Source of the DNA: a virus
DNA: 64,000 bases
Direction: 5' to 3' (one strand)
Virus record (IMG/VR): IMGVR_UViG_3300047554_000329
Coordinates: 28,925-92,924 of that record
Shown here in pieces: positions 1 to 64,000 of the stretch. The notes under the pieces were generated by a model. It did not search any database. It saw only the letters and a list, made by a program, of their open reading frames with translations, and had not been told where the DNA came from. The position numbers and the translations under genes are program-made. Position 1 is the stretch's first letter, and every line of letters begins with the position of its first letter.

Positions 1-1
1 T

Positions 2-3000
2 TTTTATGCAACATCAAGCATTAATGACGTTCGTAGAATTGCAGCCACATTTTATAACTCAGCTGGAACAAGTCTTGGAGAATTTCCAATTGCAACATTT
101 ACAATGACAGCAGGGGTAGAGGTAAGGCTTTATGGAACTGTTACTGCTCCTGCAAATGCTGTCTCAATGCGTTTTTATGCTGGTGCTACTACTGGTTCTG
201 TTATTCGTACACTAAACTCAACAATGATTTGGCATAGTGCTCTTGCAGAAGAAACATCTACAATAGGCACATATTTTGATGGCTCTACAAACCATACAGT
301 AATATCTGCAGACTCATACGGTTATGCAAATTATGATGGATATTATGTTGTAAAGAATGGAAAGCTTTTAGCATCTAATTCTGGAATGCCAATGGTTTAT
401 GGTGCTTCTAATGCTACATCATGTTTTTATCAAGATGATGAAGGAGACCCATCCTTAATTCTTCCTGCTGCTGGATTTCTACATTCAAATGGCAATGGAA
501 ATTCACTATCACTTGAAGCATGGCTAAGAATTGTATCTACAGCAACAACAGAAAAAAGAATCTTTGGTCCAATCGGTTCTACTGATGGGCTGTATGTAAG
601 CGGTCCATTCCTAATGCTAAGAATTGACTCCAACTATGGTATGCATTATGTTGGTGAATGGGGCAGACCAATGCTAATCAATATTAACGTATTTGATAAT
701 GGGGCAAACCTATTGGTAAACGGTGAAACAGCTATTTCTCTAAGTTTTGCAAAAGACGACATTGCGTTTAGTGAAGACGATACAGAAGACTTTATTGGTT
801 TCTATGCTCACAGCGATATTCCTAGAATTGATGTAGACTGTGTTGGCATCTATCCATATGTTGTTCCGCAAGAAGTTGCAAAACGTAGATACATTTATGG
901 TCAGGGTATCGAGTTTCCAGAAGAACTAAACAAAGCCTATAACGGAGAGTCATTTCTTGTTGACTACTCTTTTGCAAACTACTCAAACAACTCTGTGTAC
1001 CCAAATACCTTTAAGTGGAGCGAAGCATTAGTAGAAAATCTTGCAGTGGTAAATAACACACTGGCATTGCCAAGCTACACTAAGCCAACAGTATTTCATG
1101 AATCGCTAACAGAGTCAGAATTTTTGTCAGCACTTTATACAACAAATATTGCAGATACTGGAAGGTCAAAAAACTTCTTTCAATTTGAAACAGGAGAAGA
1201 AGGCTACTTTATTTTTGAAAGCCTAGAGCAAATTGCAGATAAGACATCAGCGATTTATGGAGTATTCTCTAGAACTGAGTCAACAACCACAGAGCAAGTG
1301 CTAATAAAGATATTTGATAATAACTCAGGAGATTACCTAAAGGCATCTCTTCTAAACTCAAACGTAGTTTACTCATTCTACTCTGGTGGGGTAGAGGTTT
1401 GGACAGACACAATGGCTGCCACAATATCAGTAGGAGAAGACTTTGTTTGTGGGTTTAGTATTAAGCAGATGGCTGAGAATAATAGTGTTGAGGGCTTGTC
1501 TAGATTCCTATCAAACTCTAGAAACCTAAAGGTATACATTGCTGGTGGAGACACAACATCTTCTGCTGGAAAGATTTCACTAACACACACTTTTGACGGA
1601 TACATCTACTCTGTTGGATTCTCAAGTCCAAGAAACTACAACAAGATAAGTTCCTATTTTGATTCAACCAGCGGTGTAATTGAAAACGTAGATACAGGAG
1701 CAACTGTTACAGCACTGTTAGACCACTATGCGTCATACACCCTGATTGCTAAAATTATTGCAGAACAGCTAGTTATCGATATTGCAATCGATGGATACTG
1801 GCAAGACTATATTCCACTTTCAACACTATCTAAATATATTCTAAACAGCTCATCTGAACAAGAGTACGATATTGACTACATTCAGTTTAATATAGACTAT
1901 CCAAAAGCAGTAGACACATCAAGCTCAATTGTTCGCTCATACCTAAGCTTTCAGACAATTGCTAGCGGTGCAAATTCTATACCAGGAACCAAGGTAGCCC
2001 TAGCTAGCGACAATGCAGTTATTGCAGATGCATCATGGGCAACAAAGATGTACGAAGTTGTAAATGGCGACGTTATTTATCCACCATCATCAGTAGATAA
2101 CCAAACTCTTGCACTAGATATTCATCTAGAGTTTCAGGTAGATGGAATTTTGTCTAATCCATTGTTCATTAGAGAGCTGCAAATTTCTTCAAAAGCACTA
2201 AACACATTTGAAAATCCAATTGACTCTAGACTAGGAACTAGTGCCTATCCATACGTTCTTGATGGAACAGAGTTTGACTATAAAGCAAGTAATCCGATAA
2301 AGATTTATAAAGGAAAGACACCACATTTATATCTAACTGACGAGTCTGGAGTAGGACTGGTTGGAACTGCAACATCTGGAACAAGAGGAATTTACTTTAA
2401 GGTAAACAAGAAAGATGATTCCTTCTATAAGGTTAGTTCGATGAACATGGTTGTTAAATACCCAGGAACAGAGTTTCCAGCATCAGCTACAGAAATTTTT
2501 AACATAGAAGATAACGTAGTTGGAAAAATTTCTTTTTATGTAGTAGCAACAAATAGCGACGGTACAAGAGGAAAGATTTATGCAGAAAAGGATGCTGCAG
2601 CATACTACAACGCAATCATCTTTGTTAATGGAAACAGAACAGGTCAGGCAGAGCTAAACATTGGTCAATGGAACAGTCTCGGAATATCATTTACAAGCAT
2701 TCTAGATTTTGGTGGCACAGATGAAAAGAAGATTAATGTCCTAGACAAGCTACTAATAAACTCATTGTCATTCTTCCAGGTGTCAGATGAAGAATCTAAC
2801 CAATCTGTTTCTATATCAACATGGAACGACATATCTGTTGATATTTGGGATGATTGGGATGCTACAACATGGTATGACCTATTACTTACAGAAAGTGCTC
2901 CAAAGATTTATGGAATTAACCCAAAGGATATCTTCCAAATCTACACAGGAACACACAAAATTATTGCGTATTCTGACAATGATGCAGTTATCCAGTTCAC

Positions 3001-3064
3001 AGCAGACGGATATCGTGCATATTTGAACTATTCACCGTTAACTTATACCATCACTCCTGCATAA
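2..3064 (+). CDS. Large virion structural protein (beta-rich, LamG/ConA-like segments), 5'-truncated
   Basis: The frame is open from position 2 to the ATG at 104, so the gene starts before the window. Ser/Thr/Gly/aromatic-rich, with a LamG-like SLEAWLRI segment. Lies upstream of the portal. Confidence 0.55.
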   Translation, partial: FYATSSINDVRRIAATFYNSAGTSLGEFPIATFTMTAGVEVRLYGTVTAPANAVSMRFYAGATTGSVIRTLNSTMIWHSALAEETSTIGTYFDGSTNHTVISADSYGYANYDGYYVVKNGKLLASNSGMPMVYGASNATSCFYQDDEGDPSLILPAAGFLHSNGNGNSLSLEAWLRIVSTATTEKRIFGPIGSTDGLYVSGPFLMLRIDSNYGMHYVGEWGRPMLININVFDNGANLLVNGETAISLSFAKDDIAFSEDDTEDFIGFYAHSDIPRIDVDCVGIYPYVVPQEVAKRRYIYGQGIEFPEELNKAYNGESFLVDYSFANYSNNSVYPNTFKWSEALVENLAVVNNTLALPSYTKPTVFHESLTESEFLSALYTTNIADTGRSKNFFQFETGEEGYFIFESLEQIADKTSAIYGVFSRTESTTTEQVLIKIFDNNSGDYLKASLLNSNVVYSFYSGGVEVWTDTMAATISVGEDFVCGFSIKQMAENNSVEGLSRFLSNSRNLKVYIAGGDTTSSAGKISLTHTFDGYIYSVGFSSPRNYNKISSYFDSTSGVIENVDTGATVTALLDHYASYTLIAKIIAEQLVIDIAIDGYWQDYIPLSTLSKYILNSSSEQEYDIDYIQFNIDYPKAVDTSSSIVRSYLSFQTIASGANSIPGTKVALASDNAVIADASWATKMYEVVNGDVIYPPSSVDNQTLALDIHLEFQVDGILSNPLFIRELQISSKALNTFENPIDSRLGTSAYPYVLDGTEFDYKASNPIKIYKGKTPHLYLTDESGVGLVGTATSGTRGIYFKVNKKDDSFYKVSSMNMVVKYPGTEFPASATEIFNIEDNVVGKISFYVVATNSDGTRGKIYAEKDAAAYYNAIIFVNGNRTGQAELNIGQWNSLGISFTSILDFGGTDEKKINVLDKLLINSLSFFQVSDEESNQSVSISTWNDISVDIWDDWDATTWYDLLLTESAPKIYGINPKDIFQIYTGTHKIIAYSDNDAVIQFTADGYRAYLNYSPLTYTITPA

Positions 3065-3082
3065 TATGGTATACTAGTGGTT

Positions 3083-3463
3083 ATGAAACAAGAAAAACTA
3101 GACCCAGTTGAGCAAGCCCTGAGCAAAGCTCGCATCCAAGTAATTGAAAAGCATTACGATTGGGGGCTTTATGTCTGGATTCGTGAGAATGGAAAACCAT
3201 TTACTGACGACGATGGTAACATTTTAAACATTCCATCAAAGAAAAATGACGAGTCTCAGATTGCAAAACTTAAAGATGCTGCAACATATTATGGAGAGCC
3301 TAACGGTCACCCAATTTTTTACCCTGGTCTTGGAAGAATTACAGACGAGGAACACAGCGAGCAAATTGACAGAATGAAGCAGGGTCTTATTCCTAACCTT
3401 AATGACCTAGGTGCTGTTCACGCTGCCAAGCAGACAATCGCACTTTACGGAGATGAAGAATAA
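3083..3463 (+). CDS. Hypothetical protein upstream of portal
   Basis: ORF with TATACT (3070-3075) just upstream; stop overlaps the portal ATG (TAATG). Confidence 0.7.
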   Translation: MKQEKLDPVEQALSKARIQVIEKHYDWGLYVWIRENGKPFTDDDGNILNIPSKKNDESQIAKLKDAATYYGEPNGHPIFYPGLGRITDEEHSEQIDRMKQGLIPNLNDLGAVHAAKQTIALYGDEE

Positions 3464-5061
3464 TGGAAGAATACATTATTGGTGCTTCGCTGCCAGAATT
3501 TGATGCAGAAGAAGACCTGTTTAAAAAGCAAGACCCATTTGTAAAATCGTGGGATGACCTAAAGGGTCTAAACGGTCTTGACATCAACTTTAAGAGACGT
3601 TCAACACGTCAGCTATCTAAGGCAGACGTAACTAGCGATGCCTATCTTGACAGTGCTATGGCTGTTAGTGCAGGTATCAATGGAGCAAAGTCTAAGGAGC
3701 TAAATCCTGGCAAAATCTTTAAGAATGGCTACGGACTATTTGACGTAATCACTCCACCATGGAATCTATACGAACTTGCAAACTACTACGACACATCATT
3801 TGCTAATCACGCTGCCATTGATGCCAAGGTAGAGAACATTGTTGGTCTTGGTTATGACTTCCACGTCACAGATAGAACTGCTATGCGTCTAGAAGGAATG
3901 GAAGACCAGGCAGCCATCAAGCGAGCACGTAGCAGGGTAGAACGTGCCAAGGTAGAACTAAAAGACTGGCTAGAAACTCTAAACGACGAAGATTCATTCA
4001 CACACACCATGATGAAGATTTATACAGACCTTCAGGCAACTGGTAATGGATATATGGAAATTGGTAGAACTGTTACTGGAGAAATTGGTTACGTTGGTCA
4101 CATTCCAACCACCACCATGCGTGTACGCAGACTAAAGGATGGGTATGTTCAGATTATTGGCGAGAAGGTTGTTTACTTCCGTAACTTTGGTGCAAAGAAT
4201 CCAAATCCAATTACGTCTGACCAGAGACCAAACGAGATTATTCACTTCAAGGAATACTCACCACTAAACACCTACTATGGTGTTCCAGACATCATCTCAG
4301 CAATTACAGCATTGCAGGGAGACCAGCTAGCATCGCAATATAACATTGACTACTTTGGCAACAAAGCTGTTCCACGTTATGTTGTAACTCTAAAGGGTGC
4401 AAAGCTATCGTCAGATGCAGAAGATAAGATGTTTAGATTCTTGCAGACCAGCCTAAAGGGTCAGTCACACAGAACTCTTTACATTCCACTTCCAGGAGAC
4501 TCAGATACTAACAAGGTTGAGTTTAAGATGGAACCAATTGAAAATGGCGTACAGGAGGCATCATTCAATGAATATAGAGTTCGTAACCGTGACGACATCT
4601 TGGTTGCTCACCAAGTTCCACTCTCCAAGATTGGTGGCGGTGATGCAGCATCTATTGCAGCTGCCCTAGCACAGGACCGCACGTTTAAGGAGCAGGTAGC
4701 AAGACCAGCACAAAGAAACGTAGAAAAACTTATCAATAGAATCATCAAAGAGAAGACCGACATTCTTGAACTCAAGTTTAACGAGCTTACTCTTACAGAT
4801 GAGATTGCACAGTCGCAGATTCTTGAGCGTTATGTCAAGACTCAGATTATGGTTCCAAACGAAGCTCGTGAAATTCTTGGTCTGCCACAAAGACCAGATG
4901 GCGACGAGGCATTTCAGATGACACCAAGACAAGCAACTGACGCTCGTGCTAACATGGCAGATAACCGCCAGCGTGATACAGAGCGAGCAAACAATGCATC
5001 TGACAGCACTGCAACCACCACTGGACGAAACGCCCAGGGTGAGGGTAGAGCAGTACAATAA
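3463..5061 (+). CDS. Portal protein (HK97/PBSX-like)
   Basis: Motifs DLQATGNGYMEI, EIIHFKEYSPLNTYYGVP, ILVAHQVP, NEAREILGLP; precedes protease and capsid. Confidence 0.93.
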   Translation: MEEYIIGASLPEFDAEEDLFKKQDPFVKSWDDLKGLNGLDINFKRRSTRQLSKADVTSDAYLDSAMAVSAGINGAKSKELNPGKIFKNGYGLFDVITPPWNLYELANYYDTSFANHAAIDAKVENIVGLGYDFHVTDRTAMRLEGMEDQAAIKRARSRVERAKVELKDWLETLNDEDSFTHTMMKIYTDLQATGNGYMEIGRTVTGEIGYVGHIPTTTMRVRRLKDGYVQIIGEKVVYFRNFGAKNPNPITSDQRPNEIIHFKEYSPLNTYYGVPDIISAITALQGDQLASQYNIDYFGNKAVPRYVVTLKGAKLSSDAEDKMFRFLQTSLKGQSHRTLYIPLPGDSDTNKVEFKMEPIENGVQEASFNEYRVRNRDDILVAHQVPLSKIGGGDAASIAAALAQDRTFKEQVARPAQRNVEKLINRIIKEKTDILELKFNELTLTDEIAQSQILERYVKTQIMVPNEAREILGLPQRPDGDEAFQMTPRQATDARANMADNRQRDTERANNASDSTATTTGRNAQGEGRAVQ

Positions 5062-5118
5062 AAAGTATGTTACAATAGAGTAACAATACTTATAAAAAGG
5101 GTATATAATTAAGGTAAT

Positions 5119-6381
5119 ATGACTATTCAAAAAGCTCATTGGAACACTGAAGGCGACAACGTTCGTCTATCAATGCCATTTAACAAGGTAGATAAAGAGA
5201 GACGTATCGTCTCTGGATTTGCTACACTTGACAATCTAGATAAGCAAAATGATATTGTCACTCCAGAAGCATCTCTAAATGCTTTCTCAAAATTCCGTGG
5301 AAACATTCGTGAAATGCACCAGCCTCTTGCTGTTGGCAAAATGGTTTCCTTTAAAGAAGACAAGTTCTTCGACCCAGAGACAAAGAAGATGTACTCTGGT
5401 ATTTACGTTTCAGCCTACGTATCCAAGGGTGCTCAAGACACCTGGGAAAAGGTTTTGGATGGAACCCTTTCGGGTTTCTCAATTGGTGGTAAGATGAACA
5501 AGTGGGACGATGGCTACGATGAGAAGATGGACTCCAAGGTTAGAATTATTAAAGACTATGACCTTGTTGAGCTTTCTCTTGTAGATACCCCAGCCAACCA
5601 ATTTGCAAATATTCTTTCTGTTGAAAAAGTTGACGGTGTTGATGTTGTTAAAGGCATGGACACAGTTATCGAAAACGTGTTCTGGGACTCTGAGTCTGGA
5701 CTAGTTCTGCTTTCTGAAAATGAAACAGAGATTAGCCCAACTTCAGGTGTGCCTATGCAGAACATTGGCTTCGTTGAAAAATCAGACAACGAAAAAACAG
5801 AAATGCTAAAGTTCTTAGTTGATAGTGCTAAAGGCATTAAAACTTCTAAGATAACAAAGGAGGAAAGTCCTATGACTGACGCAACAAATGAAGTGGTTGA
5901 AGAGACCACAGTTGAGACAGTAGAGGTTGCTCCAGAGGCAGATGCCGTAGTTGAAGAAGCAGTATCAGAAGAGGTTACAGAAGAGGCTCCAGTAGTCGAA
6001 GAAGTAACAGAAGAAGCTCCTGCAGAAGAAGCTGAAGAGGTATCTCCAGCAGACGATGAAACCGAAAAGACACTAGTTGTTAACGCAGTTTCAGAAATCA
6101 AGGATACTCTAACATCAGCCTTTAGCGACCTTGCATCAATCGTAAAGAGCCTACAGGCTCAGGTTGATGAACTCAACAAATCAATTGATTCCGTAAAAAC
6201 TGAGGTAAAGGAATCAAAGGATGTATTTAACGAATTTGGAAAGAGAGTTGACGCTGTTGAAGCTGATACTGCTTTCCGCAAGTCTGGCGACATCGGTGAT
6301 GTCGTACAGTTTGAACCAGAACAGGTTCAGAAATCCCTATGGGACGGTCGTTTCCTCAAAACAACCGATTTATTCAAATAA
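5119..6381 (+). CDS. Prohead protease (HK97-type) fused to an acidic scaffold domain
   Basis: RIVSGFAT..DKQND, REMH, GFSIGG, ELSLVDTPAN protease motifs, followed by a Glu-rich low-complexity region and a coiled coil. Confidence 0.9.
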   Translation: MTIQKAHWNTEGDNVRLSMPFNKVDKERRIVSGFATLDNLDKQNDIVTPEASLNAFSKFRGNIREMHQPLAVGKMVSFKEDKFFDPETKKMYSGIYVSAYVSKGAQDTWEKVLDGTLSGFSIGGKMNKWDDGYDEKMDSKVRIIKDYDLVELSLVDTPANQFANILSVEKVDGVDVVKGMDTVIENVFWDSESGLVLLSENETEISPTSGVPMQNIGFVEKSDNEKTEMLKFLVDSAKGIKTSKITKEESPMTDATNEVVEETTVETVEVAPEADAVVEEAVSEEVTEEAPVVEEVTEEAPAEEAEEVSPADDETEKTLVVNAVSEIKDTLTSAFSDLASIVKSLQAQVDELNKSIDSVKTEVKESKDVFNEFGKRVDAVEADTAFRKSGDIGDVVQFEPEQVQKSLWDGRFLKTTDLFK

Positions 6382-6403
6382 AAATCACTAGGAGGTGACA
6401 ATT

Positions 6404-7498
6404 ATGTCGGAAGAAATTATTAAAAACTATCCAGGAGCAGGTGCTAACGAGGTTAACTCGGAAGGTGCTTTCGCTTCAGGTGGCATTGGTGGCGTTACTA
6501 ACCCAGGAGCTTCAACTCTCGGAAACGTCCCAACTGCTGAATTTGGTGTACTAACTGGTCCTAACGCTGTAACCCCTAGTGGTTCTGCTGCTAGCGGTAT
6601 TCTACGTCCTGAACAGGCTCGTAGATTTATCGATTATGTCTGGGACGGTACAGTCCTAGCCAAGGACGGTCGCCGTGTAACAATGCGAGCCAACACAATG
6701 GAACTTGAAAAGGTTAACGTTGGTGAGCGTGTTATTCGTGCTGCTAACCAGGGTGATGCAACATACACCAACGCTGGTGCTACATTCTCTAAGGTCGAAC
6801 TTACTACAAAGAAGATTCGTCTTGACTGGGAAGTATCAGCTGAGGCTCTAGAAGACAACGTTGAAGGTGCTGCTCTTGAAGACCACCTAGTCCGTCTAAT
6901 GACAAACGCATTTGCGAATGACATTGAGGACCTAGCAATCAACGGTACTGGTACAGGGGTGAACAACTTCCTTAACATTATGGAAGGTTTCGTAAGCCGT
7001 ACCAAGACCGATGGATACGCACACGAATACGTTGCTACTATCGCTAACAACGCATTTACACCAGAGGTTCTACAGCAAGTTGTAGACCGTCTACCTCGTA
7101 AGTACCGTGCTCTAAAGAATGGTCTGAAGTTCTACGCAGGAACCTCAGCATTCCAGGGCATCGTAAGAAACCACGGAACTGCTTCGAACAACATTTGGAC
7201 AGAGCAGTACCGCAACTCTTACCTAGCTGGTACTGACCAGGTAATTGGTGAGGCTCGTGCCACTCGTGTACTAGGTATTCCTGTTATGGAAGTACCTTAC
7301 TACCCAGAAGGCTTCGTAGACCTAACCTTCCCAAGCAACCGCATTTGGGGTTTCCAGAGAGACATCACTGTAAACCGTGAGTACGTTGCAAAGAAGGACA
7401 CCATCGAATACACCGTCTTCGTACGTTTTGGTATTCAGTGGGAAGAGCAGGACGCTATCGCATACGTTGACAGCGACTCTGTTGACTCAAGCCTATAA
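6404..7498 (+). CDS. Major capsid protein (HK97 fold)
   Basis: SD AGGAGGTG before ATG 6404; EALEDNVEG, DIEDLAINGTG, GIPVMEVP motifs; position after protease; followed by a terminator. Confidence 0.92.
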   Translation: MSEEIIKNYPGAGANEVNSEGAFASGGIGGVTNPGASTLGNVPTAEFGVLTGPNAVTPSGSAASGILRPEQARRFIDYVWDGTVLAKDGRRVTMRANTMELEKVNVGERVIRAANQGDATYTNAGATFSKVELTTKKIRLDWEVSAEALEDNVEGAALEDHLVRLMTNAFANDIEDLAINGTGTGVNNFLNIMEGFVSRTKTDGYAHEYVATIANNAFTPEVLQQVVDRLPRKYRALKNGLKFYAGTSAFQGIVRNHGTASNNIWTEQYRNSYLAGTDQVIGEARATRVLGIPVMEVPYYPEGFVDLTFPSNRIWGFQRDITVNREYVAKKDTIEYTVFVRFGIQWEEQDAIAYVDSDSVDSSL

Positions 7499-7516
7499 TC
7501 TTGAGTTGCCCAACTT

Positions 7517-7558
7517 GGAGGGGGTAGGAGCTTCGGCTTCTACCCCTTTCTACTTTTT
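7517..7558 (+). terminator. Intrinsic terminator after capsid gene
   Basis: GGGGTAGGAGC-TTCG-GCTTCTACCCC hairpin followed by a T-rich tail. Confidence 0.85.
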
Positions 7559-7587
7559 ATCTGCTATAATGTAAATTGGAGGAAATC

Positions 7588-8028
7588 ATGTCAAATGAAA
7601 CACTAAACGAGTCTACGACAGAAATTACAGTAGACGCAACAGAAGCAACTGAAGTTGCAGTAGATGATGTACAGGTAAGCCTAGAGGTAACCGCATCAGG
7701 AACAAAAGCTGGTATTGAAACAAATGAGGCTGGTGTAATTGCATCGCCATCAAAGAAAAAAGGTAAGCCAGGACCATCAGTAGTAGTCGTAAATGGAGCT
7801 ATTGGTTCTCCAGGAGCAGAGCGTAAAGACGCTCCCAAAGTCGTGGCAGAGCCAAAGAAAAAGGAAACAGTTGCACTATTCTCAACAAAGAACGTTTATT
7901 GGGAAAACGTTGGAGAGATTAAGCGTGGCTACAACTTTGTAACACCAGAACAAGCTAAGTATTGGCTAAAGAGAACCCACGTTCGTGAAGCTACCGCAGC
8001 AGAAATCAAAGAGGCGTTGAACAATTAG
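7588..8028 (+). CDS. Hypothetical head-associated protein
   Basis: SD GGAGG before ATG 7588; own TGCTATAAT promoter; lies between capsid and adaptor. Confidence 0.6.
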   Translation: MSNETLNESTTEITVDATEATEVAVDDVQVSLEVTASGTKAGIETNEAGVIASPSKKKGKPGPSVVVVNGAIGSPGAERKDAPKVVAEPKKKETVALFSTKNVYWENVGEIKRGYNFVTPEQAKYWLKRTHVREATAAEIKEALNN

Positions 8029-8951
8029 TGGAGATTCTTAGAGTAGATACAGCAACAACACCATTTCAGCTGGGGACACAGAAGTTCCAGTTCCCAATCG
8101 TTGTTGATGGGTATGCCAGTACAGCAGTAACAGTAAATGTTACAGACCTTTCAGATTCCACTCTTGTAATGGATGCTGTACAAGCTACCACTACTTCTGC
8201 ATCAAAGCTAACTATCTCAGTGCCACTAAAGTATGACGCTGATTACAAAATTCAGGTCTATAACACTCATGGGGCAGTTGCAGCAGCCAACCTAGTCTAC
8301 GAGGACTTCTACGAGGTCCGTAGACCCTATGTAGACCCAAATACAAAGGCTACTACAGCTACAGACATTGCTGCTTACGCAGCTAACGAACAGCTGGCTA
8401 GAGCAATCATTGACTCAATCGTAACTGATGGATTTTACTACAAGAAGAAGGCTATTCTTGCAATCGGCAACGGTAGCGACTTTATCCCAGTATGGGACAA
8501 CGTAAAGAGTATTCTTTCTGTGTACGAAAATAACGTTTTGGTAACAGCCAAGACATTTGAGCTTACCAGAGATGGCTCTGCAATTACTCAGGTATACACA
8601 GGAGAACTAAATAGAAGCGAGTCAGCACCAGTATTGCTACCAGCATCTAGCTCTGACTATACAGAGTTAATCTATGGATATACTGGTTTTCCAAGAGAGT
8701 ATGACTATAAGATTATTGCTGAAGTTGGATATCTAAATATTCCAGCAGATATCAAGAAGGCTACAGAGCTACTTATTGACGACATTAACTGCGGAAGACT
8801 TGACTACTACAAGAGATACATTGGCTCGTACAACACAGACCAGTTTAGAATTCAGTTTGACAAGGCAGTATTTGAGGGAACTGGAAATATTCTAGTAGAC
8901 AAGATTCTAGAAAAATATAAGAAGCCAGTGACACGTCCAGGAGTGTTGTAA
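8028..8951 (+). CDS. Head-to-tail adaptor/connector
   Basis: C-terminal GYLNIPADIKKAT..L and DKILEKYKK typical of adaptors; synteny. Confidence 0.7.
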   Translation: MEILRVDTATTPFQLGTQKFQFPIVVDGYASTAVTVNVTDLSDSTLVMDAVQATTTSASKLTISVPLKYDADYKIQVYNTHGAVAAANLVYEDFYEVRRPYVDPNTKATTATDIAAYAANEQLARAIIDSIVTDGFYYKKKAILAIGNGSDFIPVWDNVKSILSVYENNVLVTAKTFELTRDGSAITQVYTGELNRSESAPVLLPASSSDYTELIYGYTGFPREYDYKIIAEVGYLNIPADIKKATELLIDDINCGRLDYYKRYIGSYNTDQFRIQFDKAVFEGTGNILVDKILEKYKKPVTRPGVL

Positions 8952-8952
8952 A

Positions 8953-9402
8953 GTGGTCATATGCGAAACTCCAGACTTTGCCTTCCCAATGCTTGCAGAC
9001 GTTTACTATCCAATTGTTGAGCAGGGTGCTTATGGCGATGTCAAAAAAAACTGGGTACTAGATAAGACCATTGCCTGTCAGTTTAACACAGCAGGAACAG
9101 CAAACAAGGAAGAGCTTAGACCAGAAGTAAAACTAATTCAAGATAGTTCGCTAATCGGTAGGGTTAAGAGCGATATCCGTTTTTCTAGTGAAGAACAAAA
9201 GAATGCTCTTACAAATATCGTAGTCACAAATATCCGTGACAAGAATGGCAATCTAATTTATTTAGAGGTATCTGGTCCACGTGCTGGTCAGCCAACAATC
9301 TTTGAGCTAGCAACCTTTGACCCATTTATGGGACCATTTGGAAACGTAGAGTACTACAAAATATTGCTAAGGCGTTCAGAGAATCAGGGAAGTGACCTAT
9401 GA
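8953..9402 (+). CDS. Head closure/stopper protein (putative)
   Basis: Size, synteny, and a GAYGDV-type beta-hairpin motif. Confidence 0.55.
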   Translation: MVICETPDFAFPMLADVYYPIVEQGAYGDVKKNWVLDKTIACQFNTAGTANKEELRPEVKLIQDSSLIGRVKSDIRFSSEEQKNALTNIVVTNIRDKNGNLIYLEVSGPRAGQPTIFELATFDPFMGPFGNVEYYKILLRRSENQGSDL

Positions 9403-10079
9403 TAACTCTAACTATTGACTCTAATGAATTTTACCAAGACATGAAGAACATCATTGATTATTCGAATGGATTTCTTGAAGGAACACAAGCTGGAAAGAAA
9501 AAGTTTTTGGATGGTCTGGGACAAGACCTATCAGAGTTTCTAAAAAACTTTATAGACTCAAACGCAAGGGTAAATCCAGAAGTTCTTCACCACGTTTATG
9601 AGTGGCATCAGATTGGTCAGCCAGGTGCAAGACTATTTGACATCCAGTACACAGTATCAGACAGTGGGTTGTCTTTTTCTGGAACACTATCACAGTCTAA
9701 GTCAATTAAGAATGGCTCTACCGTTCCATTCTACAATAAGGCAAGCATCATGGAAAATGGCGTTCCAGTAACCATTAGACCAAAGAGAGGCAGAGTCCTA
9801 AGATTTGAGCAAGATGGGCAAGTCTATTACGTCTCTGGAAAAGTTTCTGTTCAAAATCCTGGTGGAGATTACGCCAAAGATGGATTTAGAAATGTGTTCG
9901 ACTCATTCTTTAGCAACCCTGTAACTCAGTCTTTCTTGGAGTCTAGCGGTATCGCTAAGTATATTGAAACACCAGCAGTCTTTAAGAAGAACATTAGGGC
10001 TGGAAAAAATAGCGGTAGAGCAGTAGGCTTTGACACAGGATACAAGTGGATTGCTAACGCTGCAGGAGGAGTTCTATAA
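9399..10079 (+). CDS. Neck/tail completion protein (putative)
   Basis: Synteny; ASIMENG..VTIRPKRGRVLRF motif common in neck proteins. Confidence 0.55.
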   Translation: MITLTIDSNEFYQDMKNIIDYSNGFLEGTQAGKKKFLDGLGQDLSEFLKNFIDSNARVNPEVLHHVYEWHQIGQPGARLFDIQYTVSDSGLSFSGTLSQSKSIKNGSTVPFYNKASIMENGVPVTIRPKRGRVLRFEQDGQVYYVSGKVSVQNPGGDYAKDGFRNVFDSFFSNPVTQSFLESSGIAKYIETPAVFKKNIRAGKNSGRAVGFDTGYKWIANAAGGVL

Positions 10080-10609
10080 TGACAACAACATCAATTCTAA
10101 ATACCCCAATGCTATGGGTTAACCACTACCTAAAAGAAAAGCTAGAGACACTAGGCTTTGACACGGTTCCATTCTTTCCAAGCACACCATCAACTATTGA
10201 CAACCTGACATCATCATTTCCAGATGGTGGTATCATGTGTACTTACGACAGACTTATTCGTATGCGTAGAAAGGCATTCCCACACATCAAGTGTGAGCAG
10301 GGGCTGTACTACTTCTATGCAACAGCAGAAAATTCAGTAGTCAATATGATTAAGATTACAGAAAAGGTTCTTAGGCTAATGGACCGTTCAGACGAAACAG
10401 CAGAAGAAGTAAATGAGTGGGCAAGGCAAAAAGGCTCAATCATTGTAAACGGAGAAACCATTGAGCCTAATTTTTACTTCCACAATTTCAAGGTATATCA
10501 GCTTGAAGAGGTGAGAGACATTATTGATTTTGGTACTGCTAGAACATATGGCGGTAACAAGATTATTATTGAGTATGACTACCATATGGTTGATAAAGAC
10601 TTTATTTAA
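10079..10609 (+). CDS. Tail terminator protein (putative)
   Basis: Immediately upstream of tail tube gene; size. Confidence 0.5.
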   Translation: MTTTSILNTPMLWVNHYLKEKLETLGFDTVPFFPSTPSTIDNLTSSFPDGGIMCTYDRLIRMRRKAFPHIKCEQGLYYFYATAENSVVNMIKITEKVLRLMDRSDETAEEVNEWARQKGSIIVNGETIEPNFYFHNFKVYQLEEVRDIIDFGTARTYGGNKIIIEYDYHMVDKDFI

Positions 10610-10683
10610 TTCATAAAAGGTCGTTATACTTATATTGAGGAAACACCCCCATTAATTCCATAAGAATAAGAGGTGAAAAAATT

Positions 10684-11358
10684 ATGGCATATACACGTGG
10701 TTCAAGTGCCAACATTATTGTTGGTGCAGCAGCACTATTTGCTTTTGAGAACGGTGAAATGACCGATGCAGACCTTCCAACGTCTGCAACAGGAGTTTCG
10801 TACAAGACCACTCTAAGCACAGACACCGACTTCCGCAACGTTGGTTATACTTCAAACGGTATCGAACTAACCTTCGCTCCTGACTTTGGAGAAGTTTCTG
10901 TTGACCAGGTTCTTGACGTAGCTAAACTCTACAAGCAAGGAATGACAGTCAACCTAAACACCAGCTTCGCAGAAGCAACCATGGAGAACCTTCTTCTAGC
11001 CTTGGCTCGTCCAAGAACAGACGCTTTCGTTAGCGACCCAGGAGGAGCTCTTGGTGGAGAAGATACTCTAAACCTTTCAGCAGGTGAGCTGGGCGAATGT
11101 CCAGTCGAACGTGGATTGGTAGCAGTTGGTCCTGGTACAGGTGACTGCGAGATTGGTACAGGCATTGAGCGTATCTATCTTGCATACCGTGCTCTTTCAA
11201 TCGAAAGCGTAACCGTATCAGCAAAGCGTGACGAAGCGACAATGTTTGACGTTTCGTTCCGTCTACTTCCAAATGACTCAGCGTCATACGGAAAGATTGT
11301 TGACAGAACTCTGGCTCTCGGTCAGAAGAATGGCAACTTCCCAGCATCATCAATCTAA
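10684..11358 (+). CDS. Major tail (tube) protein
   Basis: NIIVGAA, VGYTSNGIEL, TSFAEATMENL motifs typical of actinophage tail tube proteins; SD GAGGTG; followed by a terminator. Confidence 0.85.
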   Translation: MAYTRGSSANIIVGAAALFAFENGEMTDADLPTSATGVSYKTTLSTDTDFRNVGYTSNGIELTFAPDFGEVSVDQVLDVAKLYKQGMTVNLNTSFAEATMENLLLALARPRTDAFVSDPGGALGGEDTLNLSAGELGECPVERGLVAVGPGTGDCEIGTGIERIYLAYRALSIESVTVSAKRDEATMFDVSFRLLPNDSASYGKIVDRTLALGQKNGNFPASSI

Positions 11359-11371
11359 TAACTTAATAGTT

Positions 11372-11409
11372 GAGACTCCCCTTACTTCGGTAGGGGGAGT
11401 TTCTTTTTT
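11372..11409 (+). terminator. Intrinsic terminator after tail tube gene
   Basis: GACTCCCCTTAC-TTCG-GTAGGGGGAGTT hairpin followed by a T tract. Confidence 0.88.
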
Positions 11410-11423
11410 GGTATACTAGATAG

Positions 11424-12125
11424 ATGGCTACTAAAATATACGAAAGTGCAATCATAGAAACTATCTATGGACAAAAGATTTATATTACTCCTCTTAAGAT
11501 TAAATATCTTAGGCAGTTTATGGATGTATTCGATTCTGTAAAAACTGCACAAGATAGCGACGAACTGCTAAACCACATACTTGAGTGTGCGGTGGTAGCC
11601 ATGCAACAGTATGCTCCAGAAATTAATAGTGTAGAAAAGATTGAGGATAGTTTTGATATCAAGACTATTTATAAAATCTTAGATATTGCTGCTGGCATCA
11701 AGCTAGACCAAGAAAAAGAAGAAGGTCAAGAGGAAGAGGCAAAGCAGGTTAAAAAAGAAGACGTAAAGCAAAGTGCTACTTGGGACACAATGGACTTGGC
11801 TAAACTAGAGGCAGAGGTTTTTCAGCTAGGTATCTGGAAAGACTATGATGAGCTAGAGTGTTCTTTGTCAATGTCTGAAATAACAGCAACGCTTGAAGCA
11901 AAAAGAGAGCAAGACTATGCCGATAAAAAATTCTTTGCAGCAATCCAAGGCGTTGATTTGGATAAGCAATCAGGTAAGTCAAATGCTTGGGAAGAAATGA
12001 AAGCCAGGGTATTTAGTGGTGGAGCATCAAGCGACCCCAATGACATTCTTGCTCTACAGGGACACAATGCAGCTAAGGCAGGTTTTGGTATTGGTGCTGG
12101 ATTATCCTACGAAAAATGGGACTAG
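11424..12125 (+). CDS. Tail assembly chaperone, long (GT-like) form
   Basis: Between tail tube and tape measure. N-terminal ~95 aa are paralogous to the next ORF; has a C-terminal extension. Confidence 0.75.
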   Translation: MATKIYESAIIETIYGQKIYITPLKIKYLRQFMDVFDSVKTAQDSDELLNHILECAVVAMQQYAPEINSVEKIEDSFDIKTIYKILDIAAGIKLDQEKEEGQEEEAKQVKKEDVKQSATWDTMDLAKLEAEVFQLGIWKDYDELECSLSMSEITATLEAKREQDYADKKFFAAIQGVDLDKQSGKSNAWEEMKARVFSGGASSDPNDILALQGHNAAKAGFGIGAGLSYEKWD

Positions 12126-12164
12126 TATGTGCTATAATTTAATTACTAACCTATAGGAGGAACA

Positions 12165-12479
12165 ATGGCTACGACCATTAATGAAGCAAAAGAAATCGCA
12201 TTGCTAGATGGAACTGTTATCGCAGTTCGACCACTAAAAATCTCACTACTTCGTGACTTTATGAAGTCTTTTGAGAAAATTTCTGGAGTGGCAGACGACA
12301 ACGAGAAGTCTATGGACCTTCTCCTTGAGTGTGTTGTTATCGCTCTAAAGCAGTACAAGCCAGAACTGGCTGAAGACCCAAAGAAGCTTGAAGAGCTTCT
12401 AGACCTACCTACCGTATACAAAATTGTAGAGGAAGCATCTGGTATCCCAATGGGAGCCAACTTGCTAGGGGTAGCGTAA
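12165..12479 (+). CDS. Tail assembly chaperone, short (G-like) form
   Basis: Directly before the tape measure; SD AGGAGG; paralog of the preceding ORF's N-terminus. Confidence 0.8.
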   Translation: MATTINEAKEIALLDGTVIAVRPLKISLLRDFMKSFEKISGVADDNEKSMDLLLECVVIALKQYKPELAEDPKKLEELLDLPTVYKIVEEASGIPMGANLLGVA

Positions 12480-12500
12480 TAAAAAACAGGTGCTTATGGA

Positions 12501-15500
12501 ATGACTGATATCAACTCAAACATTAATTTAAATATTGATACTAATGAAGCAATTCAAAGTATCAAGAATTTGCAGAGACAGATATCAGTCTTCCATCAGC
12601 AAATGCTGCGTTCTGGAAGTGCAGCAAACGAACAGATTTCAAGAAATCTTCAATCAAACTTGATGAAGAATATTGATGCTACTGGTAAATTTAGAACACA
12701 AATAAAAACAATTCAAGATGAAACTGAGTCATTTACTCAGTCACTTGAAAAGAACCAAATGTCCTTGGGACAGTACTTTAGGTATGCAGGTGGAGCAACA
12801 AAGTCTTTTGGAAAACTATTTTCCAAAGAATTCAATACTATTGAAAAAGTTGCAATTGAACGTGTAAAGACCCTACAGACACAATATATCAAACTTGGTA
12901 GAGATGCCAATGGTGCTCTTAAGGCTATTGCTGTTAGACCACTAGCACTTGACATGGACAATCTTGCTACTAAGACTGCCATTGCTGCACAAAAGCAGCA
13001 ACTACTAAACCAACTTCTAAAGCAAGGTTCTACAAACCTTCTAAACTTTGGTAAAAATACTCAGTGGGCTGGTCGTCAGCTCATGGTTGGTTTTACAATC
13101 CCTCTTGGTATTGCTGCTACAACTGCAGCAAAAGCGTACATGGATATTGAGAAAGCATCTATTAAGTTTAGACGTGTTTATGGTGACTTGAATACAGGTG
13201 CTGATGAAGCAACACGTATGTCAGAAGAAGTTAAGCGATTGGCTATGGAGTTTACTAAGTACGGCGTTGCAGTTAAAGACACTATGGAAATGGCTGCAAC
13301 TGCTGCAGCAACTGGTGCGTCTGGTGCAGCACTTCTAGCACAAATTCAGCAAGCATCAAAGCTTGCAGTTCTTGGTCAGGTAGACCAGCAACAGGCACTT
13401 GAGACAACAATCTCGCTAACAAACGCTTTCCAAATTGCAACAGAAGACCTGGCAGGAAGTATTAGCTTCTTGAACGCAGTTGAAAACCAGACTGTAACAT
13501 CCATTGAAGACCTTACAATTGCTATTCCAAAAGCAGCTCCAGTAGTCAAGCAGCTTGGTGGAGATGTTAAAGACCTATCCTTCTTCCTAACCGCAATGAA
13601 GGAAGGTGGAATCAACGCATCAGAAGGTGCTAACGCACTTAAGTCTGGTCTTGCATCCCTGATTAACCCAACTGCAAAAGCATCAGAATTTTTGCAAGGA
13701 TTTGGAATCAATATCAGTGGTATTGTTGAAGCCAACAAGGGAGACGTTAAGGGACTAGTAGTAGACTTTGCTCAAGCACTTGATACCCTAGACCCATTAA
13801 ACCGTGCTCGTGCTATTGAACAGCTATTTGGTAAATTCCAGTTTGCTCGTCTATCTACATTGTTCCAAAACGTTATTGCAGAGGGTAGCCAGGCACAAAC
13901 AGTACTAAGTCTAGCAAAAGCCACATCAGAAGAACTTGCTGTTCTATCTGAGCGAGAATTGAAAAAGGTAGAAAGCTCGCCAGTATTCAAATTCCAAAAA
14001 GCTATTGAGCAGATTCAAGCAAAACTTGCCCCAGTTGGTGAAGCATTCCTAAAGGCTATTACCCCAATTGTTGAGCAAGTAGGAAAAATCCTTGATGGTT
14101 TTAATAACATGGGTGATGGAGCAAAACAATTTGCCGTAATTGCAACTACAGTTATTGCTGGTATTGGTCCAATCGCACTTATGACATTCGGTCTTATTGC
14201 TAACGGTGTTGCAAACCTTATTAAGATGTTTGCTAGCATTAAGAACTTCTTTAACAAGACAGGCAGCAGCACAGCAGACTTAGGAGAAACTACTGAGTAC
14301 ATGACTCAGGCACAGCTTGAGGCACAGGCAGTAGCAGCAGCACTTGACGAAACTCACGCAAAGCTTGTCCAATCGTTTACTCTTGAAGCAGAAGCAATTA
14401 ATAAGCTTGTTGGTGAATATGAAAAAGCTATTGCTGCACAGTCTAGATATAATGCTGGTGCAAAGCCAACTGAAGGCGGAACACCTCCTGGTGGAGGAGC
14501 AGGTCCTACTACTAGTTCGCCAACTCCAACCAAACCATCAGGAACAGAGAAAAAAGAAGACAAAAGAAAATCAATTCCAACAACCTTTTCTGTATCTGGT
14601 GGAAATTTTGAGAAACAAACATACTCTAGTTCAGCAATGTATGCACCAGGAAATACTCCTGGTGGATTTGGTCTAGATACTGAATGGCTAAAAAACTCAA
14701 AAGACGCTCCGCTATCTTGGGCTGCAAGCCTTATGGGTGGAATGAGAAAGTCAACAAAATCTGGTGGTTCTTTAGCAGCATTTGAAGAAAAAACTACAGC
14801 AAAATTTGGTGGAATATTTGACGAACTTTTTGAAATATATAAGTCTGGTGTAGATGATGCGAAAGATGTGGTTGAGCTAGGACAACAAACATATCCAGCA
14901 TTAAAGGCAAAACTTGATGAAGCAGTAAAGTCTGGAGCAATCACACTAAGAGAAGCAGCACACGTTAATAACGCACTAAGAACACTAGTTAATCCAAGAG
15001 CATCGGATAGAACAGAGTATACTTCTGCACCACGATACGAAGGTGGCTTTGACGAAGCTGGAAATGCAGTACTAAAAAGAGCTGGTGCTACCGAAAGAGC
15101 TGGAAAAACATCAAAAAATACTATTTCAAAACTTTATGATATGCTCAGAGAAAAAGCTGGCATGGGGGCAAGACCAAAAGAGCAAACCTATGCTCACTTG
15201 GCTGCGTCTGGTTCAGAAGGAATGGTCTTTCAAGAGCCTAGAATTAGAACAGCAGTCTCAGATGCAGACCAGGCTTTAGCACAAGGTCTTTCTCAAACAC
15301 TAGCAGCTGGAGGAAAAGTTGGACAGGGACAGGTTGAACTAGGTCCAGAAGGTTTGCTGCAAAATGTAAAACAAGAAATGAAAAACGTTTCTAAAGAACT
15401 TGTTCCAGAAGCAGCACAGGTTGGTAAAAACACAGGAGATGGAATTCTTAATGGTGCTAAAGAAACTCTAGACACAAACTCACCATCTAGAAAGATGTAC

Positions 15501-18500
15501 GAGGTTGGTCAAGATGGAGCACAGGGTCTTATCAATGGTGCAAGAGATGGATTCCTAAAACCACCTCCAGGTTCTGGCATTATCCCTCCAGGTAGCCAAG
15601 CAAAGGGTGTTCTTCCTCCACCACCATCTTCTATTCCAGGAGTAGCTGCTCCAACCTATACAGCCCCTCAAAAAGGCAAGATGGCTGGACTATTCGATAA
15701 AGCCAAGGGTATGGCAGGACAGGCAGCATCTAAGGTAGGCGAAGTAGCTAAAAAAGCAGGTTCAAGCCTTTACCAAGCAGCAGACAAAGCATTTAGCGAA
15801 CACATGACAGCTGTCATGGAAGAAGAAGACAGAGCAAGAGAAATAAGACAAGCACAATTCTCTAACCTACTTGAAGAAGCAAGACTAAATGATGCAGAGT
15901 TTGCAGCAGCTGCAGACAAGCGTGACCAGCTAATTAAGCTTGCACAAAGTGGTAAAGAACTAAGTGCAGAGCAGCAAGCAGAACTAGAGCAAGCCTATAA
16001 AGTAATTGACAAAAAGAAGAGATTGCTGTCTGCTGAAATTGATGCTGGAAATATGCAAGAGGCAGCCGTCGGTGGTGCTGGAAATCAAAAAGTTCCGTAT
16101 GGACAACTAAGCAAATCTGGTAGAAAAGACTACTGGAAATCTTTTGGAAATAAGGTTGGTAAGGGTGCTATGGGGCTTTCTGCAGTAGCAGGTGTAGCCT
16201 CTATGATTCCAGGACCAGTTGGTGAAGCTGCATCTTCAGCACTTCCATTGCTTGGAACGTTGTCTACACTTTCTAACCTTATCGCTGGTCCAGTATCTGC
16301 TTCATTTGTAGGGGTAGCAGCAGTAATTGCTGCAATGATTACTGTAATGCTTAAGCTTAACGAAGCATATTCTCAAGCAAGAGACAAGTCAATGGCTCTG
16401 ACAGAAGCCACAGGAGCAAGCACAAAGGCAATTAGAGGTCTTGCTGAGTTTGCTGGCAAAGTTTCTGCTGGCGAATTTATGGATAAGGTTAGACAAGATA
16501 GAGCCAAGATTACATACGCAGCCCCAGGAAAAACAACTTTTGGAGAATCTTTTGTTGCCTCAGATTCTGGCAAGGCTCTTGTAGAACAGTATAAGTCATT
16601 AATGAAGTCTGGCGGTGCAAAAGAAGTTACTAGAGATATGGCAAGCCAGCTAACAACAGCTGTAGTCTCTGGTGCATTGTCTGCTGACCAAGCAAAATCT
16701 ATTGCTGCAAACATAGCATATGAACTTGGAAATATGACTGTTGGGCTAAAAGTTAGAGCAGAAATTGTAGAACTTGTTGGGGCAGACGGAAAAGCTTTTG
16801 AGAAAAATCCAGTTGAGGTATCTGCGAAACTAACAGAAAAGTCAGTCCAAAATATGCAAGACAGCTTCGGCATGATGAACAAAAATATTTATTCTAATGT
16901 TCTTACAAATACTGAAATTGGAAGAACTGTTACTGCTGGAGCAACGATTGCTGCAGCAACTGCTGCTGGTGCTATGATTGGAACTGCTGTTGGTGGACCA
17001 ATTGGAACTCTTGTTGGTGGAGGTCTTGCAGCAATTGGTAGTTCAATTATAGCTTTGGAAACTATGAAAGAAGCAGCAGCAAAGGCTGGGCAGCTGTCTG
17101 GCGTTGCAGTAGCCGATATGAACTTGCTGACGCAACAACAAAATGAACTAGCGGATGCTCTAGATGCGTATTATATTAAAAAAATTAGAGAAGCAGAAGT
17201 AGAAGGAAAAATTACTGAAGCAAAGAGGCTGCAGGTAGAGTATGACACAGAAAAAAACAAACAAAATAAAGTTCTTGCAGATGCTACTCAAAAAATGCTA
17301 GACCTATACGACCAAGCAGCAGAAAAAGATAAAGTTATACAAGGAATGGAGTCAAGTATAACTAATAAGTTTAAAGATGATGTTAATGCATCAATGTATA
17401 TAGAACCAATTAGACAAGCAATGAATACTGTTGGTCTAAATGAAAAACAAAAAGTGCAGCTAAACCTAGCCATACTTTCAGAATCAATGACACCAGGAGA
17501 GGTTTCTGGACTGCTGACAATGATGAGTAAAGATAGCTCATTGAAGGATGTTACATTTGATATCCTAACAAGGTTCCCTGGAAAAACTGGTGCAGAAGCA
17601 ATTGGCATTTCTCAAATGTTTAACAATGAAGCTCTTCAAAAAGACTTTATTCTAGCGGTTCAAAAAGCAAACACCCCTTCTGAAGTAGATGACTTAACAA
17701 GAATGGCACTTCAAGTTCAATCTCTTGGTGGAGTAGCAGAGCAGTCAATTAACACAATGCTTAACTATGCAATTACAAATAAAGATGCAGCCAAGGAAGT
17801 AAACAGAGTTCTTGACGCACTTGATACTCAGGAAGTAACAACAGTAGAACAGGCATTTGAAATTGTGCCAAAACTAAAAGTTAATCCAGAAGCATTTAAT
17901 CAAGAATACTTTAAAACACTCAAAAATACTGAACAAAAAGAGCTTTATATTTCTACAATTACAACAGTGCTAAACACAGTTGATAATGTTACAACAGATA
18001 AGTCTTTCCAAAAGTGGTGGGCAGAAGAAGGAAGCAAATACGGAAAGATTTCAGACCATAGCCCAATATTCTGGAAAAATGTATATGCTGAAGCCATGGG
18101 ACAAAAGGTTACAGAAGGTGTTGTAGATACAACTCTAGCAGTAAATCCAGAAACTCCAGCTGGTGGTGGCGGTGGAGCAAAAGAAGTTTCATTCCTAGAT
18201 GCAATCGTAAAACGCATTCGTGACGTTCTAAAATATACTCAGCAACTTACAGAAGGTTGGGCTAAATCAAAGAAGGCTATTGAAGACTTTGCTAAGACTG
18301 GCATGAATGTATTTGACGGTCTTGAGATGAAGCTAAAACGAGCAGGTGCTACAGATGAACTTACTGGTGCAATTCTTGGACTAAGCAAAGAAGACTACGA
18401 CAAATACAAGTCACGACTTATGGATGCAAAGGGTAATCTAACAGACTTTGCCAAAACTCTTATTAAGGTTACTAATCAACTTGCCTTTGGTGACGCTATT

Positions 18501-19967
18501 GTTCAAAATGACAAGATTGTTCTACAGGCTAAAACAATGTCACAAGCATTCTCTGGTGCAAAAAATGGTATGCAATCGTTTATTGACAAGGGCATTGTAA
18601 GTGCTGCAGATGCTTATGAAATTCTTTCAGATGCAACACTTGCTTCAGCATTTGCTGCCGATAAAGAGGGTAAATCTAGAAAAGCTCTAATTAACTCATA
18701 CATGATGGCAAAGAAAGCACAATGGCTAATGCTATCTGCTGAACAAAAGAGACAGAAGTATGTTGAGATGTACAATGCTAATCTTGAAGTAATTGCTTTG
18801 CAAGAAGAAGAAATTAACAAGAAGTACGATAAGAGAAACGAGGCTCTTGACAAGATTCAGGCAGCTAACGATGCAATTGCTAAACAAAACCAGGCACAGC
18901 TATCTTTGTCAGAAGCGTTGTCACGTGGAGACCTATCTGGTGCTGTTCGTGCTGCAAAAGAAATGGAAAGCCTGTCAGCCACCCAAGCAGTCGAAGCAAG
19001 ACGTGCTGCAATGGAAAAAGCTAGACAAGATGAATTAGGAAAAATTACAACCGATGTCAATGGCGTTCTTATGACAAGAAAAGACATTGAAGACCAAATT
19101 AAAGCTGCTAATGAAGCGACTGTGCTTGCTAAGGCTGCACAACTAGAAAAAGAGATTGCAATTGGAAAGCAAGCTGAAGCAAACAGGTCAGCAATTCTTG
19201 CCTGGGCAGCAAGCAAGGATAATCCAGCAAATGGAGCTATTGGTGGCGGTACAGGTGGTGGTCCAGGTGGTGGTCCAGTAGTTCCTCCTCCACCACCACC
19301 ACCAACACCAGTAGTACTTACCCCAGCACAACAAGCAGCAGCTGTTCAAAGCAGTGCCATTGCTGCAATTCGTGCAGACGATAAAAACTTTGACCCTAAA
19401 AAGGTAAAGGGTAAGACATACGACAATCCAATTACTACTGGAATTCCAGACAACTCTTCTATTCCAGAGACCAAGAAACTCTTTTCTCTTGGACAGTATG
19501 TAAAACTTCCTAAAGGCGTTTATATGCAAACAATGGTTGTTAAGCCAAACAAAATTGTTGAACTAACCTTTAGCTCAGAACCAAATGCAGCAAAGATTAA
19601 GACTAAGGGAAACTCAGTCAGGCTTGAAACAGACATGGCTGGAAATCTTCCACCGTATCAACGTTTTGCCAGTGGTGGAATGGTTATGCCAAAGTATATG
19701 TCGGTTGGTGGACAAGCAGTGGGAACAGACACCGTTCCAGCAATGCTAACTCCTGGAGAATTTATTGTTAGCCAGCCAGCAGTTGAAGACTTTGGAATCA
19801 ACAACCTAAAGGCAATTAACAATGGCACATACGGAGGCAATTCAGTGTATAATTATAGTGTCAACGTTAATGCTGGCTCTAATGCAAGTGCTGACGATAT
19901 TGCAAGGGCAGTTATGAATAAGATTAACGAAGTTGACGCAAGAAGAGTAAGAGGTAATAATTTCTAA
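12501..19967 (+). CDS. Tape measure protein
   Basis: 2488 aa, helical and Ala-rich; TP901-like core (ASEGANALKSGL, RARAIEQLFG); hydrophobic segments; C-terminal GTDTVPAMLTPGEFIV. Confidence 0.95.
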   Translation: MTDINSNINLNIDTNEAIQSIKNLQRQISVFHQQMLRSGSAANEQISRNLQSNLMKNIDATGKFRTQIKTIQDETESFTQSLEKNQMSLGQYFRYAGGATKSFGKLFSKEFNTIEKVAIERVKTLQTQYIKLGRDANGALKAIAVRPLALDMDNLATKTAIAAQKQQLLNQLLKQGSTNLLNFGKNTQWAGRQLMVGFTIPLGIAATTAAKAYMDIEKASIKFRRVYGDLNTGADEATRMSEEVKRLAMEFTKYGVAVKDTMEMAATAAATGASGAALLAQIQQASKLAVLGQVDQQQALETTISLTNAFQIATEDLAGSISFLNAVENQTVTSIEDLTIAIPKAAPVVKQLGGDVKDLSFFLTAMKEGGINASEGANALKSGLASLINPTAKASEFLQGFGINISGIVEANKGDVKGLVVDFAQALDTLDPLNRARAIEQLFGKFQFARLSTLFQNVIAEGSQAQTVLSLAKATSEELAVLSERELKKVESSPVFKFQKAIEQIQAKLAPVGEAFLKAITPIVEQVGKILDGFNNMGDGAKQFAVIATTVIAGIGPIALMTFGLIANGVANLIKMFASIKNFFNKTGSSTADLGETTEYMTQAQLEAQAVAAALDETHAKLVQSFTLEAEAINKLVGEYEKAIAAQSRYNAGAKPTEGGTPPGGGAGPTTSSPTPTKPSGTEKKEDKRKSIPTTFSVSGGNFEKQTYSSSAMYAPGNTPGGFGLDTEWLKNSKDAPLSWAASLMGGMRKSTKSGGSLAAFEEKTTAKFGGIFDELFEIYKSGVDDAKDVVELGQQTYPALKAKLDEAVKSGAITLREAAHVNNALRTLVNPRASDRTEYTSAPRYEGGFDEAGNAVLKRAGATERAGKTSKNTISKLYDMLREKAGMGARPKEQTYAHLAASGSEGMVFQEPRIRTAVSDADQALAQGLSQTLAAGGKVGQGQVELGPEGLLQNVKQEMKNVSKELVPEAAQVGKNTGDGILNGAKETLDTNSPSRKMYEVGQDGAQGLINGARDGFLKPPPGSGIIPPGSQAKGVLPPPPSSIPGVAAPTYTAPQKGKMAGLFDKAKGMAGQAASKVGEVAKKAGSSLYQAADKAFSEHMTAVMEEEDRAREIRQAQFSNLLEEARLNDAEFAAAADKRDQLIKLAQSGKELSAEQQAELEQAYKVIDKKKRLLSAEIDAGNMQEAAVGGAGNQKVPYGQLSKSGRKDYWKSFGNKVGKGAMGLSAVAGVASMIPGPVGEAASSALPLLGTLSTLSNLIAGPVSASFVGVAAVIAAMITVMLKLNEAYSQARDKSMALTEATGASTKAIRGLAEFAGKVSAGEFMDKVRQDRAKITYAAPGKTTFGESFVASDSGKALVEQYKSLMKSGGAKEVTRDMASQLTTAVVSGALSADQAKSIAANIAYELGNMTVGLKVRAEIVELVGADGKAFEKNPVEVSAKLTEKSVQNMQDSFGMMNKNIYSNVLTNTEIGRTVTAGATIAAATAAGAMIGTAVGGPIGTLVGGGLAAIGSSIIALETMKEAAAKAGQLSGVAVADMNLLTQQQNELADALDAYYIKKIREAEVEGKITEAKRLQVEYDTEKNKQNKVLADATQKMLDLYDQAAEKDKVIQGMESSITNKFKDDVNASMYIEPIRQAMNTVGLNEKQKVQLNLAILSESMTPGEVSGLLTMMSKDSSLKDVTFDILTRFPGKTGAEAIGISQMFNNEALQKDFILAVQKANTPSEVDDLTRMALQVQSLGGVAEQSINTMLNYAITNKDAAKEVNRVLDALDTQEVTTVEQAFEIVPKLKVNPEAFNQEYFKTLKNTEQKELYISTITTVLNTVDNVTTDKSFQKWWAEEGSKYGKISDHSPIFWKNVYAEAMGQKVTEGVVDTTLAVNPETPAGGGGGAKEVSFLDAIVKRIRDVLKYTQQLTEGWAKSKKAIEDFAKTGMNVFDGLEMKLKRAGATDELTGAILGLSKEDYDKYKSRLMDAKGNLTDFAKTLIKVTNQLAFGDAIVQNDKIVLQAKTMSQAFSGAKNGMQSFIDKGIVSAADAYEILSDATLASAFAADKEGKSRKALINSYMMAKKAQWLMLSAEQKRQKYVEMYNANLEVIALQEEEINKKYDKRNEALDKIQAANDAIAKQNQAQLSLSEALSRGDLSGAVRAAKEMESLSATQAVEARRAAMEKARQDELGKITTDVNGVLMTRKDIEDQIKAANEATVLAKAAQLEKEIAIGKQAEANRSAILAWAASKDNPANGAIGGGTGGGPGGGPVVPPPPPPPTPVVLTPAQQAAAVQSSAIAAIRADDKNFDPKKVKGKTYDNPITTGIPDNSSIPETKKLFSLGQYVKLPKGVYMQTMVVKPNKIVELTFSSEPNAAKIKTKGNSVRLETDMAGNLPPYQRFASGGMVMPKYMSVGGQAVGTDTVPAMLTPGEFIVSQPAVEDFGINNLKAINNGTYGGNSVYNYSVNVNAGSNASADDIARAVMNKINEVDARRVRGNNF

Positions 19968-20791
19968 TGGCAACTTCAACCTATATGGCAGGTCGTAAAA
20001 AATATTCTCGCCCACAGGCAATGCTTTGGTCAGAGAACCCTGGTGAGATTAGCAACGGTGTTTTTGTTCCTAGTGGATATGAAACAGGTAGCTTAATTAG
20101 CATTACCGCAGTTACTCCAAGCAGCCCTACATCTGGCAAGGTAACCTATACAGCAGATAATACTCTAAGTGAAGGAGATATTGTATTTATTCAAGGATTA
20201 ACTCCAACAGAATACAATGGAAGCTATAGCGTTGTCTCTGCAACATCCACTGCCTTTGTAGTTACAAATGCTACAACCACAACGGTTACCGATGGTGTAG
20301 GAGATGCTCTTCCAGCAGGAAACTTTATCATTCTTTCTGACGACAATCGTTCAGACATCCAGTTTACACCACAAAGAATTGAGCAACGCAAGCGTATGGT
20401 TAATGGTCGTATGCGTTCATATCACATTGCGGATAAGCTGCAAATTAGCACATCTTGGCAAATGCTTCCATCACGCTCTGCAATCTATGACCAAGACTTT
20501 GACACCAATGGTGCAACAGCACTACTACGTTCACAGATTCACACTAGCGATGGTGGTGCAGGTGGGGTAGAGCTTTTGGACTGGTATGAAAACCACAAGG
20601 GACCATTCTGGGTATTCCTATCATATGACAAATATACAAATTTCCCAAAGGGTGACGGAAAGTATGGACATCTATCTCAGTATAGCCAGATAATTGAAAT
20701 GTATATTTCTAACTTTACCTATACTGTTCAAAAACGTGGTGGAACAAACTATGATTTTTGGAACGTTTCTGTTACACTAGAAGAGGTATAA
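19967..20791 (+). CDS. Distal tail (Dit-like) protein with inserted Thr-rich beta domain
   Basis: Follows tape measure; RKRMVNGRMR and C-terminal WNVSVTLEEV motifs. Confidence 0.65.
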   Translation: MATSTYMAGRKKYSRPQAMLWSENPGEISNGVFVPSGYETGSLISITAVTPSSPTSGKVTYTADNTLSEGDIVFIQGLTPTEYNGSYSVVSATSTAFVVTNATTTTVTDGVGDALPAGNFIILSDDNRSDIQFTPQRIEQRKRMVNGRMRSYHIADKLQISTSWQMLPSRSAIYDQDFDTNGATALLRSQIHTSDGGAGGVELLDWYENHKGPFWVFLSYDKYTNFPKGDGKYGHLSQYSQIIEMYISNFTYTVQKRGGTNYDFWNVSVTLEEV

Positions 20792-20792
20792 A

Positions 20793-23700
20793 ATGTTCAC
20801 TAACTCAACCCTTAAAGCACACCTAGAATCTAGCTCAACAATTAAAACAGAGTCGCTAGTACTCGCTGAGTGGAATCTAAACAATGCAGACAACATAGAA
20901 AAGATTGGTAACTATCGTTTTAGACCAACTCTTTCTACTAAGACAGAAACAAACTTTGGAACGGTAGCATCGACATATGACGCTAACGATAGCCTTGGAG
21001 CATATACAAATGCAACCAATGCAGACATTGTTCTAGATGGTGGATACAATAACGACGGAACAAAGGAAGATTACCTTGTTACCTCAGACCAAAAAATGAA
21101 GTCTTTGTTTTCACTAGAGCAATGCTTTGACAGGTTTAGACCTCGCTCAGGAATCAACAAGATAATGTATTTTGATGGAAGGGTTTTACCACCATTTAGC
21201 CCTGATATGTTTAAAAGACCAAGATACTACTTTGCAGGTAAAGACGATAACTTTAAGTACTGGACTTCAGCAAGAGGAGAGTCCGATGGTTCTAGCACAG
21301 AAAAACAGCGAGGCATCTCAAGAAACTTTAATGGTGCTGGAACATACTACATTGACGACGCAGCACCATTCATAAAATACTCAAATCCAATTTTTACAAA
21401 TAGAATTGTAGTAAAGATGCAAACACACACTAGCGAAATTAATGCTGGTAATTTTATCATTAATGGAGTTTCAACAGCAGACCCATTCTATGAAGGTGCA
21501 AGTGGTCAGAACAAGAAGGTTCCAAAAGTATGGAAAGTCCAATACTTAAATGCTCTAACAAACGTGTGGACAGACGCTTATTCTTTTGACGGAACCTCTT
21601 TGATTGACAGCGACGGATATGTAGAGCTTGCTTATGGAATGACAAATAAGCCAGCAAGTTTTATTTATGTTCAGACACTATCATCTGTAAATGCCTTGCC
21701 AGAAATTTCAGTTGAGGGATATGCCTATCTAGTAAAAGCAAACTCAACAGACCAGGGTGTGTTTTATGTTTGGAATGGAACAGGCTATGACGACTTTGTT
21801 CCTCAGTATGGATGGATACTTCTTTCTACAGAAGACGTATCATCCAGTACGCCATACATTACAGACTTTACAGACCCAGACTACTATGTAGCAGGTGCAG
21901 AAAGAGTCTATCGTGAACTTCAAAGAATTCTTGGCTTAAGAGTTGTTGTTACAACAATGAACACTAATGACTCATCGTTCGACCTAATCGAACTATCTCC
22001 AAGACTTGCTGCAAACATCACAGACATTACAGAATCATTTAGTGCAAAGAAGGTTGCATCAGACTTAGGTCTAAGTGGTTTGCCTGTAGGACAGCTTATT
22101 GCTGGCGGTGGACAGGTAAACATATTTGACTATGACCAATCATTTAACCCAAACAATGCGTATGACTACAGCACGGCTAGTGGAAGCATTGTTGCAACAC
22201 TAAGCACAAAGAATATTCAGTTTAAGCTTTATCAGATTGTCAAAGATGTTTCTGGGGTAGACTACTACGTGCCACAGAAAACACTTTACTCAGACATTTT
22301 CCCAGAGTATAACTCAAAAACAAGACAGATTTCTATTACTACAAGAGACCTCTTCTTTTTACTAGAGTCTAAAGAGTGCAATAACCTGCTAATTACAAAT
22401 GGGTCATTATCATATATTGTTGGCTCTATCCTAGACTCAATTGGATACTCTAATTTTATATTCTACAGAGATAGTTCTGCAAAAGACTTTGTAGTTCCAT
22501 ACTTCTTTGTTGCTCCAAAAACTACTGTTGCCCAGGCTTTGCAGGACCTGGCTAGAGCCAGCCAAACAGCAATGTTCTTCGACGAGTACAACAACTTTGT
22601 TGTTATGTCAAAAGAATACCTTATGCCTGACACGGTTGCAAATGGTGGTAGAGCAACAAACATTACACTTTATGGAACAAAAGACTTTGCCAAGAGCACA
22701 TTAGATGCATATAGCGATGGCATCTATAATAACGAATCTTCTAATCCAACAAACCTAACAAACATTGTAGACATTGCATCTCAGAGCAATGACGTATACA
22801 ATGATGGAAGAATTAGTTATACAACTAGAAACATTCTTAGAGCACCGTCTGACCCACTAGCAGACAATCTTTCAGACAGAGAAATCTCTTGGGTGTATCA
22901 ACCAACAAAACTTTGGGAAATATCGGCAGACACCTTAACAAAAGATAGAGGAAATCAAAGCGAATACACGCTAAACGCTATGCCACTAAACTCAGACTTG
23001 TCAGCAACTGTTCCAACCTATTCTGGTGGAGCTGTAATCAACAACGTAATTGACTTTGGTGAAAACATTTTCTGGCAATCAATGAACAGATACTCTGGAT
23101 ATTTCTACGCAAATGGTGAAATTATTAAATACGATGCAATTCAGTATGACGTTGCTGGAGTTGGCAAGGTATGGATTACAAGCCAGTTAGAATACGAAGA
23201 CTATAAAAACAATCTAGAGTTCTTAGGAAAAATGTATGCAACTGGTCTAGTTAGAATTTACTCAGAGGTAAAAGATAGCGTTGTTGTCAAGCATGGTCGT
23301 GGACAATTTGGAACAACTCCAGTCTATCACTCAGCAAAAACATCTCGCAGTGCTAGTAGCAATCCACAGACAAGAGTTTTTGTAAATGATTGGACAGACC
23401 AGTCGTTCATTACTGGATGTACAATGAACTCAGCATACATCTTTGAAGGGCTAGACTCAATTACAGATGTTACCAATGAGGCATCTGGAACACTAGCATC
23501 ATCTGTAACTGGACGCACAAGCTCTGGTAGAGCAATGTCTGCACAGGTAAGTACTACAATCAAAAACCCATTCATAACTGATAGCAAAGGTGAGGTTGCC
23601 ACTGAAAGAAAAGAACTTGCTCCTCAGACTGTTTCTGCTTCGGCATTGGTTATGAACGGACCAACATTTGCATCTAGCGATGTTGCTCCAAAAGATTTTA

Positions 23701-25187
23701 TTACGTATTCCTATAAAGATTTGGGTAAACCATATCAGCACGTTGGAACAAGAGTAAGAATTATTGGAACAATTAAATCCCAAGAGAGTGGCTCTCAGCT
23801 GGCTTATGGTGCAATGCCATACTTTACGCTTACAGGAGAGGCTGCAGAGCTTCCTACAATTTCTGGTGGTAGTGCAGGGCTAGGCATTATGACTAACCCA
23901 GATACTAATACAGGATACTATTTTGAACTGGTAGCTCTTTCAGAAGATAATGTAAAAGATTACAGCGATGGTAACGTTGCAACAGTATTTTTCTACAAGC
24001 TAAACAGAAAGAGTGGTGAGCTAGCAACAGTAGCATCTATCCCTACAGTTCTTTATAGAGGATTGTACTCAGTACTTACTGACAGCGGAGATTTCTATGG
24101 TGCAGGAACAATACCAACCGATAAAGAGCAGCCAAGAGTTTATGATATTGCTGTAGAGTACCAAAAGATTAGCAATAAGGTTTATAGATTCTATCTTTAT
24201 ATTAACAATAATCTAATTGCTACAGTAGACGACGAGGACTTTTTAGAGGGAACTAATACAAATAAAATTTCTCTTTTTGTTCGTGGAACTTCCAGGGCAA
24301 TGTTTGAAAATGTTTATGCAGTTACACCAGTAAATAGCAAAAAGCCATTTGAACTAATTAAACACAAGACCAACAATCTTTCTAAAACATTTAACTCAGA
24401 TGGAAACTTTTCAAGCTCCGAAAATCTTTCTAGCTATGGAATTAGTGAGCTAATTAAAACAACATTCCTGGGAACATCTAGTACAAACGGACCTGAGTAT
24501 AATTTGTATTATGAAGAGTTTGGAACAATTATGAGAGAGTGTTCATATTTGAACATTAAGTTTGATAAAGCATATCCATCGTTGCTCTCAAAGGTTGTTA
24601 CTCCATTTAGCAATTCAAGCTATACTGTTTCTGGATTTACGTCAACTCCATATGGTGCAGAATTTATCATCTTTAACCACACAGACAAGCCAATATCCAT
24701 TGGGGCTGGAACATTTAATCCACTAACAATTCTTGGACTAACCCTTACAAACGATACCCAAAACGAATTAACGGTTGACGACTACTTTTCAAAACGAAGC
24801 GATTTGTCAGACACAGAGTTCGTATCTGACTCATTGTTTAACAATCCGTCATTGGCTAGAGATGCTTATATTGATGTTAAAAACAGTAGAATAACGTATG
24901 GCAAAAAAGACTTTAGCCTAGACTCTATTTACATTCAAACACATGATGCAGCAAACAATATCATGGGGTGGATAATTAAAAAGATTATGAGACCTAGACG
25001 CTCAGTTGGAGTTGAGGTATTTGGACTACCAATTCTACAACTAGGTGACATTGTTGAGATAGAATATGATGTAGATGGAGTAAACCAGATAGCAGCAGGA
25101 GACACTAGATTTGTGGTATACTCTATTGAAAATAATGTAGATGCAAATGGTCCAACAATGAATGTTTACTTGAGTGAGGTGGTATAG
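20793..25187 (+). CDS. Tail tip/hub protein (large minor tail protein)
   Basis: 1464 aa; LQDLARASQTAMFFDEYN and GLPILQLGDIVEI hub motifs. Confidence 0.75.
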   Translation: MFTNSTLKAHLESSSTIKTESLVLAEWNLNNADNIEKIGNYRFRPTLSTKTETNFGTVASTYDANDSLGAYTNATNADIVLDGGYNNDGTKEDYLVTSDQKMKSLFSLEQCFDRFRPRSGINKIMYFDGRVLPPFSPDMFKRPRYYFAGKDDNFKYWTSARGESDGSSTEKQRGISRNFNGAGTYYIDDAAPFIKYSNPIFTNRIVVKMQTHTSEINAGNFIINGVSTADPFYEGASGQNKKVPKVWKVQYLNALTNVWTDAYSFDGTSLIDSDGYVELAYGMTNKPASFIYVQTLSSVNALPEISVEGYAYLVKANSTDQGVFYVWNGTGYDDFVPQYGWILLSTEDVSSSTPYITDFTDPDYYVAGAERVYRELQRILGLRVVVTTMNTNDSSFDLIELSPRLAANITDITESFSAKKVASDLGLSGLPVGQLIAGGGQVNIFDYDQSFNPNNAYDYSTASGSIVATLSTKNIQFKLYQIVKDVSGVDYYVPQKTLYSDIFPEYNSKTRQISITTRDLFFLLESKECNNLLITNGSLSYIVGSILDSIGYSNFIFYRDSSAKDFVVPYFFVAPKTTVAQALQDLARASQTAMFFDEYNNFVVMSKEYLMPDTVANGGRATNITLYGTKDFAKSTLDAYSDGIYNNESSNPTNLTNIVDIASQSNDVYNDGRISYTTRNILRAPSDPLADNLSDREISWVYQPTKLWEISADTLTKDRGNQSEYTLNAMPLNSDLSATVPTYSGGAVINNVIDFGENIFWQSMNRYSGYFYANGEIIKYDAIQYDVAGVGKVWITSQLEYEDYKNNLEFLGKMYATGLVRIYSEVKDSVVVKHGRGQFGTTPVYHSAKTSRSASSNPQTRVFVNDWTDQSFITGCTMNSAYIFEGLDSITDVTNEASGTLASSVTGRTSSGRAMSAQVSTTIKNPFITDSKGEVATERKELAPQTVSASALVMNGPTFASSDVAPKDFITYSYKDLGKPYQHVGTRVRIIGTIKSQESGSQLAYGAMPYFTLTGEAAELPTISGGSAGLGIMTNPDTNTGYYFELVALSEDNVKDYSDGNVATVFFYKLNRKSGELATVASIPTVLYRGLYSVLTDSGDFYGAGTIPTDKEQPRVYDIAVEYQKISNKVYRFYLYINNNLIATVDDEDFLEGTNTNKISLFVRGTSRAMFENVYAVTPVNSKKPFELIKHKTNNLSKTFNSDGNFSSSENLSSYGISELIKTTFLGTSSTNGPEYNLYYEEFGTIMRECSYLNIKFDKAYPSLLSKVVTPFSNSSYTVSGFTSTPYGAEFIIFNHTDKPISIGAGTFNPLTILGLTLTNDTQNELTVDDYFSKRSDLSDTEFVSDSLFNNPSLARDAYIDVKNSRITYGKKDFSLDSIYIQTHDAANNIMGWIIKKIMRPRRSVGVEVFGLPILQLGDIVEIEYDVDGVNQIAAGDTRFVVYSIENNVDANGPTMNVYLSEVV

Positions 25188-25765
25188 TGCCAAGACTAAC
25201 TAGTTCAATTGACGGTGGAAGCAGCTTTCCATCTAGTCAGCCAATAACATCCAAAATATCAGCAATTCCAGATTTGCCAGAGTCAGCATCTTCTGCACTG
25301 TATTTTATTAGAACAAGCGAACAGGCTAGAGCTATAAAGTCTGCCCCACCAATTCAAGATTTGACTACCGACACAACAATTTTAGACACAAGCAGGGCAC
25401 AGTTTAACAGAGAGTTTGAATACTTTAATGCCAAAGCCTTGTCAACAATTCTTAGAAATGATATGGTAAATGGTCAAACAATTAAGTATAATCCCATCAC
25501 TAACATATCTGACATAAGCCAAAGGTACAATCCAAACAATCTTATTAGTCTTCAGTCAACCCTGCAGTCATATTTTGACGCATTTGAGTTAAACCTGGAT
25601 AAATATATTCCAGTGGCTGCAGAGCCAACAGAAGAGTATACTGCAACTGAGACAAGTGCAGAATATGAGATTGAAGTTTCTTTTGCTGACATATCTGGAA
25701 CAGAAAGGGTAGAAGTAGAATTCTTAGTCATGGACACGGCTTTTAATGATACAATATATACATAA
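25187..25765 (+). CDS. Minor tail protein (putative)
   Basis: Translationally coupled within the tail operon. Confidence 0.5.
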   Translation: MPRLTSSIDGGSSFPSSQPITSKISAIPDLPESASSALYFIRTSEQARAIKSAPPIQDLTTDTTILDTSRAQFNREFEYFNAKALSTILRNDMVNGQTIKYNPITNISDISQRYNPNNLISLQSTLQSYFDAFELNLDKYIPVAAEPTEEYTATETSAEYEIEVSFADISGTERVEVEFLVMDTAFNDTIYT

Positions 25766-26940
25766 TGATTACTGATACTGGAAAATCCATTTTAACAAAA
25801 TATATGCTTGGGCAGACCACAAGCTATGCGTCATACATTGCCCTAGGCTGTGGTGCAAAGCCAATATCTAGCACCTATAACTGGACAACAGATTCAAGCG
25901 GATACAAAGCAGCATTTAAGGCAAAAACCGAAATGGACTTTGAGATGCTAAGAGTTCCAATTATTTCTCGTGGCTATGCAGACGGTCAGCTAGTTTTGAC
26001 AGCAGAGCTTCCAACAACTGAAAGGTATGAGATTTCCGAAATTGGTCTTTATCCAGCAGTTCAGAATCCATCTGCTGGTATAGCAGACAGTAGAAATCTA
26101 TTCACATTTTCGACTACAGAAAAGTGGTATTCACAAGAAGGAACGGCATCTCCACAGGTAGAGCTTACAACAGTCTCCTCAGCACTTGACGAAGAGTCAG
26201 TTGATAACTCAATTAATTTTACTGATGGTGTCTTTACAGAGTCTTCGGCAGCCTTTAGAGCAAGTGCAACGAATGTTCTTTTTTCAAACACTGAAAGAAT
26301 TGGTAGGTATGAACTGCCAAGATTCTTTGACAGTTCAATTTTTGTTCTTGGTAATGGGGTTGCTATGGCAAGCACAGTTGACACAGATGCAGAAGTTTTA
26401 GCTTATAGCGTTCAGGCTACTGACAACTTCATTACACTAGAAAACACTCAAGCTGACCTAACCAGAAACTCACCAGCAGATAAGATTAAGGTTGCTTTAT
26501 CGCTGGTAAATAAAGATGGTGCAGGAACAACAAATCATCCAGACAGAGTAAATGTGATTGTTGACTTTATAGCCTCTAATAATGGCTCTTACGCACGATT
26601 TGGTAAGACAGAAGATGTGAGCGGATACTCTTCTTCAAATAGATACGTTGTGCTATCACAAACATTGGGAGAAATGACAATTACAAATTCTGGCTCTGGC
26701 TTTAAATGGAGAAACGTAAATACTATAAAAGTTTATGTATCTGTTTTTGACGGAGGCTCACTATCTACAAACCACTATGTTTCTTTGGATGCTATTAGAA
26801 TGGAAAATGTTTCGTCCCCAAATCCCCTATATGGTCTTACAGGATATACTGTTATTGAAAATACATCTTCTCAAACATTTGTAAAAGAAAACAACACACA
26901 GGCACTTGTTGAGTTTAGGTTCTCAATGGATGTGGTCTAA
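25765..26940 (+). CDS. Minor tail/fibre-attachment protein
   Basis: N-terminal ITDTGK..YIALGCG..ISEIGLY resembles tail-collar/fibre N-termini. Confidence 0.55.
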   Translation: MITDTGKSILTKYMLGQTTSYASYIALGCGAKPISSTYNWTTDSSGYKAAFKAKTEMDFEMLRVPIISRGYADGQLVLTAELPTTERYEISEIGLYPAVQNPSAGIADSRNLFTFSTTEKWYSQEGTASPQVELTTVSSALDEESVDNSINFTDGVFTESSAAFRASATNVLFSNTERIGRYELPRFFDSSIFVLGNGVAMASTVDTDAEVLAYSVQATDNFITLENTQADLTRNSPADKIKVALSLVNKDGAGTTNHPDRVNVIVDFIASNNGSYARFGKTEDVSGYSSSNRYVVLSQTLGEMTITNSGSGFKWRNVNTIKVYVSVFDGGSLSTNHYVSLDAIRMENVSSPNPLYGLTGYTVIENTSSQTFVKENNTQALVEFRFSMDVV

Positions 26941-27467
26941 TGGTAGACGCATTTCAAAACAACATTAAAAAGATTAGGATTAAGCCAGAAAGCTTGCCAC
27001 CAATCATTGTAACTACTGATGGAACGACTCTTGGTCAATACTATTTTAGATACAGGATTGTTTCAGAAGATGGGACTAGAAAGTCTGCATATTCGCCAGT
27101 ACAGGCGGTAAATGCAAGAGACTTCTCTTCAGTAACTGTAAATCTAAACACGGTATCTGACGGAACAAAGTTTATTTTATCCTGGACAATCCCAGACGTA
27201 TATATGACACAATACGACATTTATGTTGCATGGTCTTCTAACTCTGGCTCTACCTATACCTCATATTCATATATTGGCAGGTCAACAGGAAACAGCTTTG
27301 TTATTGATATTCCAGCAATATATCAGTCAGAGCTTGGAACAAAGATGGCAAAATTTATAATTCAGTTGCCAACAAGTCCACAGGTGCTAAACACAAAAGC
27401 AGAAATCTATGAGTCTTCTGTAGGAGTTTCTACACAAATAACCCCAGTAGACGGTGGAACCGTCTAG
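26940..27467 (+). CDS. Minor tail protein, Fn3/Ig-like
   Basis: YYFRYRIVSEDG..SAYSP and LSWTIP..YDIYV patterns. Confidence 0.5.
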   Translation: MVDAFQNNIKKIRIKPESLPPIIVTTDGTTLGQYYFRYRIVSEDGTRKSAYSPVQAVNARDFSSVTVNLNTVSDGTKFILSWTIPDVYMTQYDIYVAWSSNSGSTYTSYSYIGRSTGNSFVIDIPAIYQSELGTKMAKFIIQLPTSPQVLNTKAEIYESSVGVSTQITPVDGGTV

Positions 27468-27486
27468 CTTATGCTATAATAAAGAC

Positions 27487-27906
27487 ATGACAATTATTCC
27501 AGGACAGCCAATTGACTTGGCAACAATCACGCAAGCTATTAATGACCTTAACGACTTAACAGCAGTTGTAAAGACATCAACCAGTAACTCTATTTATATT
27601 GGTCAGGATGCTGTGTCTGTTCAAAACTCTACATCAAAAATGTCAATGGAGGCAGCCTACGTCAACCTTGACAAAACAGAAACAAAAGCAGACAGTGTTC
27701 CATTTAGACATACCTTTAAGACCAATTTTACAAAGCCACCAGTAGTCACAGCAACTCTATTTGAAAAATCTTCATCAGCAGTTGTTCAGAATCACTCAGT
27801 GGTCATTACCAATATTACAACTCAGGAAATTATTGGTTATGTAAAGTTTGAGGCAAGCGGAAAATTTAATTCATCAATTAATCTTATTGCCATCGGATAC
27901 GTATAA
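27487..27906 (+). CDS. Small tail protein with H-type-lectin-like C-terminus
   Basis: FKTNFTKPPVVTAT..INLIAIG motif; leaderless start after TATAAT. Confidence 0.55.
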   Translation: MTIIPGQPIDLATITQAINDLNDLTAVVKTSTSNSIYIGQDAVSVQNSTSKMSMEAAYVNLDKTETKADSVPFRHTFKTNFTKPPVVTATLFEKSSSAVVQNHSVVITNITTQEIIGYVKFEASGKFNSSINLIAIGYV

Positions 27907-27908
27907 CA

Positions 27909-28436
27909 ATGAGCATGGATAGAGAAGCATATAACAGTGCTCCTGTAATCCCAGGCAGCAAAAAGGTTTGGTTTCTAAATGGAGACCTAGTAAGAATACA
28001 TCACTTAAATCGTTCCAACGGAATTATGTCAGTTTATAATATAAACAAAGATAGACTTGAGAGTTGCCTAGTTACTGACTTTAAGCGTAATCGCAAGAAA
28101 GCATATACTGTTGGAGAGACAGCAACTTTAGTAAATCGTCACAAAAAGTATTTACCTAATCTTATGAAACGTGGGATTATTCCACATCCAACAGGCGGTC
28201 AAAAAGGTGGGGCAACTGGATGGCAGGTCAGAAGCTATTACTCTGAGTTGCAGGTTCACGAAATTCGTGATATACTAGCCACCTACCACATTGGACAGCC
28301 ACGCAAAGATAAGCTGATTACCAATGATATAACTCCTACTAAACAGGAGTTGACAAGGCGTATGGGTGATGGTATACTTACTTATACAAGGACCGAAGAC
28401 GGTCGCTTCATTCCTGTTTGGAACGAAGAAATTTAA
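27909..28436 (+). CDS. MerR-like HTH DNA-binding protein
   Basis: YTVGETATLVNRHKKYL..KRGIIP..RSYYSE pattern. Confidence 0.65.
   Translation: MSMDREAYNSAPVIPGSKKVWFLNGDLVRIHHLNRSNGIMSVYNINKDRLESCLVTDFKRNRKKAYTVGETATLVNRHKKYLPNLMKRGIIPHPTGGQKGGATGWQVRSYYSELQVHEIRDILATYHIGQPRKDKLITNDITPTKQELTRRMGDGILTYTRTEDGRFIPVWNEEI
28350..28378 (+). promoter_or_regulatory. Consensus sigma-A promoter for the replication operon
   Basis: TTGACA-17 nt-TATACT inside the 3' end of the HTH gene. Confidence 0.8.
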
Positions 28437-28453
28437 CGAGAGAGCAGTAGGGT

Positions 28454-28663
28454 ATGAACAACGAAGAAACTAAGGTAACAGTAGGTCTAGGCTATACGCT
28501 TAACCTAGGCAACTTTCAGTCGCTACGCATTGACATTAGCGTAACCGACAACAAGCGTGAGGGTGAAAACACCAATGACGCATTTGAGCGTGTCTACGGA
28601 TTTGTAGAGAAGAAGCTCACAGAAAAGGTAGCAGAAGCACAGTCAGAGACTGACGGTAAATAA
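28454..28663 (+). CDS. Hypothetical protein
   Basis: ORF coupled to the next gene. Confidence 0.65.
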   Translation: MNNEETKVTVGLGYTLNLGNFQSLRIDISVTDNKREGENTNDAFERVYGFVEKKLTEKVAEAQSETDGK

Positions 28664-28971
28664 TGGCTGAACGCAAAGACCGAATGGCTTTGCTTTCTCG
28701 TTACGCAAAGCTTCACACTAAACACTATGAAGAACGAGTAACACTCAACCTTAACGTTGAGCAGTGGGCTGCAGACGCTCTGATTGAATCCTATGGTTTA
28801 CCAGAATGCTATGACCTATTAGAGTATTACTTTTCAGTTAGCCAGACTCCAACTTGGAAATACTTTGCTAACTATGCAGACAAAATTATAGATGCTAGAG
28901 AGCAGCTACAGCAAGACATTAAAGAAAGAGCAGAACGTAGGGCGAAAGCCAAGGAGTGGTTAAATGACTAA
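28663..28971 (+). CDS. Hypothetical protein (possible helicase loader)
   Basis: Overlaps the start of dnaB; function inferred from position only. Confidence 0.5.
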   Translation: MAERKDRMALLSRYAKLHTKHYEERVTLNLNVEQWAADALIESYGLPECYDLLEYYFSVSQTPTWKYFANYADKIIDAREQLQQDIKERAERRAKAKEWLND

Positions 28972-30184
28972 TACAGAATCAAAGCTAATTTCAGCGGTAC
29001 TACAGGATAAGCAGGTTCACGTACTGCTACAAGCAAACGTAGAGAACATTCTTAGAACTCATACTGATATCTGGACATTTGTTCGTAACTATTCTGAGGC
29101 AAATGGCACTGTGCCACCAACCTCATTGGTTGTAGAGAAGTTCCGTGACTTTATTCCTGTAGAGGGTGTTGGGGCTACCAAGTATCACTTAGAAGAACTA
29201 CAGGCAGAGTTTTTGAATGACAGCCTTAAAGATGTTCTACGCTCAACTGCTGCAGAGGTTCAGGCTGGGCAGGGAACTAAGGCACTAGAAGACCTTATTC
29301 AAAAGACCTCAGAGCTAAAGAAGAACACAGCAGTTATTCGTGACATTGATGCAACAGACCTTGACTCAGCAGTAATCTACTTTGAAAACCTAGCAAAGCA
29401 ACAGGCACTAGGTGCTATTGGTATTAAGACTGGCTTGGCTGGTTTTGACAACTATCTACCTGCTGGTATTACTCCAGGTCAGCTAGGCGTATTCCTAGCC
29501 TATCCTGGTATTGGTAAGTCATGGATGGCTCTATACTTTGCTGTACAAGCATGGAAGCAAGGCAAGTCACCACTAATCATCTCTCTAGAAATGTCGGAGA
29601 CAGAAGTCCGTAACCGTGTATTTACAATCATGGGTGAGGGTTTGTGGTCACACAGAAAGATGTCCAATGGTCAGGTAGAGATTGAAGACCTAAAGCGTTG
29701 GCACAAGAAGGAACTTGCTGGCAAGCCAGAGTTCCACATCATCTCTAATGATTCTGGTGGTGAAGTTACTCCATCAGTTATCCGTGGTAAGATTGACCAG
29801 TACAAGCCAGACCTAGTTATTGTGGACTACCTACAGCTTATGTCGCCTAACCAAAAGTCGGATAACGAAACGGTACGCATGAAGAACCTGTCTCGTGAAC
29901 TAAAGCTTATGGCTATTAGCGAAGAGATGCCTATCATTGCTATCTCTTCTGCAACACCTGACGACGTTAACAAGCTTGATACTGTTCCTACACTTGGACA
30001 GACTGCTTGGTCACGTCAGATTGCATACGACGCTGACTGGGTGCTTGCTCTAGGTCGTGCTACCAACTCTGATGTCATTGAGTGTGTGTTCCGTAAGAAC
30101 CGTAATGGTTTTATGGGTGAGTTTATTGTCCAGGCTGACTTTGATAAAGGCTACTACCGATACAAGGACTTTGAAGAAAACTAG
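28964..30184 (+). CDS. dnaB: Replicative DNA helicase
   Basis: Walker A AYPGIGKS, SLEMS, IVDYLQLM, QIAYDAD, KNRNG. Confidence 0.95.
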   Translation: MTNTESKLISAVLQDKQVHVLLQANVENILRTHTDIWTFVRNYSEANGTVPPTSLVVEKFRDFIPVEGVGATKYHLEELQAEFLNDSLKDVLRSTAAEVQAGQGTKALEDLIQKTSELKKNTAVIRDIDATDLDSAVIYFENLAKQQALGAIGIKTGLAGFDNYLPAGITPGQLGVFLAYPGIGKSWMALYFAVQAWKQGKSPLIISLEMSETEVRNRVFTIMGEGLWSHRKMSNGQVEIEDLKRWHKKELAGKPEFHIISNDSGGEVTPSVIRGKIDQYKPDLVIVDYLQLMSPNQKSDNETVRMKNLSRELKLMAISEEMPIIAISSATPDDVNKLDTVPTLGQTAWSRQIAYDADWVLALGRATNSDVIECVFRKNRNGFMGEFIVQADFDKGYYRYKDFEEN

Positions 30185-30196
30185 TTATAATGGAGT

Positions 30197-30538
30197 ATGG
30201 TCAACTTACACCATAAGCCAATTAAACACTTTTTCTTGGATGGTCAAATCCACGATGAAGCAGCTATCGGTAGACTTAAAACTGAATACATCAGACTAGT
30301 CACCGCAGAAATGCGTCTATCTGGATATGTGCCAAGGCTTGACATTGACCCAGATTTTACGATAGAATTTAATAGCAAAACAGAATATTTTACATTTCAA
30401 TTATCAATGTACGGAACATATGTAGGAAGAAGAAAGAGCGAATGGATTACAGGAATAGACGGAACAGTAGCGTATACACGCCAGAACAAATCAAACGAGT
30501 CCTTGCAGGGTCAGGAATCAACGTCGAATCAGAAGTAG
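30197..30538 (+). CDS. Hypothetical protein
   Basis: Preceded by TATAAT; overlaps the primase 5' end by 97 nt. Confidence 0.6.
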   Translation: MVNLHHKPIKHFFLDGQIHDEAAIGRLKTEYIRLVTAEMRLSGYVPRLDIDPDFTIEFNSKTEYFTFQLSMYGTYVGRRKSEWITGIDGTVAYTRQNKSNESLQGQESTSNQK

Positions 30539-31383
30539 ATTCAGACTACATTATCTTCTGCCCATTCCACAATAACCATCGCTCACCTGCTGGAGAAATT
30601 GACAAGCGTTCTGGGTTCTTCTTTTGCTTCTCCTGTCAGCACGTTTGTGACCTAACTGCTTTTGTTATGCATACTTCTAGTCGTACCTACTTTGAGGCGG
30701 TACGCTTTATTAAATCCAAGGAAACAGAGACTGACCTTTCTTATCAAATTAATCAAGCATTGGTGGTCAAGCCAGACTACACACCATACGATGAATTGCA
30801 GATTAAACGACTAAACCAGCAAGCTCTAGACTCTCCTAGAGCATTAAGATACTACTCTGGAAGGCTCATAAACGAGGCTTCAATCCGCAAATTCGACTTG
30901 GGGTATAGTGAGAAGCAAGACATGGTTACAATCCCTGTAGCGTCCCCTGAAGGCGTTTCAGTGGGGTTTGTGGGCAGGTCCGTAGAGGGTAAAGACTTTA
31001 AAAATACACCAGGACTGCCAAAGAGCAAAGTCCTATTTAACCTACACAGAGTAAAAGCATCTAGTAAAGTCTATGTGGTTGAATCATCATTTGATGCAAT
31101 TCGACTTGACCAGTGTGGCTTTCCTGCTGTAGCAACTCTTGGAGCAAACGTATCCAAGATACAAACAGACCTACTTCAAAAGTATTTCAATGAGATATAT
31201 GTCATTGCAGATAACGATGAAGCTGGCGGTAACATGAAAGACAAGCTTATTGAAAGACTTGGCAGCCGTGTTAGCGTTATCAAATTAGATAAACAATATA
31301 AGGATATTGGCGATATGTCAGATGAAGCAATCAAGAATCTTGAGGAATCATTTGACAATACTATCGCTGGTATGCTAAACTAG
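30442..31383 (+). CDS. dnaG: DNA primase
   Basis: CPFH..CFSC zinc finger; GFVGR; TOPRIM VVESSFDA and DNDEAG. Confidence 0.92.
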   Translation: MDYRNRRNSSVYTPEQIKRVLAGSGINVESEVDSDYIIFCPFHNNHRSPAGEIDKRSGFFFCFSCQHVCDLTAFVMHTSSRTYFEAVRFIKSKETETDLSYQINQALVVKPDYTPYDELQIKRLNQQALDSPRALRYYSGRLINEASIRKFDLGYSEKQDMVTIPVASPEGVSVGFVGRSVEGKDFKNTPGLPKSKVLFNLHRVKASSKVYVVESSFDAIRLDQCGFPAVATLGANVSKIQTDLLQKYFNEIYVIADNDEAGGNMKDKLIERLGSRVSVIKLDKQYKDIGDMSDEAIKNLEESFDNTIAGMLN

Positions 31384-31412
31384 TAATCCGCTAAAAACAT
31401 AAGGAGAATATT

Positions 31413-32078
31413 ATGAGCGTAATTAGAGGGCTAAAAGACATCAACGCACTAGTTGACAAGCCAAAGTATGACAGCACCGCAAACGGTGGACAGAAGATTC
31501 GCTGGGTAAAACTAGCTGATGGACAGTCTGCTAAGATTCGTTTTGTTGAAGAGCTAGACAGCGAATCAGCGAACTATAACGAGGGTCGTGGACTTTCGGT
31601 AGTAATCGCAGAACACACCAATCCAAAGGATTACAAGCTTAAGGCAGCCTGTACCATTGACTCAGAGGGTCGTTGCTACGGTTGTGAGATGGCTCGCAAG
31701 GAGCCAAAGTCAGGTTGGCGTTCACGCCTCCGCTTCTACTGCAACGTTATCATTGACGACAGCACAGAAGCACCTTATGTGGCTGTTTGGTCACAGGGTA
31801 TCAGCAAGCAGTCAGCATTCAACACCATTCGTGAGTATGCTCTAGAGACTGGTTCTATCTCAAACCTTGAGTGGAAGATTAAGCGTAACGGTCAGGGAAC
31901 TGAGACCAGCTACACCTTGCTTCCAACCAAGCCAGACTCAGAGCCATATGCCTGGGGAGAGGTTGAAGCATTTGACCTTGAGAAGGTTGTCCGTGAGATT
32001 CCTTACGCAGAGCAGGAGAACTTCTACTTCGGCTTTGGTCAGACCGCTTCGGTAACTTCAAGCAACACCGACTGGTAA
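31413..32078 (+). CDS. Single-stranded DNA-binding protein (gp32-like)
   Basis: KLADGQSAKIRF, C..C..C cluster, KIKRNGQGTETSYTL; position between primase and polymerase. Confidence 0.7.
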   Translation: MSVIRGLKDINALVDKPKYDSTANGGQKIRWVKLADGQSAKIRFVEELDSESANYNEGRGLSVVIAEHTNPKDYKLKAACTIDSEGRCYGCEMARKEPKSGWRSRLRFYCNVIIDDSTEAPYVAVWSQGISKQSAFNTIREYALETGSISNLEWKIKRNGQGTETSYTLLPTKPDSEPYAWGEVEAFDLEKVVREIPYAEQENFYFGFGQTASVTSSNTDW

Positions 32079-32082
32079 AACA

Positions 32083-32110
32083 TAGAGCTGGGCATCTCTA
32101 CAAACTGCCC
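32083..32110 (+). ncRNA. Putative H-type pseudoknot, copy 1 (3' of SSB)
   Basis: TAGAG-CTGGGCAT-CTCTA-CAAAC-TGCCC; loop GGGCA pairs with TGCCC. Confidence 0.65.
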
Positions 32111-32142
32111 CACACAAACTTTTATTACTAGCGAAGGAAACA

Positions 32143-35100
32143 ATGAGCTACGCTCCACTTCACGTTCACACACACTATAGCCTATTCGATGGCATTGCTA
32201 CACCACAGGAGTACGTTGACCGTGCTGTGTCTGTGGGTATGACCTCTATCTCAATCACAGACCACGGTTCTCTATCTGGTCACCGTGAGATGTATCGTGC
32301 TGCCAAAGCAGCAGGTATCAAGCCAATCCTTGGAGTTGAAGGATATATCTGTAAAGACCGCTTTGACCACGAAGAAAAGGATAAGACAGACCTACTCAAC
32401 CTAAACTACAACCACCTTATCATTCTTGCCAAGAACAAGGTAGGTCTAGAAAACCTTAACAAGCTTAATGAGCTTGCCTGGACAGAGGGTTTCTTTAAGA
32501 AGCCTCGTATGGACTGGAGCATTCTAGAGCAATACAAAGAGGGTCTAGTCATTACTTCTGGATGTCTTTCAGGATTTCTTTGCAAGGCTATCGAAGCAGA
32601 CAACCTAGCAGTAGCCAAGGAACACATCAAGTGGGCTAAGGATACTTTTGGTGACGACTACTACATTGAAGTTATGCCACACAACCCTGCAGAAGTAAAC
32701 AAGATGCTACTTGACCTTGCAGATGAATTTGGTATCAAGCCTGTAATTACTCCAGACTGCCACCACGCAGACAAGTCACAGCGTGACATTCAAGAACTCA
32801 AGCTTATCCTAAACTCATACTCTAACAAAACTGAGAAAGAAGTAACTTTCGCTGGTACTCAGAAGTACGACAACCTTATGGACAAGCTAGACTACTTGTA
32901 TGGTGCAGACCGTCAGATGTCTTTCAAGAACTTTGAGATTCACCTATTGTCTGACGAAGAGATGCGTAACGCCATGCTTGCTCAGGGCATTGACCGTGAA
33001 GATATGTACCAGAACAGCAAGGACATTGCAGACCAGATTGAAGACTATGAGATTCAAGATAATCTAGATTTGCTTCCAGCACAGTATGTTAACCCAGACC
33101 AAGAGCTATATGAACTAGCGATTGAGGGGCTTACTAAGCGTGGACTACACACTAACCAGGAGTACCTAGACAGACTTGATGAAGAGCTTTCTGTTATCAA
33201 AGACAAGAAGTTTGGACCTTACTTCCTAGTTGTTCGTAATATGATTAACTGGGCTAAGAAAGAAGACATCATGGTAGGACCAGGACGTGGTTCTGCTGCG
33301 GGTTCACTGCTCTGCTATGCTCTTGGTATCACAGACGTAGACCCAATTCAGCATGGTCTTCTGTTCTTCCGATTCATTAACCCAGAGCGTAACGACTTCC
33401 CAGATATCGATACAGATATCCAGGACTCACGCCGAGAAGAGGTTAAGGACTACCTTGTTCGCCAATACCGTCACGTTGCATCTATTGCAACATTCCTTGA
33501 GTTCAAGGGCAAGGGTATTGTTCGTGACGTGGCTCGTGTTCTAAACATTCCGCTACCTGACGTTAACAAGGTTCTTAAGCTTGTAGACGACTGGGACGAG
33601 TACCTAACGTCTAAGTCAACAGCAGAGTTCCGTGAGAAGTATCCAGAGATTGAAGAGTATGGCGAGCAATTGCGTGGTCGTATTCGTGGTACTGGTATCC
33701 ACGCTGCAGGTGTTGTAACGTCTAAGGAGCCTATCTTTAAGTTCGCACCACTAGAAACACGTACCAGTCCTGGCAATAAGGAGCGTATCCCTGTTGTGGC
33801 GGTAGACATGGAAGAAGCAGAGCGTATCGGTCTGATTAAGATTGACGCACTTGGTCTAAAGACTCTATCCGTTATTCAGGACACGCTAAAGATTATTGAA
33901 GAGCGTACTAACGAGAAGATTGACCTACACAAGATTGACATGGAAGACAAAAAGGTTTACGCCATGTTGTCTGACGGATTCACCAAGGGCGTGTTCCAGT
34001 GTGAAGCCACACCATACACAAACCTGCTAGTTAAGATGGGTGTTAAAAACTTTAATGAGTTGGCTGCATCTAACGCTCTAGTTCGCCCAGGTGCTATGAA
34101 CACCATTGGTAAAGACTACATTGCTCGTAAGCATGGTAAGCAAAACCTAGACTACAAGCACGTCAACATGAAGAAGTTTACCGAAGAGACTTACGGATGT
34201 ATTCTTTATCAGGAACAAGTTATGCTTGCTTGTACTGAACTTGGTGGAATGACCATGGCAGAAGCTGACAAGGTTCGTAAGATTATTGGTAAGAAAAAGG
34301 ATGCTAAAGAGTTCAAGCAGTTCCAAGACAAGTTTGTTGAGGGTGCTTCACGCTTCCTATCTCCAAACGTTGCAGAAGACCTGTGGCACGACTTTGAGGC
34401 TCACGCAGGGTACTCGTTCAACAAGTCTCACGCTGTAGCATACTCAACGCTATCATACTGGACAGCATGGCTAAAGTATCACTATCCAATTGAGTTTATG
34501 TATTCATTGCTCAAGAACGAGGGCGACAAGGATGCTCGCACAGAGTACCTAATCGAAGCAAAGCGTATGGGTATTCCTATCCGTCTACCACACATCAACG
34601 ACTCAGACATTGACTTTACAATCGAAGGAAAGGGAATCCGCTTTGGACTTTCAGCAATCAAATACATTTCTGACAACATTGCTTCTAAGTATATTGCTGC
34701 TCGCCCTTTTAGCTCCTACAAACAACTTGAGGAGTTTAGTTTTGGCAAGGGCAATGGTGTTAATAGCCGTGCCTTGCAAGCTCTTCGTCTTATTGGTGCT
34801 GCAACTTTTGATGATAATCCTAGGAATGATGAAGAAGTTAAAGAAAATCTTTACGAATACCTAAACCTACCAGAGTTTAACGTATCGATTCCACAGCACT
34901 ACCACGCATTTATTAATGACGTAGAAGAGTATGAGGAAAAGGGTTCGTTTATCCTAATGGGTATGGTCAAGGGTATCAAGCGTGGCAAAGGTTGGTCACG
35001 AGTTGAGATTCTAGATAAGACTGGTAGTGTTGGCATCTTCGATGAAGAGCAGTCAACTATCGAAGCAGGTCGCACTTACATCTTGCTGGCAAGCGATAAC

Positions 35101-35418
35101 AGAATTGTTACTGCTATTCCAGCAGACGAGATTAAGGGAAACCAAACAGGATTGATTAAGATTCTAAACTTCCGTATGCTGCCATACAAAGAGGATGAAC
35201 TCTTTGTGGTATCATTCAAGCCACGAGTTACCAAGACAGGTAAGAAGATGGCTTCCCTAGTGCTAGCAGACGCTACACGGACGCTACACAGCGTTACAGT
35301 ATTCCCTACGGCTTTCTCCAAGGCTTATATGAAGATTGACGAGGGTAACGTATACAAATTCTCTTTGGGTAAAACTAAAGACGGAACAACAATTATGGAG
35401 GATGTATTTAATGTTTGA
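32143..35418 (+). CDS. dnaE: DNA polymerase III alpha subunit
   Basis: PHP domain HVHTHYS/TDHG, GRGSAAGS, PDIDTD, HAAG, KIDALGL, YSFNKSH; no intein apparent. Confidence 0.97.
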   Translation: MSYAPLHVHTHYSLFDGIATPQEYVDRAVSVGMTSISITDHGSLSGHREMYRAAKAAGIKPILGVEGYICKDRFDHEEKDKTDLLNLNYNHLIILAKNKVGLENLNKLNELAWTEGFFKKPRMDWSILEQYKEGLVITSGCLSGFLCKAIEADNLAVAKEHIKWAKDTFGDDYYIEVMPHNPAEVNKMLLDLADEFGIKPVITPDCHHADKSQRDIQELKLILNSYSNKTEKEVTFAGTQKYDNLMDKLDYLYGADRQMSFKNFEIHLLSDEEMRNAMLAQGIDREDMYQNSKDIADQIEDYEIQDNLDLLPAQYVNPDQELYELAIEGLTKRGLHTNQEYLDRLDEELSVIKDKKFGPYFLVVRNMINWAKKEDIMVGPGRGSAAGSLLCYALGITDVDPIQHGLLFFRFINPERNDFPDIDTDIQDSRREEVKDYLVRQYRHVASIATFLEFKGKGIVRDVARVLNIPLPDVNKVLKLVDDWDEYLTSKSTAEFREKYPEIEEYGEQLRGRIRGTGIHAAGVVTSKEPIFKFAPLETRTSPGNKERIPVVAVDMEEAERIGLIKIDALGLKTLSVIQDTLKIIEERTNEKIDLHKIDMEDKKVYAMLSDGFTKGVFQCEATPYTNLLVKMGVKNFNELAASNALVRPGAMNTIGKDYIARKHGKQNLDYKHVNMKKFTEETYGCILYQEQVMLACTELGGMTMAEADKVRKIIGKKKDAKEFKQFQDKFVEGASRFLSPNVAEDLWHDFEAHAGYSFNKSHAVAYSTLSYWTAWLKYHYPIEFMYSLLKNEGDKDARTEYLIEAKRMGIPIRLPHINDSDIDFTIEGKGIRFGLSAIKYISDNIASKYIAARPFSSYKQLEEFSFGKGNGVNSRALQALRLIGAATFDDNPRNDEEVKENLYEYLNLPEFNVSIPQHYHAFINDVEEYEEKGSFILMGMVKGIKRGKGWSRVEILDKTGSVGIFDEEQSTIEAGRTYILLASDNRIVTAIPADEIKGNQTGLIKILNFRMLPYKEDELFVVSFKPRVTKTGKKMASLVLADATRTLHSVTVFPTAFSKAYMKIDEGNVYKFSLGKTKDGTTIMEDVFNV

Positions 35419-35746
35419 TGAAGTATCGCAACACCTGCACGAGGTTGCAGTAGAAAAAGGTTTCTGGGATGTGATTAAAGATGCTCCGCAAGAGCAGGTA
35501 GACATCTTTATGACCAAGCAACTGATGATGATTGTATCAGAGGCTACAGAGGTTATGGAGGCTATTCGTAAGTCACACGGTCCAGAGGCAGTAGCAGACG
35601 AGGTGGCAGATATTCTTATCCGCACACTTGACCTGTACGCAGGATTGCTTGAGCACGAATACACAAACGTATCACTTGACGAAGCATTTGAAAAGAAGAC
35701 TGCTTTTAACAAGTCACGACCACAGAAGCATGGGGTAAAGTTTTAA
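35411..35746 (+). CDS. MazG-like nucleotide pyrophosphohydrolase
   Basis: SEATEVMEAIRK..DEVADILIR motif. Confidence 0.85.
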   Translation: MFDEVSQHLHEVAVEKGFWDVIKDAPQEQVDIFMTKQLMMIVSEATEVMEAIRKSHGPEAVADEVADILIRTLDLYAGLLEHEYTNVSLDEAFEKKTAFNKSRPQKHGVKF

Positions 35747-36756
35747 TGACAACCATGGAAGAAGCTCTAGCATTGCTAGACCCAAAGATTAGAAAGCGTC
35801 TAACTAACGGTGTGGGCTTTACTACAACGTTCCAGAAGACCCCTAGCTATGGTCTAAACCGTGCTCTTAATGGTGGATTGCCATATGGTCGTCAGGTGCT
35901 TATCTGGGGCAGCAAGTCGTCTGCAAAGTCGTCTCTCTGCCTACAGATGATTGCCCTGGCTCAAGAAGAGGGTAAGCTCTGTGCCTGGATTGATGCTGAG
36001 ATGTCTTACTCAGAGGACTGGGCTAAGAAGCTTGGGGTAGACACAGACAACCTAATCGTATCACAGGCTCGTACCATCAATGAGATGGTAGATGTTGGCA
36101 CTGCTCTAATGAACGCAGGTGTGGACCTGATTGTTATTGACTCAATCACCTCGCTACTACCAGCAATCTACTTTGAAAAGGGAACAGATGAACTTAAGGA
36201 ACTTGAAAACACTAAGCAAATCGGTGCTGAGTCAAGAGACTTTAGCAACGCTTGGAAGATGCTTAACTACGCTAATAACAAAGTTAAGCCTACTATGCTT
36301 GTCCTTATTAGCCAGTCTAGGAATAATATTTCTGCTATGTATACTTCTCAGCAGCCTAGCGGTGGTCAAGCTACTAAGTTTTATTCATCGACGGTTATCA
36401 AGCTATTCAGTTCCGAATCAGACAATCAGGCTATTAAGGGAAAAATTGCTGTTGGAGATAAACTCATTGAGGAAAAGGTTGGACGCAAAGTTCGTTGGGA
36501 AGTCCAGTTCTCCAAGACATCGCCAGCCTTCCAGTCTGGGGAGTACGATTTTTATTTCCGTGGGGACGTTGGTGTTGATAGCATCGGTGACCTCGTGGAT
36601 ACTGCAGAAATGATGGGTATTGTAAGTCGTACAGGAGCCTGGTACATCCTACCAGATGGCTCTAAGCTGCAGGGTAGAGAAGCATTTGTGAATCGTGTTC
36701 GTGAAGACCTAGACTTGCAAGACTCTATTAAGGCACAGGTCAATGGCGAAGTATAA
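35746..36756 (+). CDS. recA: RecA-like recombinase
   Basis: GGLPYGR, variant Walker A GSKSSAKS, WIDAE, VIDSI, GGQATKFYSS, GAWY. Confidence 0.93.
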   Translation: MTTMEEALALLDPKIRKRLTNGVGFTTTFQKTPSYGLNRALNGGLPYGRQVLIWGSKSSAKSSLCLQMIALAQEEGKLCAWIDAEMSYSEDWAKKLGVDTDNLIVSQARTINEMVDVGTALMNAGVDLIVIDSITSLLPAIYFEKGTDELKELENTKQIGAESRDFSNAWKMLNYANNKVKPTMLVLISQSRNNISAMYTSQQPSGGQATKFYSSTVIKLFSSESDNQAIKGKIAVGDKLIEEKVGRKVRWEVQFSKTSPAFQSGEYDFYFRGDVGVDSIGDLVDTAEMMGIVSRTGAWYILPDGSKLQGREAFVNRVREDLDLQDSIKAQVNGEV

Positions 36757-36928
36757 CATCTACACAGGTAAGTTTGTTTGCCACACCTGCAAGGCTGAGG
36801 TAAAGAGCCTACGCTCTTATCCAAGCACTAAAGAGCTAACATGGATGTGTCCTGAAAAGCACGTCAGCGTAGTTAGTTTTGCAAAGAAAAAGAGAAAGGG
36901 AGACTTTGAGCGAGAAGAGCGAGAGTAA
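36743..36928 (+). CDS. Small zinc-binding protein
   Basis: CHTC..CPEKH. Confidence 0.55.
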   Translation: MAKYNIYTGKFVCHTCKAEVKSLRSYPSTKELTWMCPEKHVSVVSFAKKKRKGDFEREERE

Positions 36929-37193
36929 GCGTATCGGTGCTAAACAGCACAAGAACTCTGGTCGTGGAACTCATAAAGGCGATGCCTCTTGGGAAAACTT
37001 TACAGTTGACTTCAAAGAGGTTGGCAAGTCATTTACTCTAAACAAAGAGGTATGGGCTAAAGCTGTTACGGATGCTATCCGTAATGGCAATGACCCTGCT
37101 ATTGTGGTAGTACTTGGAGATTCAGGTATCAAGACAAGATTAGCGGTAATAGAACTCTCCCTACTTGAACAAATACTGTCTGATAGTGTATAA
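36906..37193 (+). CDS. PD-(D/E)xK nuclease / Holliday-resolvase-like protein
   Basis: NSG..KGD..VDFK motif. Confidence 0.65.
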   Translation: MSEKSESKRIGAKQHKNSGRGTHKGDASWENFTVDFKEVGKSFTLNKEVWAKAVTDAIRNGNDPAIVVVLGDSGIKTRLAVIELSLLEQILSDSV

Positions 37194-37220
37194 TAGAAGT
37201 ACAACGATTAAGGAATTAAC

Positions 37221-37526
37221 TTGGAAGAAGTAAAAACAACGATTGAACAAGTCAATGGTTTGGTAGAGATTGCTGAATACATGGAAGACGAAGAGTTGAC
37301 CACAGCACTTACATTCATTGCAAAACTAATTATCAAACCAGACATTCCACTGAATGTTGCAACCGTGGAGATTGTACGCTTGCAAGCAATTGCAGCTAAG
37401 ATGTCCTTCAAAGCCACATGGCTAACTAACGTAGATAAAGGAGACAGAGCGAAAAAGAATATTTATTACACCGCTGCAGAGGCTATTAACAACCTCGTAT
37501 CGGCTCTTAAATATATCACTCGCTAG
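37221..37526 (+). CDS. Hypothetical protein
   Basis: TTG start with SD AAGGA; promoter TATAAT near 37189. Confidence 0.65.
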   Translation: MEEVKTTIEQVNGLVEIAEYMEDEELTTALTFIAKLIIKPDIPLNVATVEIVRLQAIAAKMSFKATWLTNVDKGDRAKKNIYYTAAEAINNLVSALKYITR

Positions 37527-37534
37527 TGTTGATT

Positions 37535-38335
37535 ATGGCAAAAAGTTTATTGCAACAAGTAATGCTCAAGGTAGAAGACAAGGTGGCATCAAAGCCATCC
37601 TTTCTTGACAAAGAAGCCTTGATAGAAAAGATTCAGCACGGATACATTGTAAATCGTGTTGATAAGTTTCAAACTAAGAAAACATTTGCACCTAGCACGA
37701 TTGCATTCTCGCATGGAGAGTGTCCTCGTTACTGGTATCTAGCCTTTGAGGGTGCTGTGTTTACTGACAATGCAGATGCCTATGGCGGAGCAAACATGAC
37801 TGCTGGTACAAAGTCACATGAGCGTATCCAGGAAGCTATGGGCAACGCAGGTATCCTAAAGGACTCTGAGTTCAAGGTCACTTATGACGACCCACCAATC
37901 TTTGGATATGGTGACGTTATTCTTGACTGGGAAGGTATGGACCTGCTTGGTGAAATCAAGACCATGCCTAACGAAGGCTTTGAGTATCGCAAGATTGCAG
38001 GTAAGCCAAAGACTGGACACCTTATCCAGTTGCTTATCTATATGAAGATTCTTAACAGAAGCAAAGCAATTCTGATTTATGAAAACAAGAACAATCACGA
38101 GTTGCTAATCTTCCCTGTTGAGTTGAATGAATACTATTTTAAGTGGGTAGAGAACGCTTTTGAGTGGATGAGAAATGTTCGAAAGGCTTGGGAAGACAAG
38201 ACCCTGCCAGAGAAAAACTATCGCTCAAATTCTAAAATTTGTAAGACCTGTCCTATTAAGGATGCGTGTAACAATGCTGGTTCTGGAGTGATTAAAATCA
38301 AATCTCTGGAGCCATTGGATGATAAAGCATTGTGA
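37535..38335 (+). CDS. Cas4-like (PD-(D/E)xK, Fe-S) exonuclease
   Basis: CPR..GTKSHE..D..EIKT..QLLIY..CKTCPIKDAC. Confidence 0.85.
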   Translation: MAKSLLQQVMLKVEDKVASKPSFLDKEALIEKIQHGYIVNRVDKFQTKKTFAPSTIAFSHGECPRYWYLAFEGAVFTDNADAYGGANMTAGTKSHERIQEAMGNAGILKDSEFKVTYDDPPIFGYGDVILDWEGMDLLGEIKTMPNEGFEYRKIAGKPKTGHLIQLLIYMKILNRSKAILIYENKNNHELLIFPVELNEYYFKWVENAFEWMRNVRKAWEDKTLPEKNYRSNSKICKTCPIKDACNNAGSGVIKIKSLEPLDDKAL

Positions 38336-38609
38336 TTGGTGTGACAACAAGTTCACACAAAAAGTAAAGTATCAGATTTACTGTTCTGCAGACTGTAGGG
38401 CGTTAGCAACCAAAGAAAAGATTGCTCAACGCTACATACAGGAGAGAACAAAAAAGAGGGCATTGGTAAAGAGGTTCTGCAAGTCTTGTGGTAATCTCTT
38501 GTCAATGTATAATGATACTCAGTTGTGTGAGCTTTGTGATGTTAATCCAAGCGATGTTTCTAAAGCACTCAAAGATATAAAGAGGATGCTCAACGATGAA
38601 TCTAAGTAA
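38319..38609 (+). CDS. Cys-rich zinc-finger protein
   Basis: CDWC, YCSADC, CKSC, CELC. Confidence 0.7.
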   Translation: MIKHCDWCDNKFTQKVKYQIYCSADCRALATKEKIAQRYIQERTKKRALVKRFCKSCGNLLSMYNDTQLCELCDVNPSDVSKALKDIKRMLNDESK

Positions 38610-39171
38610 GCTAAAAGAAAAACCAAAGAAGTTCTGTGCTATTGATGCTAGTACAAATAGCCTGGCATTTGCAGTGTTTGATGGCAAAAAGATTATTGCC
38701 TGTGGCAAGATTAACTTTGCTGGCGTTACAACATTTGACAAGGTAATGGATGCTGCTAAGAAGACAAAAGCCTTCTTTGATAAGTTTGATTTTGATGCAG
38801 TCATTATTGAGCACACGGTATTTATGAACAGCCCTAAGACAGCAGCACAGCTTGCTACGCTGCAGGGAGCATTGCTAGGGGCTGCAGGAATGGCTGGGGT
38901 AAAGAGAATCGGTTCCGTATCTCCAATGACCTGGCAGAACTTTATTGGTAATAAGAAACTAACTAAAGAAGAAAAGGCAGAGATTGCTAAGAAGAATCCT
39001 GGCAAGTCTGTGTCTTGGTTTAAGAATGAAGAACGCTCCATTCGTAAACAGAGAACGATTAACTTTGTTAACATAAACTATGACAAAGAACTAACAGATG
39101 ATGATGTTGCAGATGCCTGTGCAATCGGACACTGGGCATTGTCAAACTGGGAAAAGGCATTTGGGTATTGA
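38596..39171 (+). CDS. ruvC: RuvC-like Holliday junction resolvase
   Basis: AIDAST, IIE, DDVADACAI catalytic motifs. Confidence 0.82.
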   Translation: MNLSKLKEKPKKFCAIDASTNSLAFAVFDGKKIIACGKINFAGVTTFDKVMDAAKKTKAFFDKFDFDAVIIEHTVFMNSPKTAAQLATLQGALLGAAGMAGVKRIGSVSPMTWQNFIGNKKLTKEEKAEIAKKNPGKSVSWFKNEERSIRKQRTINFVNINYDKELTDDDVADACAIGHWALSNWEKAFGY

Positions 39172-39175
39172 CATC

Positions 39176-39331
39176 ATGGCGAATAAGCTGTATACTAATG
39201 AGATGTGGTTACGCAAACGTTTCCACGTAGACAAGAAGACACCACAGGAAATTGCAAAAGAATGCGGTACTAGCGTAGAAACTATCTACGTCTATCTAGC
39301 CAAGTTCGGATTAAGGAAGTCAAAAAGGTGA
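39176..39331 (+). CDS. Small HTH protein
   Basis: TPQEIAKECGTSVETIYVYLAKFGL. Confidence 0.75.
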   Translation: MANKLYTNEMWLRKRFHVDKKTPQEIAKECGTSVETIYVYLAKFGLRKSKR

Positions 39332-39567
39332 GCACTAAACTAAACATTACCGTAGACCAAGTAAACCACCCACCACACTATACCTCTGACCCCAGTGGTG
39401 TTGAGTGTATTCAGATTACTAGACATCGCAACTTTAATATTGGTAATGCGTTTAAGTATCTATGGCGAGCAGGTCTCAAAGACGAGCAAAAGACTATTCA
39501 GGATTTGGAGAAGGCTATCTTCTACATCCAAGACGAGATTAAGCGACTACAGGGAGAAGCTAAGTAA
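39328..39567 (+). CDS. DUF3310 (SaV-like) protein
   Basis: VNHPPHY..ECI..GNAFKYLWRAGLK..DLEKAIFY. Confidence 0.85.
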   Translation: MSTKLNITVDQVNHPPHYTSDPSGVECIQITRHRNFNIGNAFKYLWRAGLKDEQKTIQDLEKAIFYIQDEIKRLQGEAK

Positions 39568-39857
39568 TGGGACGCAGAAAAAAGTATGTAACACCAATTA
39601 TTGCTACTAAGTTTAGTAGAGAAGATTCTGTCGTAATTAACGGATTTCAAATCAATCGTGGTGATACAATTAAAGTAAAGGATGAATACGGTGGCAAGTT
39701 TAAGTTCGAATACTTTGTAACCAATACTGAGACTGGTGCTCAGTGGGTAGACTGTTTTGAAATTATTAACAAGGTCCCATCTGTGTTTCGTTCTTTTAAG
39801 GTAGACCGTGTAAAGCGTGTACCAACAAAAGGCAAGAGGAGTAAGCGTGTCGATTGA
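39567..39857 (+). CDS. Hypothetical protein
   Basis: Coupled ORF. Confidence 0.6.
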   Translation: MGRRKKYVTPIIATKFSREDSVVINGFQINRGDTIKVKDEYGGKFKFEYFVTNTETGAQWVDCFEIINKVPSVFRSFKVDRVKRVPTKGKRSKRVD

Positions 39858-40380
39858 AGACCTAACAGTTGAGCATCTAGACGAGATGAACAAGGTTGTG
39901 GAGAAGTATCTCCAGGGCGAAGAGCCTACCCAGATTTCAAAGGCTTTGGCTATGCCAAGACAAAAGGTTGTGGCTCACATTGCTCAGTGGCGTACGCTTG
40001 CTTCTGATAACGCTGCTATCCGTGCTCGTGCTAAAGAGGCATTGGCAGGTGCTGACACACACTACAGCAAGCTAATTAGCAAAGCCTACGAGGTCATTGA
40101 CGAAGCAACTACCACAGCAAATCTAGGAGCTAAGACCGCAGGTATCAAGTTAGTCATGGACCTTGAGAAGACTCGTATTGATATGCTACAGAAGGCTGGT
40201 CTGCTTGAGAACAAGGAGCTAGCAGAAGAGATGCTGGAGATTGAGCGTAAGCAGGATATCCTAGTAAACATTCTTCGTGACATTGCTAGCGAGTATCCAC
40301 AGATTCGTGACGAGATTATGCGTAGGCTGTCGCAGGTATCCAAAGAACAAGAGGTAATAACTATTGTCAACAATGTTTGA
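39847..40380 (+). CDS. Putative terminase small subunit
   Basis: N-terminal HTH-like region, helical, overlaps the large subunit start. Confidence 0.55.
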   Translation: MSIEDLTVEHLDEMNKVVEKYLQGEEPTQISKALAMPRQKVVAHIAQWRTLASDNAAIRARAKEALAGADTHYSKLISKAYEVIDEATTTANLGAKTAGIKLVMDLEKTRIDMLQKAGLLENKELAEEMLEIERKQDILVNILRDIASEYPQIRDEIMRRLSQVSKEQEVITIVNNV

Positions 40381-42151
40381 TGAATTCTTTGAGGTTCTTA
40401 AGAACAATAACTTTGAAGAGATTCCAGTAGATGCAAAGACATTTGTAGAGGGTGCAGAGTTTCTAGGGCAGCCTCCATTGTCAAGCCATCAGTACGACAT
40501 TGTTGAAGCAATGAGTCAAATCTACAAGTTGGAAGACTTGATTGACATTATGGGCGACACAGAGGGTCGCAGGTACTACAAGAAGTACACAAAGAATGAG
40601 GTTATCCTACAACTTGGTAAAGGTTCTGGTAAGGACTTTACATCTACTGTAGCCTGTGCTTACATCGTTTATAAGCTACTTTGTCTTAAAGACCCTGCTC
40701 GTTATTTTGGTAAGCCAGCAGGTGACGCTATCGATATTATTAACGTGGCTATTAACGCACAACAGGCTAAGAACGTTTTCTTTAAGGGTTTTAAAAACAA
40801 AATTGAACGCTCACCTTGGTTTGCTGGAAAGTATGACCCAAAGGCTGACCAGATTGAGTTTGACAAGTCTATTACAGTTTATTCTGGTCACTCTGAGCGT
40901 GAGTCTCACGAGGGTCTTAACCTTATCCTAGCAGTACTTGACGAGATTTCTGGTTTTGCACAAGAGGTTGGAACAGGTAACGACCAAGGAAAGACCGCAG
41001 ACAACATCTACAAAGCTTTCCGTGCTTCTGTAGACTCTCGTTTCCCAGACCTAGGCAAAGTAGCTCTGCTATCATTTCCTCGTTATCCAGGAGACTTTAT
41101 TTCCTCGCAATATGACAAGGTGATTGCAGAAAAAGAAACCATTACAAAGCATCACAAGTTTATTATGAATCCAGAGTTGCCAGAAGACGCAGAAGGCAAC
41201 AGCATGGAAATTGAGTGGGATGAAGACACAGTTATCTCCTACAAGTATCCTGGCGTATTTGCACTTAAGAGACCTACCTGGGTAATCAATCCCACTCGTA
41301 GTATTGAGGACTTTAAGGTAGCATTCTTTACAGACATGGGGGATGCCATGCAGCGTTTTGCTTGTGTCCCAACATTCTCCTCAGACAGATTCTTTAAGCA
41401 AGAGGATAAGATTCGTGCTGCAATGACCATTCGTAATCCACTAGATAGCACTAGGAGATTTGACGAGACATTTGTTCCAGACCCAGAGAAGACCTATTTT
41501 GTCCACGCTGACCTTGCACAGAAGCATGACAAGTGTGCTGTTGCTATTGCTCACGTAGAAAAGTGGGTATCTGTTCAGGTAATTAAAGACTATGAGCAAG
41601 TAGTGCCAGTAATCGTTGTAGACGCTGTAGCATGGTGGGAGCCTCGCAGAGAGGGTCCTGTAAACTTGTCAGAGGTTAAGCAATGGATTCAGAACCTACG
41701 AAGACTAGGATTTAACATTGGTTTAGTATCGTTTGACCGTTGGAACTCATTCGACATTCAGAACGAGCTTAAGTCTGTTGGTATTAGAACTGATACTGTT
41801 TCTGTTGCCAAAAAGCACTACGAGGATATGGCTATGCTTGTCTATGAAGACCGCTTGGTCATGCCGTCTATTGAGCTTCTGTTTGAAGAGCTAACAGAGC
41901 TAAAGATTATTAAGCAGAACCGTGTAGACCACCCACGCAAGTCCTCCAAAGACTTAGCTGACGCTGTGTGTGGGGCAATCTTTGGGGCTATCTCACATAC
42001 CCCTAGAGATATGAATAAGGAAGTAGACATCCACACATTTAGGGATAGACCAAAGGTAGACAAAACTACACTTCCAACAAACACGATTATTATTGAGCCT
42101 AGACAGGCAGAGGAAGCAAAAGAGTATCTCTCACAGTTCAAGGTGGTATAA
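40364..42151 (+). CDS. Terminase large subunit
   Basis: Walker A GKGSGKD, Walker B AVLDE, nuclease HADLA..D and DHP..SKDLADA. Confidence 0.9.
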   Translation: MSTMFDEFFEVLKNNNFEEIPVDAKTFVEGAEFLGQPPLSSHQYDIVEAMSQIYKLEDLIDIMGDTEGRRYYKKYTKNEVILQLGKGSGKDFTSTVACAYIVYKLLCLKDPARYFGKPAGDAIDIINVAINAQQAKNVFFKGFKNKIERSPWFAGKYDPKADQIEFDKSITVYSGHSERESHEGLNLILAVLDEISGFAQEVGTGNDQGKTADNIYKAFRASVDSRFPDLGKVALLSFPRYPGDFISSQYDKVIAEKETITKHHKFIMNPELPEDAEGNSMEIEWDEDTVISYKYPGVFALKRPTWVINPTRSIEDFKVAFFTDMGDAMQRFACVPTFSSDRFFKQEDKIRAAMTIRNPLDSTRRFDETFVPDPEKTYFVHADLAQKHDKCAVAIAHVEKWVSVQVIKDYEQVVPVIVVDAVAWWEPRREGPVNLSEVKQWIQNLRRLGFNIGLVSFDRWNSFDIQNELKSVGIRTDTVSVAKKHYEDMAMLVYEDRLVMPSIELLFEELTELKIIKQNRVDHPRKSSKDLADAVCGAIFGAISHTPRDMNKEVDIHTFRDRPKVDKTTLPTNTIIIEPRQAEEAKEYLSQFKVV

Positions 42152-42168
42152 TAATAGCATGAGGAACT

Positions 42169-42336
42169 ATGGTCAATCGTAATCTGCAGCCATTCCATAT
42201 GCGTGAAAGCCAGCACTTACATTTACGAAGACCTAGAAACCTGCTCAAAAGCCAAAGAAAACTAAGCCCTACAAGATACGATAGACAAAGTAGGATGGCT
42301 CCTAATAATCAAAATCAAAACTTATCTTACCAATGA
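42169..42336 (+). CDS. Small basic hypothetical protein (55 aa)
   Basis: MVNRNLQPFHMRES...; SD GAGGA and TATAAT upstream. Confidence 0.45.
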   Translation: MVNRNLQPFHMRESQHLHLRRPRNLLKSQRKLSPTRYDRQSRMAPNNQNQNLSYQ

Positions 42337-42384
42337 TGATATAATGGTACTGTTGGGGAACTTCCCAACTAGGAGAAGGGAAAA

Positions 42385-44793
42385 ATTAAAAAACTTTTAT
42401 ACTCAGGGCTAGTCATGTTGCTAGCTTTAACCCCACTGATTATGGCTCAACCAGCACTTGGAATAACCAAGGCTGAGTACGAGGCACTCCTCGCTGCAGC
42501 CCAAGCAAAGGTAGCTGCTGCTCAGGTAGAGTTACAGCAAGAACAAACACAGCTAGAAGACCTCACAACGTCACAACTTGGCGTAGAAACCTCTCTAGAA
42601 CAGGCACAGCAAGACCTAGAGGACGCACAGCAAGCCCTAAACATTGCAATTATGGACAACAACGACCAGGGTCAAAGAGTGCTTGAGGCGACGCAGAGGC
42701 TTGCAGAGGCAAGAACTTTGGTAGAGCAAAAACAGTCTGAAATAGAAAACATTTCTCAAAGTATTCTTGACCAGTCTGCGGTAGTCACACAATCGTCATT
42801 AGAACTAGATGAAGCTAGACAAGCAATGGACCTATCACTATCTAATCTGATTAATTCGCAAGAGTCGCTTAACCAACTAAACAATACTAAAGCACAATAC
42901 GAAGAAGAGTTTAGTCTTGCAACAACAGAATATAACCTAGCATTGTTAAATTATAATCTTTCTGTAGATAGCGTTCACACCACAGGACAAACCCTTGAAA
43001 CAAAGTCAAACAATTATAATCAGGCTTTGGCAACATTGCAGCAAAAGCTAGATGCTCTGACACAGGCACAGGCTCAGGTAGATGTGGCACAATACAACTA
43101 CAATAATAATCTTATTGCTGTATATCCAGCAAATACAGTACCCAGAATTCCTGGGCTTAGGGCAGATATCTATAAGCAGATTAGTAGCCCAAACCCAATT
43201 AGGTCAGATACAGCATATACATTCTGTAAAACAATTACAGTTACCCACATCAACATGGACTGGGGTGGCGGAGACATTGAAGGCTGTGGTGGAGATTACG
43301 TTATGATTCACTATAGGGGATATATAACTGTGCCCGAAACTAAGAATTACGAATTCTTGGCAATGGTTGACGACGGATGGTACATGACAATCGGTGGAAC
43401 AGTTGTAAACAACAACTGGTATACCAAAGGATGTGGTGGTAACTGGAGTAACGGAATTGACCTACAGGCAGGAGTATCTTACGAGCTTGATGCATGGATG
43501 TTTGAGTGGGGCGGTGGAGCCTGTAATTTTCTTTACTATTACACCAACACAAACTGGGGAGTAGTTCCAGCATCATGGTATTCGCAAAACCAAGCTACAC
43601 AGCCTACATATGAATATGACCCAGCACTTCTAGCAATCCTACAAGCAAAACAAGCATTGCTAAATACAGCACAGTCGGAATACACTCTTGCACTTGCAAC
43701 AGCCAACTCAGCAAGCGAAGAGTACTCCAACGCAATCAATGATTATGACGCAGCAGTTATCTCATGGCAAGAAAAGCAGGAACAGCTAGAGGTAGCAGAA
43801 CAAAACAAGATAGATAAGAATCTTAGCGTAACTACTATGGAGTCTTTAGTTGCTAGAGCAGAACAAACACTACAACAGCTTCAAGTTACCTACCAGCAGA
43901 AGGAGTTGGAGTTTTTGCAAAAAGAAGCGTTGCTGCTCACTAACCGACAAGAACTCATAGACTTAAGAAACAGTTTTGACAATATACAGGTTATAATTGA
44001 TAATAGTATTACTACAGTTGCACAACTACAAGATGCTCTAGATGCAGAGGCGGTAAAGAAACAGCAAACAGAGCTGACCGTACAACAGCAAGAGACATCA
44101 GTATCAAATAATACACAGCTGGCAAATCTGGTCAGGCTTGAACTACAGGCAGTTACACAAAAAGTATTTACACAAACAAAACTAATTGAAAATAAACAAA
44201 AAACTCTAGCAAATGCTCTAAAAGAATTGGAAAACATTCCTGTCTATGAAGAGCCAGAGCCTACCCCAACCCCAGAACCAACAGAAGAGCCAAAGCCTGA
44301 ACCAGAACCAACCCCTAAGCCAACTGGTGACCCAAACATTCCAGAGGTTATTAAGGACCTAACTAAGATTGACCTAGAGGCGGTAGCAGCAACAAATCTA
44401 ACAGAAGCACAGGTAGAACAGCTTACAGAAGCAGCAATGGAAACATTTAAAACTGCAGAGCAAGGCTCACCAGAATATGAACAGGCTCTTGATGCCTTAT
44501 TCGTAGTAGCCCAAGCAGACGACATTGTAGTAAATGAAGAGCTAGCAGCTGTACCAGTTCTTGGAGCAACAGTTGTAGCACTTACAGATGCAATTAACTT
44601 TATTGGTAACGTTGGAGCAGATATGTCTCCACAAGTTAGAGAAAAATCGGAAAAGGTTGTTGTAACAGCAGTTGTTGCTGTTGGAGCAGCCGTAAATGCA
44701 GCGACAGGGGCAGCACTTTCAGCAGCAGCACCTGCAGCAGCAGCTGGAGCACCATCAGGTGGCTCAGGCGGAACAACAAGAAGGAGGATATAA
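42385..44793 (+). CDS. Secreted/membrane-anchored coiled-coil protein with PA14-like domain
   Basis: Signal peptide (probable ATT start, KKLLYSGLVMLLAL..ALG); coiled coils; PA14-like INMDWGGG..DDG..FEWGGGA; PEPTP linker; hydrophobic C-terminus plus RRR. Confidence 0.75.
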   Translation: MKKLLYSGLVMLLALTPLIMAQPALGITKAEYEALLAAAQAKVAAAQVELQQEQTQLEDLTTSQLGVETSLEQAQQDLEDAQQALNIAIMDNNDQGQRVLEATQRLAEARTLVEQKQSEIENISQSILDQSAVVTQSSLELDEARQAMDLSLSNLINSQESLNQLNNTKAQYEEEFSLATTEYNLALLNYNLSVDSVHTTGQTLETKSNNYNQALATLQQKLDALTQAQAQVDVAQYNYNNNLIAVYPANTVPRIPGLRADIYKQISSPNPIRSDTAYTFCKTITVTHINMDWGGGDIEGCGGDYVMIHYRGYITVPETKNYEFLAMVDDGWYMTIGGTVVNNNWYTKGCGGNWSNGIDLQAGVSYELDAWMFEWGGGACNFLYYYTNTNWGVVPASWYSQNQATQPTYEYDPALLAILQAKQALLNTAQSEYTLALATANSASEEYSNAINDYDAAVISWQEKQEQLEVAEQNKIDKNLSVTTMESLVARAEQTLQQLQVTYQQKELEFLQKEALLLTNRQELIDLRNSFDNIQVIIDNSITTVAQLQDALDAEAVKKQQTELTVQQQETSVSNNTQLANLVRLELQAVTQKVFTQTKLIENKQKTLANALKELENIPVYEEPEPTPTPEPTEEPKPEPEPTPKPTGDPNIPEVIKDLTKIDLEAVAATNLTEAQVEQLTEAAMETFKTAEQGSPEYEQALDALFVVAQADDIVVNEELAAVPVLGATVVALTDAINFIGNVGADMSPQVREKSEKVVVTAVVAVGAAVNAATGAALSAAAPAAAAGAPSGGSGGTTRRRI

Positions 44794-44794
44794 C

Positions 44795-44974
44795 ATGAAG
44801 AAATTTTTAAATGATATGCTTGGACAAGCTTGGACACTCCTTGGTATGTTTGTTGCCTGGCTTGTCCTTGAAGGGTCAGCAAAAGATGTAGTAGGATGGG
44901 CAATCGTAGGAACAACAGTCCTATGGGTAATTACCTATCCACTCAGAAATTCTGCAGAAAAGGAGGAAGAATAA
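44795..44974 (+). CDS. Small two-TM membrane protein
   Basis: SD AGGAGG; two hydrophobic helices. Confidence 0.7.
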   Translation: MKKFLNDMLGQAWTLLGMFVAWLVLEGSAKDVVGWAIVGTTVLWVITYPLRNSAEKEEE

Positions 44975-44975
44975 T

Positions 44976-45248
44976 ATGGAAGAAGAATATGGCGTAACAG
45001 GTGGCTGGGCTACCCTTAAGAACGTTCTTTGGAGAATCCTTGCTGTTTTTGCAGCATCAGGTCTAAGCGTACTTGGTGCAGGTGCTATTGTTGGAGTTGA
45101 GTTGCTATCAGCAGTGTTTATGGCAGGTATCATCGGTGTCGCTACAGTAGTAGAGCGACTAGCACGAGCATTCCTTGACGACGGTAAGCTAGACATGGAT
45201 GAAATCAATGCAGCGTTTGCCAAGGTAGACAAGAACGACGGAAATTAA
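44976..45248 (+). CDS. Membrane protein (holin-like) with EF-hand-like DDGKLDMDE tail
   Basis: Two hydrophobic helices and an acidic loop. Confidence 0.6.
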   Translation: MEEEYGVTGGWATLKNVLWRILAVFAASGLSVLGAGAIVGVELLSAVFMAGIIGVATVVERLARAFLDDGKLDMDEINAAFAKVDKNDGN

Positions 45249-45256
45249 TCTCCTAG

Positions 45257-45285
45257 TTGACAGCCCTCTCTAGATGATGTATAAT
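45257..45285 (+). promoter_or_regulatory. Consensus sigma-A promoter
   Basis: TTGACA-17 nt-TATAAT. Confidence 0.85.
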
Positions 45286-45313
45286 GTATATACAACCTAG
45301 AGAGGGTTTTCTT

Positions 45314-45514
45314 ATGACTATTGAACGTAAAAAGTTTACGGATGAAGAGATTGACGAAGCAGTCATTTGGCTTCAAGTTGGCATAGACAAGGGATGGATT
45401 ACAGACGGATTCTGTATGACCCATGATGGCGATAACTTTATGACTGAAGAAGAAGAGCAAGAGTGGGAAGAAGGCGGAGACCCCTGCTGCCCTGTAGTGA
45501 AATGGCTGGTATAA
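45314..45514 (+). CDS. Hypothetical protein
   Basis: FCMTHDG..GGDPCC; acidic. Confidence 0.6.
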   Translation: MTIERKKFTDEEIDEAVIWLQVGIDKGWITDGFCMTHDGDNFMTEEEEQEWEEGGDPCCPVVKWLV

Positions 45515-45850
45515 ATGGACAACATCAGACCATGGGGCAACTATGAGGTTGTCAAGACTGATACTGGCTATCAAGTAAAGATTCTAAATGTATACGCTGG
45601 ACAGCGACTAAGCCTACAAACTCACGAGCATCGTGACGAGACTTGGTATGTTGTTTCTGGCAAGGGTACTGCAACAGTTCGTGGTGGAAAGCTACCATTG
45701 TTTCCAGGCGTTGTTGTACAAGTACCAAGAAAAGCAGAACATAGAATCACTGCTAATACTGATTTAAAAATTGTAGAAATCCAAGTAGGACCATATCTTG
45801 GAGAAGATGATATCGTTAGACTTGACGATGATTACGGTCGTATAGTATAA
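45515..45850 (+). CDS. Mannose-6-phosphate isomerase type II cupin domain protein
   Basis: RPWG, LSLQTHEHRDETW, HRI, EIQVGPYLGEDDIVRLDDDYGR. Confidence 0.9.
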   Translation: MDNIRPWGNYEVVKTDTGYQVKILNVYAGQRLSLQTHEHRDETWYVVSGKGTATVRGGKLPLFPGVVVQVPRKAEHRITANTDLKIVEIQVGPYLGEDDIVRLDDDYGRIV

Positions 45851-45859
45851 TAGATATAT

Positions 45860-45931
45860 TGACCATTAGCTCAACGGCAGAGCAGAGAGCTGTTAACTCT
45901 AAGGTTCCTGGTTCGAATCCAGGATGGTCAG
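45860..45931 (+). tRNA. tRNA-Asn(GTT)
   Basis: Cloverleaf TGACCAT/ATGGTCA; anticodon loop CTGTTAA; GGTTCGAATCC; no encoded CCA. Confidence 0.93.
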
Positions 45932-46096
45932 CGATGATAGATAATCACTATCACAACCGTTTCATTTCGGACAAATGAACGCTCTTACAGCGACACAGTA
46001 AGCGTGTAGGAATCTCTCGTTATCGGTTCGGAGTTGGTCACTCGTCTTAGGAAACGACCCACGAGGTGTGGACCTGATTAGTCTGACACCTCAACT

Positions 46097-46167
46097 GCGA
46101 ATATAGTTTAGTGGTAAAACTTCTGCCTTCCAAGCAGATTATGGGAGTTCGATTCTCCCTATTCGCT
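46097..46167 (+). tRNA. tRNA-Gly(TCC)
   Basis: GCGAATA/TATTCGC; anticodon arm TCTGC-CTTCCAA-GCAGA; GTTCGATTC. Confidence 0.92.
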
Positions 46168-46245
46168 CTCCGTGTTATGAGGCTGTTCCGTATGGTTCAA
46201 CTATCGCACTCATACAGGCTGTCACAAAGTCAGCCCACGGTATTT

Positions 46246-46319
46246 GGCTTCATAGCTCAGTTGGTTAGAGCACCACCCTGTCACGGTGGGGGTCGTGGGT
46301 TCAAGTCCCATTGGAGTCG
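46246..46319 (+). tRNA. tRNA-Asp(GTC)
   Basis: Anticodon arm CCACC-CTGTCAC-GGTGG; GGTTCAAGTCC. Confidence 0.93.
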
Positions 46320-46416
46320 CTGGGCGATATCCTTCGGGATATTTACTGTCAGGCTCGTATCCTGATAGTGCTATTGATGCAGGTATGAAATAAGGCTCCT
46401 GTAGGTGATAGCAATT

Positions 46417-46489
46417 GCCACCTTAGCTCATTCGGTAGAGCAACGCACTTGTAATGCGTAGGTGGTGGGTTCGAATCCCACAGGTGGCT
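46417..46489 (+). tRNA. tRNA-Thr(TGT)
   Basis: GCCACCT/AGGTGGC; anticodon arm ACGCA-CTTGTAA-TGCGT. Confidence 0.93.
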
Positions 46490-46532
46490 CTATTATACTA
46501 ATGTATAATAAAAATAAGGAGGTCATTTAATT

Positions 46533-47183
46533 ATGGCAAAAACACAATGGGCAATTGATGGCACATTTGGCAAGACCTTTAAGATTACTTCTCCATTTGG
46601 TTGGAGAGTAGACCCACTAGGTCGTGCTCCAAAGAAGCATCACAACGGCATGGACCTATGGGGTGCTGCAGAAGTGATTTACGTAGAGGCTTTCCACGAT
46701 GGAAAGGTTCTATTTGCTGGACCATCAAAGCGTAGAAAAGAAGATGGTAGCGTAGGTGGCTTTGGTTACCACGTTATTGTGCAACACAAGATTAACGGCA
46801 AGTTTTACACTTCCTGTTACGCTCACCTTAGAGAAGGCTCTCTAAAGGTTAAGGCTGGACAGAAGGTTACTGCTGGAACTGTTCTTGGTGTTATGGGAAC
46901 TACTGGTGACTCAACTGGTAAGCACCTACACTGGGAAATTTGGCAGGGTAAGACCCACGGTTGGTCTGCTGATGGCAAGGGTTTCGTAGACCCATTTGAG
47001 TTTGTAAAGGCTCTTATTCTTAAGGAACGTGCTGAAGCAGCAGGTAAGGACGCAACTCCTGACGATGCTCCAGTGGCAAAGGCTCCTGTACATGGCACTG
47101 CTCCAAAGGCAAAGCCAGCTGCAAAGCCTGTAGCACCAGTTGCTAAGAAGCCAGCACCAAAGACAGCACCGAAGGCACAGTAA
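46533..47183 (+). CDS. M23 family peptidase (endolysin)
   Basis: ITSPFGWR, HNGMD, YAHL, STGKHLHWE; Pro/Ala/Lys-rich tail. Confidence 0.9.
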   Translation: MAKTQWAIDGTFGKTFKITSPFGWRVDPLGRAPKKHHNGMDLWGAAEVIYVEAFHDGKVLFAGPSKRRKEDGSVGGFGYHVIVQHKINGKFYTSCYAHLREGSLKVKAGQKVTAGTVLGVMGTTGDSTGKHLHWEIWQGKTHGWSADGKGFVDPFEFVKALILKERAEAAGKDATPDDAPVAKAPVHGTAPKAKPAAKPVAPVAKKPAPKTAPKAQ

Positions 47184-47359
47184 TGCCAAGCTACAATTAC
47201 AAATGTCCACAATGTGAGGCGGTACTTACTGTAGTTCGTTCTATGATGGAATCTGACCCTGGATATACTTGTGATGCTTGCAATATTGCAATGAATCGTG
47301 TATACTCAGTAGGAGCAATAACATTTAATGGTAGCGGATTTTACAGTAAGGATAAGTAA
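47183..47359 (+). CDS. FmdB-family zinc ribbon protein (58 aa)
   Basis: MPSYNYKCPQC..CDAC..RVYS..FNGSGFYSKD; below the ORF-track size cutoff. Confidence 0.85.
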   Translation: MPSYNYKCPQCEAVLTVVRSMMESDPGYTCDACNIAMNRVYSVGAITFNGSGFYSKDK

Positions 47360-47578
47360 TTGGTAGATGTTAAAGAGTGGTCGCTCACAGGACTAGACCG
47401 CTGTGATTCTTGCGGAGCACAAGCTTATGTTCATGTCAAGGGTATCTCAGGGGAACTAATGTTCTGTGGGCATCACTTTAACAAAGCAAACGGAGAAAAA
47501 CTACAAGCATTTGCATTTGAGATTATCGATGAACGTGACCGTTTAATCGAAAATAAATCTCAAGGTGACGATTACTAG
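47360..47578 (+). CDS. Small actinobacterial-type zinc protein
   Basis: LTGLDRCDSCGAQAYV..LMFCGHH. Confidence 0.7.
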   Translation: MVDVKEWSLTGLDRCDSCGAQAYVHVKGISGELMFCGHHFNKANGEKLQAFAFEIIDERDRLIENKSQGDDY

Positions 47579-47602
47579 TAGTATAATTATATTAGGTGAC
47601 AA

Positions 47603-48025
47603 ATGGAATACTTTCTTGGCTCGTTGATTACTTTACTAATCATGTCTTACTTTGGTAAGCAAACTGCCAAAAGCATTTCAAAGCCTATAAAACAATTACA
47701 GTACTCGCAAGCTTACATCGATAATCTTCTATCAGAAAAGATTGTTGAAGAATTCTTGCCAGAGCCAATTCAAGTAAAAACTCAAGCCACAGAACACTTC
47801 AGGAAAGATGAAGTGAGAGTAATTATTATTGAGAATGAGGCTTACTGGATTGTTGACCAAACTCTCTACATGGCTACTATAGTTGACGGAACTGTTGACA
47901 ATGACACAACAAAAAAGGTTGACACAATGACCATGGATGATGTACAATTAGAAAAGACCCAATTTATCGTCCAGAAACTAACGGAAGGAAAAGGAAATGA
48001 TAGTGGCTATCCACGGAAGTCGTAG
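47603..48025 (+). CDS. Hypothetical protein with N-terminal membrane anchor
   Basis: Hydrophobic N-terminus. Confidence 0.6.
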   Translation: MEYFLGSLITLLIMSYFGKQTAKSISKPIKQLQYSQAYIDNLLSEKIVEEFLPEPIQVKTQATEHFRKDEVRVIIIENEAYWIVDQTLYMATIVDGTVDNDTTKKVDTMTMDDVQLEKTQFIVQKLTEGKGNDSGYPRKS

Positions 48026-48347
48026 CTTTACTGACTACAACATTTTCTTAAGAGCAATGCATACAGCATTGACACAACTCCCAGAAGACGACAAGATGAT
48101 TACAATTATGTCTGCTGGTCCTGCCCAGATTAATTCATTTGGTCAGGAGTTCTCAAATATTACAGAGCGTAGTCTAAAAGCTCGTGGTATTAAAATTAAG
48201 ATTGTTAAGATTCCACCTAGTTGGATTAAAGAAAATATGCATGATATTGATTACTTTGCATACTTTAGCAAACCCAAAGAAGCCTTGCCAGACTTGGTAG
48301 ACTTGGCGGATGCTAAAGACATTGAAGTTGGAGTCTACCGATTCTAA
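47997..48347 (+). CDS. YspA/SLOG-like protein
   Basis: N-terminal IVAIHGSRSFTDY motif. Confidence 0.5.
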   Translation: MIVAIHGSRSFTDYNIFLRAMHTALTQLPEDDKMITIMSAGPAQINSFGQEFSNITERSLKARGIKIKIVKIPPSWIKENMHDIDYFAYFSKPKEALPDLVDLADAKDIEVGVYRF

Positions 48348-48373
48348 TGGTTAATAAGAGATAAGGAGTGATT

Positions 48374-48601
48374 ATGATTATCAAATCACTTAATGAGATG
48401 GAAGCTATCGTAGAAGATAACGATGCTCTATCGTGGAATGGCTGGACAGTAATCGAAAGCGATTCTAAAACAGATGGATACATCAATAAGCTTGGTGCGT
48501 TTGTCAATGGCAATTGGATTGTGCAGAAGCGTTATGAGCCAGGAGCCAGCGGTTGGGACATCCCAAAACGATTGGTGGTAAAGAATGGCTCACAAGGATG
48601 A
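48374..48601 (+). CDS. Hypothetical protein
   Basis: SD AAGGAG; ORF. Confidence 0.6.
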   Translation: MIIKSLNEMEAIVEDNDALSWNGWTVIESDSKTDGYINKLGAFVNGNWIVQKRYEPGASGWDIPKRLVVKNGSQG

Positions 48602-48875
48602 ATGGAAAGAAGAAGCCTTTTGTCTGGACTTCGACACCAATCTCTTCTTTGACAAGTACGAGGAAGACCTTGAACTAAGACCAGCAATTGACGAGATGTG
48701 CTCCATGTGTCCAGTAGCTAAGATGTGTTTCGCTGTTGGTATCTCTAACAAAGAATATGGTGTCTGGGGCGGTGTCTATCTAGATGCTGGTAAAATATCC
48801 AGAGAGTTTAATAGACATAAGTCAAAGGCTGACTGGGCTAACACCTGGCAAAATCTAACTATCGAACAGGAATAA
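48585..48875 (+). CDS. whiB: WhiB family Fe-S transcription factor
   Basis: C..LFF..CSMCPVAKMC..YGVWGG. Confidence 0.9.
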   Translation: MAHKDEWKEEAFCLDFDTNLFFDKYEEDLELRPAIDEMCSMCPVAKMCFAVGISNKEYGVWGGVYLDAGKISREFNRHKSKADWANTWQNLTIEQE

Positions 48876-48878
48876 ATT

Positions 48879-49121
48879 ATGTATACATTGGAAATGAAGC
48901 GAGCGTTTCACTCAATCACTCCGCCACCAAACTTTGAGGTTCAGCTTTTTGAACACAATGTTGAGGGTATGTTCTTCATTGAGATTGTGGCAGATGAAAA
49001 GAAATTCATTAGACTACTTGACGAAGAAAAGCGTGGTGCTGTAGAGTACATGATACGAGTCAAAGATGCTTTGGAACGTAATGGAGCCATTGTTCAGATA
49101 ACTAGAAGGGCAGTAGAATGA
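48879..49121 (+). CDS. Hypothetical protein
   Basis: ORF. Confidence 0.6.
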   Translation: MYTLEMKRAFHSITPPPNFEVQLFEHNVEGMFFIEIVADEKKFIRLLDEEKRGAVEYMIRVKDALERNGAIVQITRRAVE

Positions 49122-49555
49122 TTGATGTTATTGTTACTAGTATTGTCTATGCATTGCTAACTTTGTTCATAGCCTATCTTGGTTTTAAGAATGTTGTTCT
49201 ACGACGCAAAGTAAACGATGCTATTGCAGACCAGCTACAGGTAACTATTAACCTTAATATCGTTAGGTCTGAGTTAGGAAAAGCCTTACAAGAGATTGAG
49301 AACATGAAGCTAGAAAAGTCTGATGACTTTGTTAAGTTTCTTTCTGATTCTCGTGACTGGGCATTTACTTACATTGAAGATGCTCAGGATAAAATATCTG
49401 AGTTTGATAAGCAGATTCAGGAAATCGCAGAGTGGAACAGGACCTATGGTTCTGTAGTTGGAGATACTCCACACAGCTCTAAGATTGAAGAAATAAATTT
49501 GGCATACGACAAGATTAGAAGTCTTTTGCCAGAAAATAAAACGCCTAACAACTAG
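49118..49555 (+). CDS. Membrane-anchored coiled-coil protein
   Basis: N-terminal TM helix, then coiled coil. Confidence 0.6.
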   Translation: MIDVIVTSIVYALLTLFIAYLGFKNVVLRRKVNDAIADQLQVTINLNIVRSELGKALQEIENMKLEKSDDFVKFLSDSRDWAFTYIEDAQDKISEFDKQIQEIAEWNRTYGSVVGDTPHSSKIEEINLAYDKIRSLLPENKTPNN

Positions 49556-49575
49556 GCATAAACAAGGAGAATAAA

Positions 49576-49884
49576 ATGAATAAGGCAATGATTGAATCAT
49601 ACCTTCGTAACCTGCTGGGTGTAGTCCTTGCACTGGTTACAACCACAATGGCAAACAAGGGTCTCGCTTCACCACTTGACTTCAGTGTAGGCGACTGGCT
49701 AACTGTTGCTAACGGTCTATGGGCTGCTGCAGTTCCAACGCTTCTTCGTTGGGTAAACGCAAAGGACCCAGCCTTTGGTAGAATTGCAGAGGTTGCTGCT
49801 GCAGAGGTAAGCAAGAAAATTGCTACTGCTGCCAAGGAAGCTCCTGCAAAGGCTCCTGCAAAGAAAGCTGCTCCAAAGAAGTAG
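49576..49884 (+). CDS. Putative holin
   Basis: ESYLRNLLGVVLAL..AAAVPTLLRWVNAKDPAFG; two TM segments; basic PAKK tail. Confidence 0.6.
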   Translation: MNKAMIESYLRNLLGVVLALVTTTMANKGLASPLDFSVGDWLTVANGLWAAAVPTLLRWVNAKDPAFGRIAEVAAAEVSKKIATAAKEAPAKAPAKKAAPKK

Positions 49885-49891
49885 CATAAAT

Positions 49892-49929
49892 AAAAAGATA
49901 GCCAGGGTGTTTGCCCTGGCTTTTCTTTT
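49892..49929. terminator. Bidirectional terminator between convergent operons
   Basis: AAAAAG..GCCAGGG-TGTTTG-CCCTGGC-TTTTCTTTT. Confidence 0.8.
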
Positions 49930-50962
49930 ATTCAATTATAGATAAGTATTTATCTTTTAATACATCTGGTGAGAATGTGCTGTATCCTACATCAAATGCT
50001 TTTGCCTTTTGTTCTGCAATGTTTGTATGCTCCATATACATATCAACTAGTTTAGCCAATTCTGCTGGGTCTGTTTCATAAAGCTCTACAGGACCTTTAA
50101 ACTCTACTCTACCAGCATATTCAGCCCTTACAAGCCATTCTTTTGGAAGGATGTGATTGTTTGGGGATATATCTGTCATAATGACTGGCAGTCCACTCAA
50201 CAACGCTTCGTTCATTGGTAGGCATAGTCCACCATATTTTCTAGGTAGAACCATGAGGTCAAAGCCAGAATAAAGTTCTGCCCTGTTGTCTGGATTACTG
50301 TTGTCAATAGTTAGTCTTGGGTCGTCACAGTCTGGCTCATAGTCACCCTGAACCTTAACGACAAGCTCGTAGTCTGCTTTAGAATACTTAAGCATCTCTA
50401 CAACAATGTCTGTTCCATTTCTATCGCTATTGGCTCTCTTGCCAGCAATGTGAAGAATCCTTTTGTGCTTTTTTGCTAGGTTAACTTCTTTGGCTTCTGA
50501 AAAAATTTCTGGTGTGGTTGGCGGTGGTAAGTAGACAAGGTTTGTAGCATGACCATAAGCCTTCTCCATAATGTCTATATTCCATACGCTAGGAGCAACC
50601 AATACGCTAGGAAGCCTCATTCCATCTACAACAAAATACTCAAAGAACTCATAGTTGTATTGTAGGATAGTTTTAATTCCACGTCTATGTGCTAAAGCAG
50701 ACAGTCTTTTATTGTAAAAAATTTCACAACTGATTAGCACGTCAATTCCACTAAGAAAATCATTTACCTCCATGTTAGAAATAAAACCAGCCTGAGTTGT
50801 CTTGACATCATACCCATCATACCATTCTGGATACTGCTTGTTGCCATTAAAGTGAGAAGAGTCAATTAGCAAAATTTTGTCTGGCTGCAACATATCCACC
50901 AATTCTTTTGTTTGGTTGCCAAGTCCAGTTTTGTCTGCTCTTGCGATAATACCTAGTCTCAT
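49928..50962 (-). CDS. Glycosyltransferase (GT-B, GT4-like)
   Basis: DLMVLPRKYGGLCLPMNEALLSGLPVIMTD. Confidence 0.85.
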   Translation of the reverse strand: MRLGIIARADKTGLGNQTKELVDMLQPDKILLIDSSHFNGNKQYPEWYDGYDVKTTQAGFISNMEVNDFLSGIDVLISCEIFYNKRLSALAHRRGIKTILQYNYEFFEYFVVDGMRLPSVLVAPSVWNIDIMEKAYGHATNLVYLPPPTTPEIFSEAKEVNLAKKHKRILHIAGKRANSDRNGTDIVVEMLKYSKADYELVVKVQGDYEPDCDDPRLTIDNSNPDNRAELYSGFDLMVLPRKYGGLCLPMNEALLSGLPVIMTDISPNNHILPKEWLVRAEYAGRVEFKGPVELYETDPAELAKLVDMYMEHTNIAEQKAKAFDVGYSTFSPDVLKDKYLSIIE

Positions 50963-51732
50963 ACCTGAGTCAACCCCCAGGCATCATCATCTCCAGTAAA
51001 CTTTCTCAAGCCATTACGACCATCCAAGTGATATGAACGTTTGTTGTTTGTTTTGCTTGGGTAGTAAATCCAAAGCTTGTGCTCGTTCCATCCATCTCTA
51101 GTTCCGTGCTTACGCCACGGTACAATGTAAGCTTCATAAATAAGACTGTGAAGAACATCTTCAATAAATGTTCTATCTGGAAGACGTGGAATAATTTCAT
51201 TCTTGTAGTAAGATACCTTTGTTAGGTGTGGTCTTTGGCTCCACTGGTAAGTCTGCAAGAAGCCATCTTCAAGTTCAAGCATAAGCCAGTCATGTACATC
51301 TGGGACCTTTGCTTCGTGATAAAAACGAATTGTATTGGCTCTACCAGACTCAATCATACGAATACAAGCCTCCCAGTTGATGTGCTCGTCTGTAACTAGT
51401 GGAGCATCTCCCTCTACATAAAGCATAAGTGGTGTCTTTACTAAATCAATAGTTTTCTTAATCATTGTGCTTTGATGTGAGTATTCATCAAAAATAATTG
51501 GCAGAACGTTTGTATATTCGTGAAGACACTTCCAAAGAATCCTATTCTTGTATTCATCGTAGTCAGCTTTGCGGTGTGACTGCTCTTCTCTTAGTCCATC
51601 AATCTGTAGAATGATTTCGCTATCAGGTAGATGATGCCTAATGCTTTTAATAGTCTCGTCAACAATGTGTGTATCTGGGTGACTAGGTATGACAGAGGTT
51701 ACAACTATAACCGTTATGTCTTTTTTATCCAT
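50959..51732 (-). CDS. Putative glycosyltransferase (GT-A-like)
   Basis: ITVIVVTS..ETIKSI..EIILQIDG..LYVEGD; operon context. Confidence 0.6.
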   Translation of the reverse strand: MDKKDITVIVVTSVIPSHPDTHIVDETIKSIRHHLPDSEIILQIDGLREEQSHRKADYDEYKNRILWKCLHEYTNVLPIIFDEYSHQSTMIKKTIDLVKTPLMLYVEGDAPLVTDEHINWEACIRMIESGRANTIRFYHEAKVPDVHDWLMLELEDGFLQTYQWSQRPHLTKVSYYKNEIIPRLPDRTFIEDVLHSLIYEAYIVPWRKHGTRDGWNEHKLWIYYPSKTNNKRSYHLDGRNGLRKFTGDDDAWGLTQV

Positions 51733-52582
51733 TTAATTGCTCCATAATCTTATATGCAAAGTCTCTCTTATACTTAATCCACCAGCTGACAGTCCTGTGC
51801 ATATTAGCAGGATAGTCAACTAAAACATCAGAAACAATGCCGTTTAGTTTGTTCCAGTCATTGGTTTTTGGGACAGGCGTTTGTTGTTCAAAAACAAAAT
51901 CCCAAAAGTTATACTCTTCATTCTTAGAACTCTTTAGGTCTGCAATTGGCAATGCCAGCATCTCTAGAGCTTCATAGAATCTGAATGAGTCTATTGTATC
52001 ACTACCAGCAGGTGATGGAACAATCTTAGACTCAAGGAGGTGGGTAAAATATTCTTTAGGCTTGTAGCCCTGCGTAAATCCAGGGGTAGGGTTAAACAAA
52101 GCCCCAGGAACTTTAGGCATAGCCTCTGCAAGCTCCTTACGCCTATCGTGAGTAATCTGACCAGAGAAGAATACATCATTCTTTTTGTCTGTATAGTTTG
52201 GTAGATTATCTCTCATATGCGATGGACAGCCAATTGGCATCTTATAAAACTGTCCATGTCTATCTGGATATGGAGACTGAATCCAAATCTTAATGTCTGG
52301 ATGCTTAATCTTGTCAGCCATAAATGAACCAGTCTCATCTCCAGTAACAAATAAAACAACCTTCTTAATCTTGTTTAGTTCGTCAGATACTTTGGTTGGG
52401 ATACGTTTGTTTTCGAATCCGCAGATAACCACAAAGGCTTTATCTACTTCTGGTAGCTCAGTTGCCTCAAGATAGTCAACATTGTTTCTTTCAAAGGCTT
52501 CTTTTAGAAAACCAAAGTCCCACTTGTGGTCTGGAAAACTCTTGCCATCTAAAGCAAGCAGGTATGCCTTAATATTACTCAT
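51725..52582 (-). CDS. Exostosin/GT47-like glycosyltransferase
   Basis: VFFSGQ..SKIVPSPAG..DSFRFYEALEMLALPI. Confidence 0.65.
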   Translation of the reverse strand: MSNIKAYLLALDGKSFPDHKWDFGFLKEAFERNNVDYLEATELPEVDKAFVVICGFENKRIPTKVSDELNKIKKVVLFVTGDETGSFMADKIKHPDIKIWIQSPYPDRHGQFYKMPIGCPSHMRDNLPNYTDKKNDVFFSGQITHDRRKELAEAMPKVPGALFNPTPGFTQGYKPKEYFTHLLESKIVPSPAGSDTIDSFRFYEALEMLALPIADLKSSKNEEYNFWDFVFEQQTPVPKTNDWNKLNGIVSDVLVDYPANMHRTVSWWIKYKRDFAYKIMEQLNG

Positions 52583-53285
52583 AATAAAGGTGTGCCTCGT
52601 GCTGGTAGTCAATCAATGTTTCTTTATATCCAAACTCATCTCTGAGCCAGTAACGAAGTTCTGCAAGATACTTTCCGTATTGATGAAACATAAACTCTGG
52701 GTGACCAGATAGCCAAATCTTTGGCTTGTAGTTTTTGAGAACATGGTATGCTCCACCAAGAACTTTCCACTCGCTACCCTCTACGTCAATTGTGATGGCG
52801 GTAGGTGGCTTAATACCATGGTCATAGACACAAGAGTCAATAGTAACCTGACCATAGTTATCTCCCTCAAGATAAAGCTCTTTGAATCCATGTGCTGCCT
52901 CAATCTTTTGACTAGCTTCTGGTGGAAATTCATTTTTATAAATCCTAGCAAGCTTATTAATTTGGTCAGAGGCAAATGCAGGAATACAGGCTAACGGAAG
53001 CTCTAAGTTGTTTGCTTCCCAAATTGCTGGCATATGAGACCAAACCTTTGGATTAGGCTCAAATAGAACTACTTCTGCTCCCCAAATTTGACAAAGAGCA
53101 GACATCTCACCTTCTTCAGCACCAACATAATAAACAACATCGCCCTTACCAAGACCGTCATGCATAGACTTTAGTCTAGGCTTTTCCCAGCCTTTTTCTG
53201 TATACCACTCTGGTCTATCTGCTCTGTGCTTTGGCAGCATCATTTCCCATTCTCCATTGAGAACAGCCTTTACCATCTCGGTCAT
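52575..53285 (-). CDS. FkbM-family methyltransferase
   Basis: DVVYYVGAEEG, VLFEPNP, IDVEGSEWKVLGGA. Confidence 0.85.
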   Translation of the reverse strand: MTEMVKAVLNGEWEMMLPKHRADRPEWYTEKGWEKPRLKSMHDGLGKGDVVYYVGAEEGEMSALCQIWGAEVVLFEPNPKVWSHMPAIWEANNLELPLACIPAFASDQINKLARIYKNEFPPEASQKIEAAHGFKELYLEGDNYGQVTIDSCVYDHGIKPPTAITIDVEGSEWKVLGGAYHVLKNYKPKIWLSGHPEFMFHQYGKYLAELRYWLRDEFGYKETLIDYQHEAHLYYE

Positions 53286-54244
53286 AGTCCTAGCTCCTTT
53301 AGAATTGTTACCCATCTATGCTTGTATGTGTGTTCTGCCCTGGCTCTATTATGACCAGCAATTCTGATTGACTCTCGCTCTTCATCATTAACAAGATAGT
53401 AATCAATCTTTGCTTTTAGGTCTTGCAAGTTACCGTGCTCATAAAATACAATCTCTTTACCATCTTCAAAGTAATCGTCTAGTCCTATAATACGAGGGTA
53501 GATGGTAAATCCACCACGACCAGTAGACTCAAACAGTCTATCGCTAGTGTAGTATGGATAGTTAAAGTTTAGGTTTAGGGTATCACCAATGGCAATCTTG
53601 CTTTTAGCATAAATTTTATTTAGCTCTTCCCCACGCACAGTTCCAGTATCTCCGTCTCCACCAACGTGTAAGAAGCGAGAGCCATAAGTTTCTCTAAGGA
53701 AGTCAATCAGTTCTGGGCGGTAAGGATATTCGTGATGATATCTTTTGCTACCAACAAATATAACGTCGTAATCAAAATTATTTTTATCGTAAGACTTGTC
53801 TAGGTAACACTCTGGTCCATAAACTCCTGCGGTAAGGAAGTGACCCTTAACATTGGTATTCTCATTAAACCAATCAGCCATAAGCTTGTCTACAGTGAAA
53901 AAATGTCCAATAGTTTTGTAAAAATTGTCTTGCTCTAAGTCTTTTTGGCGGTCTAGACCAAACCAAAGGTCAAGGTGATAGGTCATTGTTGGAATGCCAT
54001 GCTCGTGAAACTTTTCAAGAATGTGGTCCATCGAATAGTTTCCAGGAGTTTCCCATCCATGAGTGTGTACCCAAATAAATAGGTCAGCGTTGAATGCAAC
54101 GGTCCTTCTATAAATTTTATCTGACGGCATGATGCGTTCTTGCATCTTCATTACCTTGTGTCCCAATGCCTCTAGGCTTTTTACGTGATGGTTTTCACTG
54201 CTGTATGGCACTTCAAAGTTGCCTAAAAATACTATGTTAGCCAA
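53282..54244 (-). CDS. Glycosyltransferase (CgeB/Glyco_trans_1_2-like)
   Basis: DVIFVGS, YAKSKIAIG, SDRLFE..G.GGF, RESIRIAG..AEHTYKHR. Confidence 0.85.
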   Translation of the reverse strand: MANIVFLGNFEVPYSSENHHVKSLEALGHKVMKMQERIMPSDKIYRRTVAFNADLFIWVHTHGWETPGNYSMDHILEKFHEHGIPTMTYHLDLWFGLDRQKDLEQDNFYKTIGHFFTVDKLMADWFNENTNVKGHFLTAGVYGPECYLDKSYDKNNFDYDVIFVGSKRYHHEYPYRPELIDFLRETYGSRFLHVGGDGDTGTVRGEELNKIYAKSKIAIGDTLNLNFNYPYYTSDRLFESTGRGGFTIYPRIIGLDDYFEDGKEIVFYEHGNLQDLKAKIDYYLVNDEERESIRIAGHNRARAEHTYKHRWVTILKELGL

Positions 54245-54273
54245 TTATTTTTCCTTACTACTAGCCAAATCAA

Positions 54274-54290
54274 TTATACCATGCTATAAT
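54274..54290. promoter_or_regulatory. Back-to-back extended -10 promoters (GT operon / hsp20)
   Basis: ATTATACCA (TGGTATAAT on minus strand) adjacent to TGCTATAAT on plus strand. Confidence 0.7.
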
Positions 54291-54295
54291 GGTTA

Positions 54296-54336
54296 TGTAC
54301 CTGCCATTTGGGGGTACACAACTCGCTTAATAGGAG
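54296..54336 (+). promoter_or_regulatory. ROSE-like RNA thermometer candidate in hsp20 5' UTR
   Basis: CTCGCT-TAAT-AGGAG: U(U/C)GCU pairs the SD with a bulged G; an upstream GTACC/GGTAC hairpin. Confidence 0.55.
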
Positions 54337-54345
54337 ATGATATAT

Positions 54346-54732
54346 ATGGTTATTACAACCAACCCATTCGAAGCACTTGGTCTAGATATTGACAAGTTCT
54401 TCCAAACAACAAATGCCCCAGCATTCCCACCATACAACGTTGTCAAAGTTAATGACGACAAGCTAGTTATGGAATTTGCGGTAGCTGGCTTCAAGAAAAG
54501 TGATATCTCTATCACTACTGAAAAGAATGTTCTAACAGTAAAAGCAGACAAGGGAACTGACGAAAAGGTTTATGCCTATAAGGGCATTGCTGCTCGTAAG
54601 TTTACTCGTGCCTTTACTCTACCAGAATATTTTGAAGTAAACGATGCGTGGTTTGAAGACGGAATTCTTTTTATTGACTTGGTTCGTAATGTTCCAGAAG
54701 AAAAGAAGCCAAAACAAATCACAATTAAATAG
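54346..54732 (+). CDS. Small heat-shock protein Hsp20 (IbpA-like)
   Basis: FPPYNV, AVAGF, YKGIAARKFTRAFTL, FEDGILFIDL, PEEKKPKQITI. Confidence 0.93.
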   Translation: MVITTNPFEALGLDIDKFFQTTNAPAFPPYNVVKVNDDKLVMEFAVAGFKKSDISITTEKNVLTVKADKGTDEKVYAYKGIAARKFTRAFTLPEYFEVNDAWFEDGILFIDLVRNVPEEKKPKQITIK

Positions 54733-54737
54733 TCATA

Positions 54738-54765
54738 AACTCCTGGGTATGAGTTGAAACTGCCC
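54738..54765 (+). ncRNA. Putative H-type pseudoknot, copy 2 (3' of hsp20)
   Basis: AACTC-CTGGGTAT-GAGTT-GAAAC-TGCCC. Confidence 0.65.
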
Positions 54766-54812
54766 TATACCTATGATATAATTGAAATACATTTTTGAAG
54801 GAGATGATTGCT

Positions 54813-55964
54813 ATGCCAGTAGGCGGTGGCGGAAAACCAGCAGGTGGATACCGTGCAGGTAAAAAGGGAAGTTATGGCTGTAGCGGTTACCCAACAGTAA
54901 GTGCTGACGGAACAGTACACGGATGTCACAAGACAAAGGAAGAGGCAGCTACCCAAGCTCGTGCTATCTGGGCAAGCGTTAACTCAACAAAGGCAGATGA
55001 TTTGCCACTAGAAGATTTTATGGATATTGAAAAGGCTCTTGACATCACAGAGGGCGATTACGTAATGGGCATGACCATGGACGGCATCGTTGTAGGTCAG
55101 GTAGAGCACGTTATGACTGAGGGTGGAACCTATGGCACACCTGGAACTGCTCTAGCAATTGAGTCAACTCCAGAAGACCCAGCAATGGCTGTTAGAGTCT
55201 TTGAGGAAGAGGATGGTATGTACTATCCAACACCATATTCAATTGGTATGCTTTACTCTCAGGCAAAGAAGATTAGCCAGCCACCTATGGCAGATATGCA
55301 AGACGATATGCAAATGTCTATGGATGAAGAAGAGCGTTATGGCAGACATCACGGAGAAATGCACAAGGCAGACTCTTATACCCCAACTTCTGGAATGAAG
55401 TCTGCTGCAGCTCGTGCTATTCGCTGGAAAGAAGAAGGAAAGGCTACTGGTGCAGGAACTCCTGTGGGCTGGGGTAGAGCAAGAGACATCGTAGCAGGTC
55501 GCTCAATGTCACTAAGCGTTGTAAAGCGTATGTACTCGTTCTTCTCACGTCACGAAGTAGACAAAAAAGGCAAGGATTTTTATAACACAAGCAATCCTAG
55601 CAATGGTCGCATTATGTGGGATGCTTGGGGTGGAGACGCAGGATTCTCTTGGTCTCGTGGTATCGTAAATAGAATGAATGACAAGGCTTTGTTTGCTGAC
55701 TTTGGCAAGGACTACACAAAGACAGAACGCATGGTTGTAAAAGCTATGGGCGTAGGCTCAATGGTTTCTTGGAATTCTTCTGGCGGTAGTGCTACAGGCA
55801 AGATTGTTAGAATTATTAGAAACGGAACATACAATGTTCCTAACTCAGACTTTACAATTACAGGAACACCAGACAATCCTGCAGTTGCAATTAGAGTTTA
55901 CCAAGATGGTAAGCCCACCGATACAATCGTTGGTCACAGAATGAACACACTTAGGAGTGCGTAA
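54813..55964 (+). CDS. Multidomain head-associated protein (Tudor/DUF2945-like modules)
   Basis: GCHKTKEEAATQ module; EGDYV and GSMVSWNSSGG SH3/Tudor-like modules; RMYSFFSRHE..WDAWGGDAG module. Confidence 0.55.
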   Translation: MPVGGGGKPAGGYRAGKKGSYGCSGYPTVSADGTVHGCHKTKEEAATQARAIWASVNSTKADDLPLEDFMDIEKALDITEGDYVMGMTMDGIVVGQVEHVMTEGGTYGTPGTALAIESTPEDPAMAVRVFEEEDGMYYPTPYSIGMLYSQAKKISQPPMADMQDDMQMSMDEEERYGRHHGEMHKADSYTPTSGMKSAAARAIRWKEEGKATGAGTPVGWGRARDIVAGRSMSLSVVKRMYSFFSRHEVDKKGKDFYNTSNPSNGRIMWDAWGGDAGFSWSRGIVNRMNDKALFADFGKDYTKTERMVVKAMGVGSMVSWNSSGGSATGKIVRIIRNGTYNVPNSDFTITGTPDNPAVAIRVYQDGKPTDTIVGHRMNTLRSA

Positions 55965-56227
55965 TGAAAACACTGGTTCACTTTACTGCTGATTGGTGTC
56001 AGCCATGCAAAAAGATGCAGCCCATTATTGACGAGGTAGTTGCAGATGGTGGCGGAGCATATATCAAGATTAACATTGAGAAAGATGCAGAGCTATTTGA
56101 CAAATACACTTCTTATTTTGGTAGTGTTATGAGCGTTCCTACGTTCTGGAGTATTGCTAATGAAGAGCTAGTAGATAGCCATATTGGTCTAGCCACCAAA
56201 GAAAAAATCGAATCACTATATAAATAG
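55964..56227 (+). CDS. Thioredoxin
   Basis: FTADWCQPCK, SVPT. Confidence 0.9.
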   Translation: MKTLVHFTADWCQPCKKMQPIIDEVVADGGGAYIKINIEKDAELFDKYTSYFGSVMSVPTFWSIANEELVDSHIGLATKEKIESLYK

Positions 56228-56232
56228 TTAAC

Positions 56233-56304
56233 GGTCCCATCGTCTAGTGGTAAAGACTCCAGATTTTCAATCTGGCAACAGGGGTTCAATTCCCCTTGGG
56301 ACTG
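56233..56304 (+). tRNA. tRNA-Glu(TTC)
   Basis: Anticodon arm CCAGA-TTTTCAA-TCTGG; GGTTCAATTCC. Confidence 0.9.
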
Positions 56305-56308
56305 CTAA

Positions 56309-56385
56309 GGCATGGCTGCTGGGACAGAAATGGGACTGTAAATCCTGTGCAATTTGCTAGAAGGGTTCGATTCCCTGACGTGCCA
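56309..56385 (+). tRNA. Atypical tRNA-Tyr(GTA)
   Basis: Loop CTGTAAA; variable arm GCAATTTGC; T arm GGGTTCGATTCCC; reduced D arm. Confidence 0.65.
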
Positions 56386-56388
56386 CTA

Positions 56389-56417
56389 TTGACAAACAAC
56401 TAAGTAGAAGGTATAAT
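56389..56417 (+). promoter_or_regulatory. Consensus sigma-A promoter, leaderless ATG at 56424
   Basis: TTGACA-17 nt-TATAAT-6 nt-ATG. Confidence 0.85.
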
Positions 56418-56423
56418 ATAGGT

Positions 56424-56681
56424 ATGACAAAACCAGACTGGGCAGAAAGACTGCAGAAAACATTTAAGCGTAAGTATGAGTTGGGCTATCACGAAGGACA
56501 ACAGTTCGGATATGACGAGGGTTTTATGGTTGGCTCTAAGAAAGCCGTAGCAGAAGCTCGCAAGGTATTTATTAAAATAATCCAAGAAGAAATCAAGTCA
56601 GTATCAGAACCTATGATGGTTGATAAAGAATATCTAGATGGTCTCAACCGAGCCATTGACCTAATTAAAAAAGGAAAGTAA
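56424..56681 (+). CDS. Hypothetical protein
   Basis: GYHEG/GYDEG repeats. Confidence 0.6.
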   Translation: MTKPDWAERLQKTFKRKYELGYHEGQQFGYDEGFMVGSKKAVAEARKVFIKIIQEEIKSVSEPMMVDKEYLDGLNRAIDLIKKGK

Positions 56682-56860
56682 TGCACACCGAACACCTACT
56701 AGAAATAGTATTTGGACTTGAGCATATGATTGCTGAGTTCTTTTGGAATATAGTTTTTGCACTTGCAGTCTGGGGACTGTCTAAGGCAAAGTTGTTTAGC
56801 TCTGTACACAAGTACATTGATACTAAGCACAAAATCACACACAAACCAGGAGAGTATTAA
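56681..56860 (+). CDS. Small membrane protein (59 aa)
   Basis: MHTEHLLEIVFGLEHMIAEFFWNIVFALAVWG...; TAATG coupling at both ends. Confidence 0.6.
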   Translation: MHTEHLLEIVFGLEHMIAEFFWNIVFALAVWGLSKAKLFSSVHKYIDTKHKITHKPGEY

Positions 56861-57150
56861 TGTTAAAACCAATTGAAGATAGGGTTGTCGTAAAGCCTAT
56901 CGTAGAAGATATTTCAACGACTGCTTCTGGCTTTCTAATCAGCAAGACTGACGAGAAGCCACAGGAAGCTATTGTAGTAGCAGTAGGTCCAGGAATTACC
57001 CTGCCTAGCGGAACCCATGTTGACCTTGACCTAAAGGTTGGCGACAAGGTTATTTTTGCTAAGTACAGTGGCACAGAAGTAAGCCATGAGAATGAGAACT
57101 ATCTAGTGCTACCTTATCGTGACATCTTGGCGGTATTGGAGGAAGACTAA
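56860..57150 (+). CDS. groES: Co-chaperonin GroES
   Basis: LKPIEDRVVV, VVAVGPG, KVGDKVIFAKYSGTEV, DILAV. Confidence 0.95.
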   Translation: MLKPIEDRVVVKPIVEDISTTASGFLISKTDEKPQEAIVVAVGPGITLPSGTHVDLDLKVGDKVIFAKYSGTEVSHENENYLVLPYRDILAVLEED

Positions 57151-57389
57151 TGGATGATGAAAAGTTTAACAAGCTATTCACTGATAGTATTCCAACAATC
57201 CACACTGTTCCAGGTATGGAAAACTATCTAACCATGTCTCGTGAACTTCTAGAAGACTACAAACGTCAAGCTAGAGCGGATGAGCGAGAAGCAATCATTA
57301 AGTTCTTAGAACTGCTAGCCCTTGACCCAAGTGGAATTAACTTGCAAGGTGCTATCGTACAACTACAGAAAAACAAGGAGATGAAGTGA
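57150..57389 (+). CDS. Hypothetical protein
   Basis: Coupled ORF. Confidence 0.55.
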   Translation: MDDEKFNKLFTDSIPTIHTVPGMENYLTMSRELLEDYKRQARADEREAIIKFLELLALDPSGINLQGAIVQLQKNKEMK

Positions 57390-57646
57390 GTGAACCAACA
57401 GTAGTCAACAATTACTCAGTTGACATTAGAAGTATTATCAATGATTACGTTTTTCGTGAGCGTGATGCAATTCTTGGAAGCCTAGTGCAAGCAGGTATTC
57501 TTCGTAAGGCTGATGATGGCAACGGATTCGTTGGCATTGTCTATGTTAACTGGGAAGAGCGTGGAACAGATGGACATGAGCCACAGCTATCGCTAATCAC
57601 AGTTGGAGCACAGCCAGTAGAAGAGCCACAAGATGAACAAGATTAA
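57386..57646 (+). CDS. Hypothetical protein
   Basis: Coupled ORF. Confidence 0.55.
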   Translation: MSEPTVVNNYSVDIRSIINDYVFRERDAILGSLVQAGILRKADDGNGFVGIVYVNWEERGTDGHEPQLSLITVGAQPVEEPQDEQD

Positions 57647-58319
57647 TGTACTTGATAACGGTTATGTCCGTCTCGTGGATGTTCTTGGCAGCGACTTATC
57701 TGTCGTTAACGCTGCACGTGTTTCATACGACAAAGAGGTAGAGGAGTTCGGACCTAAAGATGAAAAACTTATTAAGTTCCTTATCCGTGAAGGACACACT
57801 AGCCCTTTCCGCCATGCAGCACTCACCTTTGAGGTCTATGCACCTCTATTCGTCGCAAGACAGTGGTGGAAATACGCAGTTGCCTCAACACACGTTGACG
57901 AACAAAACGGATGGAATGAAAGCTCAAGACGTTACATTACAGAAGCAGAAGAGTTCTATGTTCCATCTGCCTCGGCGTGGCGTAGCAAGCCTGAGAATAG
58001 TAAGCAGGGTAGCGGTGAGCCTATTCATTTTAGTCTTGGTTATCATTACACTAACAAGCTAAAAGAGTTTATCGAAATGGGAACAGGTCTTTATCACGAG
58101 GCAATGGAAGATAATATTGCTCCAGAGATTGCTCGCTTGTTCCTACCTGCCTATGGTATGTATGTTCGTTGGCGTTGGACGGTATCGCTACAGGGAGTTA
58201 TGACGTTCCTTGACCAGCGTCTGGAACATGATGCACAAGTAGAAATCCAAGACTATGCTCTTGCAGTTAAAGACTTGGCACACCAGGCATTCCCAGAAAC
58301 CTTTAAAGCGTTACACTAA
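57633..58319 (+). CDS. thyX: Flavin-dependent thymidylate synthase
   Basis: VNAARVSY, GHTSPF, PLFVARQW, NESSRRY, EIARLFLP, HDAQVEIQDYA. Confidence 0.93.
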   Translation: MNKINVLDNGYVRLVDVLGSDLSVVNAARVSYDKEVEEFGPKDEKLIKFLIREGHTSPFRHAALTFEVYAPLFVARQWWKYAVASTHVDEQNGWNESSRRYITEAEEFYVPSASAWRSKPENSKQGSGEPIHFSLGYHYTNKLKEFIEMGTGLYHEAMEDNIAPEIARLFLPAYGMYVRWRWTVSLQGVMTFLDQRLEHDAQVEIQDYALAVKDLAHQAFPETFKALH

Positions 58320-58325
58320 AGGTTT

Positions 58326-58398
58326 ACCCCTATAGCTCAGTGGATAGAGCAAGAGCCTTCTAATCTCTTGGTCGTAGGTTCGATTCCTACTAGGGGTG
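58326..58398 (+). tRNA. tRNA-Arg(TCT)
   Basis: ACCCCTA/TAGGGGT; anticodon loop CTTCTAA; GGTTCGATTCC. Confidence 0.92.
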
Positions 58399-59052
58399 CT
58401 CATACTTGCTAGGATTTGGAAACATTTCTTCTAGCAAATTACTAAGCTCATTAAATGTTTCGTCATTGCTAGACAGAAATGGCAGGTCACTTTTCATATC
58501 GCCAAGACCTGTTCCACTAAATACTTTAACATCATCGTGCTGTGTGCCACCTACGTTATGGATATTGCCATACGCTGACCGCCAAAGAGCAGGTAGTCTA
58601 AGAATATTAAAAAGCTTTTTCTTGTTCATAACCATAGGAGCGTGAACCTCATAGCTATAGATTGGTCCATCCTGAATGTGGCTGACTACACTTAGGGTGT
58701 CAACCAGCATTTCTCTGTATGCTGGACTAGTCTTAACAAGGTCTATATGGTCTTGTAGCAGCCCACGGTGGTATGGCTGGATTGATTCTACTGGCTTCAT
58801 AATAAAGAAGTCGTCGTTCATAAGAATAAAATCGCTAGAAATCTCATATTTTCTACAGGCTACGTTAAGATTGTTCCTAGCATTATCAAACTTTAAGCCG
58901 TTTTGCTTTGTTCTGATAAAGTTTCCTGTGTACCAGTCTGGCTTTCCACCAACTACCCAAATGTTGTCGTGTGGTAGATTAGCAACAGCAGACCTAATAG
59001 AGTATCTTAATTCTTCGTTGTCTCCGTCTCTACAGATGTAAACTAAATCCAT
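58390..59052 (-). CDS. Stealth-family-like sugar-phosphate transferase
   Basis: MDLVYI, EELRYSIRS, FILMNDDFF, HAP motifs matching Stealth conserved regions. Confidence 0.7.
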   Translation of the reverse strand: MDLVYICRDGDNEELRYSIRSAVANLPHDNIWVVGGKPDWYTGNFIRTKQNGLKFDNARNNLNVACRKYEISSDFILMNDDFFIMKPVESIQPYHRGLLQDHIDLVKTSPAYREMLVDTLSVVSHIQDGPIYSYEVHAPMVMNKKKLFNILRLPALWRSAYGNIHNVGGTQHDDVKVFSGTGLGDMKSDLPFLSSNDETFNELSNLLEEMFPNPSKYEHP

Positions 59053-59189
59053 TATTCAGCCAATCGTTCATATGCCCAGCCAAGGACAGCAGCAGCTACC
59101 TCGTCGTTCTCCAGGTCTTTTTCCATTATGAGTTCTCTAAGTTTTGCAAAGAAAACATATCTTGGGTCCGATTCATTAATCTCGTCCAT
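59052..59189 (-). CDS. Small hypothetical protein (leaderless)
   Basis: MDEINESDPRYVFFAKLREL..; TATAAT 6 nt upstream. Confidence 0.55.
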   Translation of the reverse strand: MDEINESDPRYVFFAKLRELIMEKDLENDEVAAAVLGWAYERLAE

Positions 59190-59243
59190 CATATAATTAT
59201 AGCAAATGTTTGCATTTCCTGCTCTATCTGGTATAATGGATAG

Positions 59244-59381
59244 ATGGAAGAAATTAAAGCACTCTTGGCTGAGTGGGAAGCAGAAGGTACAGCATCTGGT
59301 GCTGGTGTCGAAAAGGCGTATCGCATTCTAGAACTACTAGCAGCCAAGGTAGAACAGTTGGATGCCCAGCTTAACGGATAA
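59244..59381 (+). CDS. Small hypothetical protein (leaderless)
   Basis: MEEIKALLAEWEAEG..; TATAAT 6 nt upstream. Confidence 0.55.
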   Translation: MEEIKALLAEWEAEGTASGAGVEKAYRILELLAAKVEQLDAQLNG

Positions 59382-59482
59382 GTATCGTTATCAAATTTTC
59401 CCAGAAAGAGTTTATCTCATTAGGGATAGTTTTGGCAATGTTATTGAAGTTACTGGACAACAAATAGTAGAAAGTTTAGGCA

Positions 59483-59668
59483 ATGGACAGAAAGACAAAG
59501 AGACAGAACGACAGGCTTCTGAACTCAATCAAGCGTAAGGCTAAGAAAGATATGGAGAACTGGATGTTGGCTCTCCCAGAACTGCCAAGTGAAGGCGAAG
59601 TAAAGGCTTTCCAGGCTGGATACATTGCAGGTGTTAGTAGAGGTTCGATTGAAAATGAGAGAGTTTAA
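59483..59668 (+). CDS. Hypothetical protein
   Basis: ORF. Confidence 0.55.
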   Translation: MDRKTKRQNDRLLNSIKRKAKKDMENWMLALPELPSEGEVKAFQAGYIAGVSRGSIENERV

Positions 59669-59834
59669 CGAGCCATATTACAATGGCAACGGCTGTGTCT
59701 GTTGCGAGGCTCCAGAAGGGGTCGTAGAGTACCGTGAAAGGCTGCTAGAGGCTCTTAAACAAGAGCAGGAGCGTTCTAGGCTAGGCTTTATTCAATATAA
59801 GACTTTGGAAAGGATTGTCAATGAGACTCGTTGA
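59655..59834 (+). CDS. Hypothetical protein
   Basis: ORF with a CVCC motif. Confidence 0.5.
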   Translation: MREFNEPYYNGNGCVCCEAPEGVVEYRERLLEALKQEQERSRLGFIQYKTLERIVNETR

Positions 59835-59949
59835 GGGAACTCTAGCCATTGCTGGTATATTAGTTTTAGCTTTTATTACTTGGCTGGTTGAGAGATACAA
59901 AAAAGATAAGTGGGATGACCTAGATTTCTACGATGGTGAGGAATCTTAA
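59821..59949 (+). CDS. Small membrane protein
   Basis: Single TM helix followed by an acidic tail. Confidence 0.45.
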   Translation: MRLVEGTLAIAGILVLAFITWLVERYKKDKWDDLDFYDGEES

Positions 59950-60015
59950 TGTGTTCTAAGTGTGATTTAGACTCAGAGCAGTCGGTGGTGTATGAATTAG
60001 ATAGGCTGGAAGAAC

Positions 60016-60447
60016 TTGGCTAGGATTGTTTTAGTTACAGGAGGTTTTGACCCAGTACACTCTGGACATATTAACTATATTAGGAGTGCTAAAGAGCTGG
60101 GAGATAAGCTGTTCATTGGTCTTAATTCTGATGCCTGGCTAACTCGTAAAAAGGGTAAGCCATTTATGCCATTCTATGAGCGTGAGGCTGTGCTAGACAG
60201 CATTAAGGGCGTTGATGGAGTATTTGGATTTGACGACTCCGATGGCTCTGCTAAAGATGCTATCAATGCTATGCTTAATCACTTCAAGAATGACCACATT
60301 ATCTTTGCTAACGGTGGAGATAGAACAAGCATAAACATTCCAGAGATGGACATAGAATCTGACAGGCTATCGTTTGAGTTTGGTGTTGGTGGATTCTACA
60401 AAGCTAACAGTTCTAGTTGGCTTCTGAACGATTGGAAGAAAGATTAA
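60016..60447 (+). CDS. Cytidylyltransferase-family (HIGH) nucleotidyltransferase
   Basis: TGGFDPVHSGH, GLNSD, RKKG.P, ER, FANGGDR, SSS. Confidence 0.9.
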   Translation: MARIVLVTGGFDPVHSGHINYIRSAKELGDKLFIGLNSDAWLTRKKGKPFMPFYEREAVLDSIKGVDGVFGFDDSDGSAKDAINAMLNHFKNDHIIFANGGDRTSINIPEMDIESDRLSFEFGVGGFYKANSSSWLLNDWKKD

Positions 60448-61162
60448 ATTAGTTGCCTTTGACTTGGATGGTACACTTACAGAATCCAAGCAACCGATAG
60501 ACAATAAGACTGCTAGGTTTCTAACCAGTCTTGCTAATGATTATGAGATAGCCATTGTTACTGGCGGTACAATGGAGCAGATTAAAACACAGGTATTAGA
60601 TAGACTGCCAGACTGGGTGCAAAGCAAGATGCATCTAATGCCCTGCTCAGGTGCTGAGTACTTTAGGTTTGGAGATACACTCTATCGTAAGTTTATCTCA
60701 AAGCAAGAGAGGGCAGTCATGGTTCCGATGGTCACTGGACTACTAAAACAGATGGGGTATTGGATTGAGAACCCTGCAGGAGACATCATAGAAGACAGGG
60801 GCTCACAGATAACAATCTCAGCACTGGGACAAAAAGCAAAGCCAAAGGATAAAGAAGAGTGGGACCCATACGGAAATAAGCGTAGAGAGATTAGGGATGC
60901 TGTCAAAGCAATGTACCCAGACTATAGCGTTAGAGTTGGTGGACTAACTAGCGTAGACATTTCAATGCCTGGGATTGATAAAGAGTTTGCAATCAAAGAG
61001 CTTCTTGAATGGAATCAGTTTGAGCCATCAGATGTTCTTTATGTTGGGGATAAGTTTAGACCAGGAGAGAATGACTATCCTGCTCTACTAGTTGGAGTCA
61101 CCTGTCTAAGAGTAACAAGTTATACAGACACACCTAGGGTTGTTGGCAAGTATCTTGGCTAA
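60443..61162 (+). CDS. HAD-IIB phosphomannomutase (eukaryotic PMM-like)
   Basis: KLVAFDLDGTL, IVTGG, IEDRGSQIT, VGGLTSVDI..GIDK, VGDKFRPGENDY; probable ATT start. Confidence 0.8.
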   Translation: MKLVAFDLDGTLTESKQPIDNKTARFLTSLANDYEIAIVTGGTMEQIKTQVLDRLPDWVQSKMHLMPCSGAEYFRFGDTLYRKFISKQERAVMVPMVTGLLKQMGYWIENPAGDIIEDRGSQITISALGQKAKPKDKEEWDPYGNKRREIRDAVKAMYPDYSVRVGGLTSVDISMPGIDKEFAIKELLEWNQFEPSDVLYVGDKFRPGENDYPALLVGVTCLRVTSYTDTPRVVGKYLG

Positions 61163-61262
61163 GTTTGGTTGGTGTATGACAGGGCATCACAAGGACTGTA
61201 TCGTAATAACTTCTTGGAAAATAGAATGCTCTTGTGATTGTCATAAATCTGTGATAGAATAG
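61155..61262 (+). CDS. Small Cys/His-rich protein
   Basis: MAKFGWCMTGHHKDC..CSCDCH. Confidence 0.55.
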   Translation: MAKFGWCMTGHHKDCIVITSWKIECSCDCHKSVIE

Positions 61263-61268
61263 ATACCT

Positions 61269-61309
61269 AACCACGCTGGTTGATTAAGTTCCTGGCGTGG
61301 TTTCTTTTT
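61269..61309 (+). terminator. Intrinsic terminator
   Basis: AACCACGC(T)GG..CCTGGCGTGGTT hairpin followed by TCTTTTT. Confidence 0.7.
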
Positions 61310-61319
61310 GGAGGGCAGT

Positions 61320-61529
61320 ATGAAGTGTAACAAATGTAATACAGAAATGACCCCATTCGTATATGGATTTCCATCTGGGGAACTATTTGACCTAGCAGAC
61401 GCTGGAAAGGTAATCCTTGGTGGCTGTAGTGTTGGTGAGTATCAGCCTACCCATTACTGTAATGTATGCCAAGAACAATATCCATCTAATGAGACAGAGT
61501 ACTTGGGCTACGATGAGCTTGGTGTTTAG
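61320..61529 (+). CDS. Small zinc-ribbon protein
   Basis: CNKC..YGFP..LGGC..CNVC. Confidence 0.65.
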   Translation: MKCNKCNTEMTPFVYGFPSGELFDLADAGKVILGGCSVGEYQPTHYCNVCQEQYPSNETEYLGYDELGV

Positions 61530-61636
61530 AGGCTAACGAGTCTACGCTTTGTAGGGTCAAACATCTTTGGGTGTTTCTTAGATGCCTTACCGTTATTGCG
61601 GTTGCTGTTGCGAACGTTGGTTTTCTTTGCTGCCAT
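61526..61636 (-). CDS. Small basic peptide (36 aa, leaderless)
   Basis: MAAKKTNVRNSNRNNGKASKKHPKMFDPTKRRLVSL; TATAAT 6 nt upstream. Confidence 0.55.
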   Translation of the reverse strand: MAAKKTNVRNSNRNNGKASKKHPKMFDPTKRRLVSL

Positions 61637-61737
61637 ACCTATATTATACACTAAAAGAATTCACTTCGATTCATAATGTTGTTAACCTAATTAACAGATA
61701 GTGAAGTTATAATTAAAGTATTGCTAAGGAGGCAATT

Positions 61738-62739
61738 ATGAAAAAACTACTAACTATCGCAGTAAGTGCAACACTAGCCATAGGAGTCATTACTCCTGCC
61801 CACGCAGAGACAACTGTGTCTGGCACTGGCTCTTCATATGTAAATAATCTAATGCAGAACTGTAAAGACGGTGCTGTAAGAGCAAACTATGTGGCATCTG
61901 GTTCAGGTGCTGGAAAAACACAGTTCGCTTCTGGCACGGTAGACTTTGGTGCTACCGATGCTCCATATCTACCAACAGACATAAAGCCAGACTTTCCATT
62001 TGGATATGTTCCAATTGCAGGTGGTCCAGTTGCTATTGTGTATAATGTCGAAGGCGTACGCTCACTAAGGCTGACAAGCAAAGTTATCTCTGATATCTAT
62101 CTTGGCAAGATTACCAAGTGGAACGCTAAGGCTATTGCTGACATCAACAAGGGAGTCAAGCTTCCTAATACAAAGATTAATCCTGTCTATAGAGGCGATT
62201 CTTCTGGCACATCAGCAAACTTTACAACCTACCTAGCACAGACCGTTAAAGGTTCTGGCTGGGTCAAGGACTCAACATCATTCATGCTTGCTAACAAAGT
62301 TGTTGGAACTGCTGGGGTAAAAAGTGTTGGTCTAGCAACTGTAGTAAGACAGACACCAGGCTCAATCGGATACCTTGACTTGGGAGATGCTGTCGCTCAG
62401 AAGCTATCTTATGCATACCTGCAGAACGCTCTTGGGTCATTCGTAAAGCCAACAGTAATAAACTCTGCAACCTTTATCGCTGCTCAGACAGTGACTTCAG
62501 ATGGGCTGGTCAAGTTTGACTACAACAAGAAGGTACGTGGTGGATATAACCTATCGTTGGTTTCATATGCTATCGTGTCACTAAAGAAGTCACTAGACAG
62601 TGCTGCTGTTAAGACATTCTTTAACTATCTTGTTAACAGCTGTGTTCCTGCTAACGGAGTTCGACTAGGATATGCTCCTATCTCTAATGCGGTAAAAGCA
62701 TACGCTAGAAAGACTATCAATCTTATTGGCACAAAGTAA
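61738..62739 (+). CDS. pstS: Phosphate ABC transporter substrate-binding protein
   Basis: Signal peptide; GTGSS, GSGAGK..F..GTVDFGATD, IYLGKITKWN, RGDSSGTS..FT.YL, GSIGY. Confidence 0.93.
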   Translation: MKKLLTIAVSATLAIGVITPAHAETTVSGTGSSYVNNLMQNCKDGAVRANYVASGSGAGKTQFASGTVDFGATDAPYLPTDIKPDFPFGYVPIAGGPVAIVYNVEGVRSLRLTSKVISDIYLGKITKWNAKAIADINKGVKLPNTKINPVYRGDSSGTSANFTTYLAQTVKGSGWVKDSTSFMLANKVVGTAGVKSVGLATVVRQTPGSIGYLDLGDAVAQKLSYAYLQNALGSFVKPTVINSATFIAAQTVTSDGLVKFDYNKKVRGGYNLSLVSYAIVSLKKSLDSAAVKTFFNYLVNSCVPANGVRLGYAPISNAVKAYARKTINLIGTK

Positions 62740-62752
62740 GCTCGGCGGAATA

Positions 62753-62783
62753 GGGGGAGGCTAGTCCTCCCTCTTTTTCTTTT
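62753..62783 (+). terminator. Intrinsic terminator after pstS
   Basis: GGGGGAGG-CTAGT-CCTCCCTC hairpin followed by a T tract. Confidence 0.8.
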
Positions 62784-62808
62784 CGGCGGAAAATAGAGGA
62801 ACCAATGC

Positions 62809-62837
62809 TTGACAAGCAAGCAAGTAACCCTTATAAT
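62809..62837 (+). promoter_or_regulatory. Consensus sigma-A promoter
   Basis: TTGACA-17 nt-TATAAT. Confidence 0.85.
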
Positions 62838-62871
62838 AGATATACAAGGTCCATTAAACGAGAGAGAACGA

Positions 62872-63360
62872 ATGCAAACCTTTTTACCTTATAAAGACTT
62901 CGACAAGTCTGCACAAGCCCTAGACAGCAAACGACTTAACAAACAGATTCTAGAGTGCTACCAAATTCTTAATGTATTGTCTAACAAAGACCCACGAGCT
63001 GGATGGCGTAACCACCCTGCTGTAAAGATGTGGCGTGGCTTTGAACACCTACTACTTGACTACACTATGTCTATGGTTAAAGAAGCAAATGTTCGTGGTA
63101 TTAAGACTGACAAGAACATGAGCAATCTTATGGACCTTATTAACACCTATGGTATTGACTGGGGATTTGACATTCCTGCCTGGTATGAGAATGACCTTAC
63201 CATGAAGCGTCTTACCACTACACACAAAGCAAACCTATACAAGAAAGACCCAGTATACTACTACGACTTCTTTAGCTCGCTAGCAGACAGCAACCCTTGT
63301 TGCCCTAACCGTAAAGAACCGTGCAAGTATTACTGGGTGGCACATGAGGAGGCAGCATGA
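62872..63360 (+). CDS. Pyrimidine-dimer DNA glycosylase/endonuclease V-like (MSMEG_6728 family)
   Basis: MQTFLPY..LDSKRLNKQILE..GWRNHPAVKMW..HKANLYKKDP. Confidence 0.85.
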   Translation: MQTFLPYKDFDKSAQALDSKRLNKQILECYQILNVLSNKDPRAGWRNHPAVKMWRGFEHLLLDYTMSMVKEANVRGIKTDKNMSNLMDLINTYGIDWGFDIPAWYENDLTMKRLTTTHKANLYKKDPVYYYDFFSSLADSNPCCPNRKEPCKYYWVAHEEAA

Positions 63361-63448
63361 CATTTTTGTGGGGTATGGCAGCAGGTATGGTATTAGCCTC
63401 TGCATTAAACCTATTATTTAAATACCTTGACTATCGTAAGGAAAACAA

Positions 63449-63682
63449 GTGAAGCTACCTAACATATTTAAATGGCGTGTACGCCTCGTACAGCAAGGCT
63501 ATGACCTGGGATGGAAGCATGGCTACGAAGCAGGTATGGATGAACAACACAAACAGATTATAGATAAACTTAATCAGCTTATTCATGACGTTGATTGGCT
63601 CAAGGAAGACCCATATACTCGTAAAGAATTGATTGAAGTAATCAAGCAACACAGGTCAGACAAAGAGCCTGTTGGATGGTAA
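63449..63682 (+). CDS. Hypothetical protein
   Basis: GYDLG/GYEAG repeats. Confidence 0.55.
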   Translation: MKLPNIFKWRVRLVQQGYDLGWKHGYEAGMDEQHKQIIDKLNQLIHDVDWLKEDPYTRKELIEVIKQHRSDKEPVGW

Positions 63683-64000
63683 AGAAGTCTGACTTTGACC
63701 TTGACCTAAAATTTGGGGTAGAGGGAGAGAACACAGTAGCCAATCTCCTTAGTATAGACACCGTAGAGGTAAAGAGAGATGCTCGTTGGAAAGAAACAGG
63801 TAATCTCTATATTGAAACTGAGTGTTGGTATAATAGCTCACAGTCATGGGAGCCATCAGGTTTGTCTGTATCAAAGGCTACTCACTATGCTTTTGTGTTG
63901 GAGGGTATGGTAGTAATCCTACCAACAGACCAACTAAAAGAAATAACCTATAGTAATGGAAGACCTATCGAATGTAAGATAGAACCTAACCCATCTAAGG
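63676..64000 (+). CDS. PD-(D/E)xK nuclease-like protein, 3'-truncated
   Basis: FDLDLKFGVEGE..VEVKRD..TGNLYIE..PSGLSVSKATHY. Confidence 0.65.
   Translation, partial: MVKKSDFDLDLKFGVEGENTVANLLSIDTVEVKRDARWKETGNLYIETECWYNSSQSWEPSGLSVSKATHYAFVLEGMVVILPTDQLKEITYSNGRPIECKIEPNPSK

Follow-up and report, generated by a model that had tools for sequence, protein, structure and literature searches.

Two copies of a compact element in a phage genome

What kind of element recurs directly behind the stop codons of the SSB and Hsp20 genes in a 92.9-kb phage genome, and what might it do there? The window, a 64-kb (64,000-nt) stretch of this genome, had been described in a first-pass annotation as containing two 28-nt elements with a covarying 5' stem, a conserved loop, and loop-tail pairing. 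Reading of the sequence located both elements as claimed, 4 nt past the SSB stop and 5 nt past the Hsp20 stop, and domain and profile matches agreed with the SSB, Hsp20, RuvC-like, and DnaE identities assigned to the genes. The features are listed in Table 1. Both copies were recovered by covariance model R1 with E ≤ 3e-13, and copy 2 contains a U-G wobble within P2. The DnaE-like gene starts 32 nt 3' of copy 1.

Table 1. Pseudoknot elements and associated features of the window
Feature	Position	Strand	Description
Pseudoknot copy 1	32083..32110	+	TAGAG-CTGGGCAT-CTCTA-CAAAC-TGCCC; covariance model E=2.6e-13
Copy 1 P1	32083-32087		Pairs with 32096-32100
Copy 1 loop	32088-32095		L1 = CU; P2 5' strand GGGCA, 32090-32094; L2 = U
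Copy 1 L3	32101-32105		CAAAC
Copy 1 P2 3' strand	32106-32110		TGCCC
Pseudoknot copy 2	54738..54765	+	AACTC-CTGGGTAT-GAGTT-GAAAC-TGCCC; covariance model E=1.4e-14
Copy 2 P1	54738-54742		Pairs with 54751-54755
Copy 2 loop	54743-54750		CTGGGTAT
Copy 2 L3	54756-54760		GAAAC
Copy 2 P2 3' strand	54761-54765		TGCCC
Hairpin-only look-alike	39128..39149	+	GACA-CTGGGCAT-TGTC-AAACTG; within RuvC-like ORF 38596-39171
SSB gene	31413..32078	+	phrog_9721, E=1.5e-44; stop TAA 32076-32078, 4-nt spacer to copy 1
DnaE-like DNA polymerase III alpha gene	32143..35418	+	Pfam PHP, DNA_pol3_alpha, and finger domains
Hsp20 gene	54337..54732	+	PF00011, E=1.7e-17; stop TAG 54730-54732, 5-nt spacer to copy 2
Promoter-like site	31352..31381	+	Immediately 5' of SSB; promoter-gene-pseudoknot unit
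Promoter-like site	54262..54290	+	Immediately 5' of Hsp20; promoter-gene-pseudoknot unit
Promoter-like site	54754..54782	+	TTGAAA-17-TGnTATAAT, 11/12 matches

The whole window contains just two exact matches to the core pattern, and at 2–3 mismatches the window matches are at the chance level (13 found versus 11.2 expected). Across the full genome there are four matches, versus none for the reversed control. Three further full copies, missed by the first-pass annotation, lie on the minus strand outside the window (G000 7189–7215, 5677–5704, and 4479–4504); the five full copies of the genome come after SSB, Hsp20, DUF932, and two small ORFs. A partial third copy had also been proposed at 39128–39149. 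The hairpin is there as described, but it is not a functional family member: stem 2 cannot form because the tail is TGGGA rather than TGCCC, and the covariance model did not pick it up at E ≤ 0.1.

Covariation and distribution of the fold

The proposed H-type pseudoknot was borne out by covariation over hundreds of copies, the variants having been gathered with a model that encoded P1 only. The inner three pairs of P1 are paired in 96–97 of 97 copies, with full CG/GC/UA/AU swaps, and the P1 covariation score was reached by 0 of 500 shuffles. P2 is 98.7% paired over 77 distinct copies, as against 31–44% in slid controls, with compensatory double changes at four of its five pairs (GC to AU 16 times, GC to CG five times, CG to UA five times). 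In the family architecture, a P1 of 3–5 bp encloses an 8-nt loop (C-U, the 5-nt P2 strand, then U or A) and is followed by an L3 of n(1–3)-AAAC and the 5-nt P2 partner, usually with an A after it. The consensus is GTC-loop-GAC-nTn-AAAC-TGCCC, with GUC/GAC the commonest P1. The unpaired C-U of L1 and AAAC of L3 are near-invariant, and in all seven unpaired positions are invariant or nearly so (C8, U9, A14, A22–A24, and C25). The L3 adenines and the L1 C-U may form groove triples that would stabilize so small a fold. With P1 and P2 both covarying around an invariant L1 C-U and L3 AAAC, the comparison of sequences proves that the element family is an H-type RNA pseudoknot.

U-G wobbles occur in 28 of the 77 copies and, together with the co-orientation of element and genes, point to RNA on the sense strand. 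A role at the DNA level (within a promoter or operator, as a recombination hotspot or mobile-cassette boundary, or as a single-stranded DNA hairpin) would accord with the overlap of copy 2 with a –35 box and with the recurrence of gene-plus-element units across diverged phages. We consider it very improbable, however, given that the covariation maintains pairing within one molecule, with G-U wobbles whose counterparts on the opposite strand would be A-C mismatches, that the element is always oriented along the transcribed strand of the upstream ORF, and that it lies anywhere from 1 to 14 nt from the –10 box.

The motif was found on >120 IMG/VR contigs and 113 bacterial or archaeal contigs; the carriers include very different phages and genomes from >15 phyla. 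Cultured carriers infect Actinobacteria, Firmicutes, and Cyanobacteria and comprise Corynebacterium phage phi673/phi674, Lactobacillus phage phiEF-1.1, Nostoc phage NMeng1, and Moorella phage MTATph1. With the query used, no carrier was detected in 28 Gb of E. coli genomes. Further copies with stem covariation in other genomes, which had been set beforehand as a test, were thus found. The first-pass annotation could assign the element to no known family, and a search of Rfam 15 likewise returned no match, even at E=10; nor did a literature search find the motif in published work. These sequence comparisons place both elements in a family of compact pseudoknots that is widespread and uncatalogued. 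A 28-nt RNA with seven invariant unpaired bases and two covarying helices in many phyla must have a general role.

A resemblance to the preQ1-I riboswitch had been remarked on, and it holds for topology: both are small H-type folds in which P1 has 5 bp, the tail is A-rich, and the 3' end forms a short P2. The conserved bases differ, however, and the preQ1-I model (RF00522) gave no match at gathering score, nor at E ≤ 10 on 32060–32150. Membership was rejected, as the downstream genes are not those of queuosine synthesis or transport, promoters often intervene, and there is no SD overlap.

Anchoring to the upstream stop codon

Among 134 phage copies, the end of a same-strand upstream ORF lies 4–9 nt before P1 in 74 and within 20 nt in 90; both window copies fall in the narrower range. 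The stop-to-loop distance is 9–10 nt, with the next start anywhere from 1 to >800 nt away, and the element always has the orientation of the upstream ORF's transcribed strand. Seven copies stand at convergent gene ends. The recurrent upstream genes encode Hsp20 (12), DUF932 (8), SSB (about 8), and the major head protein (4). UAA is enriched and UGA depleted among the preceding stops (UAA 66%, UAG 23%, and UGA 10%, versus 48%, 20%, and 32% in the background).

A spacing of 4–9 nt is that of known recoding pseudoknots, and the architecture recalls the –1 frameshift pseudoknots of luteoviruses and enamoviruses, such as those of BWYV, PEMV-1, and ScYLV. These too are ∼28 nt long, with a 2-nt L1 opening with C, a 1-nt junction, and an A-rich L3 able to occupy the P1 minor groove, and lie 5–9 nt from the ribosomal A-site codon. 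In the phage fold, by contrast, the A-site codon is a stop, mostly UAA, P2 has 5 bp rather than 3 bp, and there is neither a slippery heptamer nor an overlapping –1 ORF. Stimulation of stop read-through or frameshifting at the end of the upstream gene is accordingly hardly credible: tandem stops occur, a slippery heptamer is present in only two of 83 copies, and the frames past the stop are open for a median of only 7–12 codons. The alternation of the stop-to-loop distance between 9 and 10 nt means that no reading frame is conserved through the fold. With UAA at two-thirds of the stops, a recoding pseudoknot was rejected.

Promoters, terminators, and tRNAs around the fold

An extended –10 box is 3.7-fold enriched 3' of the fold, clustered 1–14 nt past it; in such cases the fold is part of the upstream transcript. 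At copy 2, the P1 3' strand and L3 overlap the –35 box of the site at 54754..54782, and if this is a real promoter, the transcript of the next gene would begin 3' of the pseudoknot. About 9% of copies lie 3–13 nt upstream of a tRNA 5' end; cleavage there by RNase P would make the fold the 3' terminus. Many copies are within evident polycistronic runs, the next start being 20–40 nt away. The downstream genes are heterogeneous (DnaE, a TUDOR-domain protein, tRNAs, Rrf2, and others).

Inspection of the sequence around the two window copies confirmed that neither is followed by a U-tract terminator. In the family as a whole, no U-run consensus was seen 3' of P2, where 63% of copies have A at position +1, and a canonical intrinsic terminator lies downstream of 9.2% of copies versus 7.9% in the control. 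An intrinsic terminator was rejected for the lack of a terminator-like site at either copy and of a U-run consensus, and the earlier suggestion of a termination element finds no support in U-tracts or terminator statistics. A different transcriptional signal (an RNA polymerase pause, a factor-dependent terminator, or an attenuator) might end a short, highly expressed unit, as the order of promoter, gene, pseudoknot, and new promoter in the window and elsewhere suggests; the bacterial layout is similarly promoter, micro-ORF, pseudoknot, and regulated genes. The 5–10 nt after P2 are also G-poor and C-rich (G 5% at +2 to +5). This tail is nevertheless much shorter than a Rho loading site, and the scarcity of U-tracts, the control-level terminator rate, and the many copies inside polycistronic runs make such a signal improbable.

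Invariant unpaired positions beside freely covarying helices are a pattern typical of aptamers, and the fold might bind a small ligand, as a compact riboswitch, or a conserved protein. The latter might be an RNA-binding protein of the phage or of its host, or the site could be a translational operator analogous to those of T4 gp32 and gp43. The position of copy 1 between SSB and DNA polymerase genes is a further point in favor of a binding site. We give either version a low probability. The empty Rfam search and the heterogeneity of the downstream genes argue against a binding site, as do the variable distance to the next SD or start, the intervening promoters, and the lack of an expression platform overlapping the fold. 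No common phage protein is evident, since the carriers span so many phyla and such different phages.

A candidate barrier at the 3' end of the upstream cistron

Our best guess, tentatively held, is that the fold is a barrier capping the 3' end of the upstream cistron. Of the functions first suggested for the element, stabilization of abundant mRNAs from the 3' side fits the context statistics best. On the sense transcript the fold would lie just where the leading edge of a ribosome stands during termination at the upstream stop, so that this ribosome would never need to unwind it and no naked RNA would separate it from the translated cistron. It would act as a mechanical barrier, independent of protein, to 3'→5' exonucleases after downstream cleavage, tRNA processing, or read-through, and strongly expressed genes (SSB, Hsp20, DUF932, capsid, and micro-ORFs) would outlast their downstream neighbors. 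Placement to the nucleotide at the leading edge makes the idea directly testable. Such a nuclease or ribosome barrier, if real, would be the first described for bacteria and phages, would explain how adjacent phage genes are tuned without terminators, and would provide a very small portable part for stabilizing or insulating synthetic mRNAs.

Structures between cistrons that stabilize or process 3' ends include REP hairpins, the RNase III sites of T7 early genes, and the B. thuringiensis cry terminator "retroregulator". Like the phage fold, they directly follow the stops of cistrons that are strongly expressed within polycistronic or read-through transcripts, and the upstream segment is expected to differ in stability as a result. 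They are, however, simple or long hairpins, each with a narrow host range and none with a conserved loop-tail pseudoknot, whereas the phage fold has 28 nt, is conserved in sequence across phyla, and is placed to the nucleotide from the stop.

Several points count against a 3' cap. Ordinary hairpins are already enough to block 3' exonucleases in known systems, and a conserved pseudoknot is not obviously needed for this; where a terminator lies downstream (9% of copies), the 3' end would have its protection from that. A binding site for a protein or ligand would explain the invariant unpaired bases just as well. The stop is inside the fold (the TGA of CAUGAC) in 48 of 77 bacterial micro-ORF copies, so that the ribosome has to unwind the fold there, and these copies speak against the cap. 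The stem that the triples would reinforce (P1 with L3) faces the 5' side, which also counts against it. A reinforced stem facing 5' is the design of frameshift pseudoknots and of xrRNAs that resist 5'→3' motors.

This orientation favors the main rival, a coremin-like roadblock to motors arriving from upstream, that is, RNase J-type exonucleases, post-termination or read-through ribosomes, or Rho. It would shield or insulate the downstream RNA or uncouple the translation of neighboring cistrons. Flaviviral xrRNAs are said, from work of MacFadden et al. in 2018, to block bacterial RNase J1 as well. Both Xrn1 and scanning ribosomes are stalled by the plant-virus coremin GUC-CGAA-GAC-GUUAAAC-UAC (xrRNA-C) and by its Watson-Crick variant (xrRNA-WCC), which occur in beny-, cucumo-, and further eukaryotic RNA viruses (Dilweg and Olsthoorn; PMC10520033, PMC10321173). 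Compared with GUCCGAAGACGUUAAACUAC, the phage consensus has the coremin hp1 of 3–4 bp and the nUUAAAC-(loop partner) spacer; its commonest P1 is the same GUC/GAC, and nnnAAAC precedes the P2 strand. Both loops open with a pyrimidine, both folds have pseudoknot topology and an intergenic or 3' UTR location, and coremin tolerates longer loops of 6–8 nt. The host groups of the cultured carriers, and the lack of hits to the query used in the E. coli genomes, are also in keeping with a roadblock.

Even so, we regard the roadblock as unlikely. The element keeps its place relative to the upstream stop and not to a downstream start or 5' end, and this anchoring is peculiar to the phage family; a promoter often intervenes before the next gene, and the copies at convergent ends have no downstream gene to protect. 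With an invariant U as its second base, the phage loop CUGGGYAU does not fit the coremin YGAD or YGNNAD. Unlike that of coremin, the P2 of the phage fold is a full 5-bp covarying Watson-Crick helix, and its bacterial hosts lack Xrn1. Downstream of the fold there is no counterpart of hp2, the hairpin on which the Xrn1 resistance of coremin depends (35-nt mean MFE –3.5 versus –2.9 kcal/mol for shuffles).

The fold might possibly, though doubtfully, be the prokaryotic counterpart of the xrRNAs: a mechanical, direction-selective block independent of protein, with a core sequence related to coremin, that punctuates the polycistronic mRNAs of phages of many bacterial phyla. It would then stop RNase J, PNPase or RNase R, and stray ribosomes where one gene gives way to the next, setting the relative dosage of neighboring genes, and in metal or redox operons bacteria would have taken it over for use after a Cys/His micro-ORF.

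Copies of the Pseudoknot in the Phage Genome

The first-pass annotation had described two 28-nt elements of identical geometry directly after the stop codons of the SSB and Hsp20 genes, and on reading the sequence both match that description. Each is predicted to form an H-type RNA pseudoknot with stems P1 and P2 and unpaired loops L1 (C-U) and L3 (ending in AAAC). The window contains two exact matches to a 14-base core pattern, and looser matches occur at the rate expected by chance. A partial third copy had also been proposed near the 3' end of ruvC. Its hairpin and the AAACTG sequence are present, but stem 2 is impossible because TGGGA stands where TGCCC is needed; the site lies within the RuvC-like ORF (phrog_159) and was not reported by a covariance model of the fold.

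The window comes from an IMG/VR virus of 92,924 bp that carries direct terminal repeats. Its genome holds five full copies of the fold, three of which lie beyond the window, on the minus strand toward the left end (G000, the whole genome, 3500-8000; fetched as locus L242). In the copy that follows a 174-aa ORF the loop reads CTGACCAT and the tail AAACTGGTC, which alters three of the five P2 pairs and compensates each change. A promoter-like site is found immediately upstream of both SSB and Hsp20. A further, near-consensus promoter-like site, TTGAAA-17-TGnTATAAT, shares sequence with the 3' half of copy 2, whose P1 3' strand and L3 make up the -35 box.

The DnaE-like polymerase gene shares 63-72% DNA identity with ~130-kb Streptomyces phages (Francob, Karp, Comrade, and others); despite this likeness the G+C content of the phage is only ~42%. 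The window encodes six tRNAs (Asn, Gly, Asp, Thr, Glu, and Arg), four of them in one cluster, and no suppressor.

Features of the phage genome and of bacterial loci (window coordinates unless a locus handle is given)
Feature	Position	Description
Pseudoknot copy 1	32083-32110	4 nt past UAA of SSB; DnaE-like polymerase gene 32 nt further on
SSB preceding copy 1		221 aa; phrog_9721, E=1.5e-44
DnaE-like polymerase	32143-35418
Look-alike of the fold	39128-39149	Stem 2 impossible
Pseudoknot copy 2	54738-54765	5 nt past UAG of Hsp20
Hsp20 preceding copy 2		131 aa; PF00011
Promoter-like site	54754-54782	Overlaps copy 2
Gene after copy 2	54795-55964	C-terminal Hva1_TUDOR domain (PF11160); L242:3725-3889(-), same genome, entered alongside
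tRNA genes	45860-46490, 56233-56305, 58326-58399	Window
Minus-strand copy, left end		Preceded by 55-aa ORF
Minus-strand copy, left end		Preceded by 174-aa ORF
Minus-strand copy, left end		After DUF932 protein (PF06067, E=8e-53), 4 nt ahead of tRNA-Gln gene
Micro-ORF examples	L127:4607-4681(-), L200:7257-7310(-)	Bacterial/archaeal contigs

Covariation of Both Stems

An exact-pattern scan of IMG/VR returned at least 120 stretches. The gap was 6 nt in 104 of the 125 matches listed (the window genome's own three included), where chance would give an even distribution over gaps of 4-7 nt. Across 97 distinct copies, pairing at the three inner P1 positions holds in 96, 97, and 97 copies, with CG, GC, UA, and AU all in use, and at the outer two in 65 and 40. 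None of 500 shuffles of these 97 copies attained the observed P1 covariation.

P2 was fixed in this set by the design of the pattern, and the fetched loci were therefore searched with a fuzzy scan and a P1-only model. P2 variants with matched changes in loop and tail were recovered: CTGAGYAT with AAACTGCTC, CTGGACAT with AAACTGTCC, CTGGCCAT with AAACTGGCC, CTGGGTAT with AAACTACCC, CTAGGYAT with AAACTGCCT, and CTTGGYAT with AAACTGCCA. When 77 distinct copies are aligned without gaps, P2 is 98.7% paired, falling to 31-44% when the partner strand is slid by 1-3 columns as a control. Double changes occur at four of the five P2 pairs, three of which are without any unpaired cell. Positions C8, U9, A14, and A22 are invariant, and A23, A24, and C25 are conserved at ≥90%. 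The presence of U-G wobbles in P2 (28 of the 77 copies), together with the strict co-orientation of the fold with the upstream ORF, points to a sense-strand RNA.

Single-sequence nested minimum free energy folding chose P2 alone, with unremarkable z-scores of -0.9 and -0.5; such a program is blind to a pseudoknot, and the support for the fold is comparative. On that comparative evidence we have shown that a pseudoknot is conserved on the sense RNA at a position fixed relative to the upstream stop codon.

Placement Relative to Neighboring Genes

At the phage loci, 74 of 134 copies have the stop of the nearest upstream same-strand ORF (≥60 aa) 4-9 nt ahead of P1, and in 90 it is within 20 nt. 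From stop codon to loop, 27 copies measure 9 nt and 24 measure 10 nt, and the next start lies anywhere from 1 to >800 nt from the fold. The stop codons ahead of the fold are UAA in 66%, UAG in 23%, and UGA in 10% of cases, against a background of 48%, 20%, and 32%, respectively. Recurrent upstream proteins among the 90 are Hsp20 (12), DUF932 (8), SSBs of three PHROG families (~8), major head proteins (4), and HTH_39 (4). With ORFs of ≥100 aa considered, 90 copies were classifiable; 75 of these lie between co-directional genes and 7 at convergent ends. A tRNA gene begins 3-13 nt downstream in ~9% of copies.

The base following P2 is A in 63% of copies, and G makes up 5% of positions +2 to +5 as compared with 22% overall. 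An extended -10 box (TGnTAnAAT) accompanies 10.7% of copies but 2.9% of controls, and 11 of the 14 boxes are situated 1-14 nt past the fold. This variable spacing led us to reject a sigma-54 or sigma-70 promoter as the explanation of the conserved blocks. Sigma-54 promoters have, in addition, a GG-to-GC spacing requirement, and the spacing here is wrong as judged from the sequence. A test for intrinsic termination was likewise negative, with terminator-like sites within 80 nt downstream of 9.2% of copies versus 7.9% of control ORF ends. Recoding fared no better: a slippery heptamer is present in only 2 of 83 copies, and all three post-stop frames end after a median of 7-12 codons. Mimicry of a tRNA acceptor or RNase P substrate was discounted on inferred geometry, the 5' and 3' ends lying at opposite ends of the coaxial stack.

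Relationship to Known RNAs and Possible Function

The first-pass annotation could not assign the element to a known family, in agreement with an Rfam check of copy 1 that gave no relevant match at E ≤ 10. At the gathering score, Rfam 15 detected only tRNAs in the window and no match at the fold in 18 bacterial loci. A fluoride riboswitch (RF01734, 54.6 bits) at L143:3395-3460(-), an Omnitrophota contig that also bears the fold, is probably unrelated. Literature searches on the motif letters, on phage pseudoknots, and on xrRNAs with RNase J found no description of the motif. The fold is a real and widespread RNA motif, so far undescribed, and we class it as a compact cis-acting mRNA pseudoknot or barrier of putative function.

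The observations taken together are best fitted, albeit tentatively, by a fold that serves the upstream cistron as a cap or barrier. This reading accommodates the preference for UAA and the high expression of the genes upstream; it also suits the promoters that follow the fold, its junctions with tRNA genes, and the copies at convergent gene ends. When a ribosome holds the stop codon in its A site, a spacer of 4-6 nt would put the start of P1 roughly +11 to +13 from the first nucleotide of the P site. Helicase and frameshift studies locate the entry of mRNA into the ribosome at this distance, so the fold would stay folded through termination and would leave no unprotected RNA between itself and the translated region.

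The chief alternative is that the fold blocks 5'→3' motors in the manner of coremin, a plant-virus xrRNA motif that stalls Xrn1 (PMC10520033, PMC10321173). The hairpin and the nUUAAAC spacer are common to both, but the fold does not match the coremin loop consensus and lacks the required downstream hairpin, hp2; no second hairpin follows the fold at the phage loci. On these grounds we regard the fold as structurally analogous to coremin but not as a member of that class. A block of this type is considered unlikely. Ranked below both the cap and the coremin-like block are a transcriptional signal, an aptamer or protein site, a DNA-level element, and recoding.

Distribution and a Bacterial Micro-ORF

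A scan of GTDB genomes for the commonest stem (GTC/GAC) identified 113 contigs. The carriers are mostly metagenome-assembled genomes of Desulfobacterota, Omnitrophota, Saccharibacteria, Bacillota, Planctomycetota, Chloroflexota, and others, with a few archaeal bins; Pseudomonadota account for only 2 of the 80 contigs listed. Cultured carriers include the Corynebacterium phages phi673 and phi674, Lactobacillus phage phiEF-1.1, Nostoc phage NMeng1, and Moorella phage MTATph1. A blastn search with a single 34-nt copy against 28 Gb of E. coli genomes and PLSDB plasmids gave nothing convincing, a weak negative because P1 differs among copies. The sole marginal E. coli match is 26 nt at 88.5% identity within a hypothetical gene of plasmid NZ_CP100991.1 (21873-21898). 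Several bacterial contigs (L126, L217, L209, L232, and L190) carry tandem folds 1-7 nt apart, reminiscent of tandem xrRNAs.

For 77 of 114 bacterial copies (L125-L237), the fold lies directly behind, or overlaps the 3' end of, a conserved micro-ORF (16-25 aa) with the pattern M-x-R-[FY]-M-[IL]-[PR]-[RP]-V-A-H-C-x-[ED]-G-[CH] (for example, ...R-P-V-A-H-C-K-E-G-C...). Variation falls at third codon positions, which shows the micro-ORF to be coding. The peptide had no match in NCBIfam. A TTGACA promoter with the palindromic operator TGATAC-n5-GTATCA lies upstream, and genes for Rrf2 regulators, YHS, hemerythrin, copper-ATPase, and multicopper-oxidase proteins lie downstream. The product is a candidate metal or redox leader peptide or, alternatively, a candidate small metallopeptide. 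The stop codon is a TGA inside the fold in 48 of the 77 copies, a placement that sits uneasily with a pure 3'-cap model and hints at a regulatory role.
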